This document shows, piece by piece, positions 1 through 64,000 of a stretch of 64,000 nucleotides of DNA. Position 1 is the stretch's first letter. Each line of letters opens with the position of its first letter. The translations under genes and the position numbers were made by a program. The notes beneath the pieces are model-generated. The model had not been told where the DNA came from. It did not search any database and saw nothing but the letters and a program-made list of their open reading frames with translations. Origin of the DNA: Moniliella sp. 'wahieum' (Eukaryota); NCBI GenBank assembly GCA_003971905.1, contig RSEE01000020.1:186001-250000 (forward strand), given 5' to 3'.

Positions 1-2368
1 ATAAGGCAGTGTCAGAGAAGAAGATTCCTCTCGAGGAGAGGATCTGTTCCATGTGCTGCGCTCGAGATCAGTACAGGCGGAAGCGTGGAAAACGGTCAGT
101 TCCCAATGTTGGACCCGTTGGTTCAACATCTTCAGCAACGCATGATCGCTTGCATCTGCCACCACCACCTCCGCTTTGAGGTCAGTCAGGCCAGGTACGG
201 AGGCAATTGTCGATGCGGATGGGTGGAAAAGCTCATAGGCCTCTAGAACATTGTGGTCCCCTTCAATGCCGACAGTGTTGGCAGAAGGAAGCCACATACG
301 AAATGCGCGAACCCAATGTGCGATGGTGTGCCTTGGAACAAGGAGGAGGAACGGAGAAGCTTCGCGGACGCTGAAGAGCCAAGAGATGAACTGAACAATC
401 TCAGCTGTCTTTCCCATCCCCGAATCGTCCGTAAGGATCACAGGGCGCATTTGGGCCCAAAGGTTCATCATTTCGCGAACCGTATCTTGTTGATATGGTG
501 CCAGAACGCCCTCAGCATCGCAGCTTGCAAACCCTTCAGACTCAGTAATGGCTCTGCTTTGTCCTGACCGGGGCTTCGAACGAGAACGTCACGAGCGTTG
601 AGGTGGCCGTAGTAGGCATCCACGAAGCTAGCGCGGTATGCTTCATCTTCCAGACTTGCTTGAGTCACTTCGACCCACGATGCATCTCCATAGTCTAGTC
701 CAACCCATTTGACAAGCGCCCACGCCACGTGCGTTATCGTCTTGCTCGCCTCGGACGGATTTAGTATTTGGGTGCCATCCAGCTGAGCAATGTGAATCAA
801 GCCACGGATCGAGCGGGGGGGGATGCCTGCCGGACATTCACGTAGCACATTCAGCGACTTCTCCGTCATACGCACCCCAATCTCTGCCAACTCGTTCGAA
901 GGGAGGATAGAGGCCGATAGTAAATATCGAGGATGCGCTCAGGGACCATCCAGCTGGCTGGAATGCGTTCCGCTGCAGACGGATCCGGTCCTGGCCGTTT
1001 CTTGCCCACCTGGCTTGAAATCAGGTTGATCGGGTGGAACGGGAAAACGGGGAGAATGGTAATGCACCCACGGCTCATTTGGGTTGTGTTCGAGTTGCTC
1101 CCACTTGTCGGCATCCGCAATCGCTGTATACTGAGCGCGAGTCCAGTGACGGATGTTGGGAATAGCCCGGGGCTGACTTGGGGAAAATGGCTGGCTCTTG
1201 GTGCTAAACGATTTGAGCAAGGTGGGAAAGACCCGCTCCAGCCATATGCGCGGCACCCAAGCCGTCGAACGCCACGACTCATTGGTGAACTTGACGAGGT
1301 ACTCATGCGTAGTAACTCGAGTTTCCCGTGCTCAACGCCATGGTTCATGGCGCGAACCTTTTCTGCATTTTGAGGGCTGGCTGGGCGCCATGCCAAGATC
1401 TTCTCCACCTGAGGCCACTGGAAACAGTCAGGGCAGTTCCAATGCTCCAAGATCTGGACGCGGAACGAAGCGGCATATTCAGTTCCAGGGGCGTTGTGGT
1501 AAGCGGTAACGAGACACTCATAGTGCGCAAATCGCCTGCACCTGATACAGCGGAACACAGGCCGAGCATAGTCTCCTAGCTCTGACACATCATCATCGCT
1601 CTCCTGGCCCCACTTTTCATCGGCCTCTTGGAGAGAACGCCAACGGGGTCCAAACCACAGATGTAACACAGCGCCGGCTCTTCGTAGCATGTCATGCAGG
1701 GAATGTCCTCGCGGACCATGCTAGCAGGAAGTCGGTTAAAACGGGCGGTCTACGACCCTTGGGAGCCATTCTGCATTCTCCTCATTGATATCACTCAGAA
1801 TGCTGGCCTGGCGGTCCTTGGAGAGGCACTTGAAATGGAGGGCGGCGGTGCACTCGGTACAGCGCAGCCAGGCCCCCAAAGAGGCAATGGAGAACTGGCT
1901 GGCGGCGGTGGCGGAGGAAGGCATAGTGAATGATTGGTTGACACCATTGCTGAGCATTTGGTATTGCGAGGCAGGCGCGGGGGGCAGCTTGCACACCTGA
2001 CAGCTGGCAGACGGGACGGGGGAGGGGGGTCAGTAATTGCAACGGCGGAAGCGAGCGGCGCGGCGACGACAGTGACAGCCATGACAGAGGCGGTAAAGAA
2101 ATGGGATGGAGACAGATGCCTTTCAACACGCACGATGGCCAGTGGTTATCAATGGTACGCAAATTTGACGCATAGATCTGCAGCCCCTGTTCGACGTCGG
2201 CATGACTCCCCGGCAACTGGAGGGCCATGTAGGCCTGTCGGATGAAGGCCTCCATGTTGGCCGACATGAGCAGTTCTGTCTTGGGCTGAAGGCCGCCAAA
2301 AATTCAACTGTCTCAGAAGTGCTCCCAGCATCGACGTGCTTGCGCTTGCTGGGCCCGGCGGCGGACAT
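1..2368 (-). CDS. Mit1/CHD-like chromatin protein (PHD-like fingers, chromodomain, degenerate SNF2 ATPase lobe); 3' end runs off the window
   Basis: Stitched frames: MSAAGPSKRK start; PHD-like WLRCTECTAALHFKCL and FRCIRCRRFAHYECL...WNCPDC; VEKILAWRP; WMVPERILD; chromodomain ALVKWVGLDYGDASW; SNF2 motif I VILTDDSGMGKTAEIVQFI (~406-441); motif Ia PFLLLVPRHTIAHWVRAF. Several frameshifts. Confidence 0.75.
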
Positions 2369-3492
2369 GGTGGTGGTGTTTGTTTCGGGGTGGTGGTGTT
2401 TGGCTCGGGATTCATGCATCGTAACGCATCATGGCGAGCATGGACGAAGCGCTTTGGGTCCATTCGAGTTTCAATTTCAATTTCTATCTTCTCCAAAAGC
2501 GGGCTGCAGTTTCATTTACCCACACTTATATGCTGGTTTGGGTGTTTCAGGGGAGACGCAGCCGGACAGGCATTGTAGTATTGTTGACGACCCGTCAGGG
2601 CGACGTGGCTTCCCTAGGTAGACGACCCTCTGTGAAGTTGGCCCTAGGCCACTATCTTGTCCTCACGCCTATTCTTTCCTTGGTACTCCTGTGCTTGCTT
2701 CTCCCTCATGTTTTTTCGCCACGATCTCAACGCCACATTTGCCTCGATCTCTATCTCGATATACTCCGATCATATATATCTCTCGTTTTCATACGTCCGA
2801 AGCATTATATCTGGGGTCCTATCTCTTTTGATATCTCAGCTGGTCTCTCTGTAGCTTTTTCAGTCGCTGCAGTCCCCGGGATCAACGTTACCGACGTTAC
2901 GGTAACATTCAATGTTGAGGGGATGGGTCATTCAACGTTCCGTAAAGTATAATACTCATCACTGAGAATAGTGAGTGCTATGAGCGAGAGTTCTTGCAGC
3001 GTTTTTCTGTGAATGTATACACTGGCCCAGTTTCTTATGGGTCAGGTAGTATAACCACCCCGACGGTCCATAACGCATAGCGCGTAACGTTCCATATATT
3101 AATCCGTCGCTTCATATATGGTCCACCTGTTTCTTGCACGTGCGGAGATGACGCTGACACAGATTTACACACAATCAGGTTCCAATGCACAGATAGAGAT
3201 TATGATGAAGTCGTTATTGTTGACATGATCAAGGCGATCCCTCTATTGATCCAAAGACATTAGTGATGGTCCTATAGGCGTAAAGGTCAGTTCGCTAAGA
3301 ATAAGTGTATTCCAACGTCAATCAGCGCGACCAGGCTCTTGCTTGTACTGTGGTGGATCAGCTGTGGAAAACCCATCTGTGCTGCAATGGGCCCTATGAG
3401 TATATAGCACCTAACATTTGCTTACTTGCAAACAATTCGTACACATTATAGTATCCTGCGATGCTGTGCGGGACGCACAACTCGACAGGCAT

Positions 3493-4845
3493 TCAGGCTC
3501 TGCTATCGAAGATAGCCGTAACGGAAGATTGGCCACTTCCTTGCTCTCCCCACCAGGCAGGAGTGGAGGAAGGCATGGCGACATATGTCGGCCCCAACCC
3601 TTGACTTGTGCCTTGATCTTGGCCCTGGCTTTGACTTTGAAAGATGCCCCACTCGGTACAGGTGCCGACGTTACAGAGCCTGCGGGTGCATCTTCCTCCG
3701 GAGCCAGTGACATGGTGGCCCGATAGCGGCAGCTAAAAGTGCTGGCATTGGAGTGCTCGGCGCCATTCCCGGATAATTCATTCCGGACCCAGTCATGCCG
3801 GCCAGTAATGGTGCACCAAATAGTTCTTGAGACGACCAGTCAGTCAGTTGTCCCTCCCACGGACTAGAGCCCCAAGCGGGTAGGCCTTGAGCGACGGATG
3901 TGGGGAAGTTCTGGCTGCTTCGGCGGCAGCGGAGGCAAGCGCGGAGGAATCGGTACTGCAGGCGGTGGAGCGGGAACCGAAATGGTGGGAGACGCACTCT
4001 CTTGCTTAATGGAAGAAGTGGGCGAGGATCCAGGGACCCCGAGTCATCGTCTTTGCTGCTTTTGCGCCGCAATGCAACGGACGAACGTTTGCGCGGACGT
4101 TTGGGAGGAGGTTTGCGCAAGTCGGGTAACGTGGGTAAAGACCGGCGACCATCAGAATGGACCGGGGCCAGAGAGGCCTCGGGAGGAAGCTGGGAGTGAG
4201 CCTGAAGTGTTTCTAAAACATTGTGTCCATCATTGTCGTTAGAGTGGGGGTCCCAGGTCCTGAGCGAGCGCCGCTCAACCGGGTTAAACACAAATTGCTC
4301 TAGTTCCCGGCGGACATTGCTGTGTGCGCCGAGGAAGCCGCCCATGCCATCCGCCGCAATATGAGATGCCATCACACCGAGCATGACCCCAATTTGGCAT
4401 TTTCGAGCATCAGCCGTCGCAGCAGCCACCGCAGCCGATTAAGTTGGGTCGCCGGGTCGGAGGAAAGGAGCTCAACACGGCACTCGAGGGCACGAATGTA
4501 CTCCTGCTTGCGTTGACGGAATTCGCGCTGTGCCAATCGATTCTGGGTCTTGCGTGTCAAGGCAGCATCACCGGCGGGCACAAATGAGTGGGTCGAGACC
4601 GAAGTGGAGGTCTGGGCAGCCAAAGCCTCCAGTGAAGGGTCGACCTTCATGGATGGGTCAGCGGCCAGCGGTGATTGGGGATGGCCGGCTAGGCTATGCT
4701 GGTGGGAATGGACATGCTTGGATCGACGGCTGGACATGGCATGCTGTGCTGCGGCAGCGTAGCCGGTCTGGCGATCCTGTGCAGAGAAGGTGCCGTCGTC
4801 GAGATTGAGGTCCTCGTCGAGCGGGTCGAGGCTTCCCAAGGGCAT
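3493..4845 (-). CDS. bZIP transcription factor (Yap/AP-1-type basic region)
   Basis: RKTQNRLAQREFRQRKQEYIRALECRVELL basic-zipper motif followed by helical LRWLLRRLMLEN. Start inferred at MPLGSL (4845); stop inferred by following frameshifts to ...AIFDSRA* (3493). Confidence 0.8.
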
Positions 4846-5463
4846 AACGGCAGGGGCAGTGGCCGTGGCAATGGTAGTAGCGGTGGGGGCAGCGGTTGGA
4901 GGTGAAGAAGCAACCAGCAGCAGCAGCGCGACAGCGCCCACAACGGCAGGAGGGGAGCGGAGGGTGGGGGTGAATGGGCACTCAGCTGAGCGTGGGACGT
5001 TGGGCGTTGCGCCACGGTGGGGGCGGCAACGGGGAGGCAGCTGCTGCTGCTGGGCTCGCCGGATGGTGCTTAAGGAACTGGCTGGCGCGGATCGGAAACA
5101 CGGCCACAGCACCGCGCACCCGATAAGTGATGGCGCCAGCCGACACTGCCCCCGCCGCGGGCAGATGCCATCACCGTGCATCACCGGCCCATCACCGTGC
5201 ATCCCCGCCGCACTAGGGTTGGCCTCTATGTCCGACCGGCACGGCGCCAGTGGCCGATGGCTGTCATGGTCCGGCCCGCCGCGCCGGTGGGCTGCACTAG
5301 CCGTACTCGGCTTGCAGTGGCTTGTGGGGCTCGCGCAGCGGCCGGGGCGCTCGAGCGGAATGCAGGCGCCGTTCCGCCTGCGCCACGTCGAGCTCCGGCG
5401 GCCGTCTGTTCGGCCACCACGGCGCATCACCACCACCACCCTCCCATCGCCCCCCTCACCCCC

Positions 5464-8400
5464 ATGGAGCCCCGCTGCAACCGACCCGCGGCGGCAGCAG
5501 CGCGTGCCCGCAAGCAGCTTGCCAAGCGCCGCAAGGCCGCCCATGCTGCCTCCGCCGTCGCTCCCGTGTCCGAATCGGCCGAGCCCAGCGCCCCGCCGCA
5601 GTTCGCTGCGCCTCCTTCCGCCCCCCCGCGTGGCCCGCCGCGTGCCCCCCTGCACCTGTCTCCAGACCCAGCTCCGGCAGCGGCTGCTCCAGAACCCGCT
5701 CCCCATGCTCCCGTCGCTGCTGCTCTTGCGCCCCCTTCGAATGCTGCCCCACGCCGAGGCCACGCGCGCACCGCCTCAGCTGTCCCCACGCCGGTCTCGT
5801 TCCACCTGCCCCGCTGGCAGCGCCTGCGGCCACGCGCTCCAACCGTCTGTCTGGATTTTTCTCTGCTATGGGCAGCATTGCCACCGAAGTTGCTGCCGAC
5901 GTCGCCCATTTCGCTGCTCCGGCCGTCCCAGCCGAAGATGCCAAGCCACCCCCCGCTTCTGCGCCGGCGCCCCCCCCGATTCATCACCGGCCAAGGCGTT
6001 GCCTGCTCTTCAAACCGGGGGCGACGTGAGCTCTCTCTTTGGACAAGCCCCTGGCATGACTCAGCTCAGTCTGCTGGAAGCGCTTCCTTCTTTGGATCTG
6101 CCGCTCCGTCAGCTGACCCCCCTGTTGGCTCTCCTTCAAACATCTTGAAAATGACCCCGAACCCCCTACTTCCATTGCGCCGGCGTCAAGCGAGATTCCA
6201 GAGGAGAATCCGGCTTCTGGGAATGGGCCAGCTCCATCTCAGAGGAAGGGCAGGTTCAGCCTTCCGAGGAAGAGGTGCAGTACGCGCCCGTTCAGTACGA
6301 CGAGCAAGGAAACGCGTACGATGCTAATGGCCAACCTCTTGCCATTGAGTACGACGAGCAGGGTCAGCCCTTTTACCCCTACGTGCAGTACGACGAGGAA
6401 GGGCAGGCATATGCACCTATCTATGCTCTGGCCGAGCCTGCCCCCGAGCCTGAGTACTACCCTGTCCAGTTTGATGAACAGGTCTGGCGTACGATTACGA
6501 AGGCCAACCTCTCCCAATGGAGTACGACGAGCAGGGACAAGGATTTTACCCCCAGATCCAGTACGATGAGCAAGGGCAGGCCTTTTATCCCCACGTCCGC
6601 TATGATTACCCCCTGCAGTCTGGCGAAAACGGTATGGCATACGATGCCAATAGCCAGGATTTGGACCCCAACGGGCAGTACCAGCAGGAGGGGCAGTATG
6701 TGGATACCTATGGCGAAGCCGCCGTCACGGCTGAGTCCGAGGTTGCTCCTCAAACCCAGATGGATTCCGCGCAGGACAATGATGCGTTTGTTAAGAGGAC
6801 ACCGTGAACCCGGAGGGATTTGAGGCAGCGCCGTATGAAGAGGGACACAACTTGGCCCAGGTGGATACGCCCCCAACAGATGGACATGGCCTCTCCCCTG
6901 TTCCAGAGGATGGGGTGCCTGTGAGGAGCAACTACCGGAGCCGCCCACGGAGCAGGATCCCAGTACTCTCTTTGCCCCCCCCACCGAAAATGGCTGGCAC
7001 GAGATGATCCCAACACCGCCTTGCTTCCCACAGAAGCGGGACCTCCCTCGGTTCAAGACGCAACCGCACTTGAACCGGCAGGCGAAGTAGTCCAGGTCCC
7101 CAGTTCCCTCTTTGGCCCACCGGAGCAAACCTACGAGCTGAGCGATTTGTCAGGCGCCCATGCGTCGGATAACACGTCTGCTCCGACAAAGGAACAAATG
7201 TACCTCCTTCTGCGGCGGAGCCAAGTCAGGATGTGGCTGGGCCTGAATCACAGACTCTTCTCCAGCCCGAACCTGAACTGACTCCAACCGCGCAAGAAGA
7301 GCCCCAGGCGGATCCTCAGGCTAGCGACCTTTTCGGAGCCAACACGCAAGAGCAATCCTCGTGGCTGGCTGATTCAACAGATTCTCCCTCTTCCCTGAAC
7401 AAGCCCAATGACGGGGGTTTGGTGCCTTTTGCTGCCCCGAAGGAGACGGAGCCTGCGGTAGTGTCCGATCCCAGTTCCCTGTCCCAGGTTTCACAGCCGG
7501 CAACGGAGCCAGTCAAGCCCGCAGCTGAGCCCGAGTCGAACCTCCGTCCTAAGTCTCCACCAGCGACAGCCGTCCAAAGTCACACGTCCATGCCCAGTGG
7601 TGATGTCAGTTCGCTGTTTGCCTCGGGGGCGACCTGTTCGCCCCCCAGGGAGCCAGCAAGCCTTCATGGCCGTCGCCACCAGCGAAACCGTTCCCAGGCC
7701 GTCTGATGCACCTGTCCAGGCCCCGCAAGCGTTACTCTCCCCGCCCGTGCCGGAGCCGCAGGCATCGCAAGAAGAACCTCCTGCGGCAGCTGATCTGTTT
7801 GGCTCTGGATCTTTCACGTTGTCTCCTGCGGAGCCGGCCCAATCTGTGAAACAGTCTGCTTCTCCTTCTCTGAATGCTCTACAGCCAACGCGGTCCGTGG
7901 TGCCACCGTCATCCTTGGTTCATGAGGAGCCTTTTGTTGCCGGTACTACTGAACCCCCCCACAAGGAGGGCACGGATGTGCTGCGCAGTTGGCTGAAGCG
8001 CAGTCCCAGCTGGCCGACCTGCAGACTCAGTTAGCCCATCAGGCACAACTTGCTGCGGATGCGGACAACAAAGTGGCTCAGGCGCTGCAAGAACGAGACG
8101 AGGCGCGAGACGAGTTAGTGCGCATCAAAGAAGCCAGCAGACGAACTTGTCACGGCGAGCACGACTGCCACCCAGCGGGCCCAGCAGGATCTGGACCAGA
8201 TTAAGGCGCAACTTGTTTCCGTCGAGGGTGAACGGGACTCGGCTCGGGCCGAGTTGGTCACTGCGTCAGCCAAGGTGGTTGAGTTGAGTGCGGCAGGCGC
8301 CCAGGCTGAAGCAGACCATGCGACGACGACCACCGAGCTGAGTCAGTCTTTGGCCCGCCATGCAGAGTTGGAATCCGCCTTGGCTGAGACCCAGGACCGC

Positions 8401-9587
8401 TTGACGCGTACCGAAGCCGATCTAAGTTTGTCTCGGGAAAAAATTGCGGGCCTTGAAGCCCAAGTCGAGTCGCTCACCTCGTCCCGGATTCAATTGCAAT
8501 CTCAAGCTGATGCTAGCGCTCAGAAGGGGGACTTGCTCAATGAAACGCAAGCTCAGGTGGACCAGCTACGCGCCGAGTTGCAGAATGTCCGGGACAAGCT
8601 GGCTGCTGCTGAGGCCGAGACGGAGGAACATCGCGTTGCGACGAAGAAGGCAACGGAGCAGTTGGAAGCGCTTGTTGCGTCCCATGCTCAGGACAAGCAA
8701 GAGTGGGCAAGCAAGGAAGCCTCCTATGCCGAGGACCTCAAGCTGCACCTCAACCGTCTTACCCAGGCCGAGAAGGAGGCGGAAGAGCACAAGGCACGTG
8801 CCACCCAAGTGGAACAGGACATGGCTGAGCAAACGCGCCTTGCCCTGGAGAAGGCACAGGCGGAGGCGCCCAGCGTCACGATGCCCGATGTGGCGGCGCA
8901 GCTAGCCGAGGCTAAGACACTGGCCGAGGATCGCGCGCTCTTGGTTGCTCACTGCAGCAGGAACTGGAGGGAGAGGGCCAGCAGCGTCAAGAGCGAGAGG
9001 AGGCGCATGCCGCCGCTTTGGCTCAGGCACAGGCAGACACTGAGGAGCACAGCAGGGCATGCAAGAGCTGCGCGATCGTCTGGCCGAGCTGGAGATGGAC
9101 GATGTGCGGGCCGAGATGGAGGAGATGGTGGAGGACCATAAGCGAGCGCTGCAAGTGGCCGAGGCGGAGATCGAGCAGCTCCAGGTGGCCTTGCGTGCTG
9201 AACGCGAGCGCGAGCGTGTCCGTGACGCTCCTTTCGCCCCTGAGGTTCGCCCCCATCACCGTAGGAGCGCAACAGCCTCCCCCGCTGCTGGGCGCGGGGT
9301 AGGCCCGCTGCCCAAACAGCGCCGGGGGCTGCATGCCATCACCGACCCCGTCGACCTCTCGGCGAAACAACGCCATCGGCGGGCCGAGAGCCTAAGTATG
9401 CTTAAGGCGCGCATTGGTGAAGAGGCACCGTTGACGGTGCCCGCTGTGACACTATCGCCGCCGGCTGGCGAGCCAAGGGCAGCACCCTTGTTACGCCTTC
9501 CCCCTTACTATGGCTCCAGGCTCGGTGTCTGGGGCGGACGCATTCCACTACTGCAGCGCATGTGTGGGCGATCTGATCATCGTCTAG
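5464..9587 (+). CDS. Long coiled-coil golgin-like protein (Bug1/GM130-like candidate)
   Basis: N-terminal basic AARARKQLAKRRK; Pro/Ala/Glu-rich disordered middle; heptad coiled coil ~7970-9230 (E/A/Q/L-rich ORFs 8254..9141, 9059..9625); HRRAESLSMLKARI; C-terminus FHYCSACVGDLIIV* (TAG 9585-9587). Many frameshifts. Confidence 0.65.
6278..6715 (+). repeat. Coding Tyr/acidic repeat array (YDEQG-type), two ~46-aa higher-order units
   Basis: YAPVQYDEQGNAYDANGQPLAIEYDEQGQPFYPYVQYDEEGQAY versus YYPVQFDEQ(G)LAYDYEGQPLPMEYDEQGQGFYPQIQYDEQGQAFY; DNA agtacgacgagc recurs. Confidence 0.85.
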
Positions 9588-9836
9588 CCTCCTCGGTCTT
9601 TCACGTATCACAAAAAAAGCCTTGAAAAGGATGAGAGTAGCCAATGCTGCGGTACTGTCGGACATAGACAGAGCAGGCCCGCGGGATGACTGGCACAGAG
9701 ATTCATAGCTGTGGGGGGGGGGGCAGGGGACCAACAAGGGACAGGCAAAACTGGGTCGCGGCCTTCTCGGGGGTGCCACTTATATACGTCTCGGGATGGA
9801 GATACGCCATTGATTGAACGGTACGGTTCACGCTGT

Positions 9837-12800
9837 TCACTTCAGACGATCGTGGATTTGGCGCAGGGCATCGTATGCAGCTTGCCGTCGATGGCGCTGG
9901 CCCGCTTGCTTTTGCATTGCACTTGCCTGCTCCTGCGCAAGGACAAGCAGAGGAAGGGGCAAGCCGGCGGCAGCGGCGCAGTGGATACCGAAGGAGCCGC
10001 TGGCAAGGCCAGGACGAAGCTTGTAAAGAAACACAAGCTGGCTGCCAGGCACATACTCCGTGCCCGTACCCTGCGCCTCGCCCGTCGGGGGTAGGGGCAT
10101 TGGCGGGACGGATATGATGGTAGGACATCTGCATGTTTCGGATCCGTCCAAGTGTGTCGGGGTCGTCTTGAAGTTGGCCAAGGGGGAAATAGTGGGTGAT
10201 GAAGAGCGTCATGGGGCAACGCTCGGGTGGGAGGGTCATCAGGTACTTCAATGTAGCATATGCAATCGCCATGCCGTCATCCGTACTGGTCCCCCGTCCC
10301 AACTCGTCCATTACCACGAGGGAACGGTTGGTCGAGGTCCGCAAGATTTCACCCGTTTCCTCCAGTTCCGTTTGGAATGTACTGCGCCCAGCGGCCAAGT
10401 CGTCCGACGCGCCCATCCTGGTGAGAATGGAGTCAAAGAGCGAAATCTCAGCTCCTTCAGCGGGAACGGCCGCACCAACCTGGGCCAAGAGCACACACAA
10501 TGCCATCGCCCGCACGGTGCTGGATTTCCCTCCCATGTTGGAGCCAGTAATGAGAAGTGCCTTCGTTCCTTCTCCCTCCACGGCATCCGACCCACCTGAC
10601 CCTCCTCCCAGTTCAATTGAGTTCGGAACATAGTCATCATCCATCAGTACCGCGCTCATGGATGTCGGAAGTTCTTGAGGCGCAAGGTGCTCGGCTGCTC
10701 CTCAGTGGAGGGAACCATCGTCGGGCGCGACGACATCCGGGCAAGGAAGCAACGGGCTAAACTAGACAATGCATCGAGGCGGGCCAAAGCCTGGACCGAG
10801 TCGCGAAGAGCGACAAAGGTCTCAGCGTTACCGGTCAAGTCGTTAACAAAGAGCTTGTATGCTGTATTGGCCTGGTCGGCAAGCGTCTCCTTGAGCTGGT
10901 TGCGAGTTTGAAGGAGTTCGAGGATCCGAGGTGTTTGGAATCGCACCACTTTGGTCGTTCCATTGATGCGAGACCAAGATGCCGGTACACTGACGTTGGC
11001 TTTGGTCACCTCAATGAGAAACTCCTTGTCGGCACAAGTCGCATACTGTAAGTTGGGGCGCTTAAGCATTGTCCGCAACTCCTTCAAGTGGTTGTCAAGA
11101 TCCTTTTCATTAACCTGGATCAAGGCTTGCGTCTCGATCAGCTCCTCGCCAATCTCGGCCATTACTGCGGGAATTGATCCAAATCAAAAACCGACCTTGT
11201 CAGACTTCAAAGCGGCCGGCACCTTAATGGCTTTCAGCGCTCTGTCCAGTACATGGAGCGGCTTGGAGAGCTGTAGGATACTCTCCTTCAGTAGGGGCGT
11301 TGAAAGGGGCACCTCACCAGGCGAAGTAAATGAAAACTGGGTCGCGACCCGATGCAAAGCCAGAAGCAGTCGCGCCAGTTCTGCCGGTGGAGCACCCCAT
11401 AGCTCACTCGGGCCAGGCCCTTCTCCAAGTCTGGCAACCCGGAAAGAAGACCAAGAGCGGTAGACAAGGTTGCGCTGCTGCCCATCTTGTCGGCCACTTC
11501 CTGCACTGCATCCGCACGTGCTTCCAACTCAAATATATCACAGAGTGGACGGGAGAGCCATTCGCGAAGTCGTCGCTTGCCCATCCCCGACCGACAGCGA
11601 TCTACCAACCAGATCAAGGACCCTCGGATCCGACTGGCCTTGGTCAAACCACTTGCTGAGCTCTCTAGCACTTCGAGATTGGTGAGCGTGCCAGATGTTA
11701 AAAGCATGGTGGTACGATCAGCAAGCTGCGCACACGGAACGCACGCTGGAAGAGAGCGTTCAACCCAAAGGATTGAAGATGCTCGATACTCGCCGCTAAA
11801 CTTTGGACCGTCAGACGAGGCAGGCCATGCCAACCGCCGCTCCCTCGCCCACTTTCTCGCCGCTCCCTTCCCCACGAGATCGTATCCGTCGCAAGCGTCA
11901 AGGCCGCATTGTATTCCGGCACTGACCGCATTCGTTCCACGCGCACAACTTGCCCATCCGATGTTCCGCGAGATGCATAATACTTCAACACCTGCTCAGT
12001 GCGATGAGTGAGCGTGGGTGGAAGAAGGAGTTCCAAGGGACTGAAGTGGGCGAGACGCGTGTCAAGCTCCGAACGAAGGCCCGCATCGTCAAACTCGTCC
12101 ACACAATCTCTCCGGTCGAGACAAAGCTGGCCACAATGCCAATTCTCGTCTTCTCGGCATCCCCTTCCCCCTCGATGGGCGCTCCACAATCGCTACTAGG
12201 CTGTGGTGGGTGGTGTTGCTCATGGGCTGGGCCTCAGTCGACGTCTTGGCACCGTTCTCATCGAAGTTCATGTCATCCACCCAGGTACTGGCGGTGTAGA
12301 CCGCAGTCACGTCGCGTTCAACAACTTCGACGCGTTGGAGGAGGCTGCCTTGAGCGCCCTCGTCTCCAATTGGGTGACAACCCCCACCTTGAGTCCAGCA
12401 TGAATCAAGGTACGAATGTGGACCAGCAACTTAGACGGGCTGACTACCGCCGATGTCATGTTGCGGTCAGTGAAGCATGCCTGGACATCGGACACACATG
12501 TCAGAGCACAAGTCGAGCAAGCAAAGTACACACACCATACCACATTGAGCAACCGACTTGCCACCTTGGCGTCCTCGCCAAAGAATTGTAGCGGTAGCCA
12601 AGTTCGACCATCAAAACGACGCCTGGGTACCGCCTCTTCAGATCGAGGATCTGTTCCTCCAACTCAGTGTAGGGCAGGCCAGAAGGACCAATCGCTTTAG
12701 CAGCTTTGGCAGTTTTAGCCTTAGTCTTGCCCTGGGAGGGGGCACTTGTTGAAGTTGCCTTTCCACGTGCGGGTGTCGCCACGAACCGGGCGAAGTTCGA

Positions 12801-13340
12801 GGAGGCCACAGGGGCATCCTCGTCGCTCAGCTCAGCGGTGTCCCCCTTGTGCCGTTTGGGGGGGTTCAACTCATCATCGGGGACGAGGCGGCACGCTTGA
12901 CTCCACTTGAACCAGCCTGTTCTTCTTCGGCGTTGGGGAGAAAAAGGGGTTCTTGGGGCTGACGCACCCGTTGTCGCCAGCAAATCCGATCATCGTGTGG
13001 CGGATCTTGTCACGCTTAGCTTGGTCCTGCGCTGAGAGGGAGAGTGCATCGGGCTGAGCAGCAGCATCAGAGGAAAGCGGGCGAGGCGGGCGGAAGAAAA
13101 AGATGAAGAAGCAGCCGTACGCTGGGAGGTGTTGGCGCTGGTTTTGGGTCTGGCGCTAGCGTTGGCCATGGAGGGGTCTGGGCGTGGGGGGCGAGGGGGA
13201 ACGGCAGGCGCAGCGGTTGGGCGCTCATCGCCAGACGAAGTGTCATCGACCAGGACGGTCGACGGCCTTGCTGGCGCACTTGGCGAAGCCTCGGCTGGCG
13301 AGGGGCGGGGGCGCCCAAAGAAGGATTCGAGCGAGCGCAT
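9837..13340 (-). CDS. MSH3: DNA mismatch repair protein MSH3 (MutS-beta subunit)
   Basis: PIP-box-like start MRSLESFF; YTELEEQILDLKRRYPGVVLMVELGYRY (MSH3-type mismatch domain lacking the MSH6 GxFYE Phe); GLKVGVVTQLET; Walker A ITGSNMGGKSS; SILTRMGASDDL; Walker B LVVMDELGRGTST; LFITHY; VFLYKL..G.ASGSFG. Intron 12481-12540. Frameshifts. Confidence 0.92.
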
Positions 13341-13788
13341 CGTCGCTGGCGGGAGCGCGGGCGTGGCGGAGAGGTGCGACAGCCGAGGACGAGCGATTGT
13401 TCGGCGTGTTCTGGCGCCAACCCCAACACGAAGCAACGCGCCGCTGCCTGCTTCCCGCCGCCCAAATTGAAACGTAATGCGGGACTCTGAAAGCTGAATT
13501 GGGCTTTCGGCAGCGCACGTTTTGCACCGAGTAGATCACTCCCAAAGCTGCCTCGACGGCCCATCAAGTGCGCCTTCCCTCGTCGCACTGCTGGCCGCGC
13601 CACATGTGGCACCATTCGCCATCCACTATCTTCGGTCCCCACGCGCACCATCATCACCCAGTCGGCAGTATGCATTGCCACATTAGGACACACACGTAAC
13701 TGTTGTGCAAATACTCAGTATGCTGCGCTCATCGCCAAATTCGAGAGGTGACCGGGCTGCGTTGTGCATCGTGTCGACTCCCACCTAG

Positions 13789-14789
13789 CTAGAGCTTGAC
13801 CCCTTCAAATACCGAGATGCCATCCTTGTCAAAGTGTAGCACCGCCTGCTCATCTCCATCCACACCGTGTCGCCTTGGTCTCGCGCGAGGGCGGGCATCG
13901 TCGCTCCAATCGCCGTTGCCACGCTCGGTCGGGTTGTCAGGCAAGTGGTCAAAGTCCCAATTGCGTTCCACACCCTGGCTTAGGTGGTGAGCCGAGCCGT
14001 TGAGCAGCAAACGATACCGCGATCCAGCAGTCGAGGGTGTAGTAATGGTGCCTCGGGTCCGACAAGCTCGAGAGCGTAGCTGGCCTCGAGCGGGACGTAC
14101 AGATAACGAGGCAGTACCTGCGCCCACCGAGAAACCCCGACCGCCTGGGCCCATGTCCTGGTCCAATGGCGCGACCGAGCGCAATAATTGGGGCGGCATG
14201 GCAGCAAATCAGCACTCGCTTGATCCCAAGTTTCTCACACCGGGATTCCAGCAATTGGAAGACACGCTTCATCCGAGTGTACAGCTGCTCAGTTGACTCG
14301 CCCAACGGAGAGGCATACAGTAGCGGCGTCCATTCATGGCTCAACGTCCCGGGCGGGAAAAGATCCTCCACATCTTCAATGCGGGGCGGGAAAGGGTGAT
14401 GCCCCGACTCGGGCGGAAGACTGGCGGGTACCACTCGGCTAAACCAGGCTCAGGCATGATGGGCATCTTAAGTTTCTGGGCGGTAGGGAAAGCAGTTTGC
14501 AGGCAGCGATAATAAAGAGACGAAACGATCAGTTGCGGACGCTCCTGTTCGGAAGAGACGCAAACCACTGTCCATCTCCTCGGCTTGTTCCTGTGGGCGT
14601 ACGATGAAGACGGAAAGGTAAGTTTAAGACCGAGGCTAGCATGGCCAACGCCAAATCATGGGGATTCGTACGCACAGTTCCATGGGCAGTGAGAACTGGG
14701 TCACGGGGGCGCCCAGTGAGTGGGAAAAGCTCCTTTCCCTGCCAGTTCATTCGGAATCCATGGCGCGCAACGTAAACCCGATCCAACAT
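13789..14789 (-). CDS. Histidine phosphatase / PGAM superfamily protein, resembling the Tfc7 (tau55) N-terminal domain
   Basis: MLDRVYVARHGFRMNW (RHG motif); DPVLTAHG; SSLYYRCLQTA; EPGLAEWY; VLICCHAAPIIALGRA; ends GVERNWDF...EGVKL*. One intron near 14593-14674. Confidence 0.85.
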
Positions 14790-16780
14790 GATGAATGGCG
14801 GCCTTGGGATCGAGCTCGAGTGGTGGTGGGCTCGAACCCGCCCAGCCAACAAAAGCCAGGCTGATATACGACACCAATTCAAACAGCATCACGTGAAAGT
14901 GCAACCCTACCATGTAATGTACCGGCTCCCATAGAAGCGGTTGAATCACAGATCACCGGAGGGGGGGGTGAGCAACCCTATGTGGCAAAACCACCCCATC
15001 CCTCTTGTGCTCTTAACTAAACACCTCTCCATACCTCCTGTCGCTCTGAGTGCCTGGTTCGATGCTCAGGACTAATAGTCCAGAATGTGGCTTGTGAAGT
15101 TCACGGGGGAACGCATTCAATAATGAAGTGTTTTGGTTTGGAAGAGTCGACAAAAATAGTAGCCTCATCGAAAACAGAGAGAGAGAAGAAATGCACCGTT
15201 TGATTTTTGTTATAGTCGGTACGTTCAACGTGCGCTGCATGTACAATCAAGCATGGGGCGTCCCATGCCGGCACGTTCCACCCAGTGTATCGCATTTGAG
15301 GTACCACCGCTTTACCTTTGCCGGGAAGAGGGCATCTTACAAAGAAATCATGCGATTTGCAGAACTTTTAAAACAGAGACCACCGGGGCAAAGAACCCCA
15401 GGCCCCGGCGCCTATAGTACTAGGCTCGCTCATCTGTAGTGTGCTACAGGCTCGTTTTCTAATGCAACCAGGAAGGGATGATATGTGTATTATGGTTAGG
15501 TCAGACTGGACTCTCTGGCTCCTGTCATTCCCTTCCAAAGCGAATACAGAGCCCCAATGGATAGGAATGAAAGTATTATAGGATCAGGAGACTTGTGCAC
15601 GATACGAAAACCCATCAACACCACTATTACCTTTTACCATCCCCAACCTTTTTGCCTTCTGGAGTATGCCTTTCCTCACGTTCACTTCTGTATGTACGGT
15701 GCGTATGGATGGAACAGTGTGGAGCGCGCTCACTCGTGTTTCTTGAGGTGTGGGTGTTGGGCCACACCCCTATCCTGTTCTTGCACCTGAATTAAGAGTC
15801 CTTTTTCTTCCGTCATTGGGGCTTAGTTGTTTACTCATATCCATGATATGGTTGTGTCAACAAGCATGAATCGAGCCCCCTACTTGGCGGTGTTGGGGAA
15901 GTTATGTGCCTCAACGTGATTTTGGTCATGGTAAGCACGTGCCTGCATCGAAACGGTCCATTGGGCAGTAGCAATTGTGGACCTTGTCCATGACCGTCAA
16001 GCAGTGCCCTCTCATATATCTTCTATACCTGAGAGTACATATGGACAGAGAGTTGTGAGCGGTATGCCTCCAGTGCGCTGGCTGCTTCACTTCTGTCTTC
16101 AACGGTCTACCATCCGTGGCATGCTCTCCGGTATAGGAAAACGATTTGTAACTGCAGGCATTCTCCTCATAGAAATACTGCGCTGTGTATATGCCCAGGC
16201 CTCCCCGGACGCTTTACAAGACGCACACACCAAACCTGGGCGGGCATCCGTTTTCTCTCCCTCTCCCTCCCCTGATTGATTTCGGCCATGATATATGATA
16301 ATTGATTGTTCTCCCCGTAGTTACTCTATTCGTCCCAATCTCCCGTCTGTTTCATAGGTTTTTTATGTTGCGCTACACCGTGTGCAAAACCACAGTACCT
16401 CTGCAGCTGCGTGTTTTGCTTCTTCGTGGCACAGACTCTTCCGTGTGGTGGCTGCAGGGAGGAGCGACCAGAAGCTGCGGGTGCAATGAGCAGAACCGAG
16501 GTTACGAGTGGAGGGGAGAGCAGATTGGCGGAGAGGAGACAGGAGGCAGCCGCGGAGGAAGGGAGGACAGGACGTGCGCAGCGCAGTTTACCTGTGTGCA
16601 CACAGGTTCTGTGCTTTTGGGCCACACCAGCAGGCTAGGAACGTGCCCGTCGCTCACCCCCCAGGGGACTGACGCAAAACGGTACACTGCTCCTGCGCCA
16701 GTATGTGATATGGTCAGTACCCGCATGTGTCACCAATCACCGATTACGCTTACAGCTTACGCTCACAGGCTAGATTAGCA

Positions 16781-16944
16781 TCATGCATCATGCATCATGC
16801 GTCGTATCGGCAGCACATCCCACAGAGCCGTGCTCTGCCGCGCCTCGGCATTCAGGTGCTCAGGTGTTCAGGCACGGTTATCGTCCCCGCTCCAAGCTTC
16901 AAGCCTCAAGCTCTCAAGCCTCAAGCTTCAAGAGCTTCAAGCTT
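16781..16944. repeat. Heptamer-period tandem arrays (TCATGCA)n and (TCAAGCY)n upstream of the asparaginase gene
   Basis: tcatgcatcatgcatcatgc at 16781-16800; ccaagcttcaagcctcaagctctcaagcctcaagcttcaagagcttcaagctt at 16892-16944. Confidence 0.85.
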
Positions 16945-17082
16945 TTCGGCTTCACCGGTCACCCCACCCCATCACCACATTTCCACCCCCATCTCCACCA
17001 CCACGCTACGGTCACTACGGGCATCGATACTGGGGCGCACGTCTGAGCTATGTTGATCACTAAATCGCCTCCACCCTCCCTA

Positions 17083-18663
17083 ATGTCCACCGGGATGCCC
17101 TCCCGGTCTAGTGCGCTGGCCTCGCCCTTGACGATTGCCATCCACGGTGGTGCGGGGACAATCACGACCGACATCCCTCCAGCCCTGCAGAGCGCTTATC
17201 GTGAGTGCCTGCGCGTTTCTCTTCGGGCGGGATGGGCCGTATTGGAGGCAGGTGGGACATCGCTGGACGCGGTGTGCGCCTCTGTCAAGGTGCTCGAAGA
17301 CAGGTATGTCCTCGCCCGGCCACTGCCGTAGGCTATCCACTGACTTGAGCTTCGCTTCCCTAAGCTCATTGTTTAACGCGGCAAAAGGTGCAGTCTTTAC
17401 CAAAGGGGGCAAGGTCGAGTGCGAGGCTAGTGTGATGGTCACAGGCCCCTTGCGTCCCGGAGAAACCAGCTCCGGTTTGCCCTCGCTGATGCATGGAAAT
17501 GCTTGGTTCGAGCGTGGCTGTCCGGCTAACGAGGCCCCCGTACCTCCCGCCAAAGGGGAGAAGGCTCGGCTAGCTGGCATGGACCCCGATCTGGCCGGTG
17601 ATCAAGGATTTGAGACGTCGGGCATTCCTTCCACCCGCCGGTGCGCAGCAGCTACTTTGGTGACGCAGACCAAGAATCCCATTCTCCTCGCTAGAACCCT
17701 CTACCTACTACCGGACGAGGCTCCTCATGCACTCTTGTCGGGTACCGAGGCCGAGAAGATTGGCTGGGGCCGGGGCACGGTCAAAGTGGACCCCAAATAC
17801 TATTGGACGCGGAAACGTTGGCTCGAACACCGTCGCGGACTGGGTTTACCCGACGATGACGAGGAAGGTGATGGTCTGGATGTGCCGCCGGCGTACGCCC
17901 CCGGTCCATTTACTGAGCCTCTTGCACCCCGCCCCGATGGTGACTTGGAACAGCACCATGACGTGCTCTCTGCTTTCCAGGAAGAGAACGATTTTCTTGA
18001 TCTGCCCAAAGGTACGGTGGGCGCTTGTGCCATCGATGCTGCTGGACGGCTGGCGGTGGCTACCAGCACGGGAGGCAAAACCAACAGTCAGATGGACGTA
18101 TTGGAGACACGCCGTCGGTTGGCGCCGGGTTTTGGGCCGAACGTTTCGCCGTCGAAAAGGCGGCGCAAAGCGAGGAGCCCGAGGAGTCATATAACTGCCT
18201 CTGTTCGTTGAACTTTTCCTTGGGTGACGGCAGCAAATCGGATGGGCTTTCCAACTACTCCAAGTCGGGTTCAAGCATCCCGTCGACCGGGGTCGCTCTG
18301 AGCGGCACAGGGGACGGCGATTATTTCTTACGCGGGTCATTTGCTTCGCTGGTGGCTCACAGGATGCGTTTCCTGGGTGAATCAGCAGCTGTGGCAGGGC
18401 AAAAAGCTGTGGATGAGCTAGGGTCTATTGATGGTACGTCTATCGCGATATGCGCGTACTCTGTGCATAATGTGGATGACAGCTCCGATTAACTGTGCAT
18501 TGCATTCTTGTCTTAAGGCGTCGGAGGGGCGATTGTGCTGGACCAAACTGGGCAAGTCACGTTCCCGATGAATTCCAACACAATGAACCGGGGAGTCATG
18601 ACCAACACGAAGGGCCATGTTCGTCCGCGGGTTGCTCTCTTCCAGAACGAGTCCCTGGCCTGA
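17083..18663 (+). CDS. Isoaspartyl peptidase / type-2 L-asparaginase (Ntn-hydrolase)
   Basis: IAIHGGAG; LFNAAKGAVFT...VECEASVM; TKNPILLAR; autocleavage KG|TVGACAID..G.LAVATSTGG; GRIGDTP..GAGFWA; VALSGTGDGDYF. Introns 17304-17364 and 18434-18517. Ends VALFQNESLA*. Confidence 0.9.
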
Positions 18664-19398
18664 AAATACTACACATCTACGCCGCTATCACATGGCGGTG
18701 TATCTGTCGGTGTGGCCATGGGTATACATTTTGCTATGCGTTGCTCGATGTTACACAATGCCGGTATGATCGGTCTCTTTTGCATTGTCGACAGCCGCGT
18801 TCGAGACTGTGTCGTACTGTTGTTCATGTAGACAAGCAGATGGGCATCATGCGGATCACGAGTATGATGGAGGGCGGTAAGGCGTGAGGGGAAACAAAAC
18901 GAGAGCGTGAGATTTAAACGGGCTGTTGGGGTATAGCTCACTGGAATACTGCTATGCGGTGCTGTGCTGTTCTATCTCGCTGCTTCGACTGTTATGCAGA
19001 GACGGTAGATGGACATAGCATGAGCGTGAACATGTTGCTGCTGCTGAATTGGTGAGCGGCTTAGGAGACGATGAAAGCCAAACGGAATGGCAGGGGAGTA
19101 GGCGCCATCTCCTCCAGCAAACGGCGAATGCGAGGGCCTGCGGTGCACACCGCGTTTCGTCATGCAATATGCACGGCCACTCAGTAGGAGACCATTGAAA
19201 CTGTCTGCAGGCCTAGTCGCGTCGATCACCGTTCGCGGTTACCGGCCACGGTCACTCGTCCTTGCCATTGTCGCCTGCTGTCACGTACATCATGCATCAG
19301 TGCTAGTTTCATTGGCTGGGGCTGGACCAAGTGACGCAAGCCACAACTATGAGGTTTTGAGCAGCTGCCACCATCTCCGGCATCGCTACGTCTCGCTG

Positions 19399-21154
19399 AT
19401 GCCATCAATCTCTCCACGAAGAAGCCTCCGTGTGCGCCTAAAGCGCCCATCTGCACACAAGAATCATAATGTGGATTCAGAGAGCAGTGACGACAGCCGC
19501 GACGAAAGCTACCGGCCCCCCAGCCCCAGAAGCAAACGCCCAAGATCCCCGGCCAGCTCGGGGAGCCAGAAGAGGCATCATCTTCTCGCCACCGTCGTCG
19601 CTCTCCGCCCGTTCCTGTTTCCGCCCCATCCACTTCCAGCCGTGATCAAGAATATCCTGTCGATGACCCTGAGATGATGATGATCGCCCCACAACCTCGG
19701 AGACCCGTGGTCCGCCCGGCGGCTCTGAACCACTCCGAAGATGACCGCTTTGCCTCATTGCACCGCCGGGCCCAGGCTCCAGCAGAAAGCCAGTCTGGAT
19801 GGAACACCACTGCTCCCGCAGCGTACGCTAATGATAATGCAGCCCGATCGTCAGCTCGTATTCGGATGCGGGATGCGCAAAGCGCTCGCCAAGCGGAGAT
19901 GGAGACCAACTTGGCCTGGGCCACGGAGCTTGGTGCTGAGGATGAAGAGCCTACAGAGGAAATTCAAATTCAGGCACCCGAACCCACTTCGTCGGTACGA
20001 TCGAACCGCTCTGCTCATTCAGGCAGGAACAAGTTGGATCAGCTATGGCAGCAAACATTAGGTGCCAAAGGCAGACGTGGCGGACATGGAACATCGGCTC
20101 GGCCCGCATCTGGTCCTGTGGGCAGGAACAAGAATCTACAGGCGGGGGCTAGCCAGCATCTTCTCGAAGCTCAGGAACTCCGCCAAGCTGAAATTGATGC
20201 CAAGAAAGCCTGGGCTTCTTTCCACGCCCGCAAAGCTGGAGAGCTGCCAGTACTATGAACGGAGATATTGCCCTGCCTTCCACTCCATCGCATTCGAATC
20301 CCACCCTGGTTCAACTGATCGTCCGGTACACACATCTGACTCCCCACCACCGCCAGCTACCGCTAGCAAAGAAACTCACTCACTCGCCTCCTGGTTGGGC
20401 TTGGCTCCTAAGGAATCGGAGCTGCCAGAACCTGTCTCGTGCGATTCGGCGCAGCTGGTGGATCGGGATTCCCTTTTCGTGGGTTCGTCTACCCTCTCGA
20501 GAGCTCTCGTCCGGCCGAGGTGGCAGCTGTTCTCAACCATCTCACGCATCGTGTTCACCCCCATGTCCCCGTCAACCTACTCCCCCTGCCTTGCGGGTTG
20601 CTCCTGCCAGCAAACGTGGTGCGTCGCATGACATGTACGCCCTACGGGTGTTGCAGTTGCGCCCTGGAAGGACAGGAGACAATGGATCGGCAGATTATTC
20701 GGTTATCGAGGAGACTGAGGACGACGGAGAAAAGTGGGGCGCTCAAAAAGTTCTGATGGCGATGCGAGAGCAAGGGATTGTGGATGCCATCTGCATTGTG
20801 TCCCGTTGGTATGGGGGGGTCATGCTCGGCCCCGATCGCTTCACTCATATCCACAATGTGGCCACGCATGCACTGCAGGCGTTCCGTGTGCAAGAACAAA
20901 TCGGACCGATTGTGGCTCAATTGGTGGAACTGGACCAGGAATTGGATTCCCTTCGGGGACAGTTGGCCAAGGCGAGAGGGAACCCGGCTCCCGCTGTAGC
21001 AGCCCCGGCTACAGCAGCCAAATATGGTCATGTACAAGCTCTTGATCAGGCCCAGCGACTTCTGACCGCACGACAGGCGGCGGTGCGTGCTCAAAGGCGA
21101 GTATTAACTCAAGTTCGGGACAAGATCAAGGCACCGCCAGAATCATCCACATGA
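19399..21154 (+). CDS. IMPACT/YIH1 family (UPF0029 domain) protein with long disordered N-terminal extension; could be two genes split near 20258
   Basis: DRDSLFVG; ASHDMYALRV; EDDGEKWGAQKVL; DAICIVSRWYGGVMLGPDRFTHI; C-terminal helical tail. No RWD domain recognised. Confidence 0.75.
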
Positions 21155-21349
21155 CACAGCTCACCCAGGGTCATATTCTGCACCTTTCTTATATACTTCT
21201 ACGTCCAATGCGAGGACGCCCAACCCGAATGCAGAGGAAGTCGTAGGCCGAGAATTCGCATGGTTCGGGTTCGCTACTAACAGGAGGGGAGCGGGAGGGG
21301 GCAAGGACCTTGCGGCAGTGAACAGAGGATGGTTGGAAACATACTAGGC

Positions 21350-23684
21350 TTAGAGCTTAGATTTGCAGCAGGCTGCCTCCGCGTTGGCCCGAACCGAGGC
21401 AGGGTCGTCGGTTGGACGAATGTCCATTGCCGGGTTGCGAGGGAAAAAGAAGCTGGGCTTGAAGTAGAACGACACTTCATCCGATGGCATGACGGGGAAG
21501 CTGGAGGACAAGAAGCATGCAGGTCAGAAAGATGAACAAGCAACGAGATAAGGGATGTGGAGAACTCACTCTTCTGCCCGGGGCAAGTGAGTGATGCCGG
21601 TAGTGAAGAAGAGGACGATGTCCTTGTTACGAATGGATTCCGTGCCATCGCCCACCCAAGCCTCGACCGTGTCTGCGGGAGTCTTGGTGGTCTGCACCAC
21701 GTGTTTGCCGGCAGGGTACAAGCGACCTTCTCGTAGGGCACCGTCCAGAGTGCATGCTTTGCAAACGGAGCGCGGGTCGCGACGAGACTGTCGTGGTGAG
21801 CAAGAAGCTTGGGCTGCTGAGGGATCACCAGCTTGAATCCCACCGGCTTGTTGTTGGCGTAGTGCTTTTTGTTCTCATTGACAATCACCCAGCCACGCTC
21901 TGAGTCGGCATCGGCATCACGCACCCCATCGCCCGTCGTCTCAAACGTGGTCTGAGGGGCAATGTAGGCGTTGCCAGCCCAGTTGCGCGGGTGACCCGTG
22001 GGGTAGGGTGACGACTCGACGTGTTGTTCCACCACACTGTTAAGTGGGCCGTCGATGTGAGGGTCGATGCGGACGCTTAAATGTGGATATGGGGTTAGCC
22101 ACTGAAAATAATGTATGGAAAGAGGTGCGTACCTGAACAGATGCTGGTGGTACTGGGCGTTGATACGGGGTGCCACTTCATTACCATATGTAGTAGTCTC
22201 CCGGGGCCGAGAGGCGAAAGATTAAGAATGCCCGTAAGGTTAAGCTTGCAACCCCATGTGCCATCGAGGAAGAACTCCCACGAAGCCTGAAAAAAAACAA
22301 TGGTTAGCAGGGAAGACTCACGGAGCATTGACCTCGTGTGGAGGAGCAAATTGAAGGCCTTACCTTGTATTCGTAGTTCGCCACAGTGTAGACCGAAGAG
22401 ATGACGAGCTTGCGTTGACGCACAGTCGCCCGCAAGCCGTTAGGACGGAAGTCGGCATGGGTCCAGGCAGTGCCAGCGTCCTCATGGATGCAAATTGCGT
22501 TTTGGACTGTACGCACCGAGCCGTCGTGCTGCACAAGGTGGCCATCCATGTACTCGATGCTACCCAGGCAGTCACATCCCAGCGAAAGTGAGTTGGACAA
22601 CATTCCCAGCCCATATTCGCCAACATCGAATGCAAACTTCTTGTACCACGGTAATCAGGGTGGGAGTATGGAACAACCATTTCCGCCAAAGAGGCCCGGT
22701 AGAACAAAGGCCGCTCTTCGGGTTCTTGAGGCTGGCGCCTGGGGCTTCCGAATCCTTGTAAGAAATCGTCGAAAGCACAATCCCCTCTCGCGGATGGAAG
22801 CCAACGTGGATCTTCCACTTCTGCCATTCCAAAATGTTGCCCGTGCGGACGAAGGATACACCTTCGGGTTGTACGACCTGCAGGGGTTTCAGTCATCACG
22901 GAACCCGTTGGGGGCCGAGCCATCCGGCGTCTGGACCATCTTGGGGTGCCACTCGTGCTTTTTGCGTGGGGGGCCGTAACGGGGACGCAAGGCCGGGTCC
23001 GGCTTGGTAAACCCAGGGGGAGGAGGGGCACTGGTGGCGGAGGTCGAGAGCTCACGGGGGCCCTTGCGTACGCATAGGAGGGTAGTCAATCGCCAGAACC
23101 TCGCCAGTGTTACTGTCCAAGACAGGGCAAAGTCAAGCGGGTGGGCGTAGTGGTTGTCGTCCGGGCTGCCAAAGCGTGCGTAACAGTAGGCTTCTTGCAA
23201 ACGGCGGCCGGGGAAGCGCGTGTCCCAACCGACCAGCCATCGGCATACAATTGATGGGGCTCAACGCCAATCTCCTTGAGTGCCTCAATTACCTTAGGCG
23301 ACTTGCGAAGGTTGTCCTCCGCTACCTCAAGCTCTTGGACGGTGATTGCGGGTTGCACACCTTCAGGGAGAAGGATGACATCGACCACGGTCGGTTGAGG
23401 TGCCGATGGGGAAGAGTGACGTACAACTCGTACGCACGACCACCAACAGCATCAATCACGCACCTCCACCTGACGTTCAATCTTGGTCTTTGGCCTCTCC
23501 GCTGGACCGCCGGGCCAACGGATGTGTTCGATCACGGCGTTCTTCTCAGGCTCCTTGAGATAGACGTTGGTGATCTTGAACGCCTTGAGGCCCAGCTTCT
23601 CAACAGCATGGGTCTTGACGACAGCACCAGCAGCCGCAATCTCCTCAGGTGTGGGCGGATCAAGCGGTGGAAGGGGAGCGACAT
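21350..23684 (-). CDS. Peroxisomal copper-containing amine oxidase
   Basis: LDPPTPEEI start region; EWQKWKIHVGFHPREG; RASLAEMVVPY; catalytic AFDVGEYGLG; SLGCDCLG; TPQ consensus TVANYEY; Cu ligands YHQHLF; C-terminus AACCKSKL* (PTS1; TAA 21350-21352). Several introns and frameshifts. Confidence 0.93.
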
Positions 23685-24759
23685 AATGGCGCACTGAGCA
23701 GAGGGTGTGGTGGGGGGTGGGTTGATGGTGAAAACAGCGCAGTATAAGACGGCACCAGCAGGGGCACTTAAATAGAGTGCTTGCGGAGCCAACTCTATAT
23801 GGAAGAAGTGCACCCGCGGCCTGTTCTGGTTTGCCTGTCTCCTTCAAAACCCAAACGGACCCGTGCACAGATACTGACTGATAGATATCCCCAATCATTA
23901 ACCAGGGTGTGGTTCAGGCACCACAGAGCACACAGCCGCCATCTCAGGTCACAGAGAGCAAGTCCGTTCACAACAGAAGAAACCAAAGCCGACTGGTCCA
24001 AAGGAGCCACCACTGTAGGGCAGCGCGCAGAGCAGGCCAAGTCCGATGGAGCTGCCTCTGTCAGCGATCAGGCTGATCACAACCAGCACGGCTTATCGAT
24101 ATCAATATCAGCTCCCACCAGTATTCAATGCCCAGCGCCCATCCAGCACCACGCAACCCTAGCTGGCCTGGCGCCACTGAGCAACCCACTGACGCCGTGC
24201 TGGGGAGCGCGCTTAGGCGCTTGGGGCCAATCAATTTAATTGTTAGTCTAAGCGCGCTTACACGGGCCTGCTGCTGCTTAATGCTTAGGGACGTGCACTG
24301 GGCCTGCGCCCGTTGCACCCTGCCTCAGGCCAGGCCTCATGCATCCATGATATATGATACCCCGCGTCACGCGTCAAGCTTCAAATTTCAAACTTGAACT
24401 TGAGATGCTCTGGCGATGACGGTGTCATACGTCGTCTCGCGTCGCATATCATCCTGACATGTGATAAGAAGATGCCGTGGATCAATTGTGGTTTTCGAAG
24501 TCAGTACTGAGACTTAGTATTCAGTACACAGTACTTGTGCTCAGTACTCAGTTCTAGTCAGTGGGCAGCCGTGTACTGGGCTGTACAGTGGCTGTACCCG
24601 CACGCCTCCAGCCTGCTCTCACCGCCAGCACCAACTGTCGCGTGCGCCCCCCAATCCCCCTCTTAAAGCAGTCCCACTTCCACCCACTGCCCACCCCAAC
24701 GCCAACAACCCACCGTCTCTTCTTCGCCACCCACACCTACATTCGCATCACATCCGACC
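23685..24759. promoter_or_regulatory. Divergent promoter region shared by amine oxidase and formaldehyde dehydrogenase
   Basis: Head-to-head gene orientation; GATAAG/CTTATC elements at ~24091 and ~24463; heptamer arrays at 24367-24403 and 24501-24553. Confidence 0.6.
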
Positions 24760-25988
24760 ATGTCGACCACCGCTGGCAAGCCCATCCAATGCACCGCCGC
24801 CATTACCTGGGGTCCTGGTGAGGACGCCAAGATTGAGCAAATCACTGTTGACCCGCCGAAGGCGGACGAGGTCCGGGTCAAGGTCGAATACACCGGTGTC
24901 TGCGAAACCGACCGCTTTGGCGGCTCCGGTAAAGACCCAGAAGGTGTCTTCCCTGTTGTTCTGGGCCACGAGGGCGCTGGGATTGTCGAGTCGGTAGGCG
25001 AGAACGTGGATAATGTCAAGGTGGGTGACCATGTCATTCTTCTGTACACAGCCGAGTGCCGCAAGTGCAAGTTTTGTCTTTCGGGTAAAACAAACCTGTG
25101 CCAGGCAGTGCGGGCGACCCAGGGCCAAGGCCTGATGCCCGATCGTACTGTGCGCTTCCACGCTCAAGGTATGTTGACACCTCCCTCTCCATTTTTTGCC
25201 GCTTTACCTTAGGTACCTGGAGTGCTGATTTTTCTATGCCTGCTTTGCCAGGCAAGGACATTTTCCACTTTATGGGCTGCAGTGCCTTTAGCCAATACAC
25301 AGTCGTAAGCAAATACTCGCTTGTGGCTGTCGACCCCAAGGCGCCGATGGACAAGATCTGCCTTTTGGGATGCGGTGTCACGACCGGCTGGGGCGCTGCG
25401 GTGAAGACGGCTAAGGTTGAGGACGGCAGCACGGTTGCCGTATTTGGGATCGGATGCGTCGGCCTGGGTGTGATTGATGGGGCCGTGCACCAAAAAGCCG
25501 GGCGGATCATTGCCGTGGACATCAACCCCAAGAAAGAGGCCTGGGCCAAGAAGTTTGGTGCGACCGACTTTGTCAACTCGGCTGCCCTACCCCAAGGCAA
25601 GTCGATCACCGACTACTTGGTCGAACTCACTGACGGTGGGCTCGACTACACATTTGACTGCACGGGTAACGTAAATGTGATGCGGGCTGCGCTCGAGGCC
25701 TGCCACAAGGGCTGGGGTGTGAGCACCATCATTGGTGTGGCAGCAGCCGGGCAAGAAATCAGCACGCGCCCTTTTCAACTTGTCACAGGTCGCAAGTGGC
25801 AAGGCAGTGCCTTTGGTGGTGTCAAGGGACGTACCGAGCTTCCAGGCATGGTTGAGAAGTACCTCAACGGCACATTCAAGTTGGACGAGTACATTACCGA
25901 TTCGACCAGCATTGACAACATCAACGAGTCATTCAAGATCATGACTGGGGGCGAGGCCATCCGCTGTGTGGTGACGATGCACAAATAA
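24760..25988 (+). CDS. SFA1: S-(hydroxymethyl)glutathione dehydrogenase / class III alcohol dehydrogenase (formaldehyde dehydrogenase)
   Basis: [102 protein letters not shown]. Intron 25169-25251; frame intact. Confidence 0.93.
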
Positions 25989-26321
25989 GCCTTTGCTAGT
26001 GCCTTGCACACTTCTCTTCTGTCGCTAGCATTGCACTCATACCATTCCTTTTTGCTTATTGTAGGACTCCCCTCCCATAAGTTCCAAAACTTAGAACCTG
26101 GATAAATCTCACTGTCAGTGTTCTTTTCATCATTCGCCAAGGGGAGGTATTAATCAACGAAATATCAACAGAATAGCAGGCGAGAATAAATGCCAACGAT
26201 ACTTCGTCTTCTCTCACTCGGCTCGCCCTCCTATCATGTGTGTTGCGTAATGGAAGTATGTAGTTGAAAGGGTCCGAAAAGGGGGAGGATGCAGCAAATG
26301 TTATTCATTGGATTGGAAGAA

Positions 26322-29300
26322 TCAAGGCTTGCTCTTCGACCCCCTCGCCGGGCGCGAAGACTCCTGCGGGGTCATCGAGGAATGGCCGTTAGTATGCGTT
26401 GGATCCGTGTAGCCCTGGGGTAACCGAGCAGAGCCCGGGTTCTGTTGATTTTGGTGACTTGCCAGGGCGGCGGCACGGACTTGGGCTTCGTAGTACTGGG
26501 CATAGTAGTTGTGGTACGCGGCATTGTACGCTCCTGGCTGGGGTACACGCCATACTGATGTTGCCCAAGACCCACGGCCGAAGGAGCGACACCATACGTT
26601 TGCTCGTACCACTCGGCATAGGCTTGGTGAGACACAGGCGTATCCGCACTCCTCGTTGCCCCACCTGCCGCTGCTGGGGAGGCCAGTACGGGTGTTGGTA
26701 GAGTGTGTGCGCGACAGAGGCATGGGGAGCGAGGATTGCCACTCTGGTTCACTTTGCCGGGTCCATGCGTCCTCCCGTGTCGCCTCCCTGGCACTTTGGA
26801 GCTCGGCGAAGGAACGGGGTCGCGCACCTCCTCTGCTGGCTAAAGAGCGACGGCTCTCCTGCCCTTGTGCGTGCGAGCGTGAAATGGGGCGGAGAGGCGA
26901 CCTCAGGTGCGCTTCCGAGTCGGTGGATGAGATCGAATTCGCTGATTGCAGCTCTTCCTTCTCATGTGTCTTGCCGTGTCCGCCGTTTCGTTCCGTACTC
27001 GAGAGAGTCGACGACAAGAGTGTGTTCCTTGCCGAAGCAGTCGCGTCGGACGCTTCCGAGAGGGATCCGGGACTGTCACCAAGAGGTGTTCTGGCTGCCC
27101 CAAAGGGTTCCCCAGCACTGACGAGCATACGCGACCGGCGCGTTGCCTGCATTTCAGGTGAGGGGGACGGAGCTGTCGCTCGGGCATATTGGGCATAGGC
27201 GGGGTCGTTGTGGACACTGTACCCCCGCATACCTTGGCCGAGACGCTGTCCGGCAGTTGGCTCATCGGGGCGGTTGATTGCAGGTGATGTGTAGGGGTTT
27301 GTTTCCCGTGTCATCCTTTCGGACGAAGCAGGTACATCTGTGTCCATCGGATACGGGGACAGGGACGTCCTATTGGTCCCTGGAGGCTGCAGGTGCCCAT
27401 AGCTGGCAGGGGCAGTGTAAGGGAACGATTGACGAGTAGCCTGATGGTCAGGTAGACCAATTCCCGACAATCCCAGACCAGCGTACTCTGTTCGAGGCTG
27501 TTCCGCCAGCGTGTCTGCATGTGAGGGAGAGGCAGAGTAGACCGAAGCGTCGGAAGGAGAAGGCGGAGCCAAAGGGCTCTGGAACATGGGGGATGATGTA
27601 GGGACAGCGGAATACCCCTTCATGTCCAGACCTCCAAACGATCGGGGAGGCTCGTGCAGTGTCATAGCTGGTGACGCTTGGTAGCTGGACAAGTCTTTCG
27701 AGTGTTGCTGGGGCGAGTCGAGGCTGAAATTCGAGCTGTACTCCAACATGGCAGGCGCCTCCTTAGGGAGTGTATCGTCATCGCCCATTGGACCAATGGT
27801 AGCTGCGCTGGCGGTAGAAGAACGTTTGGCAGCCCCCGTTTTGGTGAAGGTAGGTGTATCTTCGCTGTGCCCGTATTCGTAGCTGTAGCCATAGCCTGCG
27901 TCCAGGATCTTTGTCTCCCTAGACGCAGTCTTGTTGGTCTGAGGGGCTGAGGGATCCACGGAGCCAGCGGAATCATTCGCGAAACGCACCCTTGGTCGAT
28001 CGGAGGCGGCATTCTCCAGAAGGGGAGGGGGAAGAAGCCAACAATCCTTCTCGACTGGGTGTCATTTCGCTTTGGTACCCTTCAACGCCTCGACCAGCTC
28101 CTAATCCAGATGCCAACTCAGCAGCCTTGGTGGCGATAGAGCTGGGCTTGCTTGTCTGCATATCCGCCATGTCCCGGTGGACCTTCGAATTGCCCCGCTT
28201 TTTGCGTACACAGAACAATGCCAATATGCCCGCACAGATGGTGAGGATGGCGAGGCCAACTCCCCCTCCAACAGCAATCACGATAACATCCGCCATACTC
28301 AAATGGTTGGCGTTACCGTTGCCAACTGTTCCGGTGAAGCCGGCCCCCTTGTGGTTTTTATCGGTTGAATTGCCCGAACCAAGGGAGGTCCCGAATTTGG
28401 AGCAAAGCGAGGGATGGCCATCGTCCGCGCCGAGTACCACGTTCAGGTTCGCCACCACGACGGAGGAGTCAGGTACAGTGATCGAAAGGGAACCATCGTC
28501 GCCAACCTGAAGCGACTTCTGTTGGGTTGAAGAAGTTGTGTTTACCAGGTTGGGGCTGCCGTCCCCACTGGACTCATACTCCATACCGTTCCAGGTGGTT
28601 GGTGGTGCTGGCGGCGTAGGCAGCATTCAAAGAGGAAACGAAAAAGGTCTTTCCCTTGTAGTACGGTAAGGACAGGTTAAATGTAACTGTGGGCGCACTT
28701 TGGCGACGGTGTTTCCGCGTTCAAGAAAGAATGTGAATGAGAGCGGCGCTGGGGCGGTGCGTAAGTCGCATTTGGCCCGAAAGGGTTCGTGTTCAAAAGC
28801 ACCACGGCCTGAAGGGTGTTATGACGATACACTCCATAAGCAGCCAGGCGCGTAGTGTAGGAGTCAGGCACTCCGGTAAGGGGGATGGCAGCGAAATTGG
28901 TGTTGCACCCTGTTCCTAGAAGCTGCGCCAGTGCGGCAAATGCGTAATAGGATGAACGGACATGGGGGCCCACGCCATTTTGCTCGTTGGGTTGCCAGGG
29001 AGAGCCATAGGAGTTGTCGGTCATGTGGATCTGCGTGCTGGCAACGCCGACGGTGGAAGCAAAGAGAGAAGTAGTTCATTGTCCATAGTGTATTAGCTTG
29101 CGAGCCATCAAGTCAGTATGATACGCCTGAACAGGTTGGACCGCGTCTCAACGTACCGAAGGTATCGCTAATGCCTTGTATGCCTGTCGGACCCACCGAC
29201 CCCATTTCTCGCACAAAGTAAGGCTTTCCAGAGGCGTTAGCCTGTTTGGCTTGATTGGTCCACTCCGTGTACTGTTGAGTCATAGCTGGCAAACTCAGCA

Positions 29301-30260
29301 ATCGGTCGATGGTCAAGTTCCAATTCGACACTCCTACATAGTCTGATAGAGGGATGAAGACGGGTCAGTTCATATGCTGCATACGGCAAGAAAAAGAAAA
29401 CGTACAAAGTAGTCGTGCTGGGACCAGCCCTTGAGGTAGGCCATTGTCGGTGGCAACACCAGTCCTCATCAAATCGATGATGCGGTAGGCGTGACCGGTC
29501 TTGGTTGCCGTTGTGGCAGTGCTCGCTGCCTCAAACATGTCTGTTGGCAAGCCCTTGGGCTTGAGCACTTGTTTGTAAACCGCATCGGCACGGAAAAACC
29601 ACTCGCTGCCGTAGTCCGCCGTTGTCCAGGAACTGTTACGATACTTGTTCACGATATACAGATCCGGTTCGTTTCCCACTTCGAGTGAATGAATCTGCAC
29701 ATTTTTGATGTAAGCGAAAAGAGACTGCGCTTGGGCAACAATGCGAGTCAGCGCGTCTTGGTTGTTGTACGCCAGGTTGAGGCCAAAAGTGATGGGCGTG
29801 TTCTTGGGGAAATTATCGAGAGCAGTGTAATAGCCAGGACCGTAGGTCCAGCTGTCGGTTTTGCTGCCTGGATTGCCTTGCCTGTGGCATTGGGGTTAGG
29901 AACGATTCCAAGTGACGTATTGGTCCCATCGTAGAGCATATTGTCGCCCGAGTTGCCCCCGACACGAATATGGGGTGGAATGCCCATATAGTTGGCAATA
30001 TTGGTCAAGAGCTGGTTGGAGAGACGGTTGGGTGTGGTGATGCCGGTGAAAGAAAGTGAAAGAAAGTAGGTTGCTGGGCTCAATACCCACGCCCATGTAG
30101 GTTCCATCAAGCACAGTCGACACACCATTGCCCATTCCGCCGATGGGTTCGAAGGCGAGAGCGAAACCTGGGCCTGAGCTGGGGCGGTGAGGAGAAGCGT
30201 GTTGACGACCGCAGCGGCGGTGGCAGCCAGGGTAAGGCACCGACGGCGGCGGAAACGCAT
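26322..30260 (-). CDS. Glycoside hydrolase family 79-like type I membrane protein with long cytosolic tail
   Basis: Signal peptide (..LLLTAPAQA|Q); GVGIEPSNL; PHIRVGGNSGD; acid/base LEVGNEPDLY; nucleophile YFVREMGSVG..GISDTFG; TM VIVIAVGGGVGLAILTICAGILALFCV followed by RKKR; S/P-rich tail (ORF 26322..27989). Several introns. Confidence 0.82.
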
Positions 30261-33200
30261 TTGTCGCGGAGAATGGGAGTGGAAACTCCCTTGTTGGTGT
30301 CAAAAGAGGGTGGGGGGGGGGGGAGTGGGGGAGGGGAAGGTGCGCAGGGGAGATGGATGGGGAGAAGGGAAGAGAGAGAAAGTGGCGGCAGGACACGATC
30401 GCTGTGATCGCTGATCGTGATGGCGTGCATCATTAATCATTCCTGATGTGGGAATGGTGCTCGCAGCGTCTCGTGCTGCCTCTGTCCTGGTTGGTTGTCG
30501 CAGATTGCATTCCAGCTCCGGAAAAGGCCAGGGCACTCAAGGGGCCACCACGGCGGCCCAGAGACAGAGCAAGACAGAAACCCTAACATACCCCCCTTTC
30601 CCAGGCAGATGCTCGCGGACAGGGCCCATATCCTTGCTAGGCGATGAGCCGCTGAGCGGCGGAGCGCTGACGCATGACGCGGGTGCCTGAGTCGGCAGCG
30701 ATCAATGATGCAATTGCGTGGTGCCTGAGCAAGAGCGCGCTGATCGCGCCGATCAGCTGCCAGAACGGAGAGGCAGGAGTGCAGTGCCACATGCAAGTGG
30801 CACCCTGTCCATGTCTATGTCTGACAGGCGCAGTCCCAACCCAGACGGCATGCAGCGCATTGCACAGCAAAGTGCTTCGGCTGCAGCTGGGCGTGCAGCG
30901 GCACGCGCTCTGCCGACGTCTTTCCCCGCTGGCTTGGTAGCGGCAGCGCTTGGCCGAACGGCACCACGCCACACTGGCCCGAAGCTGGTCGCTGATCCTC
31001 CGCCCTCGCTGCACGGGGTTGCACATTGGCTGCCCTGAGGCTTTTGGCCTGTGGCTTGAGGGCCTGAGGCTGCCGGTAGGCAGCGGTGTGTCTGTTCGGG
31101 ACCTGCATGGGACTTGCGGACTTGCATGGCACCTGGCAGATCCATGCCGCGCCAGCGTGTCCAGGGTCCAGCAGGGCACAGCCAAGCAGGACTGCATCGT
31201 CCAAGCGCTGTTTCCCCACACTGTACGCTCCGCCGCCCCGGCACCTCCCCACACAGGCGAGAACTGAGCGCAGGAGGGTTAATGCGCTAAGGGTTACACG
31301 TCAACCACTGGACGCTGCCATCTCGATAGCTATTACAGTAGAGGTGACTTGGAGTTACATGGGCATCGCACCCATCCCTTGCCGGGACTGGCAATATAGT
31401 ACGTTTTTCCATGCTGATCCAACATGCCTGGTGATACATGTTGCTGAGCTGGGCGCTGGGCGCTGGAGCCCAATGGGATCTGAGATCTCACTGAGATCTG
31501 AGTTCTGATAGTCGATAGAGCTTAGAGGCTCTCTTGCGAAATGCTCTGACATGCTCTCCTCTTTTGGTCGCTGGCTGGACCGAACGTTGGCCACATCCGA
31601 GATCTGACCTGCACATCGGCTATTTTATTCTGCGCACCACACCTCCCACAGAGAGCCTCAGCCTCTCTGGTTGTGGCCATTGCTGAGAGAGACTCAGCGC
31701 TTGGTAGAAATGTGTATAGATGCTGGTCGATTATCGTCGCGTCGATGAAGCTTGAAGCTTGAAGCATCAGACCGTTCATTGATTATTGTTTGTGTGCCTT
31801 TTTGGTGCCCCCAACACACAAGACATGTGGCTATTGATGGTTAACATGACTGTGTGGTTGCGTGGTACCATTAATACTGTTTTGACTTTGAATATTGTTT
31901 TTGTCAGCGCGTAAGCAGATCTGACAATCACATTCCTTCCACACTCTGTTATCCGACTCTCCCTTATGTTCTGCCCCTGACGGGCTCCTCTTCTGGAATA
32001 GATTAACCATCATCTGCTCCCTTGCATAGTTTTGTTCGTACACCAACTTCAGAAGCTTGAGGCACAGCTTAAGATCAACTATATTGCATTACTCATGTGC
32101 CAGAGCTCAAACCCAGCAATCAGTCAATGTTACTGATATGTGCTTTGAGAAGTAACTTAACGTGCGTGTTGAGCCAGTTGGCAAGACACAATGTTGGTCT
32201 AGGGAGCCGGACGGGCAGAAGGAGATGAGAAGGTGATGGATTATCGATTAGAGCCAAAGTTGGGTCTGGATACAGAGGCATCGATCCAGGAGGCCCGACT
32301 AGGCACAGGGCCAGTGAGTCAACAGGAGAGAGTGCAGGGCACAGGGACAGTGACAAGCTGGGACACCAGCGTGGAAGCCGATGGAACCAAGACGAACCTG
32401 GTCTACCGACTGGGAGCCGGAGGATCACATTCATCACAGACAGTCAATACACAATCGAAAATACCCCAGATTTTTAAAAGGATCCGATGCTTCTCCACAT
32501 GCACTCTCTTCTACGGGCTTAGCGGATCTAAGGCCGGCTCTTCCTAACATGGCGTTCTTCTGACAGTTCTTTACTGTATATGCCGGGGCCTCAGGTCGCA
32601 GAGGATGGGTGCGTAACGCGTAATTTCTAATGGTTGTATGATTTCGTTGCCACCACAAAGCTGGCCCGCCATAAAAGACTTCTCGGTACAGTTCGTAGTC
32701 ACAGTTTATATATGCCGACTTCTTGGCAGTCAGTATACTGTCATCGCCCCCCTCATGCCAGTCCTCATGGCTCACATGCCTATCAACACACCGACGCTCA
32801 CTTGTGTCCACAACCGGACTCCACCCGGATCGGAAAGCAAAGGAGCCAGAGAGGTTCGGAGCTTCTCGCGACACCATTGGCGTCCTGATTGGATGGGCAC
32901 GAGCCAACCGAGCTGTATAACAGAAGAGTATTTCATGCCGGATGAGCAAGCGGCTGGTATAGCTTCTTTATTCCTTTTATCTGGAGTGTTGCAAATGCTA
33001 TTAGTACACAGCGCTGTCGTGAGGTCGATTACAGGGAGAGCAATAGGCCCCACGAGTATTATGATCTATCGACCAGATACTTGCCGTGGTAGGATTTGAT
33101 CACTTAACGGTGTATATCAGATCGCGGTTTCGTGGGTAGATGTACATGCGATAGAAGCATAGACTTGTGAGATACATGACAACCAAACCGAAACGTAGAG

Positions 33201-33281
33201 GAATGGCCGGGTAGAATGGGGGTGCCACGAGAATGGAAACAGGAGGGGATGGGATGGGGGTCAAGAGCAGAGAAAAAAACA

Positions 33282-34966
33282 TCAAAGGTACTTGTGCCAG
33301 CGGGAGCGAAGAACAAAGAGGGAGTAAAGTGGCAATCAACGTGGTGACGGCCGCCACCGAGAAGGAGAGAGAGAAGCAAGCGCGGCCGGCGCGGCAGATG
33401 GCCGGCGGTGGGCCTTCCTCGAACACATCCAAATATCCCAGGGGCAGAGGCCGCTTGGCAACCGCATCGGAAACCGTGGCGTACAGCATGGGGAACCCAA
33501 ATGACCCTAAAGCACTAGCGTAAGAGAGTAGCCCCCATGAGCGACCAAATGTCGACAGGCCAAACGCTGATGCAACGATCGAAGGCACCAGCGTGAACGT
33601 GGATCCGTAAAGGAACCCCACCGCAGCTGCGAGGCAAAGCAGGCCATGAAGCGTGCTCAGTCCCACAGCGGCAAAGGTAAACATGAGCGTAAGGCTGCCT
33701 GTGGCCGCAACAAGGAGCGTTACCCGAGAAATCCTGACGCGCAAAAGAGCGTACTTGATCCGAGCGAGCGTGCCCTCGGGAACCTCTCGCTCTCCTCCAC
33801 TGCCCGTGCAGGGCTCACGGCATCGGCTACTACACCGGCCAACAGGCGGGATGCTGTGTTGGTCATGGCAAGAAGAGAGATGACGCGAGAGCGCCAGCGA
33901 AGCTCGTCGCGTGCCACCCGGGCACGTCCGCCAAATCGCCAGGTTGGTCTTGTGGGGGTAAAGGGCAGCGACCATGGACCCCACATTTGACATGACCATC
34001 TCTCCAGCACCCACTGCTGTAACGAGGATGAGGGCCAAAATCCAAACCGAGGGAGAGAAGATGAAGTCACGCAAACTCTCCGAGCGCGGTGTGAGCATTG
34101 ACGTGCTAGACCGCACACCATCCACTTGCCCCTGCTGAATCGAGCATGGAGCTCTCCGGGTCAGAAATCGAGTTGTTCCCTGGATTCGAAATGGAAGAGA
34201 CAAGAGGCGTCCGTTCGTTCGCCTCGTCACCTTGCGCAGCAAGCCGGGCTTGTTCAGCGGCAGCCGAGCCCGAGCTTGATTGCTCGTGCCGCACCCCTTG
34301 CCCATGCGCTTGCTTGGTCTCCTGCTCGTCCACCTTTGGAGCTGAGAGCATGCCCCAGGCAGCAATCACGTTGGATCCGCCCAATACCACAGCAAGGAAG
34401 GTAAGGAAGCGGGTGGTGTCCAGGTCAGGTGTTGTTGTCGACAAAGAACCGCTCGCCGACGGCAGTGAGGAACATGGAGCTCAAACTGAAGAGCGTAAGG
34501 GGAAGAGCAATTGCCAGACCAGGCTGTTGGGGCCAGACTCGCGTAGCTGCAGTCATGGATCCAAAATACGCCGCTCCCACACCGGCGCCAACAAGAGCAA
34601 AACACATGCCGAGGTAGATTGTCGGCCCCAACCCCAGTGGCGCCCGAACCACCGACGCACCGATGCCATCTCCGCCCTGGGCCGGTGCACGTTGTGCCAT
34701 CAGGCTGTACCCCAGGCCAAAGAGCACACTCGCGCCGACGTTAGTGGAGCAGGACCAAATTGGTCGGCAACAGCGCCCCAACCAGCTGCGCTCAGATATT
34801 CGCCTAGCACGGTGGCGGACCAGAGGATGTTAGTCTGCTTGAGATCCAGGGCAAAGTCCGCCATGAGGGAAGGGCCGATGAGGGGGAAGCAAAACAAGCT
34901 ACCCGCTGTCAACGCATTGATCGCGACGCTGGCAATGACCAGCGCTCGACGGGGTTGGGTCAACAT
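33282..34966 (-). CDS. MFS transporter, MCH1/nodulin-like family
   Basis: INALTAGSLFCFPL; GAVADQFGP (MFS motif A-like); GLAIALPLTLFSLS; GAGEMVMSNVGSMV; SRLLAGVVAD; GFLYGSTFTLVPSIVASAFGLSTFGRSWG; ICRAGRACF; inferred end RWHKYL*. Frameshifts. Confidence 0.85.
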
Positions 34967-37816
34967 GGTGTGTTGGCCGGGGGATGCAAGTTGGAAGTGC
35001 CGAGAGGGCTGCAATATGTGTGTAGGTCACGCCGCTGGCCGTGGGTGCGGGTGGAGCACGTGGTGGTGGTGAGGACGATGGGAGATTGAGAGGGAGAGGG
35101 CAGCGGTTGTTGCTCGCTGGGCACGCCACCTGGGCGGAGGGTCTGGGGGGAGTGGACAGGGGGGCTGATTAGGATACTGTGCTGCATGCTATACAGGGGC
35201 ATTGTGGTTACCGGCGGCTACCGGTGGGATCTGAGACCAATCAACGTTGCCCGGATCTTCTTCCGCTATCTAAGATCTAATCGCAGCCTGACAGGCAGAC
35301 AGACGTCACACTGGCGCCATGCGGTACACGTGACCATTCCTTGATTCCCTCCTCGTGGCAAACTGGGTTCCATCTGGGATCTCACATGCGCATGATCGAT
35401 GTCGATGACATCCCAGCCACGGTCGAATCGGGCGAAGAGTGCCCCCCGTGCGGCGCTCAGGCCCTCCGGTTGAGCCGTGTCGTGTATCATGTCATCGATC
35501 TCATCGATCATTCATCATGCGTCTGCCTCAGGACCTCGTGCTCACGCCTCCACGTGGCCGATGTGCGTCCTCTGCTGATGGTGAAACCGATAACGTGTAG
35601 TAACGCGAACGCGTATAACGCGTAGCCGCCGCCTGACTGTGGCCGACGCGACAAATCAATATAGCAATCACTGCACACTCCCGCCATCGCCGCTCCACGC
35701 CCCTCTGTTCTCCAACATCAATCATGACGTCATCAATCATATTGGGCGAATGGCAATGACCGGACAGCATATATTTGCACACGCTCCACATCATAGACAG
35801 AGAGGCGTTTTCACCTTTATAAACAGCCTGTGTTGTCCTTCAGCTGTGTTTCGTCTAACACGACCTTAATGCTCAACTTGAAGTATGAGCAAATCAACCG
35901 GGGGCCGTGTTCAGGCAAAGCAGGTTCATCATCATCAACCTCATCGGCCTCATTCATCATCATTAATCATTGCCAGATTATCCCGCGGTTACTATATAGC
36001 TTTCCTGCCCATTCTGGCTGTGAGTGAGAGGTTTGTGCTATAGTGACCGTGGGCAGACCAATGGAGAGAGCTCAGTTAAAATACTAGGATCTGAGGCCTG
36101 ATGGGGAAAGCAAAAGGACGGACCTTTTGGCCCAAAACGCACGAGGAATGTTACGGGCCGCGTCGGATCCAAGATGGTCTGATCCTAGCTAAGGCCCGCC
36201 TGCTCTGCACCAACCCAGTGGAGCGCGCCCCCAAGCCCAACCAAGTTTGACGATGGTTGGTTGTACCCTGTACGTGGTCCGAGTTGCCATGCGTACGCGC
36301 GACAGTAGTCGCTCCCGCCCAAGTCCAAGTCGGTGGTCAAAACGAGACCACCAAGTATTCAGTATCTTTGCGACGTCCGTCGCCCGTCACCACTTATTTT
36401 CCTTTCTCGATCGCGCCTGCGGCGATCAACCCCTCTTTTGACGTGCCTTTCTTTCTACACCCCTTTGTGTCTGTTTCCCCTTTTTCGATTAAGCCTGTAC
36501 CCCCGGTGGGTGGGGGATCTTTTCCTCCACCCTCCATTTCGTCCCTTTCCCGCCTATCCTGTCCGACTCCTGCCCGTTTCCAGCCAATTGATCCAGTACA
36601 GGCAGCTCTTCTTGTTAGCGTCCGACTTCTCCTCCGACCTCGTCCTCCAGCCCCTCGTCAACCCCATCGCGCGAGCCCTCCTTTGGCCGCGGCGATTCCC
36701 AGTCTCAGTTAAGGCAGTGTTTGTCCGCCGCTGCCTCCTCCCGTCCCTAAGTCCCGGAGGCTTCAGACACGTTACTACGGCCCAAGCCGGTGCAGACGCA
36801 GCCTTGCCACACGTGCAGCCGCCCCACCAAAGGCCTCTCCTCGTCCCTAGCTCCGCTCGGATACACCAACCAGCCCAAGCCCGAAACTACCGTGAGTCGT
36901 CCTTCCGTCTCCTAAGGGATTGTACCCCAAGAACCTGGGTGAGCCCCCTGGCGGGGCCCGCCCGTGACAAGGAAAGCGCGTGAAACGGGCCGTATATTTA
37001 GGGCCTACTACTGAAAGTGATGGGGAAAGTTGCGGTGGCAATGGGGTGATGGGTTCCTTCCATTGCTGGGATGCATTTCTCTCTCCCAAGCGGGGAGACC
37101 GAGGGCAGAGACTGAGGTGACAAGGGGCAAATTTCGAAATGATCAAGACTCGTCTCCACAACGGTGCACAATGCGAGTAGCAAGTCTACAGATGTTCAAC
37201 AAACCCACCTTGTTTAAGTATTGGAGGCCACCGCTTGCAACCAGTTTCTCGTCCAGCTACTAACCCAGAAAAAAGGCTTACAGTCCACGGCTGTGACCCC
37301 GGGTGACAAGCGCCGCCAGTCTTGGGCTACTTAGGTTTTGACTATGGTCAGATCTTTGACGTTTTGCCCACTGCGCCCCAACCTATTCATCTGTGATTTG
37401 CTTTGCTGCCTCCTTAGAGAAGGCTGGCAGGCCTCGTAAAGGGCGGGGAGCAGATGGATCCTTCAGATACTGACCTGGCCACTGGGGTAACGGCCGAGAT
37501 CTCCGGCACGCAATCGGGTTAGAGCGCTGTTACGGTTCACATATCAGTATTAGGGAACATATACTCTTGGTACGTGGCAGTACGAGAGTCGAGACGTCCG
37601 ACATATCAACTCTGGATAATCTCCTTTTATGACAGAGAAAGAGGAAGACAAGCAGTTAGAAACCCCCAATTCACCATCGTACAGCTTTTGAGTAGAGCCG
37701 AAATACTACCCTTTCAGGAAGTGGCATTTTTTCAGGCCAACACTCCCTCTGATAGGATCCCGAAGAGATAACAGTATAAAACGATCAGAGAAGTCCTAAG
37801 CATTGACCTCCCACGT

Positions 37817-38012
37817 TGTCAGAATCACACTGTGCTAGGGGGCCCTTGCCCACTAGGCCCGTATGGGCACTATGGCGTGATTCCTATCAGTTGGGAGATC
37901 CTGTGTCCACCTCTCGACTGTGCCCCCTTCCTGAGGAGGTCATATACCTCCTCTGCGTCCATAGATGTATGCAATCCATCTGCACCCTTTCCCCCATCTC
38001 CGTCTCCTGACA
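37817..38012. mobile_element. Solo LTR (196 bp)
   Basis: Begins TGTCAG, ends CTGACA (6-bp terminal inverted repeat, TG...CA). Flanked by identical 5-bp CACGT (37812-37816 and 38013-38017), a target-site duplication. Confidence 0.75.
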
Positions 38013-38108
38013 CACGTCGTCTCATTGGGGTCCGTCGAGACTCCGTACATATGAAATTGCGTTCAGACAGGCTGTTCTAGCCGGGTTCTGCCCTTCCTAT
38101 AATGATAC

Positions 38109-38752
38109 TGTCGGATTGGAAACGGCATTCTAGTCGGCAACGCGAAAAAATATCCCACTTTCCCTGTGAGAGAAAAGTGCGAACAAACAATCTACTGACA
38201 CTGGGTTTGCTGGTCTATGCCGCGCTAGCGTTCATTTGTTGTGGTTTGTATTATATGAACTTCACATCACAGCAACTCTGGGATGAGCGAATGATATGGC
38301 AAAATGGGAATCTTTGCCATGCGGAAACGAGCGATGAAAAGGCATTAAGTACAAAAGCGGAGGAGAGACGGCGCGAATATGCGCTTGGTTAACCTCTTCC
38401 CCCGCGCGCTTCCTGGACAAAGACCATTTGTCCAAGCGAAGGAAGAGAACAGATATGAAGAGCTGGTAACGGCGGTGTCTGTAGCGTAATACCCATGCTG
38501 TGGTACCGCGGATCGACGGGAAAGTGTCGAATCCATGTACTGATCACGGGGCGACGATTAAAAGTCGCTTTGCATAGCCCCCTCCACTCCCTTATGGTCG
38601 CTCTCGCTCCTCGGTTTTTCTGCCTATCATTACTCAACTCTATGTTGACTCGGATTCTCGGCCTATCTACAAAACCCACACAATAATCGTCGTTTCTTCT
38701 CCGCTCGCGGTCGTCTAAAAATCCAAACACTACACACGTAGTGGTTTCGACA
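38109..38752. mobile_element. Possible second LTR remnant
   Basis: TGTCGG...TTCGACA termini (5-bp TIR), lower GC, no coding signal. Flanks gatac/cagtt do not match, so no TSD. Confidence 0.3.
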
Positions 38753-40959
38753 CAGTTTCTCGCCTTGTTTCTCGTCTCGGGTCCGCTTCACCCTTGACCC
38801 TCGCCTCCTCTCTTACCTTGTACCTCTTATGTTTGGTCCTCACTTCTTCCTTTTGGCTCATTTCCCCTTTTCACTGTAATAGACCAGTTGGTCTTTCCTT
38901 TGCCCCCCCCCTTTCATCTTCTCTAAAGCCTCTCTGTCTGTTCTTATAGGGACTTTGGATCTGGAACGCGTTCAGTTCTCCGTGAGTCTTGTCTCCAATG
39001 GGTAGGGAAGGTCTCCGTCTGGGGATCCAGCAACCCCGTTACACTACTTTCTTTTCCTCCATTTCTCGCGTTTCCTGACACGCAACGGTTGAAACAGTTG
39101 TTGCCTTCACCTCTCTTTCAAACTTTGGCTAATCTCGCTCCCATTTTCAATTTCTTCGTCCCTACCGTCTCGCTCCTTCCCTGCTCTTTCGCTTCGCACC
39201 ATGCCCTCTGCTCTTGCTTCCTCCCCACGAACGATTGCTACATCCCTTTGCCTAGTCTCGACTCTGGTTTCCCTCGCATTTTACCCCGACTGTGACACTC
39301 TCGGTGCTCATTCTTCCCACACATACGTCGCCAAAACCCGAAGTCAGGTTTCAAGCTATATAGGTTCAAGCTGCCCGTGCCCCTGTCGCTTTCTATTTGT
39401 TGTCTGGTTGGTATTCATCCCTATATCTACACTCAGTGATTTCCATTCAGCATTTACGGAAGTTATACCACGGACAAAGAAAAGCTATGCGCCTACTAAT
39501 ATATCAGAAGGCCTATCAGGCTCTTGCATACACCCGGTGGATGCTTGCTGGTGCCAACCCAATAAGAGATCAGTTCGATCAGTGGAGCTGCTAGCAGGTC
39601 GGGACCCTCTGGCTCCCTCCTCCGTTCGCTTCCAACCCGAATGCAGTGCGAGCGTGGATACGAATGAGCGTGGGAGACACGGTGAGCGATCGACGGACAA
39701 GGATCGACGTCGTCACGTCCTTGTCTTTTTGCCATGGAAGTTTCAGTACTTCAGTAGTCAATACTTCGATGGCCTCGATGGTCACCGGTGAGTGGTGAGC
39801 CGCTGATCGATGATCGTGATCGACGATCCTGGTTTGGCCAGTTGCCCCGTTTGGACGATGGAGGCGATGCGATCAACAGATGAGGTGGCTTCGAAAGGCT
39901 ACACTGGCTGAGTCTAAACGCGCAAGTGCTACGTGTTAAGTCCTAGTTACCATCATGCATCAACGGTATAATCCTCAAGGTACTCAGTACGTTCAACGTT
40001 CAGTTGAGTACCGAGTATTTCCTGCAAGAGGTATGGGTATGTGTCCATCACCTGGGTTTGATGCATGTGATGGTTCCGAGATGGATTGCAGTTGCGCACA
40101 GACGTGTCGGAGTCGGGGGAAGACAAGGAGAACCAAATACCCAAGGGCGCAAATGGAGGGCAAACATGCCTAGAAAGGGAATGACAGGAAGATTGCCAGA
40201 TTACCTCGATTACCTAAGAGCCTATGGCACACCCTTTTTGTATTCCCGAGGCACTAGGCCCTCGTGGTTCTAGACCGATCTCAAAGTGCATTGCCGGTTG
40301 GGAGATGGATGGAATAACCCTAGCACGGAGCGCGCGCGCACACCGTTTGGCCCTACATACTGCTGCTACTGTCGTCCGCGAGCTCTTTTTTTGGCGGCGA
40401 GGCGCAGACAGCAAGGGGGCAGTGCAGCGACAGCGCAAGGCACAGGCAGAGCACAGACAGAGCACAGGCTCTCTGGGCTCGGGCGGCGCGAGAGCAACTG
40501 GCCTGGTGCGGGTGGGTTGGGGCTGCGCAAGAGGGCGAGCGGCAGGCGAGGCGGGGCAGGAGGGCAGTGCCAGCAGATGATGGGGGGGTGGAATTCCGCT
40601 GCCCATTTGCAGGCGGCGGACAACAGTGGGCCCGGCCGGCGGCGGGCGGTGGACGCGACCAGTCAGCGATCTGCAAGCGGCGTGGACGGTGGGCGGCGCG
40701 GCGCCAGTGTGGGTGGGTGCTGAGCACGGCGGGAGCGTGGCTGACGGCGTGGTCCGACGGCCACTGCAGTGCTGCGGTGCTCGGCTGCTGCTGTGCTGCT
40801 GCTGCTGCTTTTCGCTGCCATTGGCTCCTCCCCGCCTCTCCGACCTCAGTCCGCTCAGCGTGCTTTGCCCATCGAAGCCCGAGCCTGCGTCTGAGCATCT
40901 GCGTCCAGCGAGCTGCCACGCCTTGCCGTTGCTCCCGCCTCTGCCTCCGCCTCGCCGCC

Positions 40960-43111
40960 ATGCCGCCGACCGCGTCTGACCAGCGCCGCTCGCCGCCGCC
41001 GACCGCGCCCGTTCGTCGCTCGGGCGCGCTCCCGCGACCACCCGCGCCCCCCGCGTGCTGGCTGACCCCCAGGATGGCTCGCGCATCGAACACCGCGTCG
41101 CCGACGTCGCAGCCGTCCCCCAGGTGCACGGCTCTCACCAGGTGTACGGCCCCTTTGCAGCGCGCAGTAATGACGACGTGCTCGAGGTGAAGCGCATGCT
41201 TCAGCAGTCTCGCCGCCGCCGGCGTCGCTCTGTTGACCGGGCCGCTCTCGTTGCCGATTCCCAGCCCCCTTGCTCCCGTCCCCGCCCTTTCCCCAACCAT
41301 TCCTCCGTCGCCAGTCCTCGTCCCAAGATACGTGCTGGGTGGGCAACGACGTGCTCAGCTGCTACCCCGTTGCCGGCACTGATGTCGTCCAAGGGGAATG
41401 GTCCAAGTTCATCTGGAACTCCAACTACCCTCGCTTCCAACAGATTGGCGCCGTTGACATCTACCTCTTTCGTGACGATGGCGATGTATTGCAGACCAGC
41501 TGGTCCAGCGTCGACAACAACCTAGGCCGCATTTCCTTCAGCCCAAATGATCTCTGGTGGCAAAATATGCCCAAAGCCGCTACTATCCAACCTAACCAAA
41601 CATCTCATGGCCATTTTACTTTGTCATCACTGCTTCGGGTCTTGGCACGGAGAGTGGCATGAGCCGTCTTGCCACATGGTCGGCAATCCGTAAGTTGCCC
41701 ACTTATTTTCCTGTACCCTATGCGAAGCACAGCTGACCTTCTTCATTTTCCCTTCGCAGAGACCGCACTGCCCGCATCAATCGCATCTCAGCGTTCCGCA
41801 TCCTCGGCTTCGCTTGCGTCTGCCTCTTCCGCCTCGCTTGCCTCAGCCTCGCTCTCCTCTGCGTCGTTGGCGTCTTTATCTTCCGCTTCGGTGGCTTCTA
41901 TGTCATCCGGATACTTGTCGTCCCTCTCTGTGGCATCCGTATCGGCAGCGTCATCAGCGTCCGTCGCATCAGCGTCTATCGCCTCTCGCACAGCTACGTT
42001 GACGGGGACGGCTCTATCGTCCTACCTCTCTGGGGTTTCCGCATCGTCTGAGACTGCATCTGTTGTTTCATCGATCAGCGAGTCGATCGAATCATCCTTG
42101 CGCAGTGAGGGCTTCACGGGGACTCAGACTGGGGTAGCCACCTTAACCACTACCCTCCCTAATGGTCAGATTATTACGGCTACCGCCACCGCTGAGGCTA
42201 ACGGGGGGGCACTTAATGGTTTGGCGGGGTCTAACCATCTCCCTGCCTATGCCATTGCTTTGATTTGCGTATTCGGGTCGCTTGCATTGCTTCTCGCTCT
42301 GGCTGGCGCCTATCTGGTGTCACGCCGGTGGAGGCGCAAACATGCCGTGGCCATGGCGGTACAGGAGCGGTGCAAAACAGTATGCGCTCGACATCGCCCA
42401 TGCTCGGCGCTGCAAGTGCGCAAAGCATGTCTGACGAGTCCCGTTCGCCCGTCAGCCTCGGTCCCCCTGTCATCCCTGCAGTGGGCCAGGGGGCGAAGAT
42501 TCGGCTGGGATAGCAGCCGCTGGTCTTGGGGCAGGTGCAGCTGCTTCCAGTGCAACAAATGCTGGCGCCGCACCCCCTGGGGGGGCGGGGAACCTCACCC
42601 CACCTTCTGGTCGGATGAGGCAAGCAGGATGGCGGATGCGTTCCGTAACGCGCTCCGTCAACCTTCGTTTGCCGGATCAGAGGATCCAACCAACGCATCC
42701 ACTTCCCACTTGCTTCCCGCTCTTGCAACCGGGGCAGCAGCAGTGCAGGGCGGGGGCGATGGCCCGCAATGCCAGCAGCGTCAGCGCCAAACGACCTTCG
42801 TCCATTGCGACGGGTACATCACCCGCAGGGGCGGTGACAGTGTGAATGCACTACCTTCACCGGCACTCCTCTCTGCAAGGCAGGCCTCGGGCGCCGGCCC
42901 CCATCACACGACATTACGGAGATGGGTCGGAGCACGATGGTCAATCAGTGGTTGACCATTCTGGGGGAGGATCAGAAGAGATGGGATCAAACCACCCAAT
43001 AGGCCAGCGCCCTACATTGGCTCAACTCTTACGCCAAGAGCTGGCACGTGATGGATGGAGATGCATGATGTTGGCCGTTCAAGGCCGACGTTTAACGAGG
43101 ATGAAGAATAG
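40960..43111 (+). CDS. Ser/Thr-rich type I membrane protein (Mid2/Wsc-like cell-surface architecture); start uncertain
   Basis: Extracellular domain CYPVAG..FIWNSNYP..VDIYLF..WWQ; intron 41690-41759; long SASLAS stalk; TM LPAYAIALICVFGSLALLLALAGAYLV then RRWRRK; tail DEASRMADAFRNALRQP and LLRQELARDG. Confidence 0.75.
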
Positions 43112-43897
43112 CGGCTCTTCCACCTTCTGCGGGCCAAGGGGTCGTTCGCACTTGGTACCACACTCTTTCTTGCTTTATCCCCTTCTCGTCGACCACTTTG
43201 ACACGATACCCCTTCCCCGTCTTCTCGGTCTTTCCCCGGCTCTTTCCTCTGTAACTGTCTCAGGGTGTGCGAAGTGTGCCACGTTGTCGGTCAGGGCTTC
43301 AGTCAGGTACCAGCTCTGCCTAAGGCATGGCTCGTGGTTCTTCCACTTTCCCATTCCCACCCTCCTTCTGGCGACAACCACCCCCCTCGCTCCTACCATG
43401 CTCAAGACTGCCTGCTCCCATCTCCCTTTGCTTTCTTTGCCATTCTCGCCTCCTACCCTCTTCAATCCTTTTTATGCCGTTCTCTCTTTTGTTTGATCAT
43501 CCCCCTTCATGTCCCCCACCCCTTTTGACCTTCTCTTCATGCTTCATCCCCCTTGTTATACGACGTCTCCACTGTGTGCCACACGCCGGTGGAGCGTCCT
43601 CGCCGTCAGTCCTCTGTGCCCATTCATCTATTCCATCTCACCGATGTCTTTCGTGTTTCCTAGGGTGGCGCCTATAGCGCATGCAGGATCGCTGCTGGCC
43701 ATGCAAGTTTGGGCGTCCTTGTACACCCGCCGAGGCAAAAGGCACCTGCATCAATGGGCCATGATACACTCAGCCAGCCGTTGCATGTAATTTCAGCTCT
43801 TCCCCCCAGGTTATAAAGGGCGCCTGTGAAGGTGTCATCTCCCATTTTCTTGACCCATACCGTCCGTGGTGGAAACCAACCAGTGAGGTAAGTTCCC

Positions 43898-45297
43898 TTA
43901 CACATCGAACATCGCATCCTGTGGGTTCGCCTTGAAGTGAGCAATCCACTCCTTCTCTGCGCTCGAGCCCTTGGGAACAAAGAACGAAAGGCGTCCGTGT
44001 TTGAGAACCAAGCCGTCACGCTTGCTCTCCACCGCATCGTCCTTGGCAGCCGAGTCAATGCTTCGCGAAGTGAGCGCTGCAGACCCAACCGCAACGCGCG
44101 CCGCTGCTTCGTCACCACAACGTTCACCTCCGACACAGTGTAGCCCGTTCCCCATTCCGGGTGGGACGGTCCACCTTGGCCCGGGGGGGAGCAAGGCCCC
44201 GATCCCATCCCCAATCGTCGCATCCTCGTCCCAAACGGGCAAGAGCTCGCTCTGCCCACACCGGGATAGAGCACCAAAACAGGCAATTGCAGAGGCGTTC
44301 GGACCATATCCGGTCCTGCCCAGTCCTGCGGTCGAGACAGCGGCACAGCGTCCAACTGCTTCATTGCTTCAGGGTTAAACGACGGACCGGGCACGTCCCC
44401 GTCGCCCTGAGGCACAGGCGGGACAACGATCAGCCCACGTGCGGTCAATGCACGCAACAACGCAGCAGACGTCATCTTCGTCCTCCGTTCCCGCTCTTTT
44501 TTCTCGGCCTCTTTCCTCTCCGCTGCCTGAACAAGCTCCAGGGCCTTCTTCTGAGCTGACCAAGCTCTTTGTTGTTCGGGTTGACTTTCAGGCCTTGGTC
44601 GGCAGTTGCGAGAGCATCACTGCCCTTACCCAGCGCGACCTGGGCCCGTGTTTTGCGGTAGTACGCCTTCTCGTTCTTGGAGTCATAGGAAAGAGCAGCG
44701 TCAGTGTCAAGAATGACTTGACGGAAATTCCTCAACTCCAGGTTGCATGCGCACGATTGAGCAAAAGGGACTGTTTGATGGTGCCGTCCGGGGGTTTGGC
44801 CTGCAGGCCTTGGTGTAAAACGAAGTGGCTTCGCGGAATCGTTTGCCCTTAAAGTACTCATTGCCCTGGTCTTTGAAGTTGGAGGCAATCTCCTCGGGCG
44901 TACCGGCATGCGCCAAGTTCTGCAACGCTTCCAATGCCACATCCGACGTTTCCCGCCCGGGATCCGCCGCCTTGTCCTGCTCACTGGGCAAGTCGTGCAT
45001 GAACAACGGCACATTGTCCAGCGACGCCAGCTTATCTTCTACTGACATCTTGGGCGGAAAGTTGGGATTGGGGTAGTCCTTGCCCTCCTGCCCAGGCGCG
45101 ACCTGGGCGGCATGCTGTTGGTGCGAGGCAAGCAGCTCATCAAAGTTGCGTTGGCCGGTGGTCCGCTCGTCCTTGGCAGGGGCAGGGGCAGGCGCAGGCG
45201 CAGGGCAGCAGGCTCAGATAGCTCCTCAATCTAAGGTGTCTGGGTCAGTGGTGTGCAACGAAGAAGACAGAGGGTAACAAGAACGCACCACAGCCAT
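43898..45297 (-). CDS. CNS1: Hsp70/Hsp90 co-chaperone CNS1 (TTC4 family, TPR)
   Basis: 9-nt first exon ATGGCTGTG, intron 45231-45288; VPLFM; ALEALQNLAHAGTPEEIASNFKDQGNEYFKGKRF; ACNLELRNF; NEKAYYR; PVLVLYP; ends DAMFDV*. Confidence 0.88.
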
Positions 45298-46001
45298 GTC
45301 AAAAACAACCGATGGTGGTGATGGCTTTCGTTCGTCCACAGCCCGGCGCAACAGAAACAGAAAATTAAAAAGGGGAGGCCTCCAGGCCCCAAATCAGAAA
45401 TGTTGAACGTTTCGATGGCCTACTTCGACGTTCAAGCGATCGGTCATCGATCAAGCTAATTGATCACGCTTCAATTCAGTTTCAGGTGTGGTGTTCAAGC
45501 CGACCTACCAGTGAGGCCAATAATGAGTCGTACGACGAGTGCATGAGGCCCGAGGGCCTCAGGGGACATGCACTCAGCTCTCCTTATAGCTACCAGCGGT
45601 CGATAGCGTGGCCGTGTAGAGTAGAAACCCAGCGTTGGATTATCTAGCTCTACTCAACTAGCAGTCCAGTCTCTGGTGCGAACCACACGAGACGGTATCC
45701 ACGCAGCAGCAGAAAAGGCAAGCCAACGAGGTCCGTATATCATACGTGAATGAAACGAGGCTCGTATGGCACAGGGGATCATCAGAGGCACTGTTGCATA
45801 GCATGCAGATCAAGCGCACCACCATAGTAGTGTCGCAAAAGGAAACAATCGGGGTATGATGCGAAGGGAATCACAGGCAGGAAAACGTGATGAGCACAAA
45901 GTGAGGGAGGGGGGGGGTACGCAGCGGGAAGGGTATCCGCGAACCCACAAAATGTGTTCATAAAGCCTCGGAAGGAAAAATAAGGTAAGTGGAAAACAGG
46001 C

Positions 46002-46997
46002 TTACAGGATATACATCCTCATTCTCAGTTCTGTCAGGAGGGCGATGCCAAACTGGACAAGAAGAAGCATGACATGGGTAAAGTAGTCCCCCATTTGATT
46101 GAGCACAGGCGGGTCCCCGGTCCGCACCCGCTCGATGGTCAGCACAGCCACCATACCATCTTGCCAGTGGCCGTGATTGATTGCTTGGCTGCCCGGATCA
46201 AGAAGTCCTGGAATAGGCGACAGTGGCGTTCCATTCCCAGTTGCGGAAACTCCCGCCAGCAAGGGAAGCATTGACGAGCAAGTCGCGCCGCGCATGGTTG
46301 TACCCGTTCTTGCGAATTTGTGTTTGTGTACCAAATTGCGCTCGGACGATACAGCCAGGAACCAGGCGCCAGTCGAGGCCAGCGGGCCATACTGCTTCCA
46401 CACTGTTTCTGGTTAGCATGGTCCCAAACAAAAAGAGAAAGATGTGCATACTACGGAAATGGTTTCCACCAGTGATGCTTTCTCGGCAAGAGCCGACGAA
46501 CCTCCCAGCATCCCAGTGGGAACTTGTCGGTACTCAAACCGTTCAGGAGTCATTCCGTGCCCATCACCCACGTCGGCATGCATGGGCGCGCCAATGTGCA
46601 AATTGAAGCATTCAAAACTATACCCAATCGAGCGGGCATAGTCCCGAAATCCAGCGTCGGACAAGACATAAGGGTCTGATCGCCCTGACACGATCAGGTT
46701 AATGGGCTCTCATCCCATTCTCGACGAGAAGGAGCATGCTCCCTCCATAGATCGATGGGTCGGACCAGCCGCGCAAATTGTAGAGCCCATTGTTGTACGA
46801 TAATCGGGAAGGGAGAAACGATAAAAGGGGACCGGCACTTGTGGGTCAGTCGAGTTTGTTGCATCAGTGAAGTGTGTGGCCAGCAGAGACATGGCAGGAT
46901 AAGCCAGTGCGAGCGGCAGCCAGGCACAGAGAGACAGAAAGCAGCATATGGCCCAAGAGCACGACATGGGTATTGAGAGAGGAGGTGGCCTGGCCAT
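46002..46997 (-). CDS. Hypothetical secreted or membrane-anchored orphan protein
   Basis: Signal-like MSCSWAICCFLSLCAWLPLALA; colinear ORFs 46710.., 46413..46691 and 46002..46403 joined by a GTATGC...GCTAAC.CAG intron; hydrophobic C-terminus VMLLLVQFGIALL. Confidence 0.45.
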
Positions 46998-47883
46998 ACG
47001 CGCGTCTGCTGTGGGTCTCTCTCTCTCAGTGCCCAGGTTGAGCTGAGGCAGCACAGAGTCGGTGCGGGCGCCAATGGCGAGGGTGGTGGAGAAGGCACAG
47101 AAAACAAGCCGACGCCCATCGGAGATGTGGGCGGTGGCACAGGCTACGAGGGACTGGACCCTGACCGCGAGCGCGCTAGCCCCTCTCTTGTGCCGACTTG
47201 GGAGAACCAATACGCGCCGACTGCCGTAGTTCGCCTTCGCCGCCCGGGTGCTCAATCCCACACTGCGCAGGCACAGCGGCAGTGCACCTCACCACCCTCT
47301 CCCTCCGTGGCGCAACCCCGGCGCCCACCCAATTTGCCCCACAACCAGCCATCGGCGCAGCAGGGGAGGCACAACAGCCAGCATTGACCTAATATGCCTA
47401 CTTCTATGAGCCACAAATTCCACGCCTTTGGTCCCACTACCCCCACTACGATCCCTGCCACCACCATCCCTGAATCCTTGCCACTGTATAGTCAGCCAAT
47501 GGCCTGCTAATCCGATCTACCCCCTTTCCAATATGCCAAGAAAAAGATACCGTAAACGAGAGGAAAGGCCGGTTACTCGTGTTTTTTTAAGTGTTTTAAC
47601 AAGCGCAATTCAACGGATCGGCGCGAAACAAAAAGAGCTGATAGGCCCATAGGTCTCGTCAGTCTCACCACAACGCAAAAAGTAGGAGACTCTCAGCCGA
47701 AACGAGAGAAAGGCTTTGCTGTTGTGTGTATGTGTATATGGTTGCTCCGTAGCATCTGAGCAAGATTGCTAGGGAAGGGGAAAAAGAGAGAGAGGGGAAT
47801 CTTTTCAACCCACCAATGAAGCTCCGTTTAAAGAGCACAGTCCGTTTTCCGCACTTGCGGCAGAAGCGGATGGTATATAGGGC

Positions 47884-49404
47884 TCAGGCTTCATTTCGTG
47901 CAAGGGCCGCATGTGGGTTCTCGGACGGGCGAAAGTTCACCGACTTGCGCACCAGGAGGGAGTAGACACGAAGATCCTTTGCTGAAACGGAGGGTAACGC
48001 ATGCTCATCACGGCCTCCACCACCCTACCCAGCACTCCAGTGTGAGGTGCAAGCAGCACACTGCGCCGGTGGGAGAAGAGATCAAACCCAGCTTTGCCAT
48101 GGTATGACCCATACCCCGAAGGGCCTGTCCCTCCAAATGGCAGCTCGCTGATAGCGAATTGGATCAGCACGTCCCCCACAACTGCTGTTCCCGAGCGAGT
48201 GGTAGACAAGATTTGGTTGGCGACCTTCTTGTTGCCGAACACATATAGTGTCAATGGCTGATCACGCGCATTGATAAAATCGATGCCAGCCTGCACATTG
48301 GGCACTGAAACGACAGGCAATATAGGGCCAAAGAGTTCTGCTTGCATCAGTTCATCATCCTCAGTGACATCAATCACGACTGTGGGCTCAATGAACTTGG
48401 CCTCCACATCCGTTTCCCCACCAATAACGACTGTGCCCTTCGTTTGGGACAACACCTTGGCTAAGCGGCTGGCATGATTCGTGTTGATGATGTTGCTGTA
48501 ATGGCTGGCCTTCTTGGCCCCTCCCTCGTCGGGCCAGAACTCCTTGTAGACTTGTTGAAATGCCTGGACGAGCTTGGGCACAGTCTCGGGAGTGGTCAGA
48601 CATAATCGGGAGCGATGCACGTCTGACCCGCATTCGCCGTCTTGCCCCAAAAGATGCGGCGCGCAGCAAGGGTCAGGTCAGTGCTCGGGTCGACCCAGAC
48701 GGGCGACTTTCCACCCAACTCGAGCGTCACAGGGCACAGCCACTTGGCTGCTTTTTCCTGAATGATGCGCCCCACGGTGCCTGATCCAGTATAAAGAACA
48801 TGCTCAAAACGTTGGTCGAGAACCACGGTTGTTTCTGGAATGCCACCATTGATCACAGCAAACGCGTCGGGGTCGAGATACTTTTCAAAGAGGATGGTCA
48901 GCTCACGCGCCGTGTTGGCTGCCACCTCACTCGGCTTGAGAACGACCGTGTTGCCCGCTGCGATCGCCTGGACGACCGGGGTGATGGCCAGTGCCAAGGG
49001 GTAGTTCCATGCTGACAGGACTAGGACAGTACCCTTGGGGTCCTTGCGGATCGTGGTGCCATGGGTGGCCCAGGCCATGCCAGCCCAGACACGCTCATCT
49101 CGGGCCCACTTGTCGACATGATGAATCATATCTACAATCTCGTTCGCACAGCCGGCCAACTCCAAGAATTCAGTCTCGTTGCCTTGGCGACCGAGGTCCT
49201 TGGCTACAGCCGCGTGGAGATCGGAGCGACGGTCCTTGAGGCCAAACCAGAGATTCTTGAGCTGGTTCTTGCGGTACTCGACATTGCGCGTCTTGTGAGT
49301 CAAGAAGGTCGTCCGCAACCGCGCAACAACGGCAGGATCTGGTCGACGGGTGTGTAGACCAGGCCGGCATCGGCACGCGCTTGGTCAGCAGCGGAGGCAG
49401 ACAT
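47884..49404 (-). CDS. HFD1: Fatty aldehyde dehydrogenase (ALDH3 family)
   Basis: DPKGTVLVLSAWNYP; AAGNTVVLKPSE; YTGSGTVG; VTLELGGKSP; NAGQTCIAPDY (catalytic Cys); ELFGPILP; LPFGGTGPSGYGSYHG; MRYPP. One main frameshift near 48600. Confidence 0.92.
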
Positions 49405-50380
49405 GGTGGGAGGGGAGGAGGGGGCAGCGGAAATGTTGGCCCAAGCCAGCAGCCCTTTTCAGATGGAGGCTGGGAATAATTGGATGTGGGGTAGCAATGC
49501 GGGGCTGGGACTAGGGGAGGCTGGCATGAATGGCTGGCTGGCTTGCGTCTGTTTGCTTTGGCGCATTTCAGGCGGGGTCGCAGCGACGACGGGCCACGCG
49601 CGTGAAGCGTGAAGGGACATGCAGGTAGTAGGGCTTTAGTGCGGGCGCCAGACGAAGCTACGCGCCCACGTCTCTTTGCACCAGGCGGGCTGGACGGCTG
49701 CGCCATGGCTCCTCTGCGGTGCTCGTCAAGCGTCAAGCTTCAAGCCTCGGCCCGCCTCGGCCGCCTGTCGGTTCGCCCGAGCCTCAGGGAGAGGGCGCGC
49801 GCAGAGGAATTGCCAGCCACCCGTGAGCGCAACCGCGGCGGAATGGGCTCGTGGCGGAAGACATTATCTCTGCGTAGAGCTGAGCGAACCCTCAACGGTT
49901 CAACGTTCAACTTGAACGTTCAACCTGCTGAGCCACCGCCGAGACGAGACTTACTGATGTCATCGAGCTCATCGGTGAGGTTGGTGCTGGGTCGGCGGTG
50001 GATGGGTGATTTGATTAGGCCCTGAGTTCAACGTTCAGTACCAGTGGCGATTGGATCTCAATGTTCAATTTGAATGCTCGAGGTGCAGGTTGATGACGTC
50101 AGACGGATGAAGCTGGTGCCAAATAGAATCTAGCAACCAGCAGCTGGGCCAAGTAGGTAGCTAGTCTGCCAATCTCGGCTCTGGGACACTGCCCCTGTGC
50201 GGCCCACGACCGACCTGCGCGTGGCGTCAGATGCGGCTGGATCCGAGCGAGGGCAGTGGACCACGCTGCGGCTGCTGCGCCGTCGGTTTGGCACACCACC
50301 ACTCGTACGCAGCCTTGGCACCAGCTCGGGCCTCTCCCCCCCCCCCACCACCACCGCCTTCTCCCCTCCCCAACTCCTCA

Positions 50381-50934
50381 ATGGTGCGTTGCTCTCCCTT
50401 CCCAGGGCTGGCCCTGCTCACCACTGCCCCCCCTTTTCCGTCTCTAGTCCTCCGGCGTCAAAGTCAACCCTGAGTGTCTGGACCAGTTCCAGACACTCAA
50501 GCTGGGCAAGAAGACCAAGTACATTATCTACAAGCTCTCGGACGACAACACCGAAATCGTCGTGGCCAAGACCTCCAACTCGCCCGACTATGACGAGTTC
50601 CTCGCCGAGCTTCCTCCCCAGGACTGCCGCTACGCCATCTACGACCTTGAATTTGAAAAGGAAGGCGAGGGGAAGCGTAACAAAATCTGCTTCTTTGCTT
50701 GGTCTCCTGACGAGTCCAAGATTAAGCAGAAGATGGTCTACGCTTCCTCCAAGGACGCCATCCGCAAGTCCCTTGTCGGAATTTCCACCGAAATCCAAGG
50801 CACCGACTTTTCCGAAGTGTCGTACGAGACGGGTATGTCCTCAGCCCCTTCCCCTTTCCCCTACCCTCCCGTCCCTACCCTGCTAACCGTTTCGTGGTAT
50901 CGCAGTGCTCGACAAGGCTGCTCGCGGCTACTAA
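50381..50934 (+). CDS. COF1: Cofilin / actin depolymerizing factor
   Basis: ATG-only exon, intron 50384-50447; [30 protein letters not shown]...DCRYAIYD...[19 protein letters not shown]; intron 50833-50905; VLDKAARGY*. Confidence 0.97.
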
Positions 50935-51556
50935 GTGCCTTTTGTACATGCTTTACAGCTCATGTATCTCATAGTGATGGCTGCCCACCCATGGGGCGAG
51001 CTTCCTGTGGCCATAACCCACTTGCATGAACGTGTATGCTTTGTAAGTGGTTACAGCATTGGCCTGAAGGTATCGCCAGTTTGGTGTGTTGCGTTCCACT
51101 TGGCGAGGAATTGCTCTGAGAGGTGGGAGGTAACAGGAATTGACGCCTGTGCTGGTCTAACGGCGGGTAGCATTATCCATCCTGAGGTCTGAGGTGAATG
51201 ATCACAAGTGGCTCTCACTCCCCTCGGCATCGCGCGACGTAAACGACCACTCAAAGAAGCAAAGCAAACTGCATAAGGAAGGACCAAGCTGCCAAGCGTC
51301 GGTTATGTAGTCCTTCTAGGCCGATCAACCACAAGTAGTGATGAAGCTGATGAAGGGATAGAAGAGAAGCCACTTATGACGGAGGGAGAGGTTAAAGTAT
51401 ACTACGTTGGTGACACGAAACACTGGCTGGGCTGATAATACAAGCGCATAGCATTGATGAGGTCATAGAGTGGTAGAGGGCAGGTAACGGAGATGAAAAC
51501 ATGAAGGTAGTATGCTGGTCGGAACGGGCAGATAACGAGCTGAAACCGGCTCACCA

Positions 51557-53207
51557 TCACCATTTGCCGACGCGGTTGCCATTTTTGGAGGCCACAACAT
51601 TAGCCTCGAGTTTGGCATGTTCCACCACCTCGTACGCCTTTCCAGGTACAATGTAGGCCAACGCCGTCTTGTTGGGTACCTTCTCCTTGCCGCCCTTGGC
51701 TGCTGCCACTGCCGCCTCGGCCTCAGCCACGGCCTGGCGTGTCGCCTGGGACATCCCATCAGCATCGGCTGCCTCGAGCGCCTTGCGCGCCTTGAGCTTG
51801 GCAATCTTGTCCTTGGCCATCTCATACCCTCCATCAATCACACCCACCCGCATGGTGGCAAGCAGGTTCTGTGCCGCATTCGAGTGATCGTAGATTCCGC
51901 CGCAGAAGGCAGTCGTGGCATCCTTACCGATCTTGGCCCTCACCAAGGCCCGGCCACCAGGGTGGCCGTCCATAAAGCCAGTCAGGTCATGCACAATCCC
52001 ACAGACCACCGTCAAGTCGCGCGTCTTGCTCTCCTCGACAAATTCGTCCCACGTCACAATGGGAAGCGACCTGATCTCTTTGGGGTACTGCAGCTTCTCC
52101 TGCTCTTGGTGCATCAAGACAAGTTGCATTTGCAGCCGACCCTTGCGGATCTCATTCTCGGGGAAAAACTTGAGGTCGTAGGCCAAACCGACGTAGGAGA
52201 GAAGGAAGATGAGCCACTTAGTAGGGTCGTAGTGGTACCAGCGGATGCCATTGCGCGTGTCGGCCGGGAATTGATGGTGGTAGTTGTGGTACCCCTCACC
52301 TACGGTGACCAGGGCGGTGATCCAATTGTCACGGGGCGAGTGCTTGTTGTCATACGTCGCATCCCCAAGCCAGTGAGCGAGCGAGTTGATGCAGAAGGTG
52401 GCATGGTGAACAATCACAAGACGAACCATCCCGCTGTAGAAGAAGCCGCCGCGCCAGTCTCCCCATCCCAAGCCGGCCACCAGCGTGGGTACACCCAGCC
52501 CCATGAACAGGATCAGGGGGACGTAATGCCTGTGCTGGAACTGCACCACCGGGTTCCGACGCAAATCCGACACATCGGCACTGCCAATCGGACGACGCGG
52601 CTTGATCAGCATCCAGCCCATGTGAGCAAAGAGAACCCGCGGGCAGCCGAGTAGGGATCAAGGTCCGTGTCGGTGTAGCGGTGGTGAGCGCGGTGGCCCC
52701 GGGACCACCAATGGATGGATCCCTCCATCGCACTCGATCCAGCCAGCATAAACACATACTCCAATGGCCGTTTGGCCGAGTAGGAACGGTGCGCCCAGAG
52801 ACGATGGTAGCCCGCTGTGACACCAAGACCTGACCACAAATAGTAGATGAAGGTCCAGATTGCAGTCTTGAGCTGCAACTGGGTGGTGCAGATACCGTAC
52901 ACGGCCATGAGAGGTGTGACGGTCAAGATGGTAAACGAAATCCACTGCAGTTCTTGGAGGATGTTCTTCCACTCAAACGGGGGAAGTGCAGGTGGTTTGT
53001 TGAGTGCTTGTTGAATGTAGTTATCCTCAATCTCTTGCCGGTGGACCTCATCTTGGGGAGCAGGGACCATGCCCTTGTTCCCTTGCTGGACCTTGGCCTC
53101 ATAGGAAGACAGGGGCGAGAAGTCGGTCTCGTCAGCGGAGGTGGGAGGGTGGTGACCCCGTGCCTTTGGCGCAGCTGGGGCGCGAAAGAAACTTCCGAGT
53201 GGGCCAT
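51557..53207 (-). CDS. OLE1: Delta-9 fatty acid desaturase with C-terminal cytochrome b5
   Basis: His boxes GYHRLWAHRSY, HRAHHRYTDT and GEGYHNYHH; cytochrome b5 HPGG and HSNAA. Frameshifts near 52630 and 53100. Confidence 0.95.
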
Positions 53208-56200
53208 GGGAGGAGGGAAAGTAGGAGATGGAGGATGAAAAGACCCAAAAGGAAGGGGCAATAACTGATGAGTGGCATATATACTACACCGCGACCAACC
53301 TACCTCCTCATCGCATGAAGTTGTGTACTTGAGGCCGGACATGCAGTGTCCCCGAGCTTCAAGCGTCACGCGTCACTATTCAATCTTGACCGATCCCACA
53401 CAGAACAGGTGCGTCGAGGCAGGGGCAGGGACAGACGGACACCAAAGGGGGATGCGGTCTGCCATGGGAAGCTAGGGAAGACGGCAGGCACGGCGCGTAT
53501 CCAGGCGGCGCTTCTAGTTACTAGGACCGTTTCGTTTGGGTGGGGAGGACCCGGCAGGAGGTGCGCAGGTGTGTGGCAGCACGGCTGAGCGCGGACATGG
53601 CACCACCCTAGCGTGTTTGCCGGGCGCGGAGGAGGCTGAGCTGAGTGTACTGAGTCCCACGCACCGAGGGCGGAGAGGGGCGGAGTTGTGAGGGCACGCT
53701 ATGGGCTGGACGGCTGGGAGGCGCGAGAGGCTGCCAGGAAGGGAAGCCGACGGCCGAGGCAGCACCAGGACCAGCGTCCGCCGCCTTCTGCAGCCCGACC
53801 CTCCGAAGCCCGACCCTCCGAGGCCCCGAGCCCGACAGCCCGCCCGCCCGAGAGGCCGAGCAACCGGGGCCGTATATTGATAGGCTCCCCAGCTACGGGT
53901 GAGGTCACCGGCCACAGTTATGTTGCAGCGACACACTGGTGCAGCGCCTGCCGCACTTCATTTCCACGATGCCAATTTCACCGCTCACCCACCACTGATC
54001 ACCCCTCAAGATCGGTCCATTCTGCCGCATCGCTTCACCCCTGCGTTTCCACCTTGGCTCTTCTTGCCTGTGGCGCACCACAGAGGTCGGTTCCGTCCAC
54101 CGACACGTGTAACGTGTAACACTGGTCCCAACCTCCTGCCGTCCATCTGCTGCCCAATCCGAACACTGCGTTCGCTGTAAGTTTGGGTTCCTATACGAGA
54201 GCCCAACCTTATAGCATTCTAGCAGCATTCTATTGTAGGCTGATATATTGATACGGTATAGTCGCAGTATTGAGAGTACCATGGGAGTGGCACAGGGCAC
54301 AAACCCGAAACATAAACCAGTAATATATCTCCAAACTTTAACTACGAGAGGAGCTTGGACCAGCACCTAGTAAACGCCTATATATGTGTTGGCTACCAGT
54401 CGTAGAGATTGGCAGAGCCCCCGTCACGCGTCAGGCTTCAGTGACTACAGTGACTGGCACGCGTAACCCGCGCGACACTTGAGTGTATTGGGCCAGTGCA
54501 TTCCAGAGTCCCTCCATGGGCTTCCGCCCGGGTCGGAACGTATCACACCCCACAGGCTAGCTCTTCTTTTGCTCCACAATATCATTTCCGCTGCCTATAC
54601 TGCCAACACCACAACACTGAGCCAACTAAAAGCGTCACTTCGCTCCACGGAGGAGGGGTACGGTCGCGCATCACGCCGGCGTTTGGGGGTTGGAGTTCAC
54701 CGTTCTCCGTTCTCCCTAATTCACCTCCGCTCGGTGTCGATGAGTGGCATGTGGCAATGCGTAGGTATTGCGGGGAAGCACTTTATATATGACACACACA
54801 TTTCTTAACGCCACTTCATTGCATATGAAAATATTTGAGGAAATCGGGCTGGAAAACTTCCTCATTCAGGCATCTCTCCTGGATGAGAACGTGTGTGCCT
54901 AATACAATACCTGGAAGATGGGTACTGGCAGGCTCTGCATCCTCTATCTGTTGCATCTCATATCCATTTGCATGCATTTGTGATGTGAGAAAGAAACGAT
55001 CCGCTAAAAGGACGATCGATGACTGAGCAATAACCTCTGTGACATGTGAGGTGGGATGATCGATGAGAGATATGAGATCCAAATACGGTGCCTACATGTG
55101 ACGTCCGGAGGAGAGGGACAATTTGGCGGCGTTGTAGCTCCATGCATGCATGGTAAATCCAAAATAAATCCAAAAATGTCGAAACATCTCTTTTCTGCCA
55201 GTTTAAGATCGGCATGTTGGTCATTCACCTTGGTCCTAGTTCCAGGTTCATACTAACGTTCATACTGGATGACGCCTCCTCGAAATTGTGGTGATTCGTA
55301 TGCACCGCACACATGTCCGAGACGACCGTCGCCGATCGTCAAACCTTTTTAAGGCAGGTTTTCTTACTCTTCAACTCGAGAGACTGACCTCTGATATAGC
55401 TCTTCCACTTCTTCCCCCGTGGAGTGTCCCACTTTATCCATCACAACCTTAGTTGCACTCTCGCCTTGATAAACAATAACATTGGTAATGGTGTGTGGTG
55501 TTCACACATTGTCGATGATGAGGTCCAACACACCACCAAATGGCCCTCCTTTCTCCTCCAGCGAGACGCTGCTGTGCTTGATATTATAAAACGGATGGCG
55601 GGCACCGGAGGGTCCTGATCTCCTGGCGATTCCCATGGTTCCTTAAGGGTTGGCGCTAGCAAGCAGCACACGCAAGATGAGCGGGTCCGTTTAGGCGTAG
55701 CGTTTCTTTGTCCCAGCCTTAATGTCTGTCAATGATATGGATGCAATACAGAGAAGATATGCTGTCGATGATGAGATACCTCAAGTTGTCAGCACACCTC
55801 TAATGCCGTCGAACAAAATTCTTTATGTGCCCAAGCCAATAGCCTTCTCATCTTCCCACAGTCTCTTCGAATAGCCCTCGTAGCCGTGTTCCCCTGAATA
55901 TGTGGGGGTACGCCGATCTCCCTATAAGCTAGCTGGCGGTGCCTCCATTACATACTGGTCCCCGTATTCGGCATAAGAGACACGACGGATGGAGCCGCGG
56001 AGGGGGGTCGAGGTCTGAATCGACCGGGCGTGTGCGCCTTATATGATTATCATTCCCCTCCATTATTCTCGCAATGGTCGGTAATAATTATAGGACCACA
56101 AAAGGGGAGAGATGGTGTCATTCTTCCACTGTTGGTCGATCTCAACTGATCTTCCCCCCCCACATCAGGACCATCATCATGGAGAGAAGAAAACCAAAGG

Positions 56201-56994
56201 TGCTCACCAGTTCATCGTGGTGGGAGTGTTGGAAGCAGTTGCACCGTGGATGTTGTAAGGGGCACTGCCCTCGTTAGAGGTTTAGTTTAGGCTTAGCCTG
56301 CCCCGCGCGTCCTATCCGTGGGGCCTCCACCTTTTGTTCTTCCAATTGTAAGCCGCTCGGGTGTACTATTAATAGTGGACACCACTGGCGTATTCCTCTG
56401 TTCTTCCCTACAACCACCACCTCTTCGCTCAACTCGTTACCTCGTTCTCGCTCATCTGCTTCTGGTAGCCCAGATGGCGCTGTCTGCCTGCCGTATAGTA
56501 CGTCGCTACAATAGATCCTCTCACACACGTCTCATATGCCAGTTCCCACGGATCACACAGACTCTATATGCAGAAGACCATAATGATGCTCGTACCTTCC
56601 GTTGGAAAAGCTGTGTCCACCACTTAGCTGACCACCCTTCGGCCTGAGGCACAACATTGTCCCGATACTTCTATCCTGTCGAACTGGCCCGGGTATGCGC
56701 GAGAAGAGGCTGATGGAGCCTTGGGCAGTTGGAAGAAAATCTAAATACGCCAGCCACTGCGACGCAGTCCTGTCACAGCACAGGGCAAGTGTGGTGTGTG
56801 ATTGATTGAACCTGGGCAGGCCGCCCCTATCTCGTTGGGCGGCAGGCCGAGCGCAGCACAGTGCCCCCACGCCGTGCCCAGGCCAGCGCTGCTGCTGGCT
56901 GCCTGGCCCCGGGCCACTCCCACCGCCGGCACCCTCCTCCATCTCCTCCACCTCCGCTGTCGACGCACCCCTGGCTCTTGGCTGTCCATCCAAC

Positions 56995-59900
56995 ATGCTG
57001 TCGTCCGGCGTGGATGCTGGGACCAGTACGCCCAGTGCGCCGCGCGCACCTTCGGTGGCGTCGTCTGCAGCGCAGTCGCTGCGGCGCTCCACCAGCAGCC
57101 AGCTCGTCGCTGCCCCCGCCCGCCCCGACTCGGAGGCGCTGCCCCACGAGCCGTCGCCCCGCCGTTCTCACAGCATTGCCTCCCGCCCGTCCACGCAGGC
57201 CCACCGCTCCAGCGCCGCCCACAGCCGCCACTCCCGCACGGCATCCGACACGACCCCACGTGCTTCGGCTGCGCCCGCGCCCGCTCCTGTACCTATCCCC
57301 ACCTCTGACGGCCTTGCCCCGCCACCGCCGGGCCCCTTGCCCCCGATCGAGACGGGTGTGCATGTACCCTCCCAGATTGTTTCAGGCGATGACCGTTTTT
57401 CCCGGCTTCAATTCTCACGTTGGACGTGCTACGGAGACCATCCCTTCCTCCGCTGCCCCCGGCCCCGCGAAGCCCATGTTCCCCACCCTCCCCCAGACGG
57501 CGGCTCTAAATCCCCCAGGGAGCCCTGTGTGGAGCAATGCGCCTGCCCATGACGCCGCCCGCAACGTTCACACTGCCTTCAAACGACGATTGCTGAGGCC
57601 GACTCCTACATCTACTTTTACGAACACAAGATCCAGCAAGAACGGCAGGCGATCAAAATGCAGCGGCAACTGCTTGATCGCCAAGCTGGTTCAGACGCCA
57701 AAATTGACAGGTTGGCGTTTGGGTGGCAGAAGCCTTCGACCATCATGCCCACAGTGCTTCGTACGCCTGGTGTGCCTGCCATGGCTACCCCAGGTACCAT
57801 GACCCCCGATGCCACCAACTCGCCTGGCGCCGAGATGCCTGCTCAGACAGTTCGTGAGACCTGGACTGAGCTCCGGCGTCACGACGTGGCCGAGATCCGG
57901 GAGAGGGTGGAGTGTCTCGATGCGCTGCAGGTCGAGGTTGTGGCTCCCTGGAAGGCGTTCCGGGATGAGCAAGAACGTATTTGCAGGCGGATCAAGGGCG
58001 ACCTCAATCTCTCCATGAACCGATACGAAGATGCTGTTAACAATCGTCTTCGCAAGGCCCAGACGGCGTATGGCAACAAGTGTCGAGAAGTGGAGAATAT
58101 TCGACGCCAGTTGGCCGAACTCGAGCAGGGAGGCAAGAAGAAGCCGCTGCCTCTTCTTCCGGGGCAAGGAAACGGACCCAATTCCCATCTCCCGGGTGCA
58201 ATCCCGTACAAGGCTGCCCTTTCCCGCTTGGGCACGCTGCGAAACAAGTTTCACCCAAGCTCGAGCGCCTCGTCTCCTGTCGATCGGGAACAAACGGGAC
58301 ATCCGGCCGCCCTAGCGGAGGAGCCAACTTCCTCAGTCAATGGACCGACGGACCACGCCCTCCACATGGCCATTATGAACATGTCCGACACGAGCTATCC
58401 CTTTCCTGGTGCCGTGGGTGGGCATCCCATGTCTAACCAGGTGAGCAGCATGCCCTCCCACCAGCTCAGTGTACACTCGCAACAGGCCGAGCATTCGGTC
58501 GTAGATGCTTCCCATGAGGAGAGTCAACTCCCTTTGGAAGAGAGTCCCTATGCCAGCCCGATTCGAGAGAGCATCGGTGCGAGCAAAACCAAGTTGGGCC
58601 TTAGCCGGGCCGTGAGCGCAGCAAGTGCGGGTATGGCCGGAATCGGGGCCGGACTCTGGGGAAAGAACAAAGGAGAGAAGGAGATCAATTCCCAACAGGG
58701 GCGGTACCCTCAATTCAACGGATCCCATCTTCCGCAGGGCAGCGGTCCTCCCATGCCTCAGATGGACGTCACGCCTCCTTCAGTGCCTACAGGAGATGCC
58801 GACGATGTGACCCCCCGTGCGAGCGTGGCAGATGCTGCTTCTATCCGTTCCTCGGTCGCTCCTTCGATTCAAAGTTCTATTCAATCATTCTCAACTGCTC
58901 CGGGGAACCCCTCTCGTGCTGTGCCGGAGGCAGAGCCGTTCCCTCAGCCGAATACTACCATGCCTGGTCCTGTGCCTTTCCACCAACCCGAGGGCGTGCG
59001 CTTGGAGGATCCCCTTCTGGGTGATCCAAGCATTGGCTACACCCCAACGGGAGGGATCATGGGTGGTCCCGGGGGAGATCCATCTGCGGGCGCAAGCGCT
59101 CAACACCAAGTTGGATAAGGCCGAAGAGGAGGACGAGAAGCTGGATTCGGCGTACCGGGCCATGGTATTTGAGGCCGAAACGCTGCGCGTGGACCAGGTG
59201 AAAAAGCTGCAATCTGCACTCAACACTGCGGTTGCGTCTCGACAGGAATTGGCAGGGCTAGTCCAGCAAACGTCAGTTGCCATGGCACGCCGGCAACTCC
59301 GTTTGCATGAACGTTTGACTGCAATCCAACATGTCGCACTGGACGATGCCCAGCGCACGACGGTCACACTCGATCAAGAGATGGAGCGGTTCCGCTATGC
59401 CTTGCCCACTGAGCGACAGGTTAACGCCAATCCCGACACGGTCTACGATAATTTGTACGTCGCCTTACCCTCTGCCTACTATGTGCTCGTGTACTGACAT
59501 TTTCTTAAACAGCTGGTATGGTCATTGTAAAGATCTACTGTTTGGATTCAACTTGACGGACTATGTCTTCAACCGTAAGAAGAAGCTTGGGACAATGAAC
59601 ACGGACGCTGTCTCGAACCATCCGCCGCTGATCGTGAGCAAGGTGATCGAATGGGTGGAAACGGGATGTGGCCAGTGGGCCGTCCCTCCCGCCAAGCAAT
59701 GGGAACTGTATGTGTTTGGGAGCGCGCCTCACGACGCTGTCCAAGACCTCGCCCGAGCGATGGAACAGGACGAAAGCGCGTTTAACTTTGCTACCCGGAA
59801 CGACCCCCCTCGTGCCGTCACAGCGCTTCTGCAGTTCTACCTGACTCAATTGCCGTCGGCGCCCTTACCTATCCCCTGGGTCAAACGTACCCAGCACACG

Positions 59901-61507
59901 ATCAATATGTCACAGAGCCCCGAAGAAGGGTGGGCGCGCCTGTCGCGTTGGATCCGTCAAAAGCCACTCATTAACCAAGTCACTCTCAAGGCCATTGTCC
60001 TCCATCTCGCTCGTCTGGCCTCCGTGGCTGACGCTGGCCCCGTTCAAGCCACTTCTGACCTGGCTCATGTCTTTGCCCCACTCTGTTTGGCAAACGACCG
60101 CACGCAGGAAGCGGGGGCGGATGTGGCTGCTGCCCTGGAAGTTGACCTCACCATGGCCGACCTGATTGCGAACCATGAACACATCCTCCCCCCTGACCCG
60201 ATGGAGGTCCCGTATTCCGCATGGGACGAGGGGCAAGCCGAGGTCCAGACCGAAGCCCTTCCTCCTCTCATGCCTACACTTTTGACTGAGGAGACTCCAT
60301 CGGAGAACGAGCATGACGGCGATCTGGCCAAGGCTGATGACCAACTCGAGCACAACTTCGATGACAAGCTGCTGGCTGGCGAATTAGATGGCAAACTTCA
60401 CGAGCCACTCCCTCAGGGGGGGAATTGCCACGCCCATGATGGCTCATTCCCCAGCGACTCTGCACACAGTGCGTATGACACGGCGGCATCGCACTTCCCT
60501 TCGATCCAAAGCCACGGGAGGAGAATGAGGAGGTGCAGGGGGGCGGGGAAGGTACCCCTTCTCTCCGCAGCTTGTCTCGCTTCGCCACCCCACTCCAGGC
60601 TGAGGAGGAGAAAGAAGGAATCGGACACCGGTACGGACCCGGGCATTGACACAGGTTCGGACACTAGCACGAACACTGATAAGCGGGTGGAGTCACACCT
60701 TCCCACTCCTCCCTCAGAGGCTAAGGGGACAGTATGGGGTCCTCCTCCTATGCCCCCCCCCCCGGTTCCCACATCGCCGACCAAGGGGTGCTGGATGCTC
60801 ACGCGATGCGACACGTAGGCAGTCCCTTGACTTTGCTTCAGCGTCAATCCATGCCTGAACGCGAAGTCGAATTTGACCCGCCTACGTCGGGCCCCCAATT
60901 CGAGACGGACGAAGACGAGGATGCGCCTTATCGTGGCCTGAGTTTTCCTCTACACTCGTCCTCTACCCGTTCGGATGCTACCCCGTACCCCAAGGATCCA
61001 CCCACTTCCCAGGCTCCCACTGAGCACCCGGGGGAAGACACGCACAGCGCCACCGCAAGCCTGTCCGAATGGGGCACCACTTCATCTCGTGCACAATCAC
61101 AGCGCAAACCCGCAGGCGCGGAGGCCGCCAAGGAACAAGCAGATGCTGTGGATAAGAAGCAGGTTTCGTCCCCTGAGAGTGGGCAGACGGTGTTGACGGA
61201 CCCATATGCCGATGCAGATGACGACCAGACTTTCCCTGCCGGTTCGCCTCATCCGGCACGCATCTCATTGACTCCCAGTGAGCCACGACACTCTCCCCTG
61301 AAGGATACCACCGGTCTCTCCCCCCAGCAGGCGAAACGAAGGGAAGCGGTGCGGTCCTCGCTCGTGTCGGATGCGCAGCGGCGCAGCAGCACCGCTTCTT
61401 CCCGGCGCCAGTTCCCCTCTGGTGCCCGTCGCAGCGTTCGGCGCAGTGTCTCTGGTGCCGACGTTTCCAGTCCCCTGGCCGAGGGCACTATGTCCCAGAA
61501 AGTTTAA
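56995..61507 (+). CDS. F-BAR plus RhoGAP-like domain protein with degenerate GAP active site
   Basis: Split F-BAR helices (TVRETWTEL...FRDEQERICRRIKGDL...AYGNKCREVE; AYRAMVFEAETLR); intron 59455-59512; WYGHCKDLLFGFNLTDY; PLIVSKVIEWVE; AVTALLQFYLTQLP; TLKAIVLHLARLA; LAHVFAP; low-complexity tail. Confidence 0.8.
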
Positions 61508-62971
61508 TTCTTCTCGATTTTCTCCCCCTCCTCCACCCCCACCTCCTGTCCCCTTTTTCTTCTTTCTAGTAATTCTCCTCCTTTCTCGCTTCTTTGGGCC
61601 CGGGTTGAGAGGGCGGCCTTTTGGCGTTGCGCCAACCCTGGGCCCAAGGAATTCTCAGTTCTCTGTTATCTGCTTACTACTCCCTGGTGCTATCCTTCTC
61701 TGTTAATCACTGTGCCTGTCTGTGGTTTTAAATAAACAAGGGTACCGTCTCGGTTGTGTTGACGCGTTGACGCACGCCCATCAAAATTGTATCCCCTTAT
61801 AGGCTGGGCCTTACATCGATCAGAGGTGGCGGCTTTCTCGATCAAACTCTCGGACCAAATGCCCCACATGACGGTATCCCGATGGCGATAACGACCGAGA
61901 TGTCAATGATTAATGAGAGAGGAGAGTTCAGCGGTACTATAGGCCAAAAAACTTTTTCGGGGGGGAGCTATAATAGGATGAAGAGTTGAAGGACCATACC
62001 CGGGCATTTTGGGCATGAATATGGATATGGAATGGACGTACCACTGCGATTAAAGCCATCAGTGGTTTCTTAGGTCTGTTAACGTTTAACCGTCATTGTC
62101 TATGTGGAAACGACTCTCGCAAACCAGCCGAATTTGGCCAAGTGGTGCCCCTAAATGCATCTCAACTGACTGATGCGCACTGTGGACGGAAGTTGCTTGT
62201 TTCGTACACCTGTGGTTCGTGGCCGGCACAGCCGTCGACGCCGTATCGCTGAAGGTGACAGCCTCCTCACACCAGAGAGAAATGATATTGGCTTGGTGTT
62301 GTGGTGAGAGAGTAGTGTAATAAGTGTGGGGGGAGCACAGTGCGTGGAAGTATCAAGAACAGGCGACACCCACACAGTGGTTGCAGTTAGCAAGGACGCG
62401 ATAGGCATCATGCATCTAATAACCCCGTCCAAAGCCACAGGATGCCTTGTGCGTTTGGCCAAAAATGCCTTCGGTCAGTAGCTCATACAGTCTCAGATCT
62501 CACGGCAAACCGTTCATTGCGGCAGAGGATGTGTGTTGGAGGCACATGAGTCGGAGGATGTGTCTCAAAAATGGGACTGCTATCCCAACAGGTCAGCTGG
62601 TACAAAAATGAGACAAATCGCATGCACCACACCTACTGATATTTCAATGGGGCCCCGCCCATCGATCACCTATCATCCATGCATCATACATCATACATCG
62701 ACAATCCGCGCACACACTGACCTCCTGCCGCAATCCCGCTAGCCCAACTGTCCGCACGGCGTCACTGTGTGTGCCTAAAGTACGCTCGCATGCCAGGCAC
62801 TGGCGCTGTGCCCAGGCGGGCCCAGCAGCACCCGAGCGCCTGAGCCTCGACCACGCCCGCTCCCTGATGGCCACATAAAAGGCCTGCACGCCGCCATCTG
62901 GCCCTCTTCTTTCTCCCACCACCGCCTGCCTTCATTCCTGCGACGCCGGCAAACGACACACAGCATCTGCA

Positions 62972-64000
62972 ATGGCCCCGCTCAAGTCGTCTGCCTTCTC
63001 CCGCCGCCCGCGCGTCGGCCAGCTTGGCCCGCGCCTCAAGCAGGCCCTCCCGCACAAGGGACACAAAGCCAGCACCCTCCTCCGTCCTTGTCTTATCCCT
63101 CCCCTCCCACGCTCAGCGCCCGCGGCACCGTTGCTCCCCACCCCTCCCTGCGCCGGCCCTGCTTCCGATGCCCCGGCCGATTTGCAATCTGCCACGCCGG
63201 CGCCACGCCGCCGGCGCTGTTCCTCATCGGACACCTGGTGGCGCAGGAGCACCACCTGCCTCCATCGCCACCGCTGCCAGGGTTGTACCCGCCACTACGC
63301 CCCCTCCCGTGTTGCGCAAGCGCTCGAATGAAAACGTCTTTGCCACTTTTGGTACACCGCCACCCAAACGGCACCAAGTGAAGCATGCTCGCATCGCTGA
63401 AGACGACAATACCACCCATTATTTCTCACCCTATCCCAATGAAAATGCAAGCGTATGTTCTCTCTCCCTTACATGCCCCCATAACTTGGAAGCTAACCCT
63501 GAACTTCATGTGCAGCCTGCTGTTTCCGACGAGGTGCAAGCCGACCCAGTGGAACTGGACAATCTCGCCAGCATTGGTGGCACTCAAGTCATTGGCCCCG
63601 TCCTCCGCTTTTCTCGGAGCGACAGCTGCGCCTATCTTCTGGCGCAGCGATACATCATTACCGGGGACCGTGGCAAGACCCCCTATGGACATGCAATGCT
63701 GGCCCATGACATGATCACCAACCAAGAGGTGGTCATCAATGTCAGCCACACCGCGACGGACATGCGTGCCGAGAGCATGCGCCAGGCCCGGATCCTGCAT
63801 GCTGTGGGAGCCATGAAGCCGGACGCCATTGGCTGGGTGCACGTGCGCGAGGTGTTTCTCTACAATCACGACCGCCTTTGCATCGTGTTTGACAACAAAT
63901 CTTGCACGCTCGACCGCTTTATTAAGCATGACCTCCATGGCCGTGGGCTCCCACTGGAGCACATCCAGGCCATCATGAAGCAACTCCTTCTCTTTCTCGC
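62972..64000 (+). CDS. CMGC (DYRK/CLK-like) pseudokinase, N-terminal part; continues beyond the window
   Basis: Open frame from ~63618 to the end: LLAQRYIITGDRGKTPYGHAMLAHDMITNQEVVINVSHT..SMRQARILH..VREVFLYNHDRLCIVFD..LDRFIK..GLPLEHIQAIMKQLL, colinear with DYRK/CLK subdomains I-V and alphaE. Absent from the ORF track because no stop falls in the window. Confidence 0.7.

Follow-up and report, generated by a model that had tools for sequence, protein, structure and literature searches.

Seven-base-pair arrays in the non-coding DNA of Moniliella sp. 'wahieum' as probable stacked excision footprints of a DNA transposon

The DNA between the genes of the smut fungus Moniliella sp. 'wahieum' repeatedly carries chains in which TCA or TGA recurs every 7 bp around variable, usually self-complementary 4-nt spacers, which raises the question of whether these arrays are a promoter grammar or the record of a mutational process. 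We addressed this question in a 64,000-nucleotide window (assembly GCA_003971905.1, contig RSEE01000020.1, positions 186,001 to 250,000; coordinates below are those of the window), together with further contigs and the second haplotype of the assembly. All 14 arrays quoted in a preliminary description were recovered letter for letter at their positions, and the enrichment that it had proposed to check was evident: TSA-palindrome-TSA occurred 37 times in the window versus 3.7 ± 2.2 times in shuffled DNA (106 versus 67.8 ± 8.7 for TSA-N4-TSA with any spacer; 30 local dinucleotide shuffles), and the palindromic-spacer form occurred 191 times versus 11.9 ± 3.4 in 200 kb of seven further contigs. 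The 4-nt spacing was specific, with none of the other spacer lengths from 0 to 11 enriched in the window. The T and the A of the proposed T[C/G]A core held up, whereas its restriction to C or G did not (TAA/TTA were equally enriched, at 31 versus 3.0 and 228 versus 17.8); the core is TNA, with a free centre base, and the minimal motif is 10 bp long. Genome-wide, five-unit chains (counted as overlapping matches) numbered 2,689 at period 7, 1,056 at period 6 and 146 at period 8; because the arrays, along with ordinary repeats, raise the backward controls of these counts, shuffles were used as the control. Among the longer heptamer repeats of the genome, 55 of 88 belonged to this class of array, which is the main kind of heptamer microsatellite here and dominates non-coding length variation at 7 bp.

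The composition of each unit followed a simple rule, by which a site NN-TNA-xy acquires the reverse complement of its flanking bases, rc(xy), plus a second copy of five to seven of its own bases. In 614 kb of standing DNA, 308 and 304 instances of the rule were found on the two strands, versus 2 and 1 after shuffling, and CNG, GNC and ANT centres remained near their shuffled values in the same count; loci of other fungi held 8 instances in 346 kb (80 metagenome loci, many of them short, at 48–61% identity) versus the 612 seen here. Extrapolated from the 614 kb, the genome would hold roughly 60,000 scars in about 44,000 clusters. Duplicated lengths of 5, 6, 7, 8 and 9 bases occurred 611, 39, 53, 2 and 2 times, so that the duplicated remnant has a hard edge at 7, the length also found for the transposon described below. 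The filler reads as the reverse complement of the end of the flank, as expected of P nucleotides. Of 206 isolated motifs, 102 had a period-7 match that extended exactly two bases on one side, too short for slippage, which needs four in all. Mixed doublets obeyed the rule from both directions: the left flank predicted the left spacer in 15 of 16 doublets, and the right flank predicted the right spacer in 12 of 16. Mixed arrays are the rule acting on both sides of one site. The earlier remark that simple slippage does not explain mixed spacers was borne out, the spacers being set by the flanks.

Arrays and single scars were spread along the window, and many could be compared with the C22 haplotype. 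Near the left end lie a TGA-TATA-TGA scar with a decayed further unit (16289–16305; spacer predicted by the right flank, and different in C22), a three-unit TCA-TGCA array (16781–16800; unit structure different in C22), and a TCA-AGCT/AGCC array whose units are 7, 8 or 9 bp long, with a TCA-CCGG-TCA scar after it at 16952 (16892–16961, the run proper being 16892–16946; 30 bp shorter in C22). A single TCA-TGCA-TCA scar obeying the left-flank rule (19290–19299) is absent from C22. Upstream of a class III alcohol dehydrogenase gene, a TGA-TATA-TGA scar joins a mixed CGCG/AGCT/AATT/AACT array (24348–24402) in which the left flank predicts the first spacer and the right flank the third, and which is common to C22; it is followed by TGA-CATG-TGA, whose flanks no longer match (24455–24464), and by a TCA-GTAC array (24501–24552) whose unit at 24541–24552 is a haplotype insertion that the rule, but not tandem duplication, accounts for. 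Further along are a TCA-TTAA-TCA scar obeying the right-flank rule (30430–30446), a GATC-spacer array (31481–31508), a TGA-AGCT array (31746–31769), a W-centred TTA-TCGA-TTA scar that had been overlooked (32241–32250) and a TAA-CGCG-TAA scar (32614–32623). At an unscarred TGA site (32884–32893, + strand), the C22 allele has an additional TGA-TTAA, which follows the rule without being a tandem duplication. A TAA-GATC-TAA scar (35271–35280) is longer by one unit in C22; 9-bp and 7-bp TCGA units lie at 35492–35517, and a TCA-TTAA-TCA scar (35960–35969) is absent from C22. These are followed by TCA-CCGG-TGA with a TGA-TCGA array (39782–39828), TCA-TGCA-TCA and TCA-ACGT-TCA scars (39953–40002) and a decayed TCA-TCGA-TCA-AGCT array (45444–45473). 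The TGA-AGCG-TGA site at 49603–49614 (+ strand) has an extra AGCT-spacer unit in C22, gained by the rule and not by slippage, and the TCA-AGCG-TCA-AGCT-TCA array at 49726–49742 is shorter there. ACGT-spacer arrays and scars occupy 49892–50067, between divergent aldehyde dehydrogenase and cofilin-like genes. The 9-bp scar at 51338–51360 (+ strand), absent from C22, has two copies of the complete 7-bp target on either side of a 2-nt fold-back. A mixed AGCG/CGCG/CTAT/ATCT array lies upstream of a desaturase gene (53359–53389), and left-flank scars were found at 54424–54440 (TCA-CGCG-TCA with a GGCT unit) and 55040–55066 (TGA-CATG-TGA and TGA-TCGA-TGA); three single scars, with TTAA (61907), ACGT (62079) and GATC (62493) spacers, complete the set (61907–62502).

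The two haplotypes of the assembly, which diverge by about 4% in non-coding DNA, differ by insertions of this type. Across 176,821 aligned columns, clean 7-bp indels numbered 41, compared with 15 at 6 bp and 16 at 8 bp; the rule was obeyed by 22 of the 41, 9 of these not being tandem duplications, and 5 of 13 9-bp indels matched the full 7-bp form, again not as tandem duplications. New units were not, overall, copies of an adjacent unit as slippage would make them, a relationship that held for a subset. With about 30 rule-fitting indels per 177 kb, we estimate roughly one such indel for every few hundred substitutions, a rate within reach of a small number of hopping copies. Every large resolved haplotype insertion in the 177 kb looked LTR-like or was unclassified, and none carried a 7-bp duplication.

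A transposon with the matching target was present in the genome. This low-copy family has terminal inverted repeats (TIRs) ending in CTCACTG..CAGTGAG (CT..AG) and long subterminal tandem repeats, and 18 of its 19 ends, located by a DNA search blind to the flanks, abut NN-TNA-NN. Five copies had TIRs of about 80 bp, unrelated flanks and identical 7-bp target duplications (5 of 6 two-ended copies). One-ended copies lie on C4/C16, C38 and C149, and a divergent copy, 70% identical over one frame, near C66:104462–106200. One element end directly adjoins an older scar. Alleles were found for four of the six two-ended copies: one holds a scar, two (those of the C35 and C20 copies) are empty, with the 7-mer present once, and one has an adjacent deletion of about 70 bp; a search for alleles of the C23 and C34 copies returned none. 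The scar allele, on C53 opposite the C29 copy, reads GT-TGA-TGCA-TGA-TG, the predicted product in register, at a position where the element is known to have resided; it is the one filled/scar allele pair observed. Because the long copies differ by only 5–17 substitutions over 3.57 kb, far below the divergence of the haplotypes, the C53 scar could also reflect an independent visit to a hot site. The bases adjoining the element were W-S at 16 of 18 TNA-flanked ends versus 85 of 231 scars, a mismatch suggesting that other families or earlier preferences probably made many of the scars. The disproportion between the estimated 60,000 scars and fewer than 20 element ends is very large. A scan of 913 kb for TIRs with duplications returned no 7-bp case, the family being too rare for that sample.

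The coding part of the family was degraded. Four long copies had no open frame above 184 amino acids, even by majority reading, and their pieces gave no Pfam match at the curated cut-off; protein searches with one element frame returned nothing or three repetitive junk matches. One frame reached an Atlas value of 0.96 to a basidiomycete cluster named DUF4218, with a recognition score below the reliable level that makes it a lead only, and other pieces, located in separate frames, loosely resemble C(2)C and H motifs. Elsewhere in the genome, PIF/Harbinger (PF13359) had no match, and neither did hAT (PF05699) or KDZ (PF18758), for which the controls were likewise silent. The two PF02992 matches, on C17 and C62, are allelic to each other; neither had TIRs within the 9–10 kb examined, and tblastn gave no alignment with the coding part of the family.

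Together, these results make it very probable that the arrays are stacked excision footprints of a cut-and-paste, flank-hairpin DNA transposon, partly lengthened by slippage. The element inserts at ab-TNA-xy with a 7-nt stagger, duplicating those seven bases, as its copies show. On excision, as the palindromes and the chemistry of hAT, Transib and RAG suggest, the transposase would seal the flanks as hairpins, which a host nuclease of the Artemis or Pso2 kind may open two bases off the tip, leaving rc(xy) as two P nucleotides. End joining by host enzymes would then retain the overhang and trim the other end mostly to T, perhaps aided by T-A microhomology, giving the observed outcome spectrum: mainly abTNA-xy-rc(xy)-TNAxy (+7 bp), with +9 and +8 products retaining more of the second copy. 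As a scar offers two TNA targets, later visits from either side could add units set by the left or right flank, yielding mixed arrays, and slippage would yield the long uniform runs. The earlier suggestion of a mutational footprint was supported for the arrays, but its template-switching form was not: the geometry is that of a 7-bp target duplication plus hairpin nucleotides, and such a transposon is in the genome. Three-base (PIF-like) and five-base targets were rejected, since the two bases to the left of TNA reappear in the 9-bp class. Spo11-like breaks have 2-nt staggers and Top2-like breaks 4-nt staggers; these, and tyrosine-recombinase hairpins, were rejected by reasoning on the product, and LTR integrase leftovers because the filler derives from the flank.

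One of the two readings offered by the preliminary description was a promoter grammar, in which a dimeric or polymerising factor recognises TSA-N4-TSA; the arrays would then be maintained by selection. Consistent with this idea, the arrays are intergenic (26 events in 18.9 kb between genes versus 0 in 25.6 kb of gene bodies, the bodies being drawn by hand), 19 of the 26 events lie in divergent spacers, and paralogous promoters each have their own arrays. The reported position upstream of starts was, however, non-specific, with 14 events in the 9.6 kb that lie no more than 1 kb from a start versus 12 in the 9.3 kb beyond, and 19 per 549, 6 per 251 and 1 per 90 TNA sites in divergent, tandem and convergent spacers. 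Nor were motifs better conserved than their surroundings, as transcription-factor arrays should be (71 of 153 were identical between haplotypes versus 1,279 of 2,306 for neighbouring sequence): T and A columns changed like their neighbours (3.7% versus 4.0%) and spacers more (8.4%). With spacers dictated by the two neighbouring bases, promoter grammar as the origin of the arrays is largely refuted and very improbable, although some arrays may have acquired a secondary regulatory use. Their absence from genes would, under the footprint reading, reflect selection purging frameshifting scars.

Slippage assisted by hairpins, or template switching during replication, in quasi-palindromic heptamers would fit the long uniform runs and the 18 of 41 7-bp indels compatible with tandem duplication, and slippage surely adds units. 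As an origin it is highly unlikely: half of the isolated motifs are too short for duplications, direct copies exceed inverted ones (203 versus 25), the opposite of fold-back copying, and TNA is the only enriched centre although TNA units are predicted to fold less stably than CNG/GNC units (−6.7 versus −8.8 kcal/mol); the 7-bp limit and the match to the element also oppose it. Somewhat less remote, though still improbable, is an element-free nuclease, for example a domesticated CACTA-type protein, that makes most scars through 7-nt staggered, hairpin-capped breaks at NN-TNA-NN. The excess of scars over elements, the broader flank spectrum of scars, the TIR-less, transposase-like PF02992 gene on both haplotypes and the large haplotype insertions lacking a 7-bp duplication would suit it. 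However, duplication plus hairpin would require fill-in and then a second cleavage, which insertion and excision supply through established chemistry; the genome contains an element with this very target, the scar is seen in one allele pair, and by our estimate a few hopping copies would suffice for the haplotype indels. A long-read consensus artefact is the least credible reading. The assembly does contain noise (a 7.6-kb coding alignment has 39 frameshifting indels, and the desaturase alleles have 2 and at least 4 frame changes), but errors would not spare genes, could not reproduce the duplication of a transposon, and would hardly leave 25 of the 44 motifs of the window unchanged to the letter in the second haplotype.

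Flank-hairpin excision is known from hAT elements (Ac/Ds), Transib, the MULE Muta1 and RAG coding joints, whose footprints, in the available text of the sources (PMC5873905, PMC5499845), likewise combine a target duplication with short palindromic P nucleotides in a few dominant products, arising by host hairpin opening and end joining as proposed here. Muta1 excises precisely in more than 90% of events, and such footprints are described there at reporter loci, whereas here they form tens of thousands of fixed genomic repeats (PMC5873905, PMC5499845). Ac/Ds palindromes centre on the complement of the element-adjacent base, unlike the even-centred palindromes found here, which lie at the junction with two P bases (PMC5873905, available text). 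As far as the accessible parts of the sources describe it, the CMCT clade (CACTA/EnSpm, Plavaka, ESTA, Transib) shares TIRs with long subterminal tandem repeats (PMC12730594; CNIRT6 and CNEST, PMC12810828), but usually has CA..TG ends and 2–5-bp duplications (PMC12730594) in place of CT..AG and 7 bp. The element thus appears, from its sequence features, CACTA-like but non-canonical, and its superfamily assignment is tentative. A 7-bp duplication is shared with the hAT7 families of rust fungi, also basidiomycetes (PMC12730594, in part), from which it differs in that its scar geometry is not Ac-like. Our literature search, which most subscription papers lay outside, returned no description of this rule or of an EnSpm element with a 7-bp duplication; the literature searched likewise does not mention a 7-bp target for a CACTA-like but non-canonical element, a scar of such uniformity or scars numbering about 60,000.

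A more far-reaching joint reading, which we consider possible but doubtful, is that a hitherto undescribed lineage related to the CMCT clade, with termini CT..AG and a 7-bp target of the form NN-TNA-NN, acts as a self-feeding genome writer. Each scar would double the targets and attract the next event, many scars may stem from cleavage that is abortive or involves no element, carried out by the same transposase or a domesticated one, and a handful of elements may have written the dominant heptamer class, with the 10-bp repeats of other smuts perhaps similar in origin.

The footprint reading would reveal a way in which tandem repeats can originate without slippage as the first step. The scars of one transposon clan, all of one shape, would be a naturally occurring collection of the ways in which hairpins are opened and ends joined in a basidiomycete, and would record where transposition into non-coding DNA once took place. 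For a CACTA-like element, this reading would also point indirectly to perfect flank hairpins of the RAG type and, if the clade assignment holds, it would extend the CMCT duplication range. Motif finders would misreport scar words as promoter elements. Small, intergenic '10-bp repeats' scattered in the genome of the smut Ustilago maydis, which share their nominal length with the minimal motif here, have been suggested to be transposable element footprints (PMC4081816, available text, citing Laurie 2012), a proposal that becomes testable by a simple rule.

The non-coding arrays of the window have a 7-bp period, which the preliminary description had written as T[C/G]A plus a variable 4-bp palindrome and read as either a promoter grammar or a template-switching footprint. 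All of the arrays that it quoted were found in the window, where TSA-N4-TSA (TSA being TCA or TGA) with a palindromic spacer occurred 37 times versus 3.7 ± 2.2 times in shuffled sequence, and 200 kb of other contigs gave 191 versus 11.9 ± 3.4. The enrichment thus stood, but not the restriction to C or G: TAA and TTA were enriched as much as TCA and TGA, which makes the word TNA. Direct pairs (TCA..TCA, TGA..TGA) outnumbered inverted pairs (203 versus 25), more than half of the heptamer tandem repeats of at least 17 bases in 464 kb (55 of 88) consisted of a single base and a 6-bp palindrome, almost always A...T, and folding energies gave TNA units no advantage.

These spacers follow an insertion rule, by which a site ab-TNA-xy gains the reverse complement of its right-flank bases, rc(xy), and a second copy of 5–7 of its own bases, a +7 scar reading abTNA-xy-rc(xy)-TNAxy. 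At three haplotype differences (window positions 32886, 49610 and 24546), the spacer of the new unit was made up of the two bases at its flank and their reverse complement, and was no copy of the neighbouring spacer. Of 206 isolated direct motifs, 102 had a period-7 match extending to one side by exactly two bases (control centres in the same test: CNG, 4/48; GNC, 5/55). Across 614 kb, TNA-xy-rc(xy)-TNA-xy was counted 308 times on one strand and 304 on the other, versus 2 and 1 in shuffled DNA, with non-TNA centres close to shuffled values. The duplicated stretch was 5, 6, 7, 8 or 9 bases long in 611, 39, 53, 2 and 2 cases, respectively, which identifies the target as the symmetric 7-mer ab-TNA-xy, with little base preference apart from T and A. 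Sites with a single explanation comprised 247 +7 scars (rough expectation 3.4), 30 +9 scars (0.2), 34 plain 7-bp duplications (1.7), 12 and 9 of the +8 forms, and 1 case with P bases from both sides. We regard the 7-bp symmetric target, its duplication, the 2-base fold-back and the outcome spectrum as established here. The 614 kb held 560 fold centres in 387 clusters; if this large-contig sample is typical, the assembly would contain about 60,000 fold centres in about 44,000 clusters, both haplotypes included. Period-7 arrays with TGG or TAG replacing TNA (window 31448–31470 and 31513–31530; a weakly enriched class) are perhaps mutated scars or off-consensus targets.

Simple slippage had been judged unable to explain unlike spacers within one array, and flank-set spacers supply the answer: in 16 doublets with two unlike palindromic spacers, the spacer matched the flank on its own side in 15 cases on the left and 12 on the right (chance agreement, 1 in 16 per side), establishing iteration on both sides. 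Clean indels between haplotypes (near-identical, gap-free 12-base flanks; 176,821 aligned columns) numbered 41 at 7 bp versus 15 at 6 bp and 16 at 8 bp; 22 of the 41 obeyed the rule, 9 of these 22 not being tandem duplications, 13 matched neither rule nor duplication, and 5 of 13 9-bp indels matched the full form. Although two haplotypes alone give no direction, counts in standing DNA do, and indicate that these indels arise by insertion. A selected promoter code does not fit. Gene bodies (13, hand-drawn, in window 17085–61507) held 0 events in 25.6 kb versus 26 in the 18.9 kb between genes, which establishes exclusion from genes, yet the bias towards starts disappeared on counting, with 14 events in the 9.6 kb lying up to 1 kb upstream of a start versus 12 in the 9.3 kb farther away. 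Of 153 motif 10-mers, 71 had an identical counterpart in the other haplotype (neighbours, 1279 of 2306), and paralogous promoters on contigs C6 and C34 did not align but bore other arrays. Together, these three observations argue against a promoter grammar, while the alternative, a mutational footprint, is supported and made specific.

The proposed scar source is a low-copy family with terminal inverted repeats (TIRs; CTCACTG..CAGTGAG ends). A search for its end words with a required flanking TNA gave 40 matches, including five inward-facing pairs with identical flanking 7-mers: long copies on C23, C29, C34 and C35 (4.9–5.0 kb each) and a 378-bp miniature copy (MITE) on the window's own contig (C20:546811–547188; L182:1311–1688). 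The five lie between unrelated flanks and have TIRs of ~80 bp as well as subterminal tandem repeats; the MITE sits inside a multi-copy repeat whose remaining copies lack it. Because that search demanded TNA, it was repeated without the requirement, and NN-TNA-NN adjoined 10 of 11 ends, as it did 18 of 19 in a DNA search with the element end (TNA background, ~4% of positions). The sole non-TNA end, on C8 (L189:594), is allelic to a TNA-flanked one-ended copy on C23 (L183:504) and adjoins an older scar. Its target is separated from the element by two additional bases, which match rc(xy) as well as the first two bases of the element; they are P nucleotides left by an abortive cut at one end, or else an error in the consensus. 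The long copies differ by 5–17 substitutions in 3.57 kb, with every internal indel private to one copy, which makes the copies young and the indels probable assembly noise. With no long open frame in common, they look non-autonomous. Element pieces gave no usable match in Pfam or two homologue searches, one frame resembled a DUF4218-named basidiomycete cluster in Atlas (0.96, a weak recognition), and C66 carries a relative at 70% identity. Genome searches for hAT, PIF and KDZ transposases found no match, the hAT and KDZ controls being silent too, and PF02992 found two remnants, both TIR-less. One is a transposase-like gene on both haplotypes (L174/L181; C17:556–559 kb and C62:281–284 kb; 93%), an old remnant or a domesticated gene with frames broken by introns or noise; the other (L175; C34:514.9–515.2 kb) is 24% identical to it and ~10 kb from a TIR-family copy. 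Bases adjoining TNA-flanked element ends were W-S in 16 of 18 cases versus 85 of 231 scars, so several families, the TIR family among them, probably left the scars.

A search for the alleles of six two-ended copies located four; the copies on C23 and C34 yielded none. At C53, allelic to the C29 copy (whose duplication is GTTGATG), the site reads GT-TGA-TGCA-TGA-TG, a +7 scar in exact register, which establishes one filled/scar pair. A single pair is thin evidence, and the scar could instead stem from an independent visit to a favoured site, but we estimate from indel and scar counts that a chance scar at any given site has a frequency of the order of 1%. Alleles of the C35 and C20 copies contain the 7-mer once, and the C11 copy, with two unlike TNA-centred flanks and without ~70 bp seen in its allele, has the structure that would result if one end had transposed into a target close by.

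The inferred route to such scars is that the transposase turns the flanks into hairpins, an Artemis/Pso2-like nuclease opens a hairpin two bases off its tip, and end joining follows with trimming back to T; slippage would account for long uniform runs. For hAT, Transib, Muta1 and RAG, both flank hairpins and footprints are established (PMC5499845), and Ac/Ds palindromes differ from the Moniliella scars in being centred on the complement of the base adjoining the element (PMC5873905). Published accounts also describe CMCT elements with mostly CA..TG ends and 2–5-bp duplications, 7-bp duplications in rust hAT7 (both PMC12730594), TA duplications in CNEST (PMC12810828), varied footprints with a 3-bp duplication in Pack-CACTA (PMC6379663), and small 10-bp repeats suggested to be footprints in Ustilago maydis (PMC4081816). 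The TIR element behaves as a CMCT transposon does, but its CT..AG ends and its 7-bp duplication depart from two defining CACTA features, and it is therefore not filed as CACTA. The open-access literature searched contained no account of the insertion rule.

The assembly, in which the window spans C20:186001–250000, comprises 69.5 Mb in 223 contigs, with two haplotypes ~94% identical (window versus C22:388525–451600; 87–97% along C22). The window's desaturase (51557–52621) has its top named match in Tilletiaria anomala (61%), followed by other Ustilaginomycotina, placing the source among smut-related basidiomycetes. The 7.6 kb of aligned coding DNA carries 39 frameshifting indels; gene-disrupting 1–2-bp consensus errors are common (the desaturase has 2 frame changes in its window copy and at least 4 in that on C22), so 'decayed' calls on genes or elements need care. 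Pfam backs the names asparaginase, class III alcohol dehydrogenase, aldehyde dehydrogenase, desaturase and TPR gene; cofilin is a by-eye reading. Where resolved, large haplotype insertions are mostly solo LTRs present in one haplotype only, flanked by 5-bp duplications and having TG..CA ends (window 36150–36969 and 37821–38012; L055:3326–3535). A non-coding segment of 33–70 bp (window 16643–16713) occurs at several unrelated places (C45, C20:508 kb, C93 and C17). The divergent amine-oxidase-like/class III alcohol dehydrogenase pair (window 21277–25990) recurs on C6 (L059) and C34 (L060) at 75–82%, with additional single-gene copies on C117, C29, C112 and C194 (L061–L064), an expanded amine/formaldehyde-handling pair.
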